DNA of 64,000 nt from Gemmatimonadota bacterium (GCA_034521595.1 JAXHMG010000003.1:1952001-2016000), one strand, 5' to 3'; counted from the first letter of the stretch, positions 1 through 64,000 are shown. Notes: generated by a model not told the origin, from the sequence alone. Made by a program: numbers and translations.

Positions 1-37
1 GCTCCGCCCACCAGACCTCGCCGCGCGCGACTACCAA
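1..37 (-). CDS. MazF/PemK-family toxin, 5' end only (runs off window)
   Basis: TTG-start MVVARGEVWWAE resembles the MazF/PemK N-terminus; overlaps the stop of the upstream antitoxin. Confidence 0.7.
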   Translation of the reverse strand, partial: MVVARGEVWWAE

Positions 38-267
38 TCCGGCGAGCCGACGCTTCGGGCCTGTGCGGTGCGAACGGCCGGATCGAGCCCACTGGCTTCG
101 TCGCCGTACACCTCGTTCAGACGCGCCGTGATGTCCTCGTTCCGGTGTTTGGCCACGTACTCCGCCACCGCTCGCGCGTACAGCTCGCTCCGGGACAGCC
201 CGAGCCGATCCGCCACCTCGTCCGCCGCCTCGTAGATCTCGTCAGGGACCGATATCGCAATCTTCAT
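31..267 (-). CDS. Ribbon-helix-helix (CopG-like) antitoxin
   Basis: 78 aa, MKIAISVPDEIYEAADEVADRLGLSRSELYARAV; coupled to a MazF-like start. Confidence 0.8.
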   Translation of the reverse strand: MKIAISVPDEIYEAADEVADRLGLSRSELYARAVAEYVAKHRNEDITARLNEVYGDEASGLDPAVRTAQARSVGSPDW

Positions 268-319
268 ACTTATATCATACTATTGTCACACCCGCGTCGC
301 CAATGCTCATGCCGCCGTA

Positions 320-535
320 TCCTACCCCCCGCTGCTCCAACATGAAGGCCACCGCCTGCCGGGGCGTGACCGGACCCATGGGATGGTGCTCGTCCTCGTA
401 GTGCTCGACCAGCACGGACAGGAACTCGAGGCGGTCGTAGCCCTCGGAACCCGCTTGCACGTCGGCATCGAGAAGTCGCTCGATCTCCCCGAGGGCAGCC
501 TCGTACTCGCCCTCGTCCCGGAGCTCGTGAGGGGA
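320..535 (-). pseudogene. HigA-type antitoxin N-terminal fragment (HTH missing)
   Basis: EGEYEAALGEIERLLD...YDRLEFLSVLVEHYEDEHHP...AVAFMLEQRG; similarity stops before the HTH. Confidence 0.7.
398..434. repeat. Direct repeat copy 1 (higA segment); partner 1934-1970
   Basis: gtagtgctcgaccagcacggacaggaactcgaggcgg vs gtagtgctcgagcaacacggacaggagctcgaggcgg, 34/37 identical. Confidence 0.9.
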
Positions 536-636
536 CTGATACGCTCGTCCCTTGGCCCGGCGTGTCAATCGATGCACCAGGCCCCACCGCGCGTCTGCAC
601 CTCTGCCTCCAACAAGCCGGGAGCCATCTCCAGGGA

Positions 637-1815
637 CTACGGGTTGTCGTACATGAAGCGAACGACAGCATCAGCCACGAACAGCTTGTTCTTGGACCGC
701 CCGGTCGCCTCACGAAGCACACCGGCGTCCTCCAGCTTGTGGACGCTGTACGCCGCGGTCTGGTGACTCGTGTCCAGCACGTTCGCCGCATGCTTGATCG
801 AAATGACCGGTGTATGAAATAGGCGGTCGATCAAGTGGATGACACGAGCGGAAGCGCCTTCCGCTTGGAAACGGCCGCGATACTCCTGGCGCTTCGCGAC
901 CAGCGCGACCGTGCGGTCCACGGCTTCCTGTGCGGCCGTATCCACGCCGAGCAGGAAGAAGTTCAACCACTCGGTCCAAGATCCTCGTTGGCTGACGGCC
1001 AACAGCAGGTCTACGTATTCGTCGCGGTGGCGTGCAAAGTACGAGCTCATGTACAGCATGGGGGCGTCGAGCCGCCCGTGCCCACACATCAAGAGCGGGA
1101 TCATGAGCCGTCCGATACGCCCGTTGCCGTCGCGAAACGGGTGGATGGCTTCGAATTGGTAATGGATGAACGCGAGTTGGATGAGGAGAGGTGTGGACTC
1201 CTCGGTTTGCTCCTGATTGATGTAGCGCTCCAATGCAGCAAGAGCAGCGTGCATCTGAATCGGGGGCGGAGGGACGAAGCGGGCTTCCCCGATGGGGTCT
1301 GCTCGATTGCCGATCCAGTTTTGGCTCTCGCGAAACTCCCCCGGCCTGTCACGCTCGCCGCGCACATCCGTGAGGAGGATCTCGTGAAGTTTCTTGATGA
1401 CAGAAAGCGTGAGCGGTTCTTGGCGAATGATATCGAGGCCCTTCTCCATGGCACGGACATAGTTGGCCACTTCTTTCGTGTCGTGGTCCGCCGTCTGCTG
1501 CTCACCGCCAGAGTCTCTCTCATCCGCCTCCAGGAGGAGCAACCGCTCCGGCGTGGTGATGGTGCCCTCGATCCGGCTGGACAGGATCGCTTCCCTGCGC
1601 AGGAGCGGAGAGGAGACCAAATACGGACTGAACTCGGACCCGCTGGACATGCCTTGGAGACGCCCAACCGATGCGGCGGCTCTCGCCAGACGCCGAATGG
1701 TTGAATCCTCCAACCCGAAATCCGTGGGTATTGGACCGGGAACGAACGCGAGTGCTTTTTCAATCGTCGGAGCCAACTGACCCGGGGCGTCGTCGGAAAA
1801 GTCGGAAGCCTTCAA
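637..1815 (-). CDS. Fic-family protein (N-terminal inhibitory helix, C-terminal HTH-like region)
   Basis: Fic motif HPFRDGNGRIGR; SSRIEG inhibitory-type motif; 392 aa. Confidence 0.92.
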   Translation of the reverse strand: MKASDFSDDAPGQLAPTIEKALAFVPGPIPTDFGLEDSTIRRLARAAASVGRLQGMSSGSEFSPYLVSSPLLRREAILSSRIEGTITTPERLLLLEADERDSGGEQQTADHDTKEVANYVRAMEKGLDIIRQEPLTLSVIKKLHEILLTDVRGERDRPGEFRESQNWIGNRADPIGEARFVPPPPIQMHAALAALERYINQEQTEESTPLLIQLAFIHYQFEAIHPFRDGNGRIGRLMIPLLMCGHGRLDAPMLYMSSYFARHRDEYVDLLLAVSQRGSWTEWLNFFLLGVDTAAQEAVDRTVALVAKRQEYRGRFQAEGASARVIHLIDRLFHTPVISIKHAANVLDTSHQTAAYSVHKLEDAGVLREATGRSKNKLFVADAVVRFMYDNP

Positions 1816-1933
1816 GAGAGTGTCCTAGGTTTTTTGGAACCCGAGCTGGAAGAACAAAAAGATACCCCGATATTTTGTACTAGATCCCACTTCCTCGGAT
1901 CTTTTTGGATTGGAACCGAAGACACACCGTAAG

Positions 1934-2012
1934 GTAGTGCTCGAGCAACACGGACAGGAGCTCGAGGCGGCCATACTTCGCCGGTACTTGTTGCCGCCGA
2001 TATTGAAGACCG
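1934..2012 (-). pseudogene. Fused higB and higA micro-fragments; contains repeat copy 2 (1934-1970)
   Basis: Minus strand encodes SVFNIGGNKYR (HigB-type motif) directly followed by YGRLELLSVLLEHY (HigA segment). Confidence 0.7.
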
Positions 2013-2112
2013 ATCGAGATATGTCGGAGGCTCGTCGCCGTAGCGATCCTGATCACGGGCGCCCTTTGGGTTGTTGTTCCCCGAACCGACGAGTCGCATT
2101 ACAATGTATGAC

Positions 2113-2334
2113 ATGAAGACTTCGGCACTGACCATTCGGCTGGACCCCGATCTCGAGGCGCAACTGGACCGCGCAGCCAAGCGGGCCGGGCGCACGCGTA
2201 GCGAGTTCGTACGCGACGCGCTCCGGCGACAGATCGCCCTCGCCGAGTTCGAGAACCTCCGACGGCGCGTCATGCCTTTCGCCGAGGCCCAGGGATATCT
2301 GACGGATGAGGACGTCTTCCACGACGTCTCGTGA
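2113..2334 (+). CDS. CopG/RHH antitoxin
   Basis: MKTSALTIRLDPDLEAQLDRAAKRAGRTRSEFVRDALRRQ; GTGA overlap with the PIN gene. Confidence 0.85.
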   Translation: MKTSALTIRLDPDLEAQLDRAAKRAGRTRSEFVRDALRRQIALAEFENLRRRVMPFAEAQGYLTDEDVFHDVS

Positions 2335-2738
2335 GGGTCTTTCTCGACACGAACGTCCTCGTTTCGGCATTCGGTACGCGAGGGCTCTGCTCCGACGTCT
2401 TTCACGTCGTGCTCGCCGAACACCAGCTCGTCCTCGGGACCACGGTCCTCGACGAGCTCCCTCACGTGCTCACCCGGAAGTTCCGCGCGGCCGAATCCCT
2501 GGCGCGAGAGGCCACGGACTTTCTGCGCCAGCAGGCGCACGTGGTGGAAGCGAGCACCGACGTCGGATTCGAGATCCGCGACCCTGACGATGTGCCCGTC
2601 GTCGGCGAGGCGCTAGCTGGTCAGGTCGATGTCCTCGTGACCGGGGACGCGGACATCCTGGATGTGGCAGACACAGCGCCGATCCGAATCCTGAGCCCGC
2701 GCGCGTTCTGGGAGTCGTTGCGCACGGAAGGTCGGTGA
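2331..2738 (+). CDS. PIN-domain toxin (VapC-like)
   Basis: MRVFLDTNVLVSA...RDPDDVPVV..A..GQVDVLVTGDADIL PIN motifs. Confidence 0.9.
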   Translation: MRVFLDTNVLVSAFGTRGLCSDVFHVVLAEHQLVLGTTVLDELPHVLTRKFRAAESLAREATDFLRQQAHVVEASTDVGFEIRDPDDVPVVGEALAGQVDVLVTGDADILDVADTAPIRILSPRAFWESLRTEGR

Positions 2739-2784
2739 GCGTCAGCACCTCACGTCGCCCCATCGAACTGTCCGGAGCAACCGA

Positions 2785-3930
2785 TCAATCGCCATAGATT
2801 GTCGTCAGGATCGGAGCGGAGAAGTAAGTCAACTGTGGAGCGCCCTTCAGGAGCCGCACGATTCCGGCTCGTTCCAGTTTCCGGAGATCGCTGCGTGCCG
2901 TGGGGTAGGTTACATCGAACCGATCCCGTGCGTCCGTCACCCGAACCATTGGATTCAAGAAGAGCTCGTCCACAAGAGCCGAGAGCCTGGTGCTGGCCCC
3001 CATCTGGTTCACCCGCTCGTGGAAATCCCGATTCAACTCGATCAATGCTCCGCAACGTGCGGCCGTGTCTTCGGCCTGGACCACGACTCCCTCGAGGCAG
3101 AAACGGATCCAACTGTCCCAGTCTCTGCGAGAGCTCACGGCAAACATCAGGTCGATGTAGTCGTCCTTGTTCCTGTCGAAGAAGTCGCTCATGTAGAGCC
3201 ACGGCGCCGAGAGCTCACACCATTCCTCGATCGAGATGGCGAGAAGCAGTCTTCCGACGCGGCCGTTCCCATCCATGAATGGATGGATGGTCTCGAACTG
3301 ATAGTGAGCTACGAAAGAACGCACGAGCGGGTCGAGACCGTCGTCCGCATGCAGGTACTTCTCGAAGTTGTCCAAGAGATCCGGGACGAGATTCGCTGGC
3401 GGAGGGACGAACCTGGGTGGGCGACCGACTTGGTTCTGGAGCCGTCGAAATTCTCCGGGAGCGCGATCGGACCCACGGACCCCGTCCATCAGAACTTCGT
3501 GAAGCGTCTTGGTGAGCCTCCATGAAAGCGGAAGGTCATCCTTTTCTCGTCGCAGTCGCAGAGCACGAGCGTAATTGGAGACCTCTCGCCGAGCATTTCT
3601 GGGATCTGCCACATTTCGGGGCAACTCCGGCTCGAGCTCGAAGAGCATCTGCTCTTCGGGCTCGGTATACGTCCCCTCGAGACTCGAAGATTTCTGTGCT
3701 TCTCGATTCTGGAGCGGCCGGAGCAGCAGGTCGGGATTGGGTAGATACCGACCGACGCCATTCAGATCCGCCAAGGCGACTCGGGCCTCGGTTAGGAGCG
3801 GCCATAAGCCCGCTGGAAACGTCCAATCCGGAGGCAGGGGATCCGGGCAGAACGCGTGCGTAACGTCCCGAACGCCCGAGACGGGGACCAGCTTACCAGG
3901 GGACTTCGGGCCAAAAGCCGAAGGGTCCAT
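2785..3930 (-). CDS. Fic-family protein (second paralog)
   Basis: HPFMDGNGRVGR motif; SSSLEG motif; C-terminal VTYPTARSDLRKLE HTH-like segment. Confidence 0.92.
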   Translation of the reverse strand: MDPSAFGPKSPGKLVPVSGVRDVTHAFCPDPLPPDWTFPAGLWPLLTEARVALADLNGVGRYLPNPDLLLRPLQNREAQKSSSLEGTYTEPEEQMLFELEPELPRNVADPRNARREVSNYARALRLRREKDDLPLSWRLTKTLHEVLMDGVRGSDRAPGEFRRLQNQVGRPPRFVPPPANLVPDLLDNFEKYLHADDGLDPLVRSFVAHYQFETIHPFMDGNGRVGRLLLAISIEEWCELSAPWLYMSDFFDRNKDDYIDLMFAVSSRRDWDSWIRFCLEGVVVQAEDTAARCGALIELNRDFHERVNQMGASTRLSALVDELFLNPMVRVTDARDRFDVTYPTARSDLRKLERAGIVRLLKGAPQLTYFSAPILTTIYGD

Positions 3931-3949
3931 TCGAGCGAGGGCAGGAGGC

Positions 3950-4015
3950 TTTAACGGAGCGCGATGTGATTAAAATCTTGCGCGATAAATTTTAACGCAA
4001 GGACCCTTCGTTAAA
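3950..4015. promoter_or_regulatory. Symmetric AT-rich operator-like region upstream of fic
   Basis: tttaacg/cgttaaa and ttaaaat/attttaa pairs share one dyad centre near 3982. Confidence 0.5.
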
Positions 4016-4190
4016 CTCGATTCAAGTCCCGCTCGACATCCAGGTCGTAGGCGGTCTGAAGATTGAGCCAGAAGCGCTCCGACGTGCCGAAGTACCGCGC
4101 GAGCCGGAGCGCCGTGTCCGCCGTCACCGACCGCTTGCCATGAACGATCTCGTTGATGCGACGGGGTGGGACGCTGATATCCTTGGCCGA
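4011..4190 (-). pseudogene. HigA/VapI-type HTH antitoxin, N-terminally truncated
   Basis: AKDISVPPRRINEIVHGKRSVTADTALRLARYFGTSERFWLNLQTAYDL; the usual HPGE N-terminus is absent. Confidence 0.8.
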
Positions 4191-4282
4191 CGTGTTTGGT
4201 CGATCGGATCCCACTACCGCCGGCAGGCCGGAACCACGATCCTCGCTTCGACCCATCCGCACCTGAAGGAGTCCGCAGGCCC

Positions 4283-5239
4283 ATGAAGGTTCTCGTCACC
4301 GGAGCAGCCGGGTTCATCGGCTCTCATGTCACCGACCGGCTGCTCGCGAGGGGCGACCACGTTCACGGGCTGGATTCGTTCGATGACTTCTATCCCGGGG
4401 AGGTGAAGCGCAATCAGCTGGACGGGGCCATGTCCCGCGCGTCGTTCAGCCTGACGGAGGGCGACATTCGCGACATCGAGATCCTGGAGCGCCTTCCGGA
4501 GGATCTCGACGCGATCGTGCACTTCGCGGCGCGCGTCGGTGTGCGGCCTTCGATTGCGAACCCGGCGCTGTACTCGGACGTGAACGTCACGGGCACGGCC
4601 CGCCTGTTGGAGTTCGCCCGCCAACGAAACATCCGCACCTTCGTCTTCGCTTCGTCCAGCTCCATCTACGGGAACAACCGTAAGGTCCCGTTTTCGGAGT
4701 CCGACCGGGTGGACCATCCGATTTCTCCCTACGCCGCGACCAAGAAGGCGGGCGAGCTCCTCTGCCACGCCGCCACGCACCTGGACGGCATCAGCACGGT
4801 TTGCCTTCGCTTCTTCACGGTGTACGGACCTCGCCAGCGCCCCGACCTGGCCATGCACAAGTTCGCCGGACTTCTTCGAGACGGCACGCCGATTCCGCTC
4901 TTCGGCGACGGCACGTCCCGGCGAGATTACACGTTCATCGACGATGCCTGCGACGGCGTGCTCGCCGCCCTGGACTGGGCGTCGCAGGAAGGGGCCCGGC
5001 ACGAAGTGATCAACCTCGGGGGAGGTGAGCCGATCGCCTTGCAGGACATGATCGATGTCCTCGCCGACGAAATGAACGTCGAGCCGCGCATCCGGCACCT
5101 TCCCCCGCAACCGGGAGACGTCGAACGAACGTTCGCGGATATCGAGAAGGCGGAGCGCCTACTGGGATACCGGCCGCAGGTGGACTTTCGAGTCGGGATC
5201 CGGCGGTTTCTCGAGTGGTTTCACGGCCGGCCGATCTAG
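4283..5239 (+). CDS. NAD-dependent epimerase/dehydratase (UDP-glucuronate 4-epimerase-like)
   Basis: [36 protein letters not shown] motifs. Confidence 0.93.
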   Translation: MKVLVTGAAGFIGSHVTDRLLARGDHVHGLDSFDDFYPGEVKRNQLDGAMSRASFSLTEGDIRDIEILERLPEDLDAIVHFAARVGVRPSIANPALYSDVNVTGTARLLEFARQRNIRTFVFASSSSIYGNNRKVPFSESDRVDHPISPYAATKKAGELLCHAATHLDGISTVCLRFFTVYGPRQRPDLAMHKFAGLLRDGTPIPLFGDGTSRRDYTFIDDACDGVLAALDWASQEGARHEVINLGGGEPIALQDMIDVLADEMNVEPRIRHLPPQPGDVERTFADIEKAERLLGYRPQVDFRVGIRRFLEWFHGRPI

Positions 5240-5530
5240 TTACCCTCGCTCCTTCCAGTATCCCGGTCGCCGACGCAGGTGCATTACAGCCTGAACGACG
5301 ACAACGTCCGAATCCTCGCGGTAGATCACGGCGAAGGGGAACCGCCTGCAGAAGGCTCGACGATACGGACCTTCGAGAGGACTTCCAGCTCCGGGATTCT
5401 CGGAGATGTGTCGGAAGACCCGCTGAGCCTCTTCGAAAAAATCACGTCCCAACCCTGCGGCCCGTTCCTCGTAGAAAGCCGAGGCCTCAGCGACCTCGGC
5501 CCGGGCCAGTGGATGAAGTCGTACTACCAC
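5240..5530 (-). CDS. RelE/ParE-family toxin
   Basis: HPLARAEVAEASAFYE...RRFPFAVIY...AVMHLRRRPGYW. Confidence 0.88.
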   Translation of the reverse strand: MVVRLHPLARAEVAEASAFYEERAAGLGRDFFEEAQRVFRHISENPGAGSPLEGPYRRAFCRRFPFAVIYREDSDVVVVQAVMHLRRRPGYWKERG

Positions 5531-5745
5531 CCAAACCGTTCGCGGATGGAGGTCAGGGCATCTTCGAGCGGGATGGTCTCTACTGCGCCGGACTGGATCT
5601 CCTGATCCCTCCGTCGGACCTCGGCGATCCAGGCAGCTTCGATCTCAGCGTCCTCGTCCAGGCTGGCGATGAGGCGCTCCGCGAGCCGAGCTCGCTCAGC
5701 GGTCGGAAGCTGCAGAAGCTCCTGTTCGATCTGGTCGGTGGTCAT
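5524..5745 (-). CDS. Addiction-module antitoxin
   Basis: LQLPTAERARLAERLIASLD...AWIAEVRRR; overlaps the ParE start. Confidence 0.88.
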   Translation of the reverse strand: MTTDQIEQELLQLPTAERARLAERLIASLDEDAEIEAAWIAEVRRRDQEIQSGAVETIPLEDALTSIRERFGW

Positions 5746-5844
5746 GGTCTTCTCGAGAAGGGTCGAATCGTTCCCAACGATACCTTCCTACACCACACCG
5801 GGCCACTTCGTTGACCCGTGTCCGTTAATACACGGATTTCCAAG

Positions 5845-5904
5845 CTTCAATCTCCCCGACGAAACGGGGCGCCAGAATACGGCGATGCGACGGCTGACGC
5901 CGCC
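5845..5904. repeat. 60 bp imperfect repeat R, copy 1
   Basis: 50/60 identical to 9001-9060; 34/42 identical to 24451-24492. Confidence 0.85.
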
Positions 5905-5993
5905 CGCAGTCGAGCCGGACCGTCCATTCGGTCCAACACCGCGTTGTACTGGGCCCAAGCTTCCGGGTCGGTATCCAGGGGGCGTGAGATCAT
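5847..5993 (-). pseudogene. Small TA-associated protein, apparently truncated where it enters repeat R
   Basis: MISRPLDTDPEAWAQYNAVLDRMDGPARLRA, then reads into repeat R; family assignment from recall only. Confidence 0.4.
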
Positions 5994-6077
5994 GCCAAGA
6001 ATCTACACTCGCCCACGGACACGTGCACGGTAAAGCCCCGGTGCGGCCGGCGCCCCGCGACGGGGTGGAAGGTGCGG

Positions 6078-6374
6078 TCAGTAATGGTATCGGCACATCA
6101 AGAAGTCGATGCGCTCATCCCGGACCAAATATACGAGACGATGCTCCTGAGTGATTCTCCGAGACCAGATATCGGCACCGAGGTGACGGAGAGGTTCAGG
6201 TTTTCCGATGCCGTGAACGGGGTCCCGCATCACGGCCTCGATGAGCTTCAGAACCCGAAGCGCAGTCTTCCGATCGGTATCGACCCAGAAGCGGAGGTCC
6301 TCCCGAAATTCGTCCTGAAATACCGACAGCCGAACGTCCGCGTCGAGATCATCCTTCCGTTTCTTCGAGGCCAA
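6078..6374 (-). CDS. yoeB: Txe/YoeB-family toxin
   Basis: EDLRFW...GIGKPEPLRH...WSRRITQEHRLVY...CRYHY. Confidence 0.93.
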   Translation of the reverse strand: MASKKRKDDLDADVRLSVFQDEFREDLRFWVDTDRKTALRVLKLIEAVMRDPVHGIGKPEPLRHLGADIWSRRITQEHRLVYLVRDERIDFLMCRYHY

Positions 6375-6639
6375 CTTCGCTTCGGAGCTCGTCGAGGGTC
6401 TCGGGGGCTACGCGGGACTCCAGCGAACGCTGAAGTGCACGGAGGAGGCGGCGTGCGTTCTCGGGAGAACGGAGCAAGTGGGCGGTTTCCTCAATGGAAC
6501 GATACTCAGCCGCGGGGAGCAGAACCATTTCTTCGCGGCTCCGGCGAGAGATGTAAACCGGTTCCTGATCGTCCGCGGCTTGGTCGAGCAGCGACGCGAA
6601 GTTCTGTCGCGCGTAGCTATATGAAACCTTGGTGGCCAT
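6349..6639 (-). CDS. yefM: Phd/YefM-family antitoxin
   Basis: VSYSYARQNFASLLD...SIEETAHLLRSPENARRL. Confidence 0.93.
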   Translation of the reverse strand: MATKVSYSYARQNFASLLDQAADDQEPVYISRRSREEMVLLPAAEYRSIEETAHLLRSPENARRLLRALQRSLESRVAPETLDELRSEVGLEETEG

Positions 6640-6652
6640 GGGAAAGCTCCAG

Positions 6653-6677
6653 AGTACTTGTACAAGGACAATGTACA
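6653..6677. promoter_or_regulatory. YefM-type operator (TGTACA palindromes)
   Basis: TGTACA at 6659-6664 and 6672-6677, AGTACT at 6653-6658, just upstream of yefM; E. coli YefM binds TGTACA cores. Confidence 0.7.
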
Positions 6678-6754
6678 ACTACGGCGTATGAGTCAAGGGT
6701 GGGGTATGACGACTCCGGGCGTGGAATGTCAACGCCGCCGCCAGAGCAGGACGT

Positions 6755-7009
6755 TCAGCGGATCGCTTCTGCCTCATCGAGTCGGCGGCGGAGTCCATCC
6801 GGCGCGACGTCGAGACCTCCCGGCCAGGCGATGGTGCCGGAGTCCTCATCGATGTACACCTTACGAAACTCCCTCTCGTCCTCCCACACGGCAAAAACGC
6901 CCTGCCCCACGAGATGGGCCAATGAGACCTCGCCTTCCTGCCCATCCGCGAAGCGGATCCAGACGCGATAGTGCGCCCGAGGTTCGACGGCGACGATTCG
7001 GTCGAGCAT
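6755..7009 (-). CDS. DUF2442-family protein
   Basis: IVAVEPRAHYRVWIRFADG...GTIAWPGGLDVAPD. Confidence 0.85.
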   Translation of the reverse strand: MLDRIVAVEPRAHYRVWIRFADGQEGEVSLAHLVGQGVFAVWEDEREFRKVYIDEDSGTIAWPGGLDVAPDGLRRRLDEAEAIR

Positions 7010-7011
7010 AG

Positions 7012-7272
7012 TCACTCCAGAGGTTCGATTCTGGACAAGGTTTCCTTGGCAACCGCCTCGCGCCAGACCTGCCGTAGTGCCTGACGATGCCGGGCGGCCC
7101 ACTCCGCCACCAGCCCCATCGCCCTCGGCGGCAGATCCCCTCGTAATACCCGCCCATCATCGATTCGGATCACGGCCTCCGCCCCGGCGTACCGCGCATG
7201 GAAATGCGGCGGTGCGTGGTCGTCGAAGTAGACGTAGATCGAGATGCCGAAGAACTCGGAAACCTTGGGCAC
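7012..7272 (-). CDS. DUF4160-family protein
   Basis: MPKVSEFFGISIYVYFDDHAPPHFHARY; usual partner of DUF2442. Confidence 0.88.
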   Translation of the reverse strand: MPKVSEFFGISIYVYFDDHAPPHFHARYAGAEAVIRIDDGRVLRGDLPPRAMGLVAEWAARHRQALRQVWREAVAKETLSRIEPLE

Positions 7273-7354
7273 GATCGGGACCTGAAGAGGAGCGCGTAGC
7301 CAGATTGAGGTCCCACACGCTACTTCCCGGATCGGGGCGTTCCGATGGCAGGAT

Positions 7355-7379
7355 CGGCCGGGGTCGTCCTCGACCTCAC
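7355..7379 (-). pseudogene. Stub of a RelE-like toxin (first ~8 codons)
   Basis: GTG AGG TCG AGG ACG ACC CCG = MRSRTTP overlapping the antitoxin stop (GTGA); the frame ends after ~19 codons. Confidence 0.45.
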
Positions 7380-7594
7380 CCGCGCTCGAACGACAGCGGT
7401 TCGGTCCGACCGTTCTCGGCCGCGATCGCTGCCGCATCCGCGAGGCGACCCAACGCGTCCTGAGATCGTCCGAAGCGCTCGTCCCAAAGGGCTTCGTCTT
7501 CGAGCTCGGCGAGGATCTCCTGCGCCAAGCGATCCTGCTCGCTGGCCGGCAGGGTAGCGGCTCGCTTGAAGGCCTTATCCAGTAGCTCCGTCAT
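7376..7594 (-). CDS. Putative antitoxin (72 aa)
   Basis: MTELLDKAFKRAATLPASEQDRLAQEILAELEDEALWDERF; strong RBS gaggagaggag upstream. Confidence 0.75.
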   Translation of the reverse strand: MTELLDKAFKRAATLPASEQDRLAQEILAELEDEALWDERFGRSQDALGRLADAAAIAAENGRTEPLSFERG

Positions 7595-7754
7595 GGAACG
7601 CTCCGTCTCCTCTCCTCGACGTAGTAACGGTTCCGTCGTCGGGTGTATCCGGCGCGGCCGACCACGGATCCGACTCACGTGGGCCGATTCGAGAATACGA
7701 TGCACTCGGCTTCCGGGCCACGATCGTCCGAGTGTCAACGAGGTGGAGCCATGT

Positions 7755-8573
7755 CTAGAGTGGCGCAGCAGCATGTGCATCCGTGACCTCGGACAGTTCG
7801 AAGTAATCGAGGTTGAGGGTGCTGATCTCCGAATACCTCAAGAGGAATAGGTCTCCTCGGATATCGTAGTAACGATCGTCGGGGAAGTCGTTGCTGGCCG
7901 GTGAGGTTTCGGGGTGAGGGGATCGATCGTCCGTGATGTGTCGGCGATGAGCCATACGCAGGAATATCTTGTCCAACTCGCCATGACGTCCAAACGAGAA
8001 GTCAGCAACCAATCCTCGGTACAAGTACGCTTGATCTCCGTGGCATACGACGGCTGACAGATAGACGCCGTCGATCTCAGTGGAATCATCGGGCATTTCT
8101 GCGAACTGGAGGATCTCGCCAGTCAGTAGGTAGTACCATTCGTTATTGAACCGCAGAGCACGATGCCTAAGATCGAGCTTGAAGTGGCGGACAAGCCAAT
8201 GAGTTCCGACACCAAGCAGTGCTGCGGCGGTGCAGAGGCTGAACAGGTAGCCCGAGATCGGAAGGAGGTGGCCAGAGACCGCGCTCAACGCGGCATGAAA
8301 CGTGGCCGCACTGGAGTCGTACGCCCCACTGAGGAGGAGCAGAACAGATTCAAGGTCGATGTCCCGGCCCCAACTGGGGATGATCGGCACGACCTTGACC
8401 CAGGCGGCGTGTAGAGGAACCGCGAATGCGAGCCCGTAGGCTATCTCATCTGTCAGGCTGCCCAGTGAGGTCGGACTCGCCCATCGCCATGGCCCCCGGG
8501 CATATGAATAGCGGAGGGTGATGCCCGGAAGAGTCAGCAGAAAAAGGAGAAGGACCGGAAAGGCGAGGTTCAC
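7755..8573 (-). CDS. Uncharacterised membrane protein (several TM helices plus soluble C-domain; possibly DUF6338-like)
   Basis: 272 aa; hydrophobic N-half (LLLFLLTLPG), C-half LRFNNEWYYLLTGE...YLYRG...IRGDLFLLRYSEI; lower GC than the flanks. Confidence 0.7.
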   Translation of the reverse strand: MNLAFPVLLLFLLTLPGITLRYSYARGPWRWASPTSLGSLTDEIAYGLAFAVPLHAAWVKVVPIIPSWGRDIDLESVLLLLSGAYDSSAATFHAALSAVSGHLLPISGYLFSLCTAAALLGVGTHWLVRHFKLDLRHRALRFNNEWYYLLTGEILQFAEMPDDSTEIDGVYLSAVVCHGDQAYLYRGLVADFSFGRHGELDKIFLRMAHRRHITDDRSPHPETSPASNDFPDDRYYDIRGDLFLLRYSEISTLNLDYFELSEVTDAHAAAPL

Positions 8574-8585
8574 CTAAGGCACCGG

Positions 8586-8810
8586 CTACCCGTCGGACAT
8601 CACACGCGCCGACCGTGCGGCAGCATACCGCTCAGACTGCTCCCGCTCTGTAGCTATCTCCAAGGGCCCTACATCAGTACGCAGGCTGTAGGTCGTGCTA
8701 CCAACGACGACCTGGCCCCGTCCACCGTTGATCAGGGAGTTCCGAAGCTGATGTCGAGCGCTGGGGCTGCTCAGAACCTTCTGAAGACTCTTGGAAATGC
8801 GACCCTTCAT
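8586..8810 (-). CDS. Small basic hypothetical protein
   Basis: 74 aa; RBS gaggga; ends 12 bp before the membrane gene. Confidence 0.6.
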   Translation of the reverse strand: MKGRISKSLQKVLSSPSARHQLRNSLINGGRGQVVVGSTTYSLRTDVGPLEIATEREQSERYAAARSARVMSDG

Positions 8811-9000
8811 AATTCCCTCACTTAAGCCCGAAGGTACACCGAAAAGTACTTAGGTCTTTGACCAAGGGCAATGAAGCGATCACCGAGCTTCCTGTCATGA
8901 CGCTCAAGGACCCGCATTCCCGACCTTCGATTCCCAGTCGGGACCATGGCGCGCTCGGAGAAGCCGTTCACTGCGCAAAGGGCTTCGTCCTGGTGCCCGC

Positions 9001-9060
9001 CTTCAACCTCCCCCACCCTACAGGGCGCCAGAATACACCGATGGGACGGCTGACACCGCC
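9001..9060. repeat. Repeat R, copy 2 (just downstream of the Wzi-like gene)
   Basis: 50/60 identical to 5845-5904. Confidence 0.85.
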
Positions 9061-9071
9061 GGCACAGCCCC

Positions 9072-10733
9072 CTACCGCGGCCGCCACCGGGCCGAGAGGC
9101 TCAGATTCACGTTCCAGACGTCGTTGCCACGGTCGAAGTAGCGGTTGAGCTCCCTGGTGAGCGTCAGGCCCCCACCGAGATCGAACGGACCCGCGAACAC
9201 CAGCGCTTCCAAGCCGGCGCTCAGTCCCACGTGGTGGCAGCAGAAGTCGAGATCATTCGCCTCGGCGAACGCGTAGTACGCGTCGTTGTCGTGGATGCGC
9301 CGCTCCAGGAGCAGGCGGGCGCGCCCCCAGTCCTCGTATAGCTCAGTGGTGATCACCTGAGCGTTGCCACCGGGCCCCACGTTGGAGCCGATCGCCTGCC
9401 CTTCGTTCGTATAGCCCTGACGGACGATGTGGTGCGCATAGAACACCGGGGTCGGCCGGACCTCGGTCGTGCGGCCGCGCTGGAGGTTGATCATCTCCGC
9501 ACCGACGGCGAGGCGCCGTCCGTCCTCCAGGCTCGTAGCCTTCCTCAGGCCCAGCACGTACCCCTGCGAGTGCTCCGGCTCCATGAAGTAATCGCGGAAG
9601 TTCCAACTGTGGTCGTTGCGCGCCCACTCTCCGTAGAGCTCGAGGCCGCTCTCGGGAAAGACCCAGCGCATGAAGAGGGAGAGCATCTGGTCTTCGCGAT
9701 CGTTCCCCTGAGGGTTGTCGGGCGTCGCGAGGCCCTCCTTGCGCACGCCCTGGAGCACGAGGAAGAAGTCGCCAAGCTCCGGTCCCCCTTCGGGCACGTA
9801 TCCGTAGAACATGCGCGTGGCTCCGAGATGCAAACCCTCGACGAACGCCGGCTGATAGGTGAGGGCGAGGCCCGTGAGGAAACGGTCGGTATCCTCGACC
9901 GAGGGGTCGTAGTGGTCGGACTGGCCGAGACGGCCCCAGACCCACTGCGCCTCCAGGTCTCCAATCCAGATGTCCACCGGGCTCCGCGTACCCAGGAAGC
10001 CGTGCACGATGCCCGGGGCATTGTCGCTCATGAGGATGGAATGATGGATGCCCGGGCCCCACCAGAGGTTGCGACTGCTGAGGCCCAGGGTCACGCCGCG
10101 CGCATCGAGCCGAATCTCGGAGTCGCCGGGGTGCACGGTGGTCACGGTTCCGTCGCCGAACCGCTGCGGCATGTCGATGCGCCGCCAGGGATAGGCCACC
10201 TCCGGCATGCCCGAGGGCGTCTCGGGCGCCAAGTCGAAAGCGGCGTTCTGCGAGACGGTGACGGTGGGCTGCGCCCGCACCGAGAGCCACCCCCAGCGGG
10301 CCCACGCGCCCAGGTCCAGCGCCGTCGTCAAGCCCTTACCCTGCCAGGCCACCCCGTCGTTACCCCCGAACGGATGGCCGGTGTTCGCCCACACACGGGC
10401 CCGAGCTTCGGTCCAGCCTCCGTCCAAGCTCCACGGCGTTCGCACACCCGTATCGCTGCGGTCGTCCCGGCGCATGAATGCGGCGCCGAGCCGGTCCGCC
10501 CACGGGTGACCCGACCGGTCGAGCTGTGGTGGAGCGGCGTCCATCAGCGGCCGGATCGAGAACGCGCTTGGCGAGGCCTCGCCGGCCGGGCTTCGAGGAG
10601 GCGGAGGTAGTCCTCCATGAGGGTCGCCGACGCCGCGGAGGGACTGGGCGGAGGTAGAGACCGGGAGCATGGTCCCGACGCCAACGCCAAGGCGGCACGC
10701 GAGCCAGATTCCGAGCCAGTCGTCGGATGGCAT
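9072..10733 (-). CDS. Capsule-assembly Wzi-like outer-membrane protein
   Basis: NDGVAWQGKG, IDMPQRFG, NLWWGPG..SILMSDNAPG; beta-barrel-like C-terminus; 5' part may contain indels. Confidence 0.7.
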   Translation of the reverse strand: MPSDDWLGIWLACRLGVGVGTMLPVSTSAQSLRGVGDPHGGLPPPPRSPAGEASPSAFSIRPLMDAAPPQLDRSGHPWADRLGAAFMRRDDRSDTGVRTPWSLDGGWTEARARVWANTGHPFGGNDGVAWQGKGLTTALDLGAWARWGWLSVRAQPTVTVSQNAAFDLAPETPSGMPEVAYPWRRIDMPQRFGDGTVTTVHPGDSEIRLDARGVTLGLSSRNLWWGPGIHHSILMSDNAPGIVHGFLGTRSPVDIWIGDLEAQWVWGRLGQSDHYDPSVEDTDRFLTGLALTYQPAFVEGLHLGATRMFYGYVPEGGPELGDFFLVLQGVRKEGLATPDNPQGNDREDQMLSLFMRWVFPESGLELYGEWARNDHSWNFRDYFMEPEHSQGYVLGLRKATSLEDGRRLAVGAEMINLQRGRTTEVRPTPVFYAHHIVRQGYTNEGQAIGSNVGPGGNAQVITTELYEDWGRARLLLERRIHDNDAYYAFAEANDLDFCCHHVGLSAGLEALVFAGPFDLGGGLTLTRELNRYFDRGNDVWNVNLSLSARWRPR

Positions 10734-10781
10734 CGAGTCGATGAGCTTCGTCCGGGCAGCGCCAGATGCGGAGCGACGGCT

Positions 10782-12360
10782 CTAGTGGGCGCCTCGGCGG
10801 ATGAGCACGGCCGGCAGGGGTGAGCACGAGGATGCAGAGGTCGCGGAGGAGGGACCAGCGCCGCACGTAGTCCAGATCCATCTCGGCGCGCTCGGGGATA
10901 CGCGATCGCGCTTCGCCCGGAGACCCGCCGGAGGCCGGTCATGCCCGGCTTGACCGAGAGCAGCGTCGGGTATGCAGTCCTACATAGCTGTCGATCTCCG
11001 GTCCCGACCAGGGGCCGGGGGCCTGAGCAGCGACATCGCCGCTCACGAATCACATTCAGCAGCTGAGGCCGACTCATCGATGCTGGTCTTGCGGATGAAG
11101 CCGGCCCACCCGCGTGATCCCGCGAGGATCCTCGTTCCTCCGGCAAGTCGGAGTCAAGTTGTCCAGGTAGAGCTGGTAGCAGGTCCGGGTTTCTGCTTGA
11201 AGACCTCCTCGGCGTCGGTCCGCATGCTTCCGGAACTTGAACATGGGGAAGGATCAGGCCCTGGAAGCCCGGTCGGGCGCTGCGGCGAACAGCGCGGGCC
11301 GCCTGGCGAGATCGAGCCTGATCCAAGAGCGCGACTACGAGCTAAAGGAGAGGGCTCGAACAGGAATGAGGAGCACGATGAGACCCACGATGTCCGAGCC
11401 GCCCGGCCGAGCAGTAGTTGCGAGGCGCGCAAGCCCGGCGCGGTCAAGCTCGAGCATCGGCTGGCCCTCCATCCGCGCCCGGCTGCGTCGCCACGACCGC
11501 CCAGTAGCCGCGAGCCGCGGGGCGCGCAGAGCAGCCGGCAGCCGTGGGTGAGATGCGAAGTCGGTCAGGTGTCCGGAAGTCGTCGGGAGGCATCTGCCCC
11601 CGAACCACGATGGTGTCCACTCCACCCTCGAGCCAACGCTCGAGCCGCTTCGACGTTGTCCGGGAGCGAGTCGACGCGTCGGAGCGACTGGCCACGACCT
11701 CGTAGGCCGAACCGAGCTCGGACGCGCGCTCCCGGGTCTGGATCGCTTCCATCGGTGACCTCCAGGACGACTTGGTGTGAGCCATTCCGGCCACGGGCGA
11801 ACTCGCCGAGTCGCCACAGCCCGCCGGAAAGGCTTCGGCCCGACGGCGAGCAGGGGCGCGAGCGCGGTCGAGATGAGCACGCCCCTGCCCCACCACCGCC
11901 GCCGGGGTGACCATGCCGACACCTCCGAGTAGCGGGCCAGGATGACCGCCGATTCCCTGCGGCCGTAATGAATCCGCACCGGATCGCGCCATCGATGCCC
12001 GGCACGGGTAACGGCGCGGGAAGATCAGGAGGCTCAGGACGATGGCGACCGTGATCTGCGGCGCCGAGACGGCGCGAACGCTGGAGCAGCCGTCGCGCGA
12101 GCTGAGCTCGAGCTCGCGCCGAGGACGCCCTCGCGGAAGCCCCGATCACCCTTGCATCTGCCGCCCCAGCCAAATCACGCCCACATCGAGCGCCTGCGAG
12201 CAGGGCGAACCGCAGGCCACCCTTGACGCAGGTGACCTCGGAGGGACTCGCCGCAGGACTGGGCCCGCCCTCGGGCTCGAGGCCGGCGGCCAGGAACTGG
12301 CGCGAGTCCCGGCGGCGCCTGGCTCAGCCGGGCTGCCGGGGGTTCGAGGGCGGTGCTCAA
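10782..12360 (-). CDS. Bacterial sugar transferase (polyprenyl-phosphate glycosylphosphotransferase), frameshifted
   Basis: Fragments MRTDAE, PQLLNVI, LLSVKPGMTGL, VSGRS, MDLDYVRRWSLLRDL in different frames. Confidence 0.75.
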
Positions 12361-12517
12361 GAGTCACTGAAGCGCTGAGGGCGAGAATAAGAGGTAATCG
12401 TGAATGGCGATTGCGTCCGGAAGGTGAAAAGCGGGCCAGCTGATATCGCGAGCATTGTAACGCTCCGGCTGCGACGTGAACACCCCGCGAGCAGAGCTGC
12501 GCGTCTCATCGAGGCCG

Positions 12518-14733
12518 TCACGCCCACCCCAGGTCGTCCTCGTCGAAGCGCTCCCTGCGCTGCACGTCGAGCACGCCCTTCACGCGCGCCGATGGAACGC
12601 TTCGCACCTTCTCCGAGATGTGACAGGTCGCGGACTTCAACCACGAACTCGCCCTTCATGCCCGCCCTCCGCGGCCGCGCGCATGTCGGCGTGCTGGATG
12701 TCGGTGCCCGTGGCGGTGATCGCCTTGGCGATGTCCGAGAGCAGCCCGCGCCGGTCCGACCCCCGCGTGTAGAGCTTCACGAAGAAGCGCTCCCCCTGCT
12801 CCGCCGACCACTCGATCTCCATGCGGCGGTCCGGGTCCTGCGACAGGTTCAGCACGTTCGGGCAGTCCTTGCGGTGGATCGAGACCCCCCGGCCGGCCGT
12901 GATGTAGCCGATCACGTCATCCCCCGGCACCGGCTGGCAGCACTGGGAATACCGGACCATAAGGTTGTCGATGCCCTGGATCCGCACCCCCTTGTCGGAC
13001 CGCCGGATCTTGCTCGGCGATGCTGGCGAGCTGGAGTGGCTCGTGCTCGGCGCGCCTCGTTGACCTCCTCCTCCGGAAAGACCTCCTTGAGCACCGCCGA
13101 CGGACCGATGTCGCCCCGTCCGAGTGCGGCGTGGACGTGCTCCCAATCCGGGTAGTCGAGCTCCTGCGCGGCCCGCTCCAGCGCGGACGAATCCGGCAGG
13201 CTCACGCGCAGCTTCTTGATCTCCCGGTCCAGGAACTCCTTGCCCAGCTTGACGGACTGCTCGTGCTCCTCGGCGCGGATCCACTGCCGGACCCGCTGGC
13301 GGGCCGCTGACGTCTTCACGAAGCGCGAGCCAGTCGCGGCGACGGCGTCTGGCTGCTGCGTAGGTCGAGGATCTCGACGGTGTCGCCGTTCTTCAGCTCG
13401 CGCGACAGGGGCGCGATCCGTCCGTTCACCTTCGCGCCGGCGCAGTGGTTCCCGATCTCGGTGTGCACCGCGAAGGCGAAGTCGATCGGGGTCGCGCCCA
13501 CGGGAAGCTGCTTCACGCTCGCCCTTCGGGGTGAAGACGAAGATCTCGCCCTGGAAGAGGTCCATCCGGAGGAACTCCATGAATTCCTCCGGCTCCGAGG
13601 TTTCCTGCTGCCATTCGAGCACCTGGCGGAACCAGGTGAGGGCCTCGTCGAACTCGTCCTCCTTCCGGCTCCGACCGCCCTCCTTGTAGCGCCAGTGCGC
13701 CGGCGATCCCGTATTCCGCCGTCGCGGTGCATCTCCTCGGTGCGGATCTGGATCTCGTAGCGCCGGCCGCCGGGTCCGAAGACCGTGGTGTGGAGCGACC
13801 GGTACATGTTCGACTTCGGCGTCGGCGATGTAGTCGTGGAACCGCTCCTGGATGGGAGTCCACCGTGATGTGGATCATGCCGAGCGCGGCGTAGCAGTTC
13901 TGCACCGTGTCGGTGATCACCCGCATCGCCATGAGGTCGTAGATCTCCTCGAAGGGCTTGTCCCGCTTCGACGATCTTCCGGTGGATCGACCAGAGGTGC
14001 TTCGGCCGTCCGGTGACCTCTGCCGGGACGCCGGCCTCGTCGAGCAGCTTCCTCCAGGGGCCGCTGGATGCTCCGAGGATCTCGCCGCTCCCGCTCCTTG
14101 CCGGCGCTGCTGGACCAGGCGCCTGAGCTCGTCGTACGCGTCGGGCTCCAGGAACTTGAACGCCGAGGTCCTCGAGCTCCCACTCACCTGCGCCATCCCG
14201 AGCCGGTGGGCGAGCGGCGCGTAGATCTCGCGGGTCTCGAGGGCGATCCGCTGCTGCTTCTGCCGCGGCAGGTGCTCGAGCGTCCGCATGTTGTGGAGCC
14301 GGTCGGCGAGCTTGATCAGGATGACCCGGGCGTCCTCGGCCATCGAGAGGAGGAGCTTCCGGTAGTTCTCGGCCTGGCGCTCGGTCTGGGAACGGAACTG
14401 CACCTTGCCCGATCTTGGTGACGCCGTCGACGATCTGGGCCACCTCCCGCCGAACCGCTCCTCCACGTCGGCGAGCGAGAACTCCGTGTCCTCCACCACG
14501 TCGTGGATCAGCCCCGCGACGATGGACGCCGTGTCGAGCGGAGCTTCGCCAGGATCGTCGCCACCTCGATCGTGTGCTTGACGTAGTCCTCGCCGGACGC
14601 GCGCCTCTGACCCGCGTGCGCTCCACGCCAGGTCGTAGGCCTCGCTGATGGTCGACGTCCAGGCGGTCGGCGTGCGCTCGAGCGCCCGGGCGAGCGGGCG
14701 CGGGATGCCGCGGATGGTCGTGGCGGTGGTCAT
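12518..14733 (-). CDS. relA: Bifunctional (p)ppGpp synthetase/hydrolase RelA/SpoT, frameshifted in assembly
   Basis: LIHDVVEDT (HD), IKLADRLHNMRTL, KSNMYRSLHTTV, TGS TPIDFAFAVHT, CCQPVPGD, C-terminal ACT. Confidence 0.92.
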
Positions 14734-14773
14734 GGTTTCCGATGCCATACACCATGGTGTTGGTTTGGTATCC
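14690..14773. repeat. Two-part duplication: relA 5' end (14690-14733) and an SLC13 segment (14739-14773)
   Basis: 42/44 identical to 15518-15561 and 34/35 identical to 15659-15693. Confidence 0.92.
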
Positions 14774-14835
14774 TCATACCGTCGATCTCATCAGCGGTTC
14801 AACTGCAGGGGCATTGGATCAAGAGAGGTAGCACC

Positions 14836-15093
14836 ATGAACGTCAGCTTGACACCGGAACTCGAGTCCTTCGTGACGACGAAGGTCGGTAGCGGCCTCTA
14901 CGGCTCGCAGAGCGAGGTCGTGAGAGAGGGGTTGCGGTTATTGATGGAGCGTGACCGACTGACAGAGGCGCGGCTGCAGGACCTCAGGGCCGAGGTAGCA
15001 GACGGTCTCGAGCAGGCCCGGCGGGGAGAGTTGATCCCGGGCGAGGAGGTCCGCGATCGGATTCGGCAAAAGAGCCGTGACCGGCGCAAGTGA
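14836..15093 (+). CDS. ParD-family antitoxin
   Basis: MNVSLTPELESFV..KVGSGLYGSQSEVVREGLRLL. Confidence 0.9.
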   Translation: MNVSLTPELESFVTTKVGSGLYGSQSEVVREGLRLLMERDRLTEARLQDLRAEVADGLEQARRGELIPGEEVRDRIRQKSRDRRK

Positions 15094-15141
15094 GGGTCTA
15101 CTACCTCACGCCCAAAGCCGCCACGGGCATAGAGAGCATCA
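15090..15141 (+). pseudogene. ParE toxin stub
   Basis: GTGA-coupled MRVYYLTPKAATGIESI; similarity is then lost. Confidence 0.5.
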
Positions 15142-15392
15142 TGAGGGCGCTCCCCCACCTCGCGCACGCGTAGGTCAATCCCGTCTACGACAGGAACAGA
15201 AAGTTGCGAGAGATCCGAAACAGCACCCACTCCTCGAGAACCTCCTCCAGCTCATCGCGACACGCCTCGAGGCTCTCGGCGTTCGCGTCACTCCCTCCTA
15301 GCGTCCGGGATTTCTCCGTCGTCGTCCCATCCTCTTCCAGAATCTGCGTAGTGGGCACGTCGCATGGCGCCACTCACGTATTCCCGCAGCAT
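15140..15392 (-). CDS. HicB-like antitoxin, frameshifted, no hicA partner seen
   Basis: Pieces MLREYVSGAMRRAHY / ILEEDG / GEIPD / ANAESLEACRDELEEVLEEWVLFRI / PVVDGIDL. Confidence 0.7.
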
Positions 15393-15517
15393 CAGGGCGG
15401 TCCCGGGCACCTGCTTCTCGACCCACATGATACTCCACGGAGCACGATGCAGAGCCAGGGACTTCGAAGGCCAGACACTCCATCTCCAAGCGGATGGCCG
15501 CCATCGCCCGCCGGTGC

Positions 15518-15693
15518 GCGAGCGGGCGCGGGAGACCGCGGATGGTCGTGGCGGTGGTCATAGCCCCCATCGCAGACGGATGAGCACGACGATGCCGGCC
15601 GCGGCGGTCAACGTCACGGGCAAGCCGAGCGCGAACGTAGTCCCGCACGCGGTAGCCACCGATGCCATACACCATGGTGTTGGTCTGGTATCC
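15518..15693. repeat. Resident copy of the SLC13 end / relA start junction
   Basis: SLC13 stop overlaps an ATG (ATGA) giving a dead-end MTTATTIRGLPRPLA copy of the relA N-terminus. Confidence 0.9.
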
Positions 15694-17327
15694 GACGGGG
15701 GTGAGGAACGAGGCGGAGGCGGCGAGCGCGACGGCCCACGCGAACGCGCGCGGCTCGGCTCCGCTGGCCTGGGCGGCGGCGATGGCCACGGGGAACATGA
15801 GCACGGCGGCCGCGTTGTTGGTGATGAGCTCGGTGAGGGCGAGGGTGCAGAGGACGACCGCGGTGAGCACGGCGAGGGGGCCGAGCGCGAAGGACATGCC
15901 GACGATGCCGCTCGCGAGCACGCCGGCGAGTCCGGACGCTTCGATCGCGTTGCCGACCCCGAACGCGGCGGCGATGAGCAGCACGACGTTCTATGTCGAC
16001 CGAGCGCGCCGCTTCGTTGGGCGTGAGGATGCCGGTGACGACCATGAGCACGCCCGCGAGGAGCGCGCCCTTGAGGATCGGCAGCAGCCCGAGCGCGGCG
16101 AGCGCGACGACGGCGCCGGCCGTGGCGAGCACGAAGAGGCCCTTGCGGGTGCCGACGGGCATGGAGCCGTCGAGCTCGGAGACGAGCAGGAAGTCGCGGC
16201 GGTCCTTCCACTGCTCGCGGAACCCCTTGCGGGCGAGCAGCAGCAGCGTGTCGCCGCCGCGGAGCGGGACCCGTCCGAGCTTGGCCCGGACGCGCTCGCC
16301 GGCGCGGTGGATGGCGACGACGGCGGCCTGGTACTGCTCCCTGAAGTCGGTGCTCGAGAGCGTCTCGCCGACGAGCGGGGAGGTGGGGCTCACGACCGCC
16401 TCGTAGAACGCGTGCGCGCCGTCGCGGAACTCCGCGGCGTGGTGGTGCTCGGAGGAACGGAGGCCCCGCATCTGCTGGAGGTCGACGACCAGGTCGGCGC
16501 GGCCCACGAACCCGAGCTGGTCGCCGCCCCGGAGCACCGCGTCGGGGCCGACCGGTGCGATGACGCCGTCGTCGCGCTCGATGCGGGCGAGGTCGACGCC
16601 TCCGGTTGCGGAGGCCGGCTTCCTCGACCGACTTGCCGTCGACGGCGCCGCCGGGCTCGACCTCCATCTCGACGCTGAACTCCTTGAGCTCCTCCTCGAA
16701 CGTCGTGTAGAGGCCGCGCCGGTCGGGCAGCAGCCGCGGCGCGAGCATGATGAGGAGCACGAGTCCGACAATGGCGATAGGCAGCGCCACGCCGCTCATC
16801 TCGAACATGCCGAGCGGCGCCGCGCCGGACGCCTCGAGCAGGCCGGACGCGACGAGGTTCGTCGAGGTCCCGATGAGCGTGACCATGCCGCCGAGGATCG
16901 CGGCGAACGAGATCGGCATGAGGTACCACGAGCCGGACGGCCGCGCTGCTGCGCCCAGGTCGCGACCTGCGGGGCGAGCATGCGCCACGATCGGCGTGTT
17001 GTTGAGGATCGACGACGCGGCCGCGGTGGGGACGGCGGCGCGCGCAACATGATCCGGTGGCCGCGCTTCGCCGACAGCGTGCCCGCGAGCAGCGGCTGGA
17101 GCGCGCCGGTCTTCTCGACCGCGCGGGCGAGGACGAAGAGCGCGGCGACGGTGATGGGCGCGGCGTTCGAGAACCCGGCGAGCGCTTCGAGCCGGACGTG
17201 ACGACGCCCGCCACGAGCAGGAGCACCATCGCGCCGACGACGGCCAGCGACGGCGCGAGCCGCTCCCGCAGCATCGGTGACGACGGCCAGGACCACGACG
17301 GCCAGCGTGAACCACCGCGATGGTCAT
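15558..17327 (-). CDS. SLC13-family permease with TrkA-C domains (probable sulfate transporter), frameshifted
   Basis: LNNTPIVA, TLIGTSTNL, TELITNNAAAVLMFP, SFLTPVGYQTNTMVYG. Confidence 0.85.
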   Translation of the reverse strand: MTIAVVHAGRRGPGRRHRCCGSGSRRRWPSSARWCSCSWRASSRPARSARRVLERRAHHRRRALRPRPRGREDRRAPAAARGHAVGEARPPDHVARAAVPTAAASSILNNTPIVAHARPAGRDLGAAARPSGSWYLMPISFAAILGGMVTLIGTSTNLVASGLLEASGAAPLGMFEMSGVALPIAIVGLVLLIMLAPRLLPDRRGLYTTFEEELKEFSVEMEVEPGGAVDGKSVEEAGLRNRRRRPRPHRARRRRHRTGRPRRGAPGRRPARVRGPRRPGRRPPADAGPPFLRAPPRRGVPRRRARVLRGGREPHLPARRRDALEHRLQGAVPGRRRRHPPRRRARPGQARTGPAPRRRHAAAARPQGVPRAVEGPPRLPARLRARRLHARRHPQGPLRARHGRRRRRARRARAAADPQGRAPRGRAHGRHRHPHAQRSGALGRHRTSCCSSPPRSGSATRSKRPDSPACSRAASSACPSRSAPSPCSPRSSSAPSPSPSSSPTTRPPCSCSPWPSPPPRPAEPSRARSRGPSRSPPPPRSSPPSDTRPTPWCMASVATACGTTFALGLPVTLTAAAGIVVLIRLRWGL

Positions 17328-18155
17328 GACGGGTCGGTCAGCCGCTGCGACGACCGAGTCCAGTCCAGCTCGGGGTCGCCGGCGGCGACGAACTTCGGGT
17401 TGCGGAGCTCCGGCTTACCGTAGGGGAGCCGCTCGCCTTCGAGCGTGAACACCCCGCCGCCGGCCGCTTCGAGCACCGCCTGGGCCGCGCCCGTGTTCCA
17501 CTCCATCGTGGGTCCGTCCCGGAGGTAGAGGTCGGCCTTGCCCTCGGCGATCAGGCAGAACTTGAGCGAGCTGCCCATGCTCAGGGTCTCGGCGCCCGGC
17601 AGCCGCTCGAGCAGCGCCCGCACCTCGGGCCCCGCGTGGTCGCGGCTCGCGACCACCCGAGCCGGTCGGGGTCGGCGGGCCGCACTTCGAGCGGCCGAGC
17701 GCGTCTCCGCCGTCCCACAGCTCGGCACCGTCGCTTCGCCCGCGACCCAGCTCTTGCCCAGCGCCGGTGCGTGCACGACGCCGGCCACCGGCCGTCCGCC
17801 GCGTACGAGCGCGATGTTGACCGTGAACTCACCCGTCCGCTTGATGAACTCCTTCGTGCCGTCGAGCGGATCGACGAGCCAGTAGGTGGCTCCGTCCGCG
17901 AAGACCGCTCGCGTCCGGGGCGGCCCCTTCCTCGGAGATCACCGGCACGTCGGGCGTCAGCGCCCGGAGGCCGTGTTCGATCACGCGGTGGCTCGCGCGG
18001 TCGGCTTCGGTGAGCGGCGTGCGGTCGTCCTTCAGGGTCACGTCCGCGTCGTCACGGGCGTAGACCTCCAGGATGGCGGCACCCGCGCGATGCGCGAGCG
18101 CGACGACGGGCTCCAGCTCGGTGAGACCGGAGCGCATCGTCCCATCGCCCGTCAC
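17324..18155 (-). CDS. cysQ: 3'(2'),5'-bisphosphate nucleotidase, frameshifted
   Basis: KDDRTPLTEAD, ISEE, DPLDGTKEF, GSSLKFCLIAEGKAD, PTMEW.TGAAQ. Confidence 0.9.
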
Positions 18156-20125
18156 CCGAGGGCTCCGGGATCCGGGATGCCCGGCACGATCCCCTCGGCC
18201 TCGAGCCGTTCGAGCACCATACGGGCCGCGCGGCTCACGTCGGCCTCCACGGTGTCGAGTCGGATCTCGGGCTCGCGCGGCTCCTCGTAGAGGCCCTGGC
18301 TGCCGGGGCAGGTGCGAGACCTCGCCCTTCTCTTCCCGCGCGTAGAGGCCCTTCGGGTCGCGCTTCTTCGACTACCTCGATCGGGGCGTGCACGTGCACC
18401 TCGTAGAACCGGCCCTCGGGCCACGAGCGCGCGGGCGTGATGCCGGTCCCTGCGGTACGGGGACACGAACGTGCAGATCACCGACGTCCCCGTGCTCGAA
18501 GAACAGCTTCGCGACCTCGGCCCACCCGCCGGATGTTCTCCGTGCGGTCCTCCGCGCTGAACCCGAGGTCGCCACAGAGCCCGTGCCGGACCTGGTCGCC
18601 CTCGAGCAACATCGTGCGCACGCCGCGCTCGAACAGGCGCCGCTCGACCTCGCGCGCGATCGTCGTCTTGCCCAGCCCGACGGGCCGGTGAGTCGATGAC
18701 GGCCGCCTGTGCGCCGTTCCGCTTCTCGCGCTCCTCGCGCGGCACGTTCCACGCTTCCCACACCACGTCGGGCGGTACCCGGCGCCGCACCTTGCAGGTG
18801 CGGTCTCCGGCTCGGTGATCTCGTCGAGCGGCTTCACGCGCTCCGGATCATCCCGGCCCCGACCGTCGCGTTCGTGTGCGGATCGATCAGCACGAAGCTG
18901 CCCGTCGCCGGGTTCACCCGGTAGGAGTCGAAGCAGAGCGGGCTCGCCGTGGTGATCTCGACGCGCGCCGATCTCGTTCAGGCCCAGCGTGCGGCGCTTC
19001 GTGTCCCGGTGGAGCGTGTCCACGTCGATCCGGTACTCGACCTTGTCCACGAACGCCTGCACCTCGCGCGTCGTGTGCATCAGCACGTAGCTCCGGCCCG
19101 GCTCCATCGGCTCCTCGGCCATCCAGCACAGGTCGCCCTCGAAGCGCTCCGCCCACGGTCGGCACGTTCTTCTTGCGCACGATCATGTCGCCGCGCGAGA
19201 TGTCGACCTCGTCCTCCATCGTCAGCACGACGGCGTCGCCCACCATCGCTTCCTCGACCGGACCGTCCGCGGTCTCGACCCCGTGCACGCGCGTGCTCCG
19301 GCCCGAGGGGAGCACCACCACCTCCTCGCCCGCACTCACCGAGCCCGACGCGATCGTGCCCGCGTAGCCCCGGAAGTTCTGGTTCGGCCGGATCACGTGC
19401 TGCACCGGATAGCGGAAGTCGATGCGGTTCTCGCGCCCCCCGACGCTCACCGTCTCCAGGTGGTGCAGCAGCGCCCCGCCTTCGTCCCACGGCATGCGCT
19501 CCGACCACTCGACCACGTTGTCGCCGACGAGCGCGCTCACCGGCACGTAGGTGATGTCCTTGACCGTGAGGCTTCGTCGCGAACTCCTCGAAGTCCGCCA
19601 CCGGATGCGCTCGAACACCTCCTCGGAGTCGTCGACGAGGTCCATCTTGTTCACCGCGACCACGATGTGCGGCGAGGGACGCCAGCAGCGACGTGATGAA
19701 CGACGTGCCGCTTCGACTGCGTGAGCACGCACCTTGCGCGCGTCCGCCAGGATCACGGCCAGGTCCGACGTCGACGCGCCCGTACCACCATGTTCCGCGT
19801 GTACTGCACGTGCCCCGGCGTGTCCGCGATGACGAAGCTTCCCGCTTCGGCGTCGCGAAGTAGCGGTACGCCAGCGTCGATGGTGATCTTCTGCTCGCGC
19901 TCGGCCCCGGAGCCCGTCGGTGAGCAGCGCGAGGTTCACCTCGCGCCTGCGCCGAGCTTCCGGCTCACGCCCTCGACGTGCTGCGTCTTGATCCTCGAAG
20001 ATCGACTTCGTCTACGTCGAGCAGACGCCCGATCAACGTGCATCTTGCCGTCGTCCACGCTCCCGGCGGTGCTGAAGCGCCAGCAGGTCCATCTCCGTAT
20101 GCACGCCCGTCGCCGTCGTCGTCAT
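18152..20125 (-). CDS. cysNC: Sulfate adenylyltransferase large subunit fused to APS kinase, frameshifted
   Basis: [67 protein letters not shown]. Confidence 0.9.
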
Positions 20126-21028
20126 CCTGAAGTAGCGCCCTGCCGCTTGCGCTCTTCCATGGCCGCTTCGGACCGCTTGTCGTCGCTCCGGCCGCCGCGC
20201 TCGGTGATGCGCGCCGCCGCCGTCTCCTCGATGATCGCCTCGAGCGTCGCCGCGTCCGACTCGACCGCGCCCGTGCACGTCGCGTCTCCGATCGTGCGGA
20301 AGCGCACGTTCCGCCGCAGCACCTCGTCCGTCTCCAGCACTTCGATGAACTCCGTGCACGCCAGGAGCACTCCGTTCCGCTGCACCACCTCGCGCTCGTG
20401 CGACAGGTACAGGTGCGGATCGGGATCTTCTCGCGCAGGATGTACTGCCAGACGTCCATCTCCGTCCAGTTCGAGAGCGGGAACACACGGAAGTGCTCGC
20501 CCGGGCTCTTGCGCCCGTTGTACAGGCTCCAGAGCTCCGGACGCTGGTTCTTCGGGTCCCACTGCCCGAACCGGTCCCGGTGGCTGAAGAAGCGCTCCTT
20601 CGCCCGCGCCTTCTCCTCGTCCCGGCGCGCGCCCCGATCGCCGCGTCCACCTGGAGCTCCTTCAGCGCGTCGAGGAGCGTCACCGTCTGCAGCCCGTTCC
20701 GGCTCGCCTCCGGGCCCGTCTCCTCCTTCAGCCGGCCCGCGTCGATCGAGTCCTGCACGTAGCGGACCTCGAGGTCGAGCCCCAGATCGGACACGAACCG
20801 GTCCCGGAACTCGATCGTCTCCGGGAAGTTGTGGCCCGTGTCGATGTGCAGCAGCGGAAACGGGCTCGGCGCGGGCGCGAACGCCTTCTTCGCCAGCCAG
20901 CTCAGGCAGATCGAGTCCTTGCCGCCACTGAACATCAGCACCGGTCGCTCGAACTGCGCGGCGACCTCGCGGAGGACGTGGACGGCCTCGGACTCGAGGA
21001 CGTGGAGGTGGTTGCGGGGGTGGGGCAT
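20122..21028 (-). CDS. cysD: Sulfate adenylyltransferase subunit 2, frameshifted
   Basis: [52 protein letters not shown]. Confidence 0.93.
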
Positions 21029-21111
21029 GGGCCTGGTGGAACGTACCATGCAGAAGCTGGGCGTTTCGGCGACGTTGGAAACGGCTTATGCTCATACATC
21101 CAGCATCAAGG

Positions 21112-21138
21112 TGAACCGCCCGGATTGTCGCAGACTCC
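21112..21138 (+). mobile_element. Isolated IS3-family-like terminal inverted repeat
   Basis: tgaaccgcccggattgtcgcagactcc resembles the reverse complement of 27430-27458. Confidence 0.55.
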
Positions 21139-21289
21139 AGGTCCCTTCGAGGAGCCTGTCCGGCCGAGGTCGTCAGCGGGTTGGACCGCTTGAGCCTCGG
21201 CGGGTGAGGTCGAAGGTGGAATTCGGCGCGCGGGTCGGGGTCTGTCGTTGCTGGTTGCGGAGGCCCCGGCGACGGCTGTGGTGGGAGGG

Positions 21290-21658
21290 AGTGAGAGCGG
21301 TGGCCGGGTCTCCAGCCGGCCCGCCAGCGCTTGAGCGGGTTGCGGGCGCCGCTCGACGGGGACCCCGTCCGGCACCTGCCCCCTCGACGCCTGCGGAGCA
21401 GGAAGTTCGTCGAGCCTGCGCATGATCATCTGACCGAAGACGGGCTGGACGTGGCGGAGCGCTCCTTGTCGACGTCGTGGCCCGGCTGCGTGCGGACGTG
21501 GCACTCCGATTTTCGCTCCTTCGGGTACGTGCGCTACTTCGGGATCCCGGCCGCGTGGCGGACCCCTTGCTCCCGCAGCGCCTTGCGCCTCCTCCAGATC
21601 CTTCGTCGTCGCGACGAACAAATCGGTGCTCTCGTCGAGCTGTCTGCTCGACGTTCTG
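21290..21658 (-). mobile_element. IS1182/IS5-like transposase C-terminal remnant
   Basis: Fragments DLFVATTKD, GPPRGR, RSATVQPVFGQM, FLLR in mixed frames. Confidence 0.5.
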
Positions 21659-22885
21659 TGTAGCGGACCTGATTTTCTGGACAAGGGGGCGGCCTCGTCA
21701 GGCCGCCTTGCCGGACAGCTGCTGGCGGATCTGGGCCGAGGATTTCACGGTGCCCAGTGCCGCTGGAGCAGCCATCCGCGGTGATAGCGTTCGACGAACG
21801 CGCCGATCTCGCGCCTCGCCTCCTCCAGGCTTTGGAAGTCGTCGAAGGTCGAGGCGTCGTTCTTCAGGGTGCGGATGGAGCCTGCCTCGGCGACGCCGTT
21901 GCATTCGGGCTCACCAACGTAGGCTGGCGTCAAACGGATGCCGAGCCAGTCGCGGCTTGCCCTGGAACTGGTGTGCCGTGTACTGCGGCCCGGCGGTCGC
22001 CGGAGGTCGAGCCCGGAGTTCGCGATTTCGGGCGCATGACCGTCGCATGAGCTCCGTGTACGCCCTTGGCGGACCGGAGCGAGCAGCCGGTGTTCGCGCA
22101 TCAGGCGCAGGACCCGGTTCTTGCCCCACCCGGAAGCCGCACATCCTCGGCGGGCCCAGACCTTCCGGTAACCTTCCCCCAGAAAGTCTAAGCTGGCCTC
22201 GGCAGCCACCTTGCCGCGATCTCTCTCTGCCGGCTTCGGCGTCCGTCTACTCGGTCTTCGGACCACGCTTCTTCAGCTCCGTCCGCTCCACCGCGCTCGT
22301 CCGTGGCTGGATGCGTCTGAGACCGTCGAACGGGCCACGCCCGCGCCTCGCAGGTGGTCGTCAGCCGGATCTCTGCGCCGTCGCGGGACTTCGCTGGCGT
22401 CCGCGCTTCAAGAGCTTCTTCAGTTCGTCCTCGTCTGCCCTTCTCGAGGAGCTCCTTGGCGAGCTCCCGTCCTCTGCGTGGTGATCTCTCCGAGCTTCGC
22501 CCGCGTTCGGCAGCAGCTCCGGCTGGGCAGGGGCCCGACTTCGACTTCTTCAGCCCTGCTGGCCCCGCTACCCCGAAGACCCGCCGCCACTCCTCGAGCT
22601 TCGTGCGGTGCCGCTTGGACCTCCGCGGCTTACCTCAACGAGGATCGGCACCCCGTATGAGCTGCGGCGCCGCTTCCGTCTTCGGCTGCGCGCTCCACCG
22701 TTCCGGTGGAGCCCCTCCGCGACCTTCGGTCGCTGCCGGGTGTGCTGAGACGGTCATCGCCTGGCAGTGCGGGCGGCCCGGAAAGAGGACGGTGCCCCCG
22801 CTCCGGCTGTCTCGAATCGAAGGGAATCGCCGCTTGAGCATCGCACTCCGCTGGTGCTCAACCGGGTCAAATCCAGGGGCGCAGA
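21659..22885 (-). mobile_element. IS3-family element, degraded
   Basis: GEGYRKVWAR, KNRVLRLMREHRLLAP, AYVGEPECNGVAE, LEEARREIGAFVERY; terminal tgtagcggacctgattttctggaca at 21659; far end uncertain. Confidence 0.75.
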
Positions 22886-24450
22886 GCCGCTTTCCTTGCG
22901 CTCGTTCCGCAACTCGTTTACCCATCTGCTATGGATACGATCGCGTTTGACTCTGACATCTGCGGTACAACCGTCGCCCTCTTTCGGTCTGGCCTTCGCG
23001 GCCGACTGCACTTGGCGCGCTTCCGCTGGCTCGCTCAGAAACTCGAGCGGTACGCGCCCAGCGTGGTTGCTGGAACTCCAGGTGCTACGACGCCGAAGGT
23101 GGCGAGCCTGCTGCCGTCGAGTGTGGAGGTTCCGCTACTACGTCGGCGTCGATGTCCCCGGCCTCGACCCGCTTCGGATCGCACGCGGACGCTTCAGCGG
23201 ACACGCCAGGGATTGAACTGTGTGAGGCTGCGACGCCCGACGCGCTCGCCGCACACGTCGCCTCGCCCGTCGAGGTGTCGGTCTGCATGGAGACGTTGGA
23301 GCGCGCATCCACACGGGACCTCGTTCGACAACTACCTCGCCCTTCTCGCCCGCCTACCGCTCCCGACCGCCTCTATGTTTCAATCCCGAACGAACTTGGG
23401 CCGCTATTCCTCGCCCGGAGTACATCCACCAAAAGCATCGTGCCGAGTACGCGCCCGTGCCGGACGCGGGAATCTGTCGACTGCGTGACGTGTTCCTGCA
23501 CACGACGTTTCAGCGTCGCACGCATCGCCACGCCGGATGCGCGAGCCGTTGGTAGGCGGGCACGACCACCTGGGCTTCGACTACCGCCACATGGTCAGTC
23601 GCATCGCTCATCCTTTTCGACATCGAATCCGTGCATGGGCTTCCGCTTCTGCCGGTGCGCCTCGCAGTCTCTCGTTCACTGTGGCGATCGTCGCTGGCTA
23701 CCGCGTCCAGGTGGCAGCGGTCGGGTCGCGTGCAGAGCTGCGGCGCGGACGCTTCCTGGATGTGGCATCCGGCAAGGTTCGCCTGTCCCGTTCACGTCGA
23801 TAAGGTCGTCGGCGCCTGACTCTGCTGTACCAGCGGTCGTCGGTGCTTCATCTGTTTCCGTCCGCGCAACTTATCCGGCAAATTCGTAGCGGGAGTTGTG
23901 TAGGGCGAAGATGCGGAGGTGGAAGAACTCGGTGTCGCGGTATCCGTAGGCCTGACGCTGGAGGATCTCGATCTGGGGGTGTCCACCGAGCCGGACGGCA
24001 CTCAGCCTTGGTGCGCACGCACGCGCTCTTGCCGATCGGAAGCCCCCGGGACCCGGCGCTCACGCCCGCCTCGGCGAATGACCTGCTCACTCTCGTAGAC
24101 CGAGCGCTTCAACTCCGAGACGGGCTGCTCGACCCTGAAGCAAACCTCGCCTCCCACGTACTCGGTCCGCTGGTAGATCAGCCGTGCACGCCGACCGCAT
24201 CATACGATCAGACTCGTGGACATGGTCGGGTTCTTCGCTGAGAAGAGTTGCCGCTCAAATCCTCCAACGGATCCGTCATGTTCACATCTCTCGCCACACC
24301 CCTCGCTCTTCCTCCCTCAGCCCCGTCTACCCTGTGCGGACGCAAACAGACGAAGTGCCGCTAATTGTACCGATATAGCGTTGCGATGGCCGCTTGCCCA
24401 GGTGGAGGGTGTGGTATGAAGACCCCGAGCGTGCAGCTTGACGCATGCGC

Positions 24451-24492
24451 AACGGGGCGTTCGAATACCGCGATGGGGCCTCTGACGCCGCC
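24451..24492. repeat. Repeat R, copy 3 (downstream of the second Wzi-like gene)
   Basis: 34/42 identical to 5863-5904. Confidence 0.7.
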
Positions 24493-24494
24493 TT

Positions 24495-26200
24495 CTACCG
24501 CGGCCGCCACCGGGCCGAGAGGCTCAGGTTGAGCGTTCCAGACGTCGTCCTTCTCGACGTAGTACCGGTTCAGGCGCCGGGTCGCGGCGAGCCTGCCCGC
24601 TCGAGCTCGAACGGGGCGGTGAACCGCATGGCCTCGACGCCGAGGGTCAGCGGGACGTCGTGGCGAGCAGAACCCCACGGTGTCGGCGCAACTGGTCGGT
24701 AGTAGACGTCGTTGTTGAGCACCTCGCGCCGCGCAGTGCGCGCCGACCCTTGCCCCACGGCGCGTACAGGTCGATCGCCGAGGTATCTGCGACTCTTGCC
24801 GCCGGGCCCGACCGCGCACCCAGGAGCTGCCCCTCGTGCGTGTAGCCTTCCCGGATGATGTGGTGGTAGGTCGTACGTGCCGTTCGCGCACGCGCCTGGA
24901 AGGTCGCCGCCCGCTCGAGGCGGCGTGAGCTCGGCGCGCAGGTCCAGGACGCGAGTTGCCGGAGAGCTCCCACGCCTTCTGCAGCCCCAGGGTGTACGCC
25001 TGGGAGTGCTCGGGCTCGAGCAGGAAGTCGCGGAAGTCCCAACTGTGGTCGTTGCGGGCCCACTCGAAGTAGAGCTCCAGGCCGCTCTTCGGGAACGCCC
25101 AGCGGGCGAACACCGAGCCGAGCTGGTCGTGCTCGTCCTCGCCGGTGGGGTTGTCGGGCGTGGCGAACCCGGCCTTCTGGACGCCCTGGAGCACCAGGAA
25201 GTACTCGCTGAAGTCGAGCCCGCCGTCGGGCACGTAGCGCTGGAACACGCGGGAGGCGCCGAGCGGAGAGCCCGTCCACCCACTCCGGCGTGTACACGAG
25301 CGCCGCGCCGGTGAAGAAGCGCGAGCGGTCGTTCGGGGGCGAGGTCGACCACTCGGACGAGGACAGCCGGCCCCACACCCACACCGCCTCCAGCGCGCCG
25401 ATGCCGATATCGACCGGCCGCCGCGTGCCCGCGAAACGCGTGCGGGAAGCCCCCGGCATTGTCACTCATGATGAGCGCGTTCTCCAGACTCGGCCCCCAC
25501 CACATGTTTCGCGTGCCGAACCCGACCTCGAACCCACCGAGCTCCACGGCCGCGAACGACTGTCCCCAGTCCGCCTCGAGGAACGCGTCCGGCCCGAAGC
25601 GCTGGCGGAGAGGTCGATCTTGGCGCTCCACGATACGCACCAGGTGCGGCCGCGCCCGGTGCTACGGTGAGCAGCGCGAGCGAGGAACGGCCGGTTGTTC
25701 TGCGCCACGCCAGCGTCGGCTGCGCTTCGACACCGCCGGGCCGAGCCATGCCGCCCCCGCGTGGAGCACGGTGGTGAGCCCCCGCCCCACCCACACCACC
25801 CCGTCGCTCCGTCGATCGATGGGCTACCCGGTGACCGAACGCCCGGATGCCGCCGCTGGTCGGGCGCACGTCGGAAAGGCCTCGTCGATGTCGCGACCTC
25901 CTGCTCGACTCCGTCCAACGCGAGCGTGCCGAAGTACGCCGACCACGGATGCTTCATGCGCTCCGAGCGGGGTGCACGAGGGCCCGTACCGGACCGCAGC
26001 ATGAACGAGCGCACCGGTCCCGCAGTGTGCGACGGGCGCCGCGTTCCGGATCCGCTGCAGCAAGCGGGCGTAGCCCGCGACCGGTACAGCCGCAGCGCCG
26101 ACCTGCGCACGCCCCGTCCCGGCGTCACGGAGAGCAGCACGACCGCGGTCACAACCGCGAGCAGCGGCGCCATCCGGCGCACGGGCCTGAGCCGCGGCTG
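24495..26200 (-). CDS. Second Wzi-like protein (paralog of 9072-10733), frameshifted
   Basis: NMWWGPSLENALIMSDNAGG, SGLELYFEWARNDHSWDFRDFLLEPEHSQ; 3' end ctaccgcggccgccaccgggccgagaggctcag is identical to the first copy. Confidence 0.75.
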
Positions 26201-26414
26201 GAGGGAATCGCGGCCGCCGCTGGGCGTCGGGAGCTTCCAGAACGTCCTGACCAGCACGGGCCCGAGGCCGCGGCTCACGAGCCGGATGTCGGTGAAGAGA
26301 TGGGGCCCTTTCGCGCTTCGATAGAGCGAGGACCAGCCAACCTTTTCACCCCTCATCGACGTCGCGCACGCTCAGCTTCACCTCAAGCTCCGGCCGCAGC
26401 CGCTCGATCCTCAT

Positions 26415-27460
<1,046 letters not shown>

Positions 27461-27582
27461 TCAATGTTGTTGGGTCTTCAATAGAACTGGATAGTTTACA
27501 CCAATCTAGAGCTCATTGCAAACTGTTACCCGACCCACCCTCCAGCTCCTTCCAGCCTGCTCCTCCCCCTAGACTCAGTCGA

Positions 27583-29063
27583 ATGGAGAAATCGCCGACA
27601 CACGGCGACCCAGCGTCTAAGTCTGACCCGTAAAAGGCCAGCTCGGTGGGTTTCGCCTGGCTCACTTCCGGCAGGCGCTCAGGTTATCGTCGACGCTGCA
27701 CATCGCCAATCCTAGCGCGACTTTTGAGTCCGGCGGACTTCGGCTGCATCGGCGCGGCCACAGTTGTAGTCGATCTTCGGCATCCTCGTTGCCGAACTCG
27801 GAGTGCGGTCCAGCCCTTGTTCAACGTTCAAGTTCTTCCACAACACACATTCAGTCAGGCCTAACGTCAGCAATCTATACCGGTGTCATCCTGACAACGC
27901 TAGGAATCTATGCCGCAGATTTCGTAGCCCGCTCGTTCAGGATGCAACCAACACCGGTCGTTCAAATCCTTTCTATCACCTTCTTATTTCGATCGTCCGG
28001 CATTATCGCCCTGCGCTTGCTTCAACGGGAACTACGGTTCCGTTGGGATGACCATTTCCTCCAGCTTAGGCTCATACGTCATTGGATACGGGTTGGTCGC
28101 AATACCTCTCGCCGTACGGGAGGGTCAGGTGTTTGGTCGCTCGTATGGGGCCACTGTCCTCGAAGTCTCGCGCCAGCTTCGGCCATGCGTCTCCGGCCGA
28201 TTCGCCTACAAGCCAGTCTTGACCTTGGAGCGTCGAACAACTACTCGGTTTCGGTACCGGCTACACATTGGCGAAGGTGTTCAATTTCCTGGCCTATCAG
28301 GAACTGCTTCTTGTGGGTCGCTTTCAGGACGGTGCTCTTGGCCTTTACTCCGAGCCTACAGCTGATGGCCCTACCAGCGACCAAGCTTGGGCGGGCGCTC
28401 ATGCCGGCCTTCTTCCCATCCATGTCGCTCGCGAAGGACCAACTCGCTCACTTGGAGATGACCTTCATAGGAACCTCCCGGAGCAATTGTCGCTATAGTG
28501 GCGCCGATCGCCGCACTTCTTCGTGACCGCTGAAGAGGTCGTGCTCCTTTTCTCGGACCTGGATGGGCCGATGCGGCGGTCCGGTGTTGCGGATTTTTGC
28601 CGTGGCGATGGCCGGCAGGGTGACTTAAACTTTTACGGATGCGTTGGTTCCAGCTATGGGAGCAGTATACAACCGAGCTCTCATTCAGGCGATATACGCC
28701 TTTATGGTGCTGTTAGCGGTCCTTCTAGGGAGGTGCTGGGGATCCGAACGGAATTACCAATGGGTGGTAACGGCAACGTCGAACACCTTAATGATGTCGG
28801 GGGTTTCGCTCAAACTCACCGAAACCAGTTGGAAATGGTTCGCACTGACCACATCCCGGCTTAATGAGCAGTGTACTGGTCGGCGCTGTCTCCTTCGGCG
28901 GTGTGCAACTGTTCCGGATACGTCGTTGCCCGCCGGTTTGACACTTCTATTCACCGGTCTTAGCTTTGTGCGCGTGGGCTTCCGCAACGCTCATTGTCCG
29001 AAAGACTTTTCTTCGGACACCACCTTCGCCGAGTTGGACTGGACAGTGTTAGGGCGGAGGTGA
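27583..29063 (+). CDS. Wzx/PST-family polysaccharide flippase, heavily frameshifted
   Basis: ILARLLSPADFG, LLQRELRFR, FFPSMS and many hydrophobic fragments; lower GC. Confidence 0.65.
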
Positions 29064-29149
29064 AACGGACGACCACGGCCTACCGGGGCCACATCCAGTG
29101 AACAAGGACGGTTGATCCTCTCCCTTTACGCAACAACGGGACTTGACCT

Positions 29150-30130
29150 TGCACAACCATCACTGCCGCAGAATGCAATTTTTACCTGGTGGATGCGCCG
29201 CCAAGAGTGGACCACCCTCTCGGGTCCCTTCTTCAGGGCAACAAAACGCTAGTGGCCGTGCCAGAGTCCCAGTTCAAGTTGGACCTCCTATTCCATATGG
29301 CCAACGACCCCAACCCTAACATGGGCGCAGGCCACACGGTACGTTGCCCGTCACTGGCGCTTCCAGTTATGGAACATGGAGTTGGAGAGATACGCCCAAG
29401 CAATTCAATCGTTGCGCTGACCGAGAGAACTACTACAGTCGGTTTGTGGCTTCGTATGCGATTCACAATGGGAGGAGCCACGACGCCGATTTGGATCGAC
29501 CACGCCCAGAGCAGCATTCGCTTCGCTTACCTACTCAAATCGGTGCTGCCGGACCTGGGTCGTACGTCAGGGACGGGAGAAGCGTTGCGGCTTCAATCAT
29601 GTCCCTGGATTGGGGTTCGAATCCCGTCGACCATGTGGCCGCATGGTGGTTGCAGCATATCGCCTCTGGCCTTGCACTCGAGAACTCCGGCGTACGACAT
29701 CGAGGGTAGACGAAGATCTGCTGACCGATTGCAGCCGCGTTCAGGCACCCTGGAAACGTTTACAGGTCTTACTTTGGACTTCTCGTCGGAGCGCGGCGAC
29801 TCCTCGTGGATTCCTGATTACACGGCTGACCAACATCGGCTGATCGGTGGCGCTCTTGATCCAACTCGTATCGAGTCTTGGCGTGGTCAGCTATAGTCCC
29901 GTCAGATTGAACGTTTCAAGAAACCTCGCCGGCACAGTTTTGAGCAGCCTAGGTTACGAGGTCGAAAGTGTCTGGGCACGGCCTGTTACCACTCGTAAGG
30001 AGCGGGTGGGGATGGGTTAGTGGAGTCTTCTTGAAGTCTGCTTGTGCCAATCCGTCGCCACCGTTGGCGCCAATCCGGAGCCTCTGACGTAGCCGATGGT
30101 GCTTCCAGATTTTATTCACTTCGGTGTGAA
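29150..30130 (+). CDS. Sulfotransferase, frameshifted
   Basis: Degenerate 5'-PSB motif near 29190-29230 (..KSG.T.LGSLL), VAVPESQF, VRDGRSVAAS, and EDLL fragments. Confidence 0.6.
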
Positions 30131-30349
30131 GCCGAGGTGGAGTTCCTGCGTTGGTCGTCTTCGCACACACCCAGAAATTTATCTACCAACAAGCCCAAGG
30201 ACCTACACTTTCAATCGGCGTGCGGATCAAGGCCTAACGTGGTGGTGACGGCGTAGATTAGGGCGTGCCGGAGGCGGCTTGACGGGCGCTGCAGCTGGGC
30301 CTCACCGTAATTGTTTGAAATTTTCCTGATGTCAGGTCTCTCCCTAGAC

Positions 30350-31800
30350 GTCACACACACGTGGGGGCGTTTCTAGGGGCGCACGTACCAGGCACTATAG
30401 GCGCAATCCTTGTTGGGTCTCTGCGAGCCGGCTTCTCGCTGTCCCTGCTGAATTCCTAAGCTTGCCATCTGTTCAAGGTTTTGGTGGCCACATCGGTTGT
30501 CAGCCTGCTAACCTGACTTCTGCGTTACAATCGCCCCGACGTTGGTGCTGGGCCCTAACTTCAGGACCTTACGGCGAAGCTACTGCATACGTTCAATATG
30601 AACCCGGCCGGTTCAAGGTGGAAAATGGGGACTCCGCCACATCACTCCCTAAACAACTTTGCTCAGCTAATCAAGCGCCTACTGGTCGGCTGCTATTCTT
30701 GATCGGCATCTACGCAAACGGTGCCCCTCAGGTGGCACTTGGACAGTGATACTCATCATCCTAGCACTCTCGCGGTGCTCCCGGCATGGATAAACGGCGC
30801 TGTTCGCCACCCGGACGGCCTACTTGGTCGGCTTAGCGGTGTAGTCGCATATATAACGCTAGGTATTTCTCCAGCCCTCATCTCAGGCGAAGTCACTGTA
30901 CGGACGGTCGTAGACGCAACGCGATACGCCGCCGTGCTCATCCTCCTCCTCATGGCGCGGCGGTCGCCATTCGTCGCGACTTTTTCCACATTCGTCACCG
31001 TCTTCAACTCTCTACCGTGCTAGCATGATGTCGCGCTCCCTACCTCGTCTTCCCATGGCTCCACCTGCTGCGGTACGCGTCGAACCCTCTTTTTGCCCTG
31101 CAGTTTGACCAGTATTCCTGCCCAAACTTTCTCGTTCATATTTTGAGCAGGTGGGACTGCTTTCCGATAGTGCGCGTTTTGCCCGCGCTTTCTGAGCTGA
31201 TAGAGGCTACAATGTTAGTGGCCCCATGCCGCCGGTTCCTCAACGGCGTAGCGCTGGTGTCAGCGGCGGGGGTGTTCCTGTCGGGCTCCCGGGGGAGGGG
31301 TTTTGATATTCGTCGGTGCCGCAACGTTCTGTGCCTCGCCTCGGGCTGGACCCGGCTGTTGCTAGTTGGCGGCATCACAGGTGTAACCGGCTTACTTGTG
31401 TCCGCATGGCAGCAACTCCAATCCTCCACAACGCTTCCGTCACCCATCTCCAGTAGTGCTCTGTGAGGGTCTCAACAACCGTGATTCCCTCATACAGAGA
31501 CGCTCTTGAGGCCTTCACAGACAGCCCCTTGGATACGGCTTTGATCGGTGCCCGAGGCAATGGCCCGTCAGGATGCCATGATGCCAACGGTCAGCGTTCT
31601 CCCCTATCCTACCTATTGATGGGCGGTGCTCCGATGCTTGTGACCTCGGGAACATTCGGGCTAGGCTCTCAGTCGCTTCCGGCGTGCGGCCGACGAAGGG
31701 ACGCGGAGCGCGCTTCACGTGCAAATGGTGTTGGTGTTGGCCGTCCATCGCCGATGGGTTGGTGCGTACCTACCTCCTGGGTGGTGCAGGACTAATGCCC
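30350..31800 (+). CDS. Polytopic membrane protein, possibly Wzy/O-antigen ligase; heavily frameshifted
   Basis: Several hydrophobic ORF fragments inside a polysaccharide cluster; no clear motif. Confidence 0.35.
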
Positions 31801-31881
31801 TTTTCCTCTCGTTGCGGTGGTCACGATCGTTTTACGTGCCGGGGGTCCAGGCAAGCCGGGACCTTCATCTACCTTGGTGCC

Positions 31882-33000
31882 ATGAGCGGCAACGCCCATG
31901 TAGTCATTGCGATCCTCGACAAAGATCACCCGCCACACCACTCCTTCGTTGATGGTTTGTTGGCAAGCCTCCTCACGCAACAAGAAGACGTGCAAGTCAT
32001 TCTAGTCACGTCCTGGAACCAGGGGCAGCCGGCCACACGCCCATCAGATTCCGGGAGCTCTTTTATCGTCCTGTGCTCGCTCCGCGACAAGGCATCCGGA
32101 AGCTGTTCAACCTTCTAGGTCTGTAACCAGGTCGTTGCACGTCTCGTCGCGCGAACCAAGAGGCGACAGAAGATCCCACATGTATTCGTCCAGAAACCAA
32201 GCCCCGATCGCCCTGCTTGCCGCTCGATTGTGCCGACCGCTCTACCGAAGCCTAACCTTTCAGAGCAGCCATCCGCATGAAGAAGTCGATCCTAGTTCAA
32301 TTAAGCGGTGGGGAGTGCCAAGAGACTGTATAAGCTCAGCCGGGGGTGTGGTGTGAGAAGATGCTATACCTCATATCTCAGTTCAATTAACTAGGCTACA
32401 GCCAGGCTTTACCCCATCCGCTCATCCGGTAGGGCTACATTCCGCTCCTCGCCAATGCGGCAGAACTTCAAGGCGCGGCGCTGAGCAAGCGATGCACGGC
32501 CAGTTCGCTTCGTGCTGTTGCGGCATCCGCAGAAGCGGGGACCTGGAACGGGTTCTCTGTGGAGTGGTGGCGATCGAGGCGGAAGCCCGTGCGTCCTTTT
32601 TGTTTTTGGGCGGGGAAACGGAGGACATTGAACGGCTCCGATTCGTTGGAGGCGTGCCTGAATTGGAGAGGTGTGGGGTAGTGACCTTCCGTCGTCGTTC
32701 CTCGGCCGGACACTTGGGCCTTTCTTGGCCAAGCCGATGCTCAGTTAAGTGTGGCTCCGCCCCTCGCAGTGAACCGTGAAATGTCTCCAACGAAGCTCGC
32801 GGAGTATATGGGTGTAGGGCTGGCGATCCTGGCAACTCGAGGGATTGCGCTTCAGGAACGCTTTAGAGCAATCGGGCTCTGGCATCCTTGTGGACTGGGA
32901 AGCTGAGTCAATAGCGCATCGGATACAAGGAAATTATGCTACGACGAAATCTCTTCGAGATCTTCCAACCAAATGTTCAGCTTTGCCACCCGACACCCTC
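31882..33000 (+). CDS. Glycosyltransferase (GT4-like), frameshifted
   Basis: SPTKLAEYMG motif near 32785; N-terminus ILDKDHPPHHSFVDG. Confidence 0.55.
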
Positions 33001-33749
33001 CATATCGGCACTATCTAGGAACCCTGCGAGAAACCTCAGGAAATTAACCCCTGGACTCAGTCCCACCCTACCGACCGGACAAGGCCATGAACTTCGACTA
33101 TCAAAAGCAAACCGAGACCATCCGGGATTGCAACGCCATCGCACGCGATAATGCGGAGTTTCCGGCCTTGGGGATTGAATGAGTCCGATTCCGCCACATT
33201 GCACGCCGCGGAAACGCAAACCGTGCGACGGCTACTCCACCAGAATCGAACCGCAGTGAGTACTTGATTTACCTGGTGGTACTGAAAGCTAGCCCTACTC
33301 TACGCTGGTCTGGATTCAGGTAATCGCCGCCGACGTCCCCCAGACATGCTCAAGCTGTGCCGCGAAATCGTGCTGAGCGCTAAACTATGATGAAGTCATC
33401 TTCGCAGGAAGCGATGCTGGAGCGCCGGGAGCATCCCAGACATTGAGGGTGTCGACGTCATAGTCTGCCTGCGACTAGTGCACAAGTCCCGCAAGACGTT
33501 CGGATCGCCATACTAGAAGAGTTTGCGGGAATAGCCCCGCACACTATTGTCCTACGGATCAATTTTCCTTTTAAAGATTACGACGCCGAATACGTAAGTT
33601 TATAATTGGCGGGAAAGACGCGGCGACCTCTCAGTACGCATGGCTTGGTCGTCCGGAATGAACTGAAAACGTTTGGGATATTCCTTTGCGTCCATCGGTT
33701 AGTCCCGGACTTTGAGTGAGCGGTTGTTCTTGATGGAGCCGAAGTAGGT

Positions 33750-34440
33750 TATGGTTGGCGTGCTGTCGAGTTCCTGGGACTACCCGGATCTGGCAAAAGC
33801 ACGATCGCGCGACTTCTCGCAGAAAGGCTGTACAAGGGTAATCGCTGGCATGCCGCAGCTCCATGTTCACCCAGAGCTAACCGATCAAGATCGGCCGATA
33901 TCAACGATTGCTATGCTCTAGGTTCCGGTGCACAGGCTTCGACCGCGATGCGCAGTCTTCACTTCGTATCGTGCCACTGCTCACGGCGACCTTCACCGGG
34001 CCTACCAGGCTCTCGTTGAACGTGCCCATGGTTGTCACTGCTAGCCCGCGAAACGGTTGACCTGCAGACCAAGGTGTTCTACAGTTGGCTTAGTCCATCA
34101 TTCTCGGCAAGAGAACCTCCCACACCTTCTGCACTATCGGATTTTATCCGGCGAGGCCTGGCCGCGCGGTCCTCAAGGACTCGCGCCGTGCGTGGTGCTG
34201 AATTGTCCAACTTCCTTGGCGGAGAACCGGCTCCGGATGAGAGCCGGTAACCCGAAGCATCATCGAAAGATTCGGTGGGACGGTTGGTGAACGAGCAACG
34301 GCGGCCATGGAGCAGGTCGCTGCGGCATCCGAGCACCTTCTAAACACGCTCACACAGACAAAAATCCTCTACCTTGAGTGTAGACGACCTTCCACGAACG
34401 GGTCGACGAGATCCTTGAATGGCTGGAGTGTCAGTGACTC
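33750..34440 (+). CDS. P-loop kinase-like protein, frameshifted
   Basis: VEFLGLPGSGKSTIA Walker A at 33765-33810. Confidence 0.5.
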
Positions 34441-34469
34441 GTGAAAATGAGCTTGGACAAACGCTTCGC

Positions 34470-35580
34470 GGACGCATGGTCCCCTCATCCTCAGTGCGAA
34501 CACGTCTTGGTCTTTGTTAGGACTTCAGGGCCGCACTGATTGAAGACCTTCTACAAGACTTTAATATACGGCAGTGGCTCGTGAAGATCGCTATACTAAA
34601 AAGCTGCGGGACCTGGGCTGTGCGTTCGCGCCAGCCCCGTACACGGTCGGAAGAATCGCCCCCGCAGACCTATTGCTACCGGTTAAGCTCACTCGCTTGT
34701 CGGCCGGCTCAGGCGCTAGGATCATTTCTGAATTTCACCCCTAAGGCAAATGTATTTCGGGGATAGCTGGTGGTTTCGTCGGCCAGCTCTAATCAACAAC
34801 GTCTAGGGTTAGGGCCGGCCTTCGGAAAACTGCGAACCCCGTAATCCGATCAATTGTAGCGGGACTTTACCGAACTGCTGGGCCATTTGTTGACCACACC
34901 TTCTACCAACCAGCATGACTACCAAGCGGGCCTTCGGTGGCGCTTCTTCAGCAGCAACGTCCTCAGTTATGCCCGGTTCTGGGGTGGATTTCGCAAGTTC
35001 CCCGTGCGCGTGCTCCCTTTCGACGTAGAGGCCCATACACTTCGTCCATGTCGCGCGCTTGATGAGCTCAAAGGGTACCCTTGATTTCATCCAGGCTGCA
35101 GCAATGGTCCGCGATTGGCTGGGTCCCGAAGAAGTCCGGTTCTCCATCGCCGGTCCTGACACATCCTCGACGGCGGAGCACAAAGAATTTACAAAAGGTT
35201 GCGCTAGAGCTGAGATCGAGTACTTGGGAATGATAGATGACGTGCCTACACTGTTGGCGGATGCACATGTGGTCGTGCTCCCGTCCAAATACCCTGAAGG
35301 TGTACCTCGATCACTCATCGAAGCTGCTGCTTCCGGCAAGTTACTGGTCTGCCCGACGAAGGCAGTCAGGAGATCGTCCGTCATCAGCGGAACGGCCTAG
35401 TCACCGGTAAGGCAAGCATCACGAACTTGGCAAAGACAATGCTCAATGTCCACCCAACTGGAACCCAGCACCTACCTCAGGATGTGCTTGCTAGGCATCA
35501 AAATCGCACGTGAAGAGTTCGACGTCCAAATGGTAATCGAACGATACCGCGACGATCGCGCATCCTGCGAACTAAGTTTG
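34470..35580 (+). CDS. GT4 glycosyltransferase, frameshifted
   Basis: ILSANTSW, KGTLDFIQAA, VVVLPSKYPEGVPRSLIEAAASGK. Confidence 0.75.
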
Positions 35581-35703
35581 ATCGGTCCCGAGGGACCGAC
35601 TGACTTACCAATCCTCCCCAACCTTGAGGATCTAGCCGGTGGATCAACGTGGCCTACCTATGTTCAAGCCATTGCACGAACATGCGGACCCCATCCCGGA
35701 ATT

Positions 35704-36630
35704 TCACTTGAGGGTCGTATTTTTTAGAAGCCTTTGGGCCTTGCTGATATTCGCGAATGTCTTGATACATCTCAGGTACCATCGGGAACCTTTAAGGACC
35801 ATGGCGAGCTCCACGCCAAGTTCGTCTCCGATGACCTGAATCATTTCAGACAAGGTCACAGTCCTGTTCTCCCCAAGGTTCACTCCCTGGAATTCCCCTC
35901 CGCTCGCGACCAAACCCAGTCGCACGCCTTCGTGACTCCATCCATGATATCGGTTATGTAGGTATAGCGTAGGAGGTCGAACCATCCCCGAACGTCGGGA
36001 TTTCTCGCCCGTCCCTCATGCGGGTCGCAAACTTACGGATGGCAAGATCGGGACGTTGCCGAGGCCCGTACACGGTGAAAAACCTCAAGCAAATGGTGTT
36101 GATACCGTCGAGGTGGCTCAGATGCATGGCACAGGAGTTCCCTGCCTTTTTCGTAGCCGCATACGGTGAAATCGGATGATCCACCGGGATCATCGTCGGA
36201 AAAAGGCACTTTTTCGTTGTTACCCGTACACGCGAACTCGAGAGACGCGAAGACAAACGACTTGATACCTCGTTGTGCCGCGAACTTCAGTAGCTCGATG
36301 TCCCCATCAGATTGACGTCGGTGTAGAGGACAGGTTTCTCGATGGACGGACCGAACGCCGGCGCGCGCAGCCAGATGCACGATCGTGTCGATGTGATCCC
36401 GGAACCTGGTGGAGTGTCTCGGATCCCGAATATCCCCCTCGATAAGGCTGAAAGCCGTACGTAACCGCCAAGCGGATATCAGGTTTTCCTCCTTGATCCC
36501 CCGCGGGTGGAGGTCGTCAAAACTTGTCCAGGGCAACAGACTTCCTCACCGCGGGCCAGTGCATGCTGTCCGCAAGGTGAAGACCGATAAAGCCTGCACG
36601 CGCATCGGTCATGAACTGGACATCGGTCGG
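35704..36630 (-). CDS. NAD-dependent epimerase (paralog of 4283-5239), frameshifted
   Basis: [47 protein letters not shown]. Confidence 0.85.
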
Positions 36631-36673
36631 AAATTGGAGGTAAAAGAACGGGTTACGATTTCGATCAGGGGGC

Positions 36674-40016
<3,343 letters not shown>

Positions 40017-40246
40017 GACGTGGAGGGGTTCCGTGCCCCCGTGGGGAGATGAAGCGATGCGCGTCCGTCGCGTCGGGCGGATACACCTCGAAGCGCTAAA
40101 GGTCGCGCCGGTGCGGACGGTGGATCAACCCGCGGGGGCGACGGGCACGCTCTTGCCGGACCCCGCGTTGTAGCACTCCGGGGCCAATGGTACATTGTGC
40201 CACCTTTCCGCACATCCGACCACCGGTGATTGGACCGATCCAGCCG

Positions 40247-42624
40247 ATGCCCAGCTCTTCCGTCCTCCCGGCGTCCCGGGCCGTGCGTGCGCTTCTCGGC
40301 GCGTGCCTTCTCGCGCTCGCCGTCGCGGCCCCGCCCGCTCCCGCCGCCGCCCAGCAGGCCCCCTCCCCCGCCGAAGCCCAGCGGCTCATCGAGCAGAACC
40401 CCGAGCTCGTCCGCCAGCGGATCCAGCAGTCGGGCATGAGCGAGAGCCGAGATCCGCTCGCGGCTCGAAGCCGCCGGCCTCCCCAGCGACGCGCTCGACC
40501 AGTTCCTCGGCGGCGGGGTCCGGTGCAGCCGGGCACGGTGTCCGGGTCGGACCTCGCCCAGGCCATGCAGGTGCTCGGGATCGAGGTCGCAGCCGGACGG
40601 GCTGACCGACGTGCCGGTGCAGGCGGGCATGCAGGCTCAGGGCGTCGGGGACGCGCGCCCGCGGACGGGGGCCTCCCATCTTCGGGGTGGAGCAGTTCCG
40701 CGCGCGCCACCTCGCAGTTCCAGCCGCTGCTCTCGGGGCCCGTGCCGAGCGACTACCGGGTCGGCCCCGGCGACCGGCTGGTGCTGGTGCTCACCGGCGA
40801 CGTGCAGCTCGCCCACGAGCTCGAGGTCACGCGCGAAGGGCTTCGTCGTGATCCCCAACGTGGGCCAGCATCTCGGTGAGCAACCTGACCATGGACGGGC
40901 TGCGGCAGCTTGCTCCGCGGGCGCCTCGCGCAGCTGCGTACTCGGGCATCGAGCGCGGCACCACCACCTTCGACCTCACCGTCTCGCAGCTCCGTACCAA
41001 CCAGATCTACGTGATCGGCGAGGTGCGCCAGCCCGGCGCCTACCAGCTCGCCTCGGTCGCGACGGTCATGAACGCGCTGTACGCGGCCGATGGCCCCACC
41101 GACCTGGGCTCGCTCCGCCAGGTGCGAGCTCCGCCGCCGCGACGGCGAGACGGTCACGCTCGACCTCTACCGCTACCTGCTCGAAGGCGACGCCGGCACA
41201 GGACGAGATCCTCGAGCAGGGCGACATCGTCTTCGTCCCGGCTCCGGGAGCAGGCAGGTCTCGCTCGTGGGCTCGGTCGAGTCGGCGAAGCCCGTCTACC
41301 GCAGCCGGCGCCCGGACGACGACCTGCGTCGACGTCGCTGCGCGCGGCCGGAGGGTTCGGCCCCGACGCCCGCCGCAACCGGATCACCATCCACCGGGTG
41401 CTCGAGCCCGGCGACCGCGGGCCGGGCCTCGCCGACCGCGCGGCCGTGGACCTCGAGCTGGCCGCGTCCGACGACCCGTCGGACCCCCGCTACCTGGGCG
41501 GCGTCATCGTGCCTCCGGTGGGCTCCAGCACGGCGACTCGATCGTCGTGGACGAGCGTCGCAGCGCTCGAGGACGCCTATTACGTGACCGTGCGGGCCGG
41601 GTGCAGTCGCCCGGACGCTTCCCCTGGCGGGACGGCATGACCCTGCGCGACCTCGTCGAGCTCGCCGCGTGGACCGGCCGTCGGGCGCCGACCTGCGCGA
41701 GGCGCGAAGTCGCCCGGCTTCCCGACGACCGGGACGCGGGCGAGCTGGCCGAGCTCATGCGCGTGGAGCTCGACTCCAGCTACCTCGAGCTCGGCGACGC
41801 CGACGATGCGTTCCCGGGGCCCCCGTGGCGTCGCGTTCCCGCCCCCCGGCACCGGCCCCGAGTTCGAGCTCGAGCCGTTCGACCAGGTCACCGTGCTGCT
41901 CCAGCCCGACTTCCAGCTCCAGCGCGACGTCGCCAGGTCACCGGCGAGGTGCCGGTGCCCGGCAGCTACACCCTGCGCGCCAAGGACGAGCGCCTGGCGG
42001 ATCTCGTGGACCGAGCCGGCGGGCTGCTCGAGACCGCGTATCCCAACGGAGCCCGCTTCTTCCGGGAAGACAGCGACCTGGACACGGAGCTGAGCCGCGT
42101 GGCCATCGATCTACCCGACGCCCTCGCGGACATCGAAAGCGGCGACAACCTCACGCTCCAGCCCGGCGACTCGCTCCACATCCCGGTCTACTCGCCGACC
42201 GTGGTCGTGTCGAGGGCGCCGTCGAACTCCCCGTCCACCGTGCTCTACCGCGAGGGCGAGGGGCTCGAAGTACTACATCGAGAACGCCGGCGGCTTCCGC
42301 AACGACGCCGACGAGGGCCGGACTGCCGTGCGCTTCGCCAACGGCCAGCGCGAGCTCCGAGATTCAAGTTCCTGTTCTGGTCGAGCTACCCGAGCCCCGG
42401 GCCCGGAAGCCGGATCGCGGTGCCCGACCGAGGACCCCGCCGACCGCTTCGATTGGCGAGGCCTCATCACGGATCTCGTGGCCATCACCGGATCCATCAC
42501 GACCGTGATCGTGGTGATGTCGCGGTCGGGGGGACTTGCATCCACGCCCGGGGTATCGTTGGCGGGCCCGAATCGAGAGCACCGTTCGAGGGAAGCTCAA
42601 GGAGGCGTCTCATGGACCAGCTGA
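40247..42624 (+). CDS. SLBB-domain polysaccharide export protein (Wza/KpsD-like), frameshifted
   Basis: Signal peptide; DYRVGPGDRL, VIGEVRQPGAY, LQPGDSLHIP repeats; hydrophobic C-terminus. Confidence 0.85.
42486..42521 (+). repeat. Direct repeat copy 1 (SLBB gene 3' segment); partner 42902-42937
   Basis: caccggatccatcacgaccgtgatcgtggtgatgtc vs caccggctccatcacgaccgtgatcgcggtgttgtc, 33/36. Confidence 0.9.
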
Positions 42625-42847
42625 TCACCGCCGACCCCAAGATCATGATGGGCAAGACCGTAGTCACCGGCACTCGGATTTCGGTCGAGTGCATCGTGGA
42701 ACGCGTCGGCGCTCTTGGCGAGCCTTGTCGACACGATCTTCCGAAGCTCACCCCCGTCTTACCCGCGAAGAAGCGGTGCTGGCGGCGATTACGTTCGCTG
42801 CGGCGGCGTTGAAAGCAACCGTCGGTGTACCCGACATCCGACGATGA
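42612..42847 (+). CDS. DUF433-family antitoxin, frameshifted
   Basis: ITADPKIMMGK.VVTGTRISVE...HPRLTREEAVLAAITFAA. Confidence 0.8.
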
Positions 42848-42853
42848 AGCGGC

Positions 42854-42901
42854 GTGAAGCTGCTTTGTGATGAGGGAGTTGAACGTCAAGTCGTGGATCG
42901 G
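42854..42901 (+). pseudogene. DUF5615/PIN-like toxin stub
   Basis: MKLLCDEGVERQVVDR, cut exactly at repeat copy 2. Confidence 0.65.
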
Positions 42902-42937
42902 CACCGGCTCCATCACGACCGTGATCGCGGTGTTGTC
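42902..42937 (+). repeat. Direct repeat copy 2 (SLBB gene 3' segment)
   Basis: 33/36 identical to 42486-42521. Confidence 0.9.
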
Positions 42938-43093
42938 CAGGGAATGCGTCCCATTCAGATCTGGGTGCCGGACGTGCGCTCACCCGAGTTCCGGGCCGAA
43001 GCGCATCGGCAAGCGGCGGCTGTCGCCGAGACCGAGCACGAGGCGGAGGATCAGACCTTCATCGACGAGATCTCGGACCTCGGCACGGCGTGA
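42938..43093 (+). pseudogene. DUF3018/MazE-like antitoxin lacking its N-terminus
   Basis: QGMRPIQIWVPDVRSPEFRAEAHRQ begins right after the repeat. Confidence 0.75.
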
Positions 43094-43162
43094 AGCGGGG
43101 TGAGACGTGACATGACGCGCCTGGATCGCGCCATTCTGGTCTTCCTGGGCCTCGCCGACTAA
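43090..43162 (+). pseudogene. MazF/PemK toxin reduced to its two termini
   Basis: GTGA-coupled MKRGE start, then MTRLDRAILVFLGLAD-stop, resembling a MazF C-terminus. Confidence 0.65.
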
Positions 43163-43482
43163 CCCTCTCCCTCCCCCTCCACCCTCTCCCGCACGACGTA
43201 GTGGGCCACCCGCTCGTCGAAGCGAAGCATCATCGCCTGGACCTCGTCCGGCACGACCGCGGCTTCCACGTCCTCGCCCGCGAAGCCGCGCACGGCCTGG
43301 AGCGACGTCCACTCCGTCACGATCCGGAACGCGGAGCCCTCGTTGAACTCACGGCGGAGGACGGTGGCCGAGACGAAGCCCTGGAGCTCGGCGATTCGGG
43401 GGAAGATCTCCGTACGCAGGTGCCGCTCGTAGGTATCGGCCAGCTCGGGGTGGGCGACGCAGGTCCAGTGGCGTTGGATCAT
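43159..43482 (-). CDS. Antibiotic biosynthesis monooxygenase (ABM)-like protein
   Basis: GFVSATVLRRE...FRIVTEWTSLQAVRGFAGED. Confidence 0.75.
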   Translation of the reverse strand: MIQRHWTCVAHPELADTYERHLRTEIFPRIAELQGFVSATVLRREFNEGSAFRIVTEWTSLQAVRGFAGEDVEAAVVPDEVQAMMLRFDERVAHYVVRERVEGEGEG

Positions 43483-43565
43483 GGTGATGGCGGGCGGGCG
43501 GGGAACCGGAAGAAGTGACCGGTATGATACACCGACGGCTTCGGCGCCGATAGCGGTTCTGGTCG

Positions 43566-44207
43566 TCAGAACCGGACGAGCAACGCTTCGACAGAATTCC
43601 TGGCTCGCCCCTCCAAGCCGGCTCCGGCAGCAATCTTCTCCGCCCTCGTCCGAAGGTCGGCGTTTCCGGTGATGAGGAACGCCCGACGGAGGTAGTCGAT
43701 GGCGAGCAGCGGATTTCTTTCGAGTTGGTCAGCCACAAGCGAATAGTACTCCGCCCGCTCCATCAATCCCCCCAAAAAAGCGCTCAGCCGGACACGAAAG
43801 CCCGGGGCCCATTCCACGTATTCAGTGCGCACGAGATCGGAGGGGACTTCCGCCGCCGGAGTCTTCACCACCAGTAGCTCCTTACCATACGCCTGCATGT
43901 GGCCGAGCTCGAGGTAGATGTTGGCCAAGGTTGAATGGGGCATCCCCTCGTGGACCAACGCGACGCCAAGCGGTACTGCGTGCATCAACTCCCAAATCTT
44001 CAGGAGAAAGTCTCGACCAGTGACCTGACTGTCGGCATCGAGGGGGCGAAATCCATGCCGAGTCAACTCGTGTTCCAACGCACGTCTGATCTCGGGAAGT
44101 TGAGTTGGTGACGGCTCCCCAAGTTGGGTCATGACGAAGCACGCACGCGGCCGGTAACGAATGGGGGTCGTCGTTGCGTCCCCGTCCGTGGGGCGATACC
44201 GGATCAC
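43566..44207 (-). CDS. TIR/nucleoside 2-deoxyribosyltransferase-like protein
   Basis: CFVM, LLKIWELM, ANIYLELGHMQAYGK, VPSDL pattern. Confidence 0.6.
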   Translation of the reverse strand: MIRYRPTDGDATTTPIRYRPRACFVMTQLGEPSPTQLPEIRRALEHELTRHGFRPLDADSQVTGRDFLLKIWELMHAVPLGVALVHEGMPHSTLANIYLELGHMQAYGKELLVVKTPAAEVPSDLVRTEYVEWAPGFRVRLSAFLGGLMERAEYYSLVADQLERNPLLAIDYLRRAFLITGNADLRTRAEKIAAGAGLEGRARNSVEALLVRF

Positions 44208-44368
44208 TCCTTCGTCGAACGCTTCCGGGCGACGGGGATCCCTTCGTACGGCCCTTCGCTCTTCTTGTGATCGATGATTTTACCCTGCGTCCGATCGATC
44301 TTCACATATCGTCCGGTCCGTGGATTCTTAACCTGGACGAGATCCGGCTGCTTGAGCTTCGTGGCCAT
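44204..44368 (-). CDS. 54 aa basic protein (not in the ORF track)
   Basis: MATKLKQPDLVQVKNPRTGRYVKIDRTQGKIIDHKKSEGPYEGIPVARKRSTKE; GTGA overlap with the next gene. Confidence 0.7.
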   Translation of the reverse strand: MATKLKQPDLVQVKNPRTGRYVKIDRTQGKIIDHKKSEGPYEGIPVARKRSTKE

Positions 44369-44463
44369 TGAGTCATCCCCGTTGTACGTGCCACCTCTCT
44401 GCCATCGCTACCCTCAGCCTACAGCCCCGTGCCACCCGGGTCCATGTCGCGTTGAGCCCGTCC

Positions 44464-45777
44464 TCAGCTCTTCACGATCCAGCCCTTCGCCCCGTCGCCC
44501 GCCTCGCGCGAGACCGCGTGCCGGCCGTCCACGAGCACGCGCGCATGCTCGACGATCCAGTCGTAGTCGAAGGACGAGTGGTCGGTGAGGATGACCACCG
44601 CGTCGGCCTCCTCGAGCGTCTCGGCGGTCAGGGGAACGGACGCGAGGGTATGGCCCTCCTCGTGGAGCTCGTGCACGTACGGGTCGTGGTAGCTGATCCG
44701 CGCGCCGTCGGCTTCGAGCAGCCGGAGCACGTCGAGCGCCGGGGACTCGCGCACGTCGCTGATGTCCTTCTTGTACGCGACCCCGAGCAGCAGCACCCGC
44801 GCGCCGTTGACCGACTTCCGGTTCCGGTTGAGCGCCTCGCGCACCTTCCCCATGACGAAGTGCGGCATCTCGGAGTTGATCTCCGAGGCGAGCTCGATGA
44901 AGCGGGTCTTGTAGTTGAGCGTCCGCATCTTCCACGACAGGTAGTGCGGATCGACGGGAATGCAGTGCCCGCCGAGCCCCGGCCCCGGCGTGAACCGCAT
45001 GAAGCCGAACGGCTTGGTGGCCGCGGCGTCGATGACCTCCCAGACGTCGACCCCGAGCCGGTCCGCGATGAGCGCCGTCTCGTTGGCCAGCCCGATGTTC
45101 ACCGCGCGGAAGGTGTTCTCGAGGATCTTCGTCATCTCGGCCGCCTCGGTCGAGGAGACCGGCACGATGGTCTCGAGGAAGCGGTCGTAGAACTGCGCGC
45201 CCGCCTCGGTGCACGCCGCCGTGACGCCCCCGACCACCTTGGGCGTGTTCTTGGTGGTCCACGTCGTGTTGCCGGGGTCCACGCGCTCCGGCGAGAAGCA
45301 GAGGTAGAAGTCCTCGCCCACCGTGAGCCCTGAGGCTTCGAGCGCGGGCAGCATGACCTCCCGCGTCGTGCCGGGATAGGTGGTCGACTCGAGCAGCACG
45401 AGCTGGCCCTCGCGGAGCGCGGCGGCGACCGACTGCGAGGCCGCCAGGATGTAGGAGACGTCCGGGTCCCGCGTCTTGGACAGGGGCGTAGGCACGCAGA
45501 TCGAGACCACGTCGCACTCGCCGAGCCGGCTCATGTCGCTGGTCGCCTCGAGCAAACCCTTCTCCCGGAGCGCCGCGACCTTCTCGGACGGGACGTCCTG
45601 GATGTGCGAGCGCCCCGCGTTCACGCTCTCCACGACCTCGCCGTCGATGTCGAAGCCGACGACCCGGATGCCTTCCTCGGCCGCCTCCACGACGAGCGGC
45701 AAGCCCACGTAGCCCAGCCCGATGACGCCGAAGGTCACCTCGGAGTTCGGAGGAAGGGTGCTGGAGCGGTCGGACAT
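44464..45777 (-). CDS. Nucleotide-sugar dehydrogenase (WbpA/TviB-like)
   Basis: GLGYVGLP, ESTTYPGTT, SPERVDPG, GGHCIPVDP, AYKKDISDVRESP. Confidence 0.93.
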   Translation of the reverse strand: MSDRSSTLPPNSEVTFGVIGLGYVGLPLVVEAAEEGIRVVGFDIDGEVVESVNAGRSHIQDVPSEKVAALREKGLLEATSDMSRLGECDVVSICVPTPLSKTRDPDVSYILAASQSVAAALREGQLVLLESTTYPGTTREVMLPALEASGLTVGEDFYLCFSPERVDPGNTTWTTKNTPKVVGGVTAACTEAGAQFYDRFLETIVPVSSTEAAEMTKILENTFRAVNIGLANETALIADRLGVDVWEVIDAAATKPFGFMRFTPGPGLGGHCIPVDPHYLSWKMRTLNYKTRFIELASEINSEMPHFVMGKVREALNRNRKSVNGARVLLLGVAYKKDISDVRESPALDVLRLLEADGARISYHDPYVHELHEEGHTLASVPLTAETLEEADAVVILTDHSSFDYDWIVEHARVLVDGRHAVSREAGDGAKGWIVKS

Positions 45778-45954
45778 GGCGTGAGCCTATCTGTGCAGGG
45801 GGAGAAGGTCCCGAGCGCAGAAGGATAAGCGGGCGGGGCCGGGAGTTCCAGGCGTGGACGGCGTGGGACGCACGGGGCTCCTCGCGACATGGAAGCGCCC
45901 GAGGCGGGTCGAGACGTTGCGAGGCACGTTGACCGGGCCACCTCGACATGACAT

Positions 45955-45968
45955 TGTACAATTGTACT
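45955..45968. promoter_or_regulatory. Phd-type operator palindrome
   Basis: tgtacaattgtact upstream of the vapC/phd pair. Confidence 0.55.
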
Positions 45969-45991
45969 TATACCTTTCTTTGAGCGATCCG

Positions 45992-46387
45992 GTGGATCTC
46001 ACGATCGACACATCCGCGGTGATGGCGGTGACCCTGGGCGAGCCGTTACGGAGCGAGCTGATCGAGCTTACGAGGAACGTCGAGCTCATGTCGGCTCCGA
46101 CGCTCCCGTGGGAAGTCGGCAACGCCTTGTCCGCGCTGTTCCGCAGAAACCGCATCGGAGCCACGGACGCGCACGACGCGCTGGCCGCGCTCGAACGCAT
46201 CCCTCTGCGGCTCGTGGAGATCGATCTCACCCGCGCCGTCATGCTCGCTCACGAGCACGGGATCTACGCGTACGACGCCTACGTGCTGGAGTGCGCCCGC
46301 CGGCACCGAACGCCCCTCCTCTCTCTCGATGCCGCGCAGCAGGACGTGGCGCGCGCGCTCGGCATCGACGTCATCGAGGTGCAGTGA
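45992..46387 (+). CDS. vapC: VapC-family PIN toxin
   Basis: IDTSAVMAV, APTLPWEVGNAL, IYAYDAYVLECA, LLSLD. Confidence 0.88.
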   Translation: MDLTIDTSAVMAVTLGEPLRSELIELTRNVELMSAPTLPWEVGNALSALFRRNRIGATDAHDALAALERIPLRLVEIDLTRAVMLAHEHGIYAYDAYVLECARRHRTPLLSLDAAQQDVARALGIDVIEVQ

Positions 46388-46608
46388 TGAAGGTCTACAC
46401 GTACTCCGAAGCACGACGCATCCTCGCCCGGGTGCTGAACGAAGCGCGTGAAGACGGTGAGATCCGCATCCGGCGCCAGGACGGCACCGAATTCTCGATC
46501 CGCCCGGTCGAGCGGACCGGATCAGCCCTCGACGTCCCGGCCGCCCGCACCGACGTCACCCGCGACGAGATCGTCGAGGCCGTCCGCGAATCGCGACGGG
46601 GAGGGTGA
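46387..46608 (+). CDS. Phd/YefM-family antitoxin (downstream of its toxin)
   Basis: MKVYTYSEARRILARVLNEA..DGEIRIRRQDG. Confidence 0.82.
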   Translation: MKVYTYSEARRILARVLNEAREDGEIRIRRQDGTEFSIRPVERTGSALDVPAARTDVTRDEIVEAVRESRRGG

Positions 46609-46856
46609 AGACACGCATCATCCGCATCGGCAACTCTCGCGGGGTCCGCATCCCAAAGGTCCTTCTCGAGGAATCGGGTCTTGACGGCGATGTCGAGCTG
46701 CGGGCGAGCGAGGGAAAAATCCTGATCGAACGACCGCCCGAAGCCCGTGCCGGTTGGTCGGAGGCGGCACGGCTGGTCCGCGAGCGCGGCGAAGACGGTC
46801 TGATCGACGAGCCCACCCCCACCGAATTCGACGACAACGAGTGGGCGTGGGAGTGA
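46605..46856 (+). CDS. AbrB/MazE-family antitoxin
   Basis: MKTRIIRIGNSRGVRIPK...EFDDNEWAW. Confidence 0.88.
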   Translation: MKTRIIRIGNSRGVRIPKVLLEESGLDGDVELRASEGKILIERPPEARAGWSEAARLVRERGEDGLIDEPTPTEFDDNEWAWE

Positions 46857-47013
46857 CCCCATTCGTTGCCGTTTCGGGGAGCGAGACGGATTCGTGGTCC
46901 TGGACCAGCTCCGCACCGTCGACCGGTCGCGGCTCGTGCGGAGGGTGGGCTCGGTTTCCGCGGAAACCGTGTCGAGCGCGCTCGAGGTGCTGCGCGCCAT
47001 GTTCGACGAGTGA
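46857..47013 (+). pseudogene. MazF/PemK toxin, N-terminal half deleted
   Basis: IRCRFGERDGFVVLDQLRTVDRSRLVRRVG...LRAMFDE-stop; no N-terminal half present. Confidence 0.8.
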
Positions 47014-47025
47014 GGCGGGTTCTTC

Positions 47026-48012
47026 CTACCCCACCTCCGCGCACCACGCCTCGTTCTCGAGGTACCATTGCACGGTGTCCGCCAAGCCGTCCGTGAAGTC
47101 CCGGGTGGGCCGCCAGCCCAGCTCGGCCTCCGCGCGGGAGAAGTCGATGGCGTAGCGCCGGTCGTGCCCGGGCCGGTCCGTGACGTATTCGATGAGCGTC
47201 TCGGGCTTGCCGAGCACGTCGAGCAGCGTGCGCACCACGGAGAGGTTCGTCCGCTCGGCGTCGCCGCCGAAGTTGTAGACGCGGCCCGCCCGCCCCCGCT
47301 CCGCCGCGGCCAGCAGGCCGGCGCAGTGGTCCGAGACGTGGATCCAGTCGCGCACGTGCAGCCCGTCGCCGTAGACCGGGAGCGGCTCCTCGGCGAGCGC
47401 GCGCGTGATCATGAGCGGGATGAGCTTCTCGGGGTGCTGGTAGGGCCCGTAGTTGTTCGAGCACCGGGTGACGACCACGTCGAGGCCGTGGGTCGCGTGG
47501 TAGGCGTGGGCGAGGTGGTCGGCAGCGGCCTTGGTGGCGGAATACGGGGAGCGCGGCGCGAGCGGCGTGTCCTCGGTGAAGCGGGGAGCGGGGTCGTGGT
47601 CGGCGCCGGGGTCGCGCCACGGCAGCTCGCCGTAGACCTCGTCGGTCGAGACCTGGACGAACCGCCCGACCCCGTGCCGGAGCGCCGCGCTGAGGAGGAC
47701 CGCGGTGCCGGTCACGTTCGTGCGCACGAACGGCGTGTCGGCCTCGATGGAGCGGTCCACGTGCGACTCGGCGGCGAGGTGGAAGACCACGTCGATGCCC
47801 GACATGAGCTCGTCCACCAGTCCCGCGTCGCAGATGTCGCCGTGCACGAACGTGTGGCGCATGTCGCCTTCGACCTCGGCGAGGTTGTCGAGGTTCCCGG
47901 CGTAGGTGAGGCTGTCGAGGCTCACGACCTCGGCGTCGAGACGCTCGGCGAGCAGGTGCCGCACGAAGTTGGAGCCGATGAAGCCGGCCCCACCCGTGAC
48001 GAGGGCCTTCAC
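47026..48012 (-). CDS. rfbB: dTDP-glucose 4,6-dehydratase
   Basis: GGAGFIGSNF, AAESHVDRSI, STDEVYG, DRPGHDRRY. Confidence 0.95.
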   Translation of the reverse strand: MKALVTGGAGFIGSNFVRHLLAERLDAEVVSLDSLTYAGNLDNLAEVEGDMRHTFVHGDICDAGLVDELMSGIDVVFHLAAESHVDRSIEADTPFVRTNVTGTAVLLSAALRHGVGRFVQVSTDEVYGELPWRDPGADHDPAPRFTEDTPLAPRSPYSATKAAADHLAHAYHATHGLDVVVTRCSNNYGPYQHPEKLIPLMITRALAEEPLPVYGDGLHVRDWIHVSDHCAGLLAAAERGRAGRVYNFGGDAERTNLSVVRTLLDVLGKPETLIEYVTDRPGHDRRYAIDFSRAEAELGWRPTRDFTDGLADTVQWYLENEAWCAEVG

Positions 48013-48761
48013 CGCCAGCCACCCGGCTCGGTGAGCACCGGATTGTCACGATCCCGGGCGACGAGCTCGACCGCCCGGTACAGCGAAGGCACGGTGCCCG
48101 CATCGGTCCACCAACCCCGCACGAGGTGATGCTTCATGGTCCCGGCCTGGATGTAACGGTTGTTGACGTCCGTGATCTCGAGCTCGCCGCGGTGCGACGG
48201 CTCGAGCGTTTGCACGATGTCGAAGACCGAAGCGTCATACATATAGCAGCCGGTCACCGCGTACGGCGTCGGCGGCACGGCGGGCTTCTCGACGATCCCG
48301 CTCACCCGGTCGCCCTCGAGCGTGGCCACGCCGAAGCGCTGGGGGTCGTCGACCTCCTTGAGCAGGATCATCGCGCCCCGGGGGTCGGCACGGAACCGGG
48401 CGACCGCGTCGGCGATAGGGTCCTGGAAGATGTTGTCACCGAGCATGACGACCACCGGCTCGCCCCCGGCGAAGTACCGCGCCAGCCCGAGCGCCTCCGC
48501 GATGCCGCCTTCGCCGTCCTGGTAGGCGTACTTGAGCTGCTCGAGCCCGAACTCGTGGCCGTTCCGGAGCAGGCGCAGGAAATCCCCCGCGCTGTCGCCT
48601 CCCGTCACGACGAGGATGTCGTCGATGCCGGCGTCCACGAGCTGCTGGATGGGGAAGTAGATCATGGGCCGGTCGTAGACCGGCAGCAGGTGCTTGTTCG
48701 TCACCCGGGTCATGGGAAGGAGCCGGCTGCCGAGGCCTCCGGCCAAAATGACGCCCTTCAC
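48009..48761 (-). CDS. rfbA: Glucose-1-phosphate thymidylyltransferase (short form)
   Basis: MKGVILAGGLGSRL, KHLLPVYDRPMIY, RGELEITD. Confidence 0.88.
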   Translation of the reverse strand: MKGVILAGGLGSRLLPMTRVTNKHLLPVYDRPMIYFPIQQLVDAGIDDILVVTGGDSAGDFLRLLRNGHEFGLEQLKYAYQDGEGGIAEALGLARYFAGGEPVVVMLGDNIFQDPIADAVARFRADPRGAMILLKEVDDPQRFGVATLEGDRVSGIVEKPAVPPTPYAVTGCYMYDASVFDIVQTLEPSHRGELEITDVNNRYIQAGTMKHHLVRGWWTDAGTVPSLYRAVELVARDRDNPVLTEPGGWR

Positions 48762-49642
48762 GTGAGCTCTCCCGTCTCGGTCAGGAAGCGGCGCAGCGCC
48801 TCGCGCCAATTCATGCGCTTTCGTCCAAGAAGCGCTTCGGTGCCCGCCACGTCCAGGACCGAGTACGCGGGGCGCGGGGCCGGCGCTCCCCACTCGGCGG
48901 TCGACACCGGCCCGATCGGCGCGTCCACGCCGCACAGCCGGAAGGCTTCGCGGGCCAGATCGAGCCAGGTGGCCTCGCCGCCGTCCGCCACGTGCCATAC
49001 CCCGCGGGCGCGGCGCTCGAACAGGTCCAGCATGCCCTCCGCCGTGTTCCGCGCCCAGGTGGGCCGCCCCCGCTGGTCGTCGACCACCCGGAGCTCTTCC
49101 GCTCCGGCCTCTCGCGCTCGCGCACGGCCTCGCTCCAGCATCGCCGTCACGAAGTTCCGCCCTCCGGCGCCGTACAGCCAGCTCGTGCGCACCACCAACG
49201 CCTCCGGCGCGGACGCCAACGCGACCCGCTCCCCCTCCAGCTTGCTCCGTCCGTACACGGACCGCGGCGCGGGAGGGGTGTCGGGAGGGTACGGGGTCGC
49301 CCGCTCTCCGTCGAAGACGTAGTCGGTGGAGGGGTAGATGAGGCGGGCTCCGGCTTCGGCCGCCGCACGGGCCACGTGGGCGGTGCCGTCCCGGTTGACG
49401 CGGGCCGCGAGCTCGGGCTCCTCCTCCGCGCGGTCCACCGCGGTGTAGGCGGCACAGTGGACGACCAGCTCCGGCCCCTCACCACGGCCCCGGCCGACGA
49501 GGCACGCACGCACGGCGTCGGCGTCGGTCGCGTCGAGGTCGCCTCGCCCGGCGGCCTCGACCGTGTACCCCCGGCGCGTCGCCACGGCCACCACCTCGCG
49601 CCCGAGGAGGCCTTCGGCGCCGGTCACGAAGACGCGGGTCAC
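48758..49642 (-). CDS. rfbD: dTDP-4-dehydrorhamnose reductase
   Basis: GAEGLLG, AAYTAVDRAE, STDYVFDG, YGRSKLEGE, APRPAYSVLD. Confidence 0.93.
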   Translation of the reverse strand: MTRVFVTGAEGLLGREVVAVATRRGYTVEAAGRGDLDATDADAVRACLVGRGRGEGPELVVHCAAYTAVDRAEEEPELAARVNRDGTAHVARAAAEAGARLIYPSTDYVFDGERATPYPPDTPPAPRSVYGRSKLEGERVALASAPEALVVRTSWLYGAGGRNFVTAMLERGRARAREAGAEELRVVDDQRGRPTWARNTAEGMLDLFERRARGVWHVADGGEATWLDLAREAFRLCGVDAPIGPVSTAEWGAPAPRPAYSVLDVAGTEALLGRKRMNWREALRRFLTETGELT

Positions 49643-49718
49643 GGAACGCACCACGGGCCTTCCCGGTCGATGGCCGGGAAGGCCCGTCGCACACTTCGGA
49701 AATTGACGTGCCGCGAGG

Positions 49719-49931
49719 TCAGGTGCCGGCCGCGACCGCGGGCGCCTTCTCGACCTTTCCGGCGTGAATGCACTGGGTACAGACCCGCACACGCCGCCGC
49801 ACGCCCTCACGGTCGATGATCTTCACCGACTGGAGGTTGGGCAGCCAACGACGCTTTTTCTTGTTGTTGGCGTGGCTGACGTTGTTGCCGATGCCCGGTC
49901 CCTTCCCACACGTATAGCAGATGCGTGCCAT
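49719..49931 (-). CDS. rpmB: 50S ribosomal protein L28
   Basis: [31 protein letters not shown]. Confidence 0.95.
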
Positions 49932-49932
49932 G

Positions 49933-50538
49933 TCAGTCCTCGTCTCCTTCGGGACCGCCCGCGCCGCTCGGCGCGGCGCCCGCGGTATCTTCGTCTTCGC
50001 CACTCTCTTCCGGCAGAACCATGACGGCGGTGGCCTCGATGAAGTGGGTCGCGAACTCCGCCGCGAGCCGGTCTCCTTCACCGATGTGGCCGGCGTCCAC
50101 CCAGTCCGTCAGGATCGAGTCGTTGATGGCCAGCACGTCGCCCGTGACGCTCACGTTGGCGCCTTCCTCGAGCGGACCCGCTCCCGCGACCTGGGCGCCG
50201 GAGGGAACCGAGATCAGGAACGGGTTCCCGTTCGGCATCTCGAGCCAGTAGCCCTGCTCGCCCAGCAAGCTGGCTACCGGAAGCGACTCCACCGTGATCG
50301 AGTCGTTCTCGAAGGGCGACGCATCCATCTGGATCCGCTCCGGATTGATGACCGGAGGCCGGTTCGCCTCGCGCTCCTCAGCTGCGGCGACCGAATCGGC
50401 GTACGCTTGCTGCTCCGCCATCTCCCGGGCAGCCTCGCCGTTGAGCCAGTACAGAAATCCCCCGATGACCGCGAATGCGAGAATCATCAGCGGCGTACCG
50501 AGGTTGGTCGCGCCGCGTCGGGAAGCCTTGTCCGCCAT
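49933..50538 (-). CDS. Membrane-anchored acidic hypothetical protein
   Basis: 201 aa, single N-terminal TM segment; tightly packed between rplQ and rpmB. Confidence 0.75.
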
Positions 50539-50590
50539 TTACGTCGTCCTGTCTGATCTGGAGTCGACCGCTTACGAAGAGCGGCACAAA

Positions 50591-50944
50591 CTAATCGACG
50601 AGCTCGATGAGCGACATGTCCGCCGCGTCACCCTTCCGATTGCCCAGCTTGAGGATGCGCGTGTAGCCCCCGGGCCGCTCGGTGTACCGGGGGCCGATAT
50701 CGTCGAAGAGCTTCCCGAGCACCATCCTGTCCTGGATCTTGCGGGCCGCGAGACGTCGCGCGTGCACATCTCCGCGCCGCGCCAGCGTGATCAGCCGCTC
50801 GGCATACGGCCGCAGCTCCTTCGCCTTGGCCGTGGTGGTTTCGATCCGCCCGTGCTCGAACAGCGCCGTCGCCATGTTGCGCAGGGTCGCCTTCCGATGC
50901 GTGGGCGATCGCGAAAGTTGTTTTCCCTTCTTGCGATGCCGCAC
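50591..50944 (-). CDS. rplQ: 50S ribosomal protein L17
   Basis: MRHRKKG...[10 protein letters not shown]. Confidence 0.97.
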
Positions 50945-50946
50945 CG

Positions 50947-51990
50947 TTACTCCTCGCCACCCGCGGTGGCTTCAGCTTCCTCGTCGACGAAGAACAGGCG
51001 ACCATCGTCGCCCTCTTCGAGCTGCATCCCGAACCGCAGGCCCTGCTCGTCCAGAAAGTCCGTGATCTCCTTCAGCGACTTCTTGCCGAAGTTCTCGATC
51101 CCGAGCATCTGCTCTTCCGTCCGCTGAACGAGGTCGCCGAGCGTCTGGATGTTTTCCTTCTGGAGCGAGTTCCGCGACCGCACCGAGAGCTCCGCGAGAT
51201 CGTCGATCGGCTTCTCGAGCAGGTCCTGCAGGCGCTCCGGCACCGCGACGGCACCCTGGGGCGCGACCTCGGGCATGCCGCCCTGTCCGAAGTACAGCAT
51301 GTACTCGAAGTGCTTGCGGGCCAGCTCCGCCCCGTAACGGACCGCCTCGTCCGGGGTCACCGAGCCGTCCGTCTCCACCTGCAACGTCAAACGGTCGAAG
51401 TCCGTGCGCTGCCCCACCCGGGTCTCCTCGACCGTGAAGTTGGCCCGGCGCACCGGATTGTAGATGGAGTCGATGCGCACGAGATCCACCGGCGAGCCCT
51501 TGGGCAACGGATGTTGGTTGGCCAGCGCGAAGCCGCGGCCCTTGTTGACGTTCAGCTCCATGTGGACCTCGCGGTCCTCTTCGAGCGTGAAGAGGTGGTG
51601 CTCCGGGTCGAGCAACGAAGCCCCCGAAGCCTCCTGGATCTCCGCGGCCGTCACCGCCCCCGCCTTGCTCACGTGGAGCTCGAGCTTGGCCTCGTCGACG
51701 TCGTCGTCGAGCTCGACCACGAGCCCCTTGAGGTTCTGGATCACCTGGTGGACGTCTTCGGCCACGCCCTGAATGGTCTGGTGCTCGTGCACCACCCCTT
51801 CGATCCGGAACGACCACACCGCGGAGCCCCGCAGAGACGAGAGCAGAACCCGGCGGATGGAGTTCCCGAGCGTGTGGCCGAATCCGCGCTCGAGTGGCTC
51901 GAGCACCAAGACGGCACGGCGCGTGGGATCCGGCGAATCGAGAACCTCGATGCGCTCGGGGAGCACGAGCCCGGTCAGATCTATCTCCAC
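50947..51990 (-). CDS. rpoA: RNA polymerase alpha subunit
   Basis: [22 protein letters not shown]; alpha-[19 protein letters not shown]. Confidence 0.98.
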
Positions 51991-52051
51991 AATGTCCTCC
52001 TGATGGACCGTTGACGCCCGGGCCCGCATGGCGGGTACCCGGTTCGTCGGA

Positions 52052-52687
52052 TTACTTCGAGTACAGCTCGACGATCAGCTGTTCCTGGACCGCCAGCGGG
52101 ATGTCGTCACGCGTCGGTACCCGGACGACCCGGCCCACGCGGGCCTTCTCGTCCAGCGCCAGCCACTCGACGAGCGACGGCCGCGAGCGGGCCTCCAGGC
52201 TCGCCTCGATCGGGAGCAGGTCCTTCGACTTGGCCTTGACCGAGATCTCGTCGCCCGGCTTCAGATGGAAGCTCGGGATGTCGACGACGCGGCCGTTGAC
52301 CTCGACGTGGCGGTGGCGCACGAGCTGGCGGGCCGCCGAGCGGCTCTGCGCGAAGCCCATGCGAAACACGATGTTGTCGAGACGCGTCTCGAGCGCCACG
52401 AGCAGGTTCTCACCCGTCACCCCCGGCACGCCCGAGGCGCGGCGGAACAGGTTCCGGAACTGCTGCTCGTGCAGCCCGTACATGCGCTTCACCTTCTGCT
52501 TCTCACGGAGCTGGAGCGCATAGTCGGACTGCTTCCGCCGCCGCTGCTGCGCGGGCCCGTGGTGTCCGGGCGGGTAGCCGCGGCGGTCGACGGAGCACTT
52601 GTCCGTGTAGCACTTCTGGCCTTTCAGAAAGAGCTTCTCGCCTTCGCGGCGGCAGAGCTTACAAACGGGACCGGTATATCGTGACAT
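52052..52687 (-). CDS. rpsD: 30S ribosomal protein S4
   Basis: CKLCRREGEKLFLKG, QLREKQK, IVELYSK. Confidence 0.98.
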   Translation of the reverse strand: MSRYTGPVCKLCRREGEKLFLKGQKCYTDKCSVDRRGYPPGHHGPAQQRRRKQSDYALQLREKQKVKRMYGLHEQQFRNLFRRASGVPGVTGENLLVALETRLDNIVFRMGFAQSRSAARQLVRHRHVEVNGRVVDIPSFHLKPGDEISVKAKSKDLLPIEASLEARSRPSLVEWLALDEKARVGRVVRVPTRDDIPLAVQEQLIVELYSK

Positions 52688-52701
52688 AGTCGCTTAGTTC
52701 C

Positions 52702-53091
52702 TCAGACCCGACGCTTCTTGGGCGGCCGGCAACCATTGTGCGGCAGCGGCGTCACGTCCTCAATAGACTTGATGAAGAGCCCCGCCGCAGCGAGCGCCTG
52801 GATGGCCGATTCGCGGCCCGAGCCCGGTCCCTGGACGAGGACGTCGACCCGCTTCACACCCATGCCGGAGGCTTCCCGGCCCGCCTGCTCGCCGGCCACG
52901 GTCGCCGCGAACGGCGTCGACTTCTTGGAGCCCTTGAACCCGGACTTCCCGGCGCTCGCCCACGAGACGACGTCGCCCTTGCTGTCGGTGACCGTGATGA
53001 GGGTGTTGTTGAACGTCGCTTTGACGTAGGCGTACCCTTCCGCCTCGACGACCTTCTTGGTGCGCTTCGGACGCGCTTTCGGCTGTGCCAC
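52702..53091 (-). CDS. rpsK: 30S ribosomal protein S11
   Basis: [31 protein letters not shown]. Confidence 0.98.
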
Positions 53092-53118
53092 GTATAGTTT
53101 CCTCGGTTTCGGCTGCTG

Positions 53119-53499
53119 CTACTTTCTGGGAACCGGCTTCTTGCCGGCGATGGACCGGCGCTTGCCCTTGAGCGTCCGGGCGTTGGTGCTCGTGCGCTGC
53201 CCGCGCGCCGGAAGGCCTTTCCGGTGGCGAAGGCCGCGATAACATCCGATGTCCATGAGCCGCTTGACGTTCATGGATTTTTCGGTCCGGAGCGCGCCTT
53301 CCACCTTGTAGTGGTCCTCGATCTCGCGGCGGAGACGGTTCACGTCGTCGTCGCCGAGGTCGTGGGTGCGGAGGGCGGGGTCGATGCCGCACGCGTCGAC
53401 GATCTGCTTCGCCCGCGTGTGTCCGATTCCGTAGATGTAGGTCAAGGCGACCTCGACCCGCTTACCCCGCGGGAGGTCGACGCCTGCAATGCGTGCCAT
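53119..53499 (-). CDS. rpsM: 30S ribosomal protein S13
   Basis: [29 protein letters not shown]. Confidence 0.98.
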
Positions 53500-53543
53500 G
53501 GGCTACTCTTGGTTCCTGTGCCGGGCCTGGCGCCGTGCGGCGC

Positions 53544-53660
53544 TCAACCCTGACGCTGCTTGTGCTTCGGAGTTCTGGAGCAAATGATGCGGACCACCCC
53601 GTTGCGGCGGACCACCTTACAGTGCTCGCAGATCGGCTTGATGCTGCTTCGGACCTTCAC
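53544..53660 (-). CDS. rpmJ: 50S ribosomal protein L36
   Basis: [38 protein letters not shown]. Confidence 0.97.
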
Positions 53661-53697
53661 TTTGGCATCCCCACGTCCGTTTGTGGCAGAGCTTGGT

Positions 53698-53726
53698 AGT
53701 ATAACCCTCGTGAGACAGGCCTTCAA
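53698..53726 (-). promoter_or_regulatory. Sigma70-type promoter for rpmJ-rpsM-rpsK-rpsD-rpoA-rplQ
   Basis: TTGAAG-17 bp-TATACT on the minus strand. Confidence 0.7.
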
Positions 53727-54517
53727 GCGCCTTCGGAGGACGGCATGACCGCCCCGACGGAGCTGTCCAACGCGGTCAGAATCCGGGGCCCTTCGGCCGT
53801 GATTCCGACGGTATGCTCGAAATGCGCGGAGAGCGCCCCATCCGAGGGCACGACCGTCCAGCCGTCGTCGAGCGTACGGATGTCCGGGGAGCCGGCCGAG
53901 AGCATCGGCTCGATGGCCAGCACCATGCCTTCGCGCAACAGCGGGCCGTGCCCGGGGCGTCCCACGTTCGGCACCTGAGGCTGCTCGTGCACGTCCCGCC
54001 CGATCCCGTGCCCGACCAGGTCGCGCACGATCGCGTACTTCGTCCCCTCGACCGTGCGCACGACCGCCGCGCCGATGTCTCCGACATGCTTGCCGGGCAC
54101 CGCCTCGGCGATCGCGTTCCAGAGCGACCGCTCCGTGATGTCGAGCAGCTCCTGCGCTTCCGCGCCGGCCTCGCCCACCGCGAAGGTCCAGCCCGAGTCG
54201 GAGCACCACCCGTCGAGGCGCACCCCGACATCCACCGAGACGATGTCTCCGTCCTCGAGAACTCGGTCCGCCGAAGCGATGCCGTGGACGATCTCCTCGT
54301 TGATGGAGATGCACACCGTTCCCGGAAACCCGTAGAGCCCCTTGAACTCCGGCTCCGCGCCCTCGTGCGAGGCGATGAACTCCTCGCAGAAGCGGTCGAT
54401 CTCGAGGGTGGACACGCCCGGACGAATCCGGGACGGGAGCTCGGCGTGGATGGCCGCGATGATCGCGCCTCCGCGAGCCATCAAGTCCATCTCGTCGGGC
54501 GTCCGCAGATGAATCAT
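53723..54517 (-). CDS. map: Methionine aminopeptidase type I
   Basis: [29 protein letters not shown]. Confidence 0.96.
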
Positions 54518-55182
54518 CGGCGCGCACCCACGACCGCCTCGCGGAAGTCGTCGTAGACCTCGTCGAACGAGCGGTCGGCCTCGATGCGGACCACGTCGGC
54601 GGAGTGCGCTTCGTAGTGCGCGACGAGGGGCGCGGTCTGCTCGCGGTACACCTCGAGGCGCCGCTTCACGGTCTCCGGCGTGTCGTCGGCCCGGTGCACG
54701 AGCTCCTTTCCGCACTCGTCGCAGACGCCTTCTTCGGCCGGCGGATCGAAGTACGCGTTGTAGACCGCCCCGCACTCCGGGCACGACCGGCGTCCAGCCA
54801 GACGCTTGACCAACGTCTCGTCGGGCGCCTCGAACAGCGCGACCACTCCGACCGCGAGGCCGACGTCCGACAGGACCTCGTCGAGGCCCTCGGCCTGGGC
54901 GATGGTCCGCGGGAAGCCGTCGAGCAGAATGTCCGTACCCGACGGGAGCCCGGAGAGGTGCTCACGCACCAGGCCGAGGATCAGGTCGTCGGGCACGAGC
55001 TCCCCCGCGTCCATGTAGCTTTCGGCCTTCTTGCCCAACTCGGTGCCTTCGCGCCGCGCGGCCCGGAGCAGGTCTCCCGTGGAGACGTGCGCCGCACCGT
55101 TCTCACCGGCGAGGCGAACCGCTTGAGTTCCTTTCCCGACGCCCGGGGCGCCCAACAGAATCACGACCATCGACTGACTCAC
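54514..55182 (-). CDS. adk: Adenylate kinase
   Basis: [24 protein letters not shown], Zn-type LID. Confidence 0.97.
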
Positions 55183-55187
55183 CTCGC

Positions 55188-56504
55188 TTACGTGTACTGC
55201 TGACGGCCGCGCATCTTCACCCGACCCTTCTTCATGAAGCCGTCGTAGTGGCGAAGCATCAGGAGCTGCTGCGCCTGCTGCACGGTGTCGAGCCCCACAC
55301 CCACGACGATCAGGAGGCTCGTGCCCCCGAAGAAGAACGTCTGGATGTTGAAGATGTCAAAGATCAGGAACGGGGTCAGCGCCACGAAGGCCAGGTAGAT
55401 CGAGCCCGGAAGCGTGACTCGTGTCAGCACCCGGTCGATGTACTCGGCCGTGCGCGTGCCCGGCTTCACGCCCGGAATGAACGCGCCCTGCTTCTTCAGG
55501 TTCTCCGCCAGGTCCACCGGGTTGAAGATGATGGCCGTGTAGAAGTACGTGAAGAAGAGGATGAGCAGCCCGTACGTGATGTAGTACGTCATCGTCTGCG
55601 GCTGAAACATCTCCGCCAAGGTGGACAGCGGCCCCAGATCGATGAACGCGGCGGCGGTGCCCGGCACGACGATGAACGACTGCGCGAAGATGATCGGCAT
55701 GACGCCCGCGGAGTTCACGCGGAGCGGCACGAAGCTCTTCTGGCCTTCTCGGATGCGCCCCCGCCCCACGACCTTCCGCGGGATCTGCACGGGGATCTTC
55801 CGCGCCGCCATGGTCATGGCGACGACGCCGCCGGTGACGCCGACGACCACGGCCAGCAGCGCGACCATCCCGAACACCGAGATCTCGCCGAGCGTGAACG
55901 ACTCCCAGGTCCGCGCCACGGCGGCCGGGAACGTCTGGATGATGGAGAAGAAGATCAGCAGCGACATCCCGTTCCCGATGCCGTGCTCCGTGATCTGCTC
56001 CCCGAGCCACATGACGAAGACGGCACCCACGGTGAGCGTGATGACCGTGGTGAACGTGAAGAGAAACCCGGGCGTGATGACCGCGCCGGGGATCGACTGC
56101 AGGAAGACCGAGTAGCCGTAGGCCTGCGCAGCCGAGAGGACCACGGTGGTGTAGCGCGTCCATTGGGTGAGCTTCTTGCGCCCCTCCTCACCCTCCTTCT
56201 GGAGCTTCTCGATCTTCGGGAAGACCGCGGCGAGGAGCTGGAACATGATGCTCGCCGAGATATAGGGCATGATGCCCAGGGCGAGAATCGTCGCCCGCGA
56301 CAAGCCCCCACCCACGAACATGTCGTAGATGCCGAAGAAGGTGTCCTGGAGCTGTCCGAACTGCTCCTGCAGGGCCGCCACATTCAGGCTCGGCACCGTG
56401 ATATGGGCGCCGGTCCTGTAAATGAGCAGGATGAACAAGGTAAAGAGGATCTTGTCCTTGAGCTCCGGCACCCTGAACAGGTTCGCGAGAGGGTTGTTCG
56501 CCAT
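55188..56504 (-). CDS. secY: Preprotein translocase subunit SecY
   Basis: ALGIMPYISASI, GIGNGMSL, AGVMPIIFA, GGTSLLIVVGV. Confidence 0.98.
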   Translation of the reverse strand: MANNPLANLFRVPELKDKILFTLFILLIYRTGAHITVPSLNVAALQEQFGQLQDTFFGIYDMFVGGGLSRATILALGIMPYISASIMFQLLAAVFPKIEKLQKEGEEGRKKLTQWTRYTTVVLSAAQAYGYSVFLQSIPGAVITPGFLFTFTTVITLTVGAVFVMWLGEQITEHGIGNGMSLLIFFSIIQTFPAAVARTWESFTLGEISVFGMVALLAVVVGVTGGVVAMTMAARKIPVQIPRKVVGRGRIREGQKSFVPLRVNSAGVMPIIFAQSFIVVPGTAAAFIDLGPLSTLAEMFQPQTMTYYITYGLLILFFTYFYTAIIFNPVDLAENLKKQGAFIPGVKPGTRTAEYIDRVLTRVTLPGSIYLAFVALTPFLIFDIFNIQTFFFGGTSLLIVVGVGLDTVQQAQQLLMLRHYDGFMKKGRVKMRGRQQYT

Positions 56505-56516
56505 GGTCGGGCGTTC

Positions 56517-57002
56517 CTAGCTGTCCGCGCGCTCGGCGCTTTCTGCAGGCTGTTTCGATGCCGCTTCGATGACGCTCACGGAGCCGCCCGCGGCCTCGAT
56601 CTTCGTACGCGCCGACGCGCTGAACGCGTGGGCGGAGACGTTGAGCGCCTTCTCGATCTCGCCGGTGCCGAGGATCTTGACGGGCAGCTTGGCCGACCCG
56701 ATCAGCCCGGCGTCCGAAAGCGCTTCGGGCGTCACGTCCCCCTCGAGCCGCGCGAGATCACGCACGTTGACGGCTTGGTACGCCTTCCGCAACGGATTGT
56801 GGAAGCCGCGCTTCGGAATGCGCCGGATGAGCGGCATCTGGCCACCCTCGAACCGGGGATGCGTGTTCGCGCCCGAGCGGGCGTTCTGGCCCTTCTGCCC
56901 GCGCCCGGACGTCTTGCCGGTACCGGAGCCCGGCCCCCGGCCGATGCGCTTGCGGGCGTGCCGCGATCCGGTGGACGGGGACAGATCGTGTAGTTCAGAC
57001 AT
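56517..57002 (-). CDS. rplO: 50S ribosomal protein L15
   Basis: [29 protein letters not shown]. Confidence 0.97.
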
Positions 57003-57005
57003 GGT

Positions 57006-57203
57006 CTATTCCAGCTCCTCTACGTCCACCATGAAGCCGATCTTCTCGATCATGCCCCGGATGGCCGGAGTGTCCTCGTGAACGACGCTGTGTTGATGGC
57101 GCTTGATGCCGAGCGCGAGCAGCGTGCGGCGGTTGGTGCCTTTCTGTCCGATGTCGCTACGGACCTGCGTGATGCGAAGCTGCTTCGCCTGCTTCTTAGC
57201 CAC
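57006..57203 (-). CDS. rpmD: 50S ribosomal protein L30
   Basis: [10 protein letters not shown]...DTPAIRGMI; operon position. Confidence 0.93.
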
Positions 57204-57726
57204 TGTGCACTCCCAGGGCCTCGACCGGCACTCCCCGCTCCTCGGCGGCCTGCTCGGCCGAGACGAGGTCCGTGAGTCCCTGCATCGTGGCCCGCACGAC
57301 GTTGATCGGATTGTTGGTGCCCAGACACTTCGTGAGCACGTCGGTCACGCCCGCCGCCTCGAGCACGGCGCGCACCGGGCCACCCGCGATCACGCCCGTA
57401 CCCGGAGCGGCCGGGCGCATGATGACCCGTCCGGCCCCCCAATGCCCCAGGATCTCGTGCGGGATCGTGCCGTTCTCGACGGGCACGCGAACCATGTTCT
57501 TCTTCGCCTGGTCGAACGCCTTGCGGATCGCCTCCGCGACCTCGTTCGCCTTGGCGATCGCGACGCCGACGTTGCCTTTCTGGTCGCCCACGGCCACCAG
57601 GGCGGAAAACGCGAAGCGCCGTCCACCCTTGACCACCTTGGACACCCGGTTGATGAAGATGACGTTCTCGACGAGATCGCTGTCCCGACCCCGTCCACCC
57701 TGCTTCTTCTTGCTGTCTTTAGCCAT
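57196..57726 (-). CDS. rpsE: 30S ribosomal protein S5
   Basis: [25 protein letters not shown]. Confidence 0.98.
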
Positions 57727-58112
57727 CAGAAAGTGAGCCCTCCCTCACGCGCACCCTCGGCAAAGGCCTTCACCCTGCCGTGGTACCTGTAACCCCCGCG
57801 GTCGAACACGACCGATTCGATTCCATTCTTCTTGGCGCGCTCGGCCAGCATCTTGCCGGCCGCGCGCGCTTGCTCCACCCGCCGGTTGTCCCCGTCGACC
57901 ACGGCCTCGCGGAGGTCGCCCGTCGTCGTGGAAAGCCCGGTGAGCGTGTGTCCGGTATCGTCGTCGACGAGCTGCCCCTCGATATGCTTGCGGGAGCGGA
58001 AAACGACGAGCCGCGGCCGCTCGGCCGTGCCCACGACCTTGGCGCGGACCCGGTGGTGCCGCCGCTTGCGCTGTAGAAAGCGGCTCTTCTTGAGCTTGCT
58101 CTGTTTGATCAT
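57726..58112 (-). CDS. rplR: 50S ribosomal protein L18
   Basis: [24 protein letters not shown]. Confidence 0.97.
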
Positions 58113-58115
58113 CGA

Positions 58116-58655
58116 TCAGCTTCCTGCCGTCTTTCCGGCCTTGCGGCGGACTTGTTCGTTCTGATAGCGGATCCCCTTGCCCTTGTAGGGCTCGGGGGGG
58201 CGGAAGCCGCGGATCTCCGCGGCGGCCTGACCCACCTTCTGCTTGTCGGAGCCGGACACGACCACCACCGTCGGGGTCGGGCACGAGAGATCCACCCCCT
58301 CGGCCGGCTCGTACTGGATCGGGTGGCTATAGCCGACGTGGAGCGTGATGCTCTTGCCCTTGGGCTCCGCCCGGTACCCGACGCCGACGAGCTCCAGCGT
58401 CCTGGTGAAGCCTTCGGTCACGCCCGACACCATGTTCATGACGAGCGCCCGGGTAAGCCCGTGCAGCGCTCGCTGGTCCTGGTGATCGGAGGTGCGCTCC
58501 ACCCGGATCTCGCCGTCGTCCACGACCACCCGCATGTCGGGGTGGACGTCGAGGTCGAGGCTGCCCTTCGGGCCCTTGACCGTGAGCCGGCTTCCTTTGA
58601 GCGCGGCCTCGACCCCTTGGGGGGTCTGGACCGGCAGTTTTCCGATACGGGACAT
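58116..58655 (-). CDS. rplF: 50S ribosomal protein L6
   Basis: MSRIGKLP, RPPEPYKGKGIRY. Confidence 0.98.
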   Translation of the reverse strand: MSRIGKLPVQTPQGVEAALKGSRLTVKGPKGSLDLDVHPDMRVVVDDGEIRVERTSDHQDQRALHGLTRALVMNMVSGVTEGFTRTLELVGVGYRAEPKGKSITLHVGYSHPIQYEPAEGVDLSCPTPTVVVVSGSDKQKVGQAAAEIRGFRPPEPYKGKGIRYQNEQVRRKAGKTAGS

Positions 58656-58669
58656 CGTATTCTCCGCTC

Positions 58670-59062
58670 CTACCAGATCTTCGCCATGAGCTCTCCGCCC
58701 ACGCCCTGACTTCGCGCGGTGCGGTCGGAGAGCATTCCGGCCGACGTGGACAGGATGGCCATTCCCAGGCCGTTGCGAACCCGCGGGATATCGTGGGCCT
58801 TCACGAAGCGGCGGCGACCCGGGCGGGAGATCCGCTCGAGGTGCCGGATGACCGGCTGGCCGTCGTGATATTTCAGGTATACGCGGAGCACGCCGAAGCG
58901 TCCGTCCTCGAGCACCTTGTAGTCGTGCACGAAGTGGCTTTCCTGAAGCAGCCGAGCGATCTCGACCTTGGTGTTCGACACGGGCATGTCCACCCATTTG
59001 TGGGACGCCGCGTGGGCGTTCCGGATACGGGTGAGCATGTCCGCGATCGGGTCAGTCATCAT
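58670..59062 (-). CDS. rpsH: 30S ribosomal protein S8
   Basis: [26 protein letters not shown]. Confidence 0.98.
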
Positions 59063-59077
59063 GATTTCGTATTCCCC

Positions 59078-59263
59078 CTACCAGCTCGACTTGCGGACAC
59101 CCGGGATCTCGCCGCGAAGGGCCATTTCCCGGAAACAGATGCGGCAGATCCCGAACTTGCGCATATACGCCCGGGGACGACCACAGCGCTGGCAGCGGTT
59201 GCGGTGACGCACGCTGTACTTCTGCGTGCGCTTGTTTCTCTCGACTAACGCCTTTCTGGCCAT
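59078..59263 (-). CDS. rpsN: 30S ribosomal protein S14 (Zn-binding type Z)
   Basis: RCQRCGRPR...[18 protein letters not shown]. Confidence 0.97.
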
Positions 59264-59282
59264 TCCGGTTGCTCTCTCTGTC

Positions 59283-59867
59283 TCAGGACGCGGCGGCGGT
59301 GACTTGCACCGGAATCTCGCCACGGAAGGGGAAGCCGAGCTGCTTGAGCAGCGCGAACCCTTCATCGTCTCTGTCCGTCGACGTGACGAACGTGATGTCC
59401 ATGCCGTGCACGGTACGGACGTCGTCGAACGTGATCTCGGGGAAGATGATCTGCTCCTGGACCCCGAGCGTGTAGTTCCCGCGCCCGTCGAACGACCGGG
59501 TCTTCAATCCGCGAAAGTCGCGGATCCGCGGGATCGCCGTGCTGATGAGGCGATCCAGGAAATACCACATCCGCTGGCGCCGCAGTGTCACGGCGACGCC
59601 CACCGGCATCCCTTCGCGGAGCCCGAAGTTCGAGATCGACTGGCGAGCCCGCTTGACCACGGGCCGCTGACCCGTGATGACGCCGACCTCCTCGACGACC
59701 GCCTCGAGCAGCTTCTGGTCTTTGGCGGCATCCCCGACGCCGACGTTCATGACGATCTTGCGGAGGCGTGGAATCTCGTGCGGGTTCTCGAACCCGAACT
59801 CCTCGCGGAGCTTCGGGCGCACGTGATCCAGGTAATGTACGTGCATTCTGGGCTTCATGATATCCAC
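59283..59867 (-). CDS. rplE: 50S ribosomal protein L5
   Basis: [24 protein letters not shown]. Confidence 0.98.
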
Positions 59868-60206
59868 TTACAAGGGCCGGGGAATCGGATTGCCGGTCTT
59901 CACGGCGATCCGTTCCTTGGTTCCGTCTTCCTCGACCTGCGTGCGCACCCGGCTGGCTTGATCGCCGGCCGGATCGATGAGCATCACATTCGAGATGTGG
60001 ATCGGCGCATCGAACGTGATGATGCCACCGTCCGGGTCTTGCTGGCTCGGGCGGGTGTGGCGCTTCCGCTGATTCACGCCCTCCACCCGCACGCGTCCTT
60101 CGTCACGCAGGATCTCGAGGACCGTGCCTTCGAGATCGCGGTAGTTGCCGCGAATCACTCTGACCCGGTCCCCCTTCATGATCCGATATTTCTTGGCACC
60201 CATCAC
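59868..60206 (-). CDS. rplX: 50S ribosomal protein L24
   Basis: [21 protein letters not shown]. Confidence 0.96.
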
Positions 60207-60571
60207 AGCACCTCGGGCGCGAGGGAAACGATCTTCATGTATCTCTTCTCCCGGAGCTCACGCGCGACCGGCCCGAAGATCCGGGTGCCGCGCGGCTCGC
60301 CCTGCGGGTTGAGGATGACCGCGGCGTTCTCGTCGAAACGGATGTAGGTTCCGTCCTTGCGCCGGGTTTCCTTGGACGTTCGGACGATGACCGCCTTCAC
60401 GACCTCGCCCTTTTTGATCCCGGCATTCGGGATCGCGTGCTTCACGCTCGCCACGACGACGTCGCCCACACCCGCGTATCGACGTCGCGTTCCACCCAAC
60501 ACTCTGACACAGAGTGCGGACTTCGCGCCCGTGTTGTCGGCGATCCTGAGGATCGACTCCTGCTGGATCAT
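60203..60571 (-). CDS. rplN: 50S ribosomal protein L14
   Basis: [26 protein letters not shown]. Confidence 0.98.
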
Positions 60572-60614
60572 CTCGGTATCTCTCTATTGTCACGTCGTTA
60601 GCTGATCTGCTTGA

Positions 60615-60914
60615 TCACGCCGGCCGCTCTATCAGCTCGGCCACCCGCCAGTGCTTGGTCTTCGACAGCGGACGGGTCTCCACGATCCGCACGGTGTCGC
60701 CGACCAGGTATTCGTTGTTCTCGTCATGGGCGTGGTACTTCTTGTTCATCTTCACGCCCTTGCCATACAGGGGGTGCGCGAAACGACGCTCGACGAGGAC
60801 CGTTACGGTCTTGTCGGCCTTGTTGCTCACCACCGTCCCGGTCCGAGCCTTCCGGGCATTGCGCTCCCCGGTCGATTCCTCCGCCTGGACCTGCTCGCTC
60901 TGGTTCTCGCTCAT
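60615..60914 (-). CDS. rpsQ: 30S ribosomal protein S17
   Basis: [23 protein letters not shown]. Confidence 0.97.
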
Positions 60915-60922
60915 GTCTTCCT

Positions 60923-61126
60923 TCAGTCAACCTTCTGGGCGAGCTCACGCTCGCGAATCACTGTCTTCAGGCGCGCGATGTCGCGCCGGACTTGTCGGAC
61001 GAGCCCCGAATTCTCGAGCTCCAGCATCGAGCCCTGGAACCGCAGCTTGAACTGCTCCTCCTGAAGCTCCTTCAACCGTGCTGCGATCTCGGTGTCTTCC
61101 CAGTCCCGGATGTCTTCAGCCTTCAT
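60923..61126 (-). CDS. rpmC: 50S ribosomal protein L29
   Basis: FKLRFQ...[10 protein letters not shown]. Confidence 0.96.
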
Positions 61127-61155
61127 GATCTCCGACTCCGACGCGCCTGACGCGT

Positions 61156-61572
61156 CTAAAGCTGTTGGTCGCGAATGACGAACTTGCACTTGATCGGGAG
61201 CTTCGCCGCCGCGAGTTGGAGCGCGCGCTGCGCGATCTCCTCGCTGACCCCCTCGAGCTCGAACAGGATGCGGCCGGGCTTGACCACGGCCACCCAGTTC
61301 TCCGGATTGCCCTTCCCCTTGCCCATGCGGGTCTCCGCGGGCTTCTGGGTGACGGGCTTATCGGGGAAGATGCGAACCCAGACCTTTCCGCCCCGCTTGA
61401 TGTGGCGCGTCATGGCCACACGGGCGGCTTCGATCTGCCGGTTCGTGATCCACGAAGGCTCGAGAGCCTGCAAGCCGTACTCGCCGAACGAAACCTTCGT
61501 GCCTCGTTTGGCGACACCGCTCATGCGGCCCCTGTGGGTCTTTCTGTGCTTAACCCTTTTCGGCGCTAACAT
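61156..61572 (-). CDS. rplP: 50S ribosomal protein L16
   Basis: [23 protein letters not shown]. Confidence 0.98.
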
Positions 61573-61593
61573 CGTCTATTCCCCGTTTTCTGT

Positions 61594-62253
61594 TCAGGAG
61601 CCTGTCGAGTACGTGCGGCCGCGCCGCTCTTCGACCACTTCGCCCTTGAAGATCCAGCACTTCACGCCGACGGTGCCCCACGTCGTGAAGGCGGTGACCT
61701 GGGCGTAGTCGATGTCCGCCCGCAGCGTGTGCAGGGGAACGCGACCTTCGTGATAACCCTCGGTGCGGGCGATCTCCGCCCCACCGAGCCGCCCGGAGCA
61801 CTGCAGCTTGATCCCCTCCGCGCCCGATCGCATCGCTGCCTGCAGGGCGCGCTTCATCGCCCGCCGGAACGAGATCCGCTGCCGAAGCTGGTGCGCCACG
61901 TTCTCGGCGACCAGGTACGCGCTGACCTCGGGACGCTTGATCTCCTCGACGTTCACGGAGATCTCGGAGTTGGTGAGCACGCCCAGCTCGTCCCGCAGCT
62001 TGTCGACCTCGGCGCCGCGCTTGCCGATCACCACCCCCGGGCGGGCCGTGTGCAGCGTGACGACGATCTTGCTCGGCTTGCGCTCGATGTCGATCTGGGC
62101 CAGCGCGGCGTGCGACAACCTGCGGCGGAGGTACTTTCGGATCGTCTCGTCTTCGTGCAGCAGACGCGGGAAGTCCCGCTCCGCGTACCAGCGCGAGGAC
62201 CAATCCTTGACGACGCCGAGCCTGAACCCGGTCGGGTGTGTTTTCTGTCCCAT
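61594..62253 (-). CDS. rpsC: 30S ribosomal protein S3
   Basis: [37 protein letters not shown]. Confidence 0.98.
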
Positions 62254-62257
62254 GTAA

Positions 62258-62611
62258 TCAGGCTTCCTTGATGTCGACCACGACCGTGATGTGGCTCGTT
62301 CGCTTTCTGAGTGGCGCGGCACGGCCCTGAGCCGCGGCCCGCCAGCGCTTGAGGGTCGGCCCCTCGTCGACGAACGCTTCGCGTACGAAGAGCTCATCCA
62401 CGTCCAGAACCTCACCTTCGTCCTGTGACTTCACCTGCGCGTTCGCCACCGCCGAGCGGAGCGTCTTCCCGATCGTCTCGGCCGCTCCCTTCTTGGAGAA
62501 CTGCAGGATGGCGTACGCCTCGTTAACGGATTTTCCCCGGATCTGATCGATGACGAGCCGCACCTTGCGGGGGCTCATGCCGACGTACCGGGCTATCGCT
62601 CTGGCTTGCAT
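62258..62611 (-). CDS. rplV: 50S ribosomal protein L22
   Basis: [21 protein letters not shown]. Confidence 0.97.
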
Positions 62612-62634
62612 TCCCTGAATCACCTTTACCGGAT

Positions 62635-62922
62635 TTACCGGGCCTGAACCCGCTTGTCGGCCAGCCTGCCCCCGTGCCCCCGGAAGAGGCGCGTGGGCGC
62701 GAACTCTCCGAACTTGTGCCCCACCATGTTCTCCGTGACGTACACGGGGATGAACTTGTTCCCGTTGTGCACCGCGACGGTGTGACCCACGAACTCCGGC
62801 GAGATGGTGGACGCCCGGGACCAGGTCTTCACGACCTTCTTCTCGTTGCGCGAGTTCATGGACTCGATCTTGAGGAGAAGGCTGTCACTGATGAACGGAC
62901 CCTTCTTTACGCTACGCGGCAT
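62635..62922 (-). CDS. rpsS: 30S ribosomal protein S19
   Basis: [26 protein letters not shown]. Confidence 0.98.
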
Positions 62923-62937
62923 TGATCTTTCTCCGGC

Positions 62938-63783
62938 CTACGACTTCGTGGCTTTGCCGCGCCTGCGGCCCCGCACGATGTATTTGCTCGATGCATGCTT
63001 CTTCTTGCGCGTCTTCTTGCCGTCGGCGGTACCCCAAGGGGAAACCGGTGGGCGGCCACCCGACGTGCGTCCCTCACCACCACCCAGCGGGTGGTCGACC
63101 GGGTTCATCGCGACGCCGCGCACCTTCGGACGCTTCCCGCGCCAGCGGTTCGCGCCGGCCTTCCCGATCACCGTGAGCTCGTGGTCCATGTTGCCGACCT
63201 GCCCGATGGTGGCGAGGCATTCCTTCCGCACCCGGCGGATCTCCGTGGACGGCAGGCGCAGGGACACGTACTCGCCTTCCTTCGCCACCACCTGCACGCT
63301 TGCTCCGGCCGAGCGGGCCATCTGGCCGCCCTTGCCCGGCTTGAGCTCGACATTGTGCACCGTCGTGCCCAGCGGGATCCTCCCGACGGGCAACGTCGAG
63401 CCCAGCTTCTGGTCGGCCGCGTCCCCGGACATCACCTCGTCGCCCACCTGCAGCCCTCGGGGGTGCAGAATATAGCGCTTCTCGCCGTCGGCGTAGTGGA
63501 TCAACGCGATATTGGCCGAACGGTTCGGGTCGTACTCGATGTGCGCGACGATGCCGGGAATCCCGTGCTTGTCGCGCTTGAAGTCGATCCGGCGGTAGCG
63601 GCGCTTGTGCCCCCCACCGCGGCGGCGCGACGTCATGTGGCCGTGGTGGTTCCTACCACCGCCCTTGCCGCTGCCCGATTCGACCAGCGAGCGCTCGGGC
63701 CCTTTCCTCGTGACCTCGTCGTTTCCGAGGGTCGAGCGGGTCCGGGCTCCCGGCGTCACCGGCTTGAATTTCTTGATGGCCAT
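62938..63783 (-). CDS. rplB: 50S ribosomal protein L2
   Basis: [25 protein letters not shown]. Confidence 0.98.
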
Positions 63784-63785
63784 GA

Positions 63786-64000
63786 TCAGCCCTGCTCGTA
63801 AAGCTCAATGTGTTCACCTTCGCCGATCTGGACGACGGCCTTCTTGTACGCCGCGCTCCGGCCCTTGGCCGGGTTTCGCGCCATCCGGCCCAGGAACGCC
63901 CGACGGGCCTTCCCCGGGTACCGCATCGTGCGCACGCTCCGCACCGTTACGTCCCACAGACGCTCGACCGCGCTGCTGATCTCGATCTTGTTGGCGTCCT
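63786..64000 (-). CDS. rplW: 50S ribosomal protein L23 (3' part)
   Basis: [12 protein letters not shown]...YKKAVV, directly upstream of rplB. Confidence 0.93.

Follow-up and report, generated by a model that had tools for sequence, protein, structure and literature searches.

As seen in Table 1, four pairs of short direct repeats (r1 to r4) bracketing toxin-antitoxin (TA) or Fic genes are found in the window, meaning here the whole stretch of 64,000 nucleotides analysed from a Gemmatimonadota bacterium (GCA_034521595.1, JAXHMG010000003.1:1952001-2016000). All four pairs lie where an earlier note, made from the sequence alone, had placed them, and each is far beyond chance when compared by BLAST with the whole 3.49-Mb genome. 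The repeat sequences are unlike between sites, as that note had said, and unrelated to one another at all four. By BLAST, no third copy of r1, r2 or r3 exists elsewhere in the 3.49-Mb genome, and r4 is matched once more, less well (32 nt, 90.6%); none of the pairs qualifies as a dispersed repeat. The copies are separated by substitutions, not indels. At r2, r3 and r4 the repeats do indeed duplicate the end of the adjoining resident gene (Wzi 3' flank at r2, SLC13 end with relA start at r3, SLBB C-terminus at r4), and their positions match gene boundaries. The setting is a recombination-prone, TA-rich stretch beside a polysaccharide-export locus.

The cargo had been described as lacking a recombinase. 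In agreement with this, no integrase or transposase family was detected with Pfam among 152 ORFs of at least 58 aa in 1-17.4 kb (115) and 40-44.5 kb (37). There is no tRNA in the window, no terminal inverted repeat at the cargo, and no whole attC in the cargo or at any cargo end. Truncated genes are abundant in the cargo. The assembly is rich in single-base frameshifts, with relA, SLC13, SLBB and SecA each split into several pieces, and calls of "broken" genes are therefore unreliable.

Table 1. Repeat copies, resident genes and cargo at the four sites (E values of the pairs are from BLAST against the whole genome)
Feature	Position	Strand	Details
r1 pair	398-434 / 1934-1970		34/37 identical; E 4.7e-6
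higA-like gene	275..574	-	N-terminal domain, HTH part not recognisable; contains r1 copy A (398-434); translation ..YDRLEFLSVLVEHYEDEH..
Fic1, SoFic-like Fic/DOC protein, r1 "cargo"	637..1812	-	Pfam Fic 2.3e-21, Fic_N 2.2e-20
r1 copy B, isolated higA-like fragment	1934..1970	-	..YGRLELLSVLLEHY; flanks unrelated on either side
r2 pair	5845-5908 / 9001-9064		53/64 identical; E 7.4e-10
r2 copy A, displaced Wzi 3' flank copy	5845..5908	-	inner end 5899-5908 overlaps start of cassette-like DNA
Small ORF, 3'-truncated	5909..6027	-	MISRPLDTDPEAW..; 82% identical to C3:1379-1509
YefM (6349-6675) and YoeB (6078-6371), r2 cargo	6078..6675	-	Pfam 5.4e-22 and 2.1e-32
DhiT (DUF4160) and DhiA (DUF2442), r2 cargo	6755..7434	-	Pfam/NCBIfam
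attC-like remnant within r2 cargo	7639..7730	+	left half only, degenerate; nhmmer E 3.3e-5 genome-wide
Two unnamed ORFs (7755-8570, 8586-8807), r2 cargo	7755..8807	-	no Pfam/NCBIfam match
r2 copy B, native 3' flank	9001..9064	-	begins 8 nt after Wzi-1 stop
Wzi-1, capsule-assembly outer-membrane protein, r2 resident anchor	9072..10730	-	Pfam Caps_assemb_Wzi 2e-15
r3 pair, relA part	14690-14733 / 15518-15561		42/44 identical; E 1.7e-11
r3 pair, SLC13 part	14739-14773 / 15659-15693		34/35 identical; E 1.1e-7
r3 copy A, relA part, true relA start	14688..14733	-	MTTATTIRGIPRPLA
r3 copy A, SLC13 part, 35-bp fragment	14739..14773	-	GYQTNTMVYGIG; 5 bp upstream of relA start
r3 cargo core	14825..15461		parD (14836-15090, +) and broken hicB-like gene (15185-15370, -)
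r3 copy B	15516..15693	-	native SLC13 3' end (15659-15693, then 97 bp), then 46-nt relA-start fragment (15561-15516)
r4 pair	42486-42521 / 42902-42937		33/36 identical; E 5.2e-7
r4 copy 1, final 13 sense codons of SLBB/Wza-like export gene	42486..42524	+	TGSITTVIVVMSR
DUF433 gene, r4 cargo	42612..42844	+	frameshifted in assembly; Pfam 5.4e-6 (read-through ORF), six-frame search 1.4e-6
r4 copy 2, displaced SLBB end	42902..42940	+	TGSITTVIAVLSR; fused directly to MazE-like gene at about codon 26
MazE-like antitoxin (PF11455), 5'-truncated, and first 5 MazF codons	42938..43110	+	Pfam 2.6e-21

The gene containing r1 copy A has no Pfam or NCBIfam match, and we call it higA-like by resemblance. Fic1 matches NCBIfam SoFic at 1.7e-49, under the family cut-off. 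Fic2 is likewise preceded by an HTH gene upstream. Short-read contigs from a salt-pan metagenome bridge 330-2672, covering both r1 copies, with 4 differences. This pair had been counted among the insertion scars, which was not confirmed: copy B is probably just the remnant of a second higA-like gene.

At r2, Wzi-1 is 79% identical to its counterpart in a genome of the same genus (G003), and the paralogue Wzi-2 has a comparable flank behind it, near 24400-24450. Copy A is chimeric: the match to the Wzi flank extends to 5908, and a match to cassette-like DNA begins at 5899. The joint, at which the foreign ORF is truncated, shows a microhomology of 7-8 nt. Elsewhere in the genome the same cassette-like DNA adjoins an attC-like site, C3:1379-1509 lying directly 5' of it. 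A chimera at a microhomology fits one-sided homologous plus illegitimate recombination. Between the r2 copies the divergence is 17%, approximately what separates this genome from G003 in Wzi, and an 84-bp segment of the DUF2442 gene is 88% identical to the DNA immediately after Wzi in G003; age alone could account for the divergence. Salt-pan contigs span copy A (4335-7360) and copy B (7426-9291). Across the r1 and r2 junctions these contigs are 97.8-99.8% identical to the window, and the junctions, for which confirmation in reads had been proposed, are bridged at these two sites. The reads are not independent, since they possibly come from the same sample as the source. About 30 attC-like sites are present in the genome, with an IntI-like recombinase gene adjoining the main array; ParE and Phd genes are located within the attC-like array. 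The IntI-like gene lies 1.9 Mb from the window and scores 213 bits against a family cut-off of 265.

The r3 site is a clean duplication of the junction between the SLC13 stop and the relA start, and in copy B the stop TGA of SLC13 overlaps the ATG. The two parts are separated by 97 bp in copy B and by 5 unrelated bp in copy A, and the absence of the 97 bp, with 5 unrelated bases in their place, requires an additional event. A paralogous copy of the cargo core, 90-98% identical, is found at contig C2:265609-266020. None of 80 SLC13 loci of other species has relA within 3.5 kb, and the r3 junction finds no spanning match in any of 300 other genomes of the order. A single-copy empty site, for which the earlier note had proposed to compare relatives, was not found for r3 and was found for r4.

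Of the four pairs, r4 is the best resolved. Both copies terminate precisely at the last SLBB sense codon, and both versions are similar to C-termini in relatives. The empty site is in G003, where SLBB ends with "..VVTR*" and a convergent ABM-like gene follows 12 bp on; the window has 658 bp extra. With G003 as reference, the inserted block has copy 2 in its interior and not at an edge. A metagenome contig of a relative (L132) has the same gene end, 57 bp and an intact MazE-like/MazF pair, the duplicate being absent. A homologous pair is also intact in G009, and in G006, G009 and G015 the MazE-like similarity begins no more than 1-2 bases from the end of copy 2. In G015, which belongs to another genus, the SLBB end is in tandem copy with a 73-bp period, and cargo is absent. 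From these comparisons, the MazE-like/MazF remnant appears to be an older resident module that has decayed. The empty site in G003 and the intact MazEF without a duplicate in L132 suggest that a DUF433 cassette with an SLBB-end copy entered ahead of this older MazEF. Instead of one simple event, r4 has a nested history requiring three events: the older MazEF, then entry of DUF433, then two deletions. At copy 1 the SLBB stop codon has been replaced and the frame continues for 34 codons. The host gene at r4 is thus not wholly intact, and the view that insertion leaves it so fails at this site.

The coding repeats contain 12 differences, of which 7 are synonymous and 5 fall within I/L/M/V/F/A. 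As previously claimed, all 12 are synonymous or hydrophobic-conservative. Synonymous changes make up 7/12 where 27% is expected (P 0.022, from 12 differences only). For 12/12 synonymous or conservative differences, P is 5.6e-5 under a uniform model and 0.02 if half lie on a selected copy, in a test where the "conservative" class was set after data inspection, the repeat limits were fixed by where similarity ends, and the genetic code itself makes first-position changes in NTN codons conservative. This allele-like pattern hints at an allelic origin; the differences would resemble those between working alleles. The closest comparator has about 80% DNA identity, neither copy is assignable to a donor, and no recombination breakpoint is seen inside the anchor genes.

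Close direct repeats are not restricted to TA genes, contrary to an exclusive tie between the two. Of 45 clusters of such repeats in the genome, 3 fall within the window, compared to about 0.8 expected. Elsewhere in the genome they are found around PadR-MacB, cargo without a name or paralogous genes, and also around a dispersed repeat and a tRNA att site. Of the 20 other loci examined, 7 are explained by paralogous genes or domains and 7 more are without clear cargo. At one (L032), a repeat copy lies within a Phd gene. At another (L042), an N-terminal integrase fragment and TA genes lie beside a copy that overlaps the tRNA-Arg(CCG) 3' end.

Our leading explanation, to which we give a probability of about 0.45, is that additive recombination at the ends of genes left the scars seen as r2, r3 and r4. 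Concerning the donor, the order of events and the pathway, we infer the following. The invading DNA, whose source would be a related strain or another place in the same genome, would carry a copy of a conserved gene end followed by foreign cassette DNA. The gene-end copy would pair with the chromosome by homology, and illegitimate joining at a short microhomology would attach the other, non-homologous end a little upstream of the resident gene end. The resident end would thus not be replaced; it would be shifted downstream and persist as a slightly different second copy. Such a process would be homology-facilitated illegitimate recombination (HFIR) with displacement, and its outcome would look like an "insertion with long target duplication". 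The cargo may come at least partly from the genome's integron-cassette pool, and later decay by deletion may have removed toxin genes and orphaned antitoxins. A cassette-encoded enzyme would not be required. In favour of this explanation are the placement of the repeats at gene boundaries, the r4 comparators, the chimeric r2 joint, the allele-like differences, the absence of mobility functions from the cargo, the tandem SLBB end of G015 and the number of repeat clusters in the window. Weighing against it are the extra event and missing empty site at r3, the three events at r4, an r2 divergence explicable by age, and the weakness of the codon test. HFIR usually removes recipient DNA instead of retaining it, which also counts against displacement. 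De Vries and Wackernagel 2002, Prudhomme et al. 2002 and Jackson et al. 2009 are reportedly the works cited for HFIR and displacement, and Nobusato et al. 2000 (Gene 259:99) are said to have reported restriction-modification gene units inserted with long target duplication.

It had been stated that no named system exists for such an arrangement. This was wrong: the arrangement is in print under the name "insertion with long target duplication" (PMC2853133), and for T6SS and Rhs loci a displacement/HFIR model exists (PMC5361080). The scar type is already known for restriction-modification genes, and here it is found around TA inserts. Furuta, Abe and Kobayashi 2010 (PMC2853133) describe such insertions of restriction-modification units with repeats of 46-423 bp and copies mostly 93-100% identical; they call the mechanism unknown and invoke a double-strand break made by the restriction enzyme. 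Like those insertions, the present ones show direct repeats >30 bp around an insert <20 kb, repeats that are unique in the genome and often lie over a resident gene 3' end, and addiction-type cargo without a mobility gene. Unlike them, the cargo here is type II TA and Fic instead of restriction-modification, the copies are 83-97% identical with an allele-like pattern, an empty-site comparator exists at 1 of 4 sites and is nested, and there is no restriction enzyme to make a double-strand break. For Rhs loci and T6SS effector-immunity arrays, Kirchberger et al. 2017 (PMC5361080) describe HFIR together with displacement that is sequential or C-terminal. Shared with these are a conserved upstream anchor gene with a new toxin-type module added behind it, an old 3' end moved downstream as an orphan without an integrase, and, at r2, microhomology at the non-homologous joint. 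In contrast, the anchor role falls here to genes of ordinary housekeeping or export function and not to a toxin gene whose tip varies; the displaced pieces measure 35-65 bp and have no evident function, and the pathway in this lineage is proposed from sequence. Both mechanism and scar are in print for other addiction-type cargo (PMC2853133, PMC5361080), which was counted in favour of additive recombination.

TA operons in integron gene cassettes are described by Van Melderen and Saavedra De Bast 2009 (PMC2654758). The genome's own array, with its ParE and Phd, and the partly cassette-like r2 cargo are comparable to these; however, no attC stands at the cargo ends of the four sites, and the flanking repeats are host-gene copies. 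In integrase-borne islets at tRNA or gene 3' ends, att duplications flank foreign genes. These are similar in having imperfect direct repeats of a gene 3' end around foreign genes including TA modules, and different in that no integrase or remnant and no tRNA is present here and the repeats of the four sites are unrelated. Insertion sequences of the IS1634/IS1549 type produce long, variable target duplications of tens to hundreds of bp. The duplications here are of this order, and the cargo, unlike such elements, is without transposase or terminal inverted repeats. An element of this type is presumably also meant by "the transposon of Mycoplasma". This expression occurs in Furuta 2010 (PMC2853133).

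True target duplication in place, to which the name "insertion with long target duplication" applies strictly, is somewhat unlikely. The cargo would have come in where a double-strand break was staggered or resected, and 40-180 bp of resident sequence would have been copied to both sides by repair synthesis. Copies formed in this way would be identical at birth and diverge afterwards; with one copy per pair free to drift, 12/12 synonymous or conservative coding differences would not be expected (P about 0.02). The chimeric microhomology joint of r2 copy A, with its truncated foreign ORF, also points to an illegitimate join and not to fill-in. On the other side, the repeat length, insert size, absence of mobility genes and position at gene 3' ends described by Furuta 2010 are all found here, the r3 copies (95-97% identical) are possibly young, the r2 divergence goes with an old, partly shared cargo, and G015 has its tandem SLBB-end duplicate without cargo. 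It is unlikely that repeats and cargo are causally unconnected, a decaying hotspot having left stray gene fragments through deletions, paralogous antitoxin genes, small tandem duplications and short conversion patches, with dense TA genes flanked by coincidence. The isolated fragment beside a Fic gene at r1 and the similar arrangement at Fic2 would suit this, as would the repeat copy in Phd at L032, the many truncated cargo genes, and the paralogous or cargo-poor loci (7 and 7 of 20). Nevertheless, r2, r3 and r4 copy the adjacent resident gene end exactly at its boundaries, and not TA genes, the empty site and intermediate at r4 fit insertion between copies, and clusters in the window exceed expectation.

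Decayed site-specific integration is quite improbable. The pairs would then be attL and attR of a small islet or cassette, moved by a tyrosine recombinase that was islet-encoded and later lost, or by the genome's integron-type integrase acting in trans at secondary sites. L042 is such a case in the same genome, which also possesses the attC-like sites and the IntI-like recombinase, and the r2 cargo contains cassette-like DNA and half an attC-like site. Against this stand four mutually unrelated repeat sequences, 0 integrase fragments in 152 ORFs, the lack of a tRNA in the window and of a whole attC at every cargo end, and an IntI-like gene that is distant and below cut-off. Furthermore, integrons inserting at secondary sites are not known to produce target duplications. 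An artefact of error-prone long-read metagenome assembly is very improbable. Single-base frameshifts in essential genes, including SecA and relA, would agree with it, but both r1 copies and each r2 copy are bridged by short-read contigs, the copies differ in substitutions and not in indels, and related states are observed in relatives at the same sites.

As seen in the table, sequence comparison recovers all four direct-repeat pairs that the earlier note had claimed in the window. The genome, G000 (3.49 Mb, 67% G+C, three contigs, C1 to C3, of a metagenome-type assembly, with the window at C3:1952001-2016000), contains r1, r2 and r3 in two copies only according to BLAST, so they are not dispersed repeats; for r4 a single weaker third match was found elsewhere. 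All repeats are longer than 30 bp and all inserts (0.4-3.1 kb) remain under 20 kb, the two limits used in Furuta 2010. The parts of r3 are spaced by 5 bp in copy A versus 97 bp in copy B. When the genome was compared with itself in chunks, 112 close direct pairs in 45 clusters were obtained versus 28 inverted pairs in 25 clusters, and 3 of the 45 direct-repeat clusters fall in the 64-kb window, against about 0.8 expected.

Repeat pairs and other features (plain coordinates, window; C1 and C3, contigs of G000; E, BLAST against the whole genome)
Feature	Coordinates	Repeat length; identity	E	Remark
r1	398-434 / 1934-1970	37 bp; 34/37	4.7e-6	around Fic1
r2	5845-5908 / 9001-9064	64 bp; 53/64	7.4e-10	Wzi 3' flank; YoeB/YefM and DhiT/DhiA cargo
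r3	14688-14773 / 15516-15693	44+35 bp; relA part 42/44, SLC13 part 34/35	1.7e-11 (relA), 1.1e-7 (SLC13)	SLC13 end and relA start; parD/hicB-like cargo
r4	42486-42524 / 42902-42940	36-39 bp; 33/36	5.2e-7	SLBB end; DUF433 cargo
r2 copy A joint	5899-5908			7-8 nt microhomology
attC-like remnant	7639-7730			partial (half) site in r2 cargo
r3 cargo core	14825-15461			paralogue on contig C2, 90-98% identical
IS3-type transposase	26442-27424			rve, HTH_21; two frames; adjoins second Wzi gene
Further PIN gene	45854-46494			Phd-like match beside it
relA	12637-14752			split over several frames
SLC13	15298-17324			split over several frames
SecA	36760-40016			split over several frames
SLBB	40611-42809			split over several frames
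DNA resembling r2 joint	C3:1379-1509			just 5' of attC-like site
L033	C3:971365-976767	271 bp; 98%		PadR regulator and MacB/FtsX-type permease between direct repeats
Dispersed repeat	L028 781-867 (C3:328182-328268); copies at C3:21149, 1322696, 1507561, 2458241, 2832137	55-85 bp		in attC-like arrays and TA islets; no Rfam match
Inverted repeats, examples	C3:264505-264785, 2347959-2348233, 2579043-2579315	30-35 bp; perfect		MITE-like
Main attC-like array (L146)	C3:14253-32707	175-185 bp		seventeen copies, 0.55-3.9 kb apart
Further attC-like copies	C3:607-1695, C1:729-6719, C3:332426, 967980, 1009914-1025252, 1449691, 1504996-1518733			
IntI-like recombinase	C3:34259-35458 (minus)			1.5 kb beyond L146 array
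Tandem SLBB ends (L019)	G015:C1, ~4425250-4425400	~55 bp; roughly 80-90%		73-bp period; no cargo between

According to Pfam on 152 ORFs and NCBIfam, the first 17 kb of the window hold an RHH gene, a higA-like gene, Fic1, an RHH-PIN pair, Fic2, an HTH gene, an epimerase, a ParE/antitoxin pair, YoeB/YefM, DhiT/DhiA, two unnamed ORFs, Wzi, relA, ParD, a HicB-like gene and an SLC13/CitMHS transporter. A SLBB/Wza-like exporter, DUF433, a MazE-like gene, an ABM-like gene and UDP-glucose dehydrogenase occupy 40-45 kb, and the remainder comprises sulfate-activation genes, a second Wzi, an IS3-type transposase, SecA, a further PIN gene, rml genes and a ribosomal-protein operon. The cargo at the four sites consists of toxin-antitoxin (TA), Fic and DUF433 genes, and the restriction and modification gene pair of the Furuta definition is absent. 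The statement that no recombinase is encoded in the cargo is borne out, as Pfam found no integrase or transposase family in or beside any cargo among the 152 ORFs. Likewise, the window gave no tRNA gene in a tRNA scan, no Rfam family at gathering score and no six-frame match to the integron-integrase model, and the cargo ends have no terminal inverted repeats. An integrase-mediated islet was rejected for want of a recombinase match, a tRNA and an integron integrase, and an insertion sequence or transposon for want of a transposase in the cargo and of terminal inverted repeats. The sole transposase of the window, of IS3 type, is distant from all four sites; the 22-kb stretch holding it has no counterpart in G003, a genome of the same genus. 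The place of the further PIN gene, between UDP-glucose dehydrogenase and the rml genes, is conserved in G003, and no repeat flanks it.

The r2 site displays a chimeric microhomology joint. Copy B starts 8 nt past the stop of Wzi-1, and the similar flank of a paralogue, Wzi-2, indicates that the repeat sequence belongs with Wzi. Copy A, 3.1 kb downstream of copy B, is chimeric: it tracks the Wzi flank up to the end of the joint and, from the start of the joint, DNA 82% identical to a segment near one end of C3. The shared nucleotides are the microhomology expected under homology-facilitated illegitimate recombination (HFIR), and the foreign DNA carries the beginning of a small ORF that is truncated at the joint. 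By eye, a common stretch of 3-6 nt is possible at r4 and none at r3. The C3 segment adjoins an attC-like site, and a profile from 16 attC-like copies gave one partial match in the window, inside the r2 cargo; together these indicate that at least part of this cargo came from the cassette pool of the genome. In G003, a DUF2442 gene (88% over 84 bp) stands directly behind the Wzi stop and the r2 flank is absent; remodelling of the site has occurred more than once. A coding role of the r2 repeat was rejected (phase of 11 differences 6:4:1, not significant; in-frame peptides resembling antisense junk), as was a structured RNA (weak consensus fold, one compensatory pair among 17).

At r3, read on the minus strand, the TGA of SLC13 overlaps the ATG of copy B, in which 46 nt of the relA start are repeated; ~740 bp of cargo come next. 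Beyond the cargo, 35 bp of SLC13 come first, and after five unrelated bases relA has its real start (copy A). The relA-start fragment retains a Leu found in 9 of 9 relatives read, versus Ile in the functional relA here. In the cargo paralogue on C2, parD is truncated and hicB seemingly intact, the reverse of the window. A short-read contig joint from 14905 to 15154 was this paralogous copy, and a 216-bp contig of run X3, which matches nothing beyond 15518-15730, is too short to be informative. SLC13 was upstream of relA in none of 12 relA loci fetched from relatives; in 9 of these loci the bases immediately preceding relA were read and proved different in each. No relA was found within 3.5 kb of SLC13 in 80 SLC13 loci from other species. 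None of 300 other genomes of the order matched across the junction; this tally and the genome-identity tally include the unpublished G025, G052 and G116, on which no claim rests.

Of the four pairs, r4 is resolved best. Copy 1, on the plus strand, carries the SLBB gene end ..TGSITTVIVVMSR, where the stop is absent and the frame continues 34 codons into the DUF433 start. Copy 2 encodes TGSITTVIAVLSR, up to the last sense codon of the SLBB end, and is joined directly to the MazE-like gene. G003, syntenic with the window over most of its length, has a single SLBB end (..VVTR, stop, then a convergent ABM-like gene 12 bp on) with neither DUF433 nor MazE-like gene, the window being 658 bp longer. 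In G006, G009 and G015, similarity to the MazE-like gene begins one or two bases at most from where copy 2 ends; G009 has the complete MazE-like N-terminus and a MazF gene behind it, of which the window retains the first five codons only. In a metagenome contig (L132), the SLBB end is followed after 57 bp by an intact MazE-like/MazF pair, with no duplicate, and single SLBB ends also occur in G006, G013, G017, L133 and L134. A metagenome pattern scan for the SLBB end gave no match; a follow-up protein scan gave 4 loci, with the gene end held and read in 3. In the simplest history, a MazEF module would have settled behind SLBB, a DUF433 cassette would then have entered, bringing along or copying the terminal 40-55 bp of SLBB, and the ~135 bp separating the displaced end from MazE codon 26, together with most of MazF, would later have been lost. 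The r4 pair is therefore a real gene-end duplication, located inside a nested insert and not at the edge of one simple insert. Through this nested history, one single-copy SLBB end (G003; L132 with MazEF only) aligns to both repeats. In G015, which represents another genus, the SLBB end itself occurs in tandem.

The r1 pair is not counted as an insertion scar. Fic1 has copy A on its downstream side, within the higA-like gene, and copy B on its upstream side. Copy B, 37 bp long, stands isolated between unrelated sequences and may be a remnant of a second higA-like gene.

The coding repeats (r1, r3 and r4) contain 12 differences over 153 coding nt, of which 7 are synonymous (27% expected, P 0.022) and 5 replace one of I, L, M, V, F and A by another. 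The earlier description of the differences as synonymous or conservative holds for 12 of 12 (P 5.6e-5 under uniform random substitution, P 0.02 if half of the changes fell on a selected copy), with few sites, a class picked after the fact and repeat ends set where similarity stops. The signal is carried only by this count and not by codon position, for which bias by itself was rejected (5:1:3 over nine differences by hand tally, not significant).

Additive recombination at gene ends, as the earlier note had proposed, is the best reading for r2, r3 and r4, with r1 set apart; the earlier interpretation finds partial support. In the favoured variant, to which a probability of roughly 0.45 is given, the gene-adjacent copy would have been imported and the resident end displaced. 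The allele-like differences and the one chimeric microhomology joint offer a clue to the mechanism, favouring a gene end brought in from a donor through one-sided homologous recombination rather than the filling-in of a staggered break. In-place duplication, which would also leave two gene ends around the cargo, is fairly unlikely beside these differences. The search for empty sites in relatives, the nearest of which are only ~80% identical, provided one for r4 (G003, nested), none for r3 and no comparator for r1, and r2 has a different state in G003. Decayed site-specific integration is quite improbable, with the attC-like remnant of r2 on one side and the lack of attC at cargo ends on the other; an integron gene cassette at the four sites was rejected on these ends, the single partial match being internal. 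An assembly artefact is a very remote prospect. Four genes in the window are split over several frames, most likely by single-base indel errors of the assembly: the essential SecA would hardly be broken four times, so the assembly carries such errors and the frameshifts are not read as decay. Single letters within relA are missing from contigs of other runs, and no join over any cargo indicative of an empty allele was found among the read contigs. The read sets with matches shared no more than 0.19 of the words, and no claim on habitat or strain is drawn from them.

Absence of any causal link between repeats and cargo is unlikely. Six-frame matches in the genome were 13 PIN, 3 ParE (excluding the window's own ParE, missed by the search), 3 DUF433, 5 Phd and 6 RHH; TA genes are few in G000, and a large share lies in the window, in repeat intervals or in the attC-like array. 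Among 20 further repeat loci examined (231 ORFs chosen by a third-position G+C filter), 7 are explained by paralogous genes or domains, 7 show nothing clear, 3 have cargo other than TA genes (in one of them PadR-MacB, flanked by 271-bp repeats) and 3 have TA genes inside or beside the interval (L028, L042, L032). The association of TA genes with repeats is real, but neither exclusive nor free of confounding by TA clustering. L028, in which a 162-bp repeat flanks DUF433, a Phd gene and part of a ParE gene, was rejected as a fifth case, its repeat being partly dispersed with 5 further copies. At L042 the repeats are a classic att duplication: they lie at tRNA-Arg, and an integrase fragment is present. 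In L032 one repeat copy lies within a Phd gene. The PadR-MacB locus may be a recent long-target-duplication or tandem duplication with non-TA cargo.

How small defence or addiction modules land between core genes without a mobility gene is an old question, and many integration hotspots lack mobile-element genes. The earlier view that no named system exists is not sustained: Furuta, Abe and Kobayashi call this scar "insertion with long target duplication" and credit its discovery to Nobusato et al. 2000 (PMC2853133). The repeats described there are >30 bp, unique in the genome and often over a gene 3' end, the cargo being restriction-modification units without mobility genes; a break-dependent, virus-like life cycle is proposed for them (PMC2853133). 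The present locus shares repeats >30 bp and not dispersed, inserts <20 kb and absence of mobility genes, and differs in its TA/Fic/DUF433 cargo in place of restriction-modification genes. In the proposal of Kirchberger et al., HFIR would explain how new T6SS effector-immunity modules push old 3' ends downstream, and the same idea is noted for Rhs loci (PMC5361080); in line with that displacement model, a microhomology joint with cut foreign DNA is seen here at r2 copy A. A keyword search of the literature, which cannot prove absence, found no type II TA cassettes under either model. The locus is a TA-cargo case of a known scar, not a new system, and extends to TA cargo what has been catalogued for restriction-modification systems. 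Taken alone, it offers a modest example, resolved in part and drawn from a metagenome assembly prone to errors; were the donor-import pattern to recur in many genomes, what is now a descriptive category would turn into a pathway open to testing.

A broader and rather improbable proposal is an integrase-free life cycle of small addiction cassettes (TA, like restriction-modification units) in this lineage. The gene-end copies would recombine and the cassette between them would loop out as a circle; this circle, or else a linear fragment acquired by a related cell, would re-enter a naive allele via 35-180 bp of homology, carry along the donor version of the gene end and be fixed by the addiction effect of the toxin. 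If so, the allele-like differences between copies would be a direct trace of movement from strain to strain.

Several other repeated elements were encountered in G000. An imperfect palindrome of 175-185 bp, its ends attC-like, is present in about 30 copies, and ParE and Phd genes occur within the main array. The IntI-like tyrosine recombinase near this array scores 213 bits on the integron-integrase model (cut-off 265) and about equally on XerA. The array and this gene together resemble a chromosomal integron whose attC sites are unusually long. Additionally, ~15 pairs of perfect inverted repeats, 270-360 bp apart, are found genome-wide and resemble a small MITE-like element.
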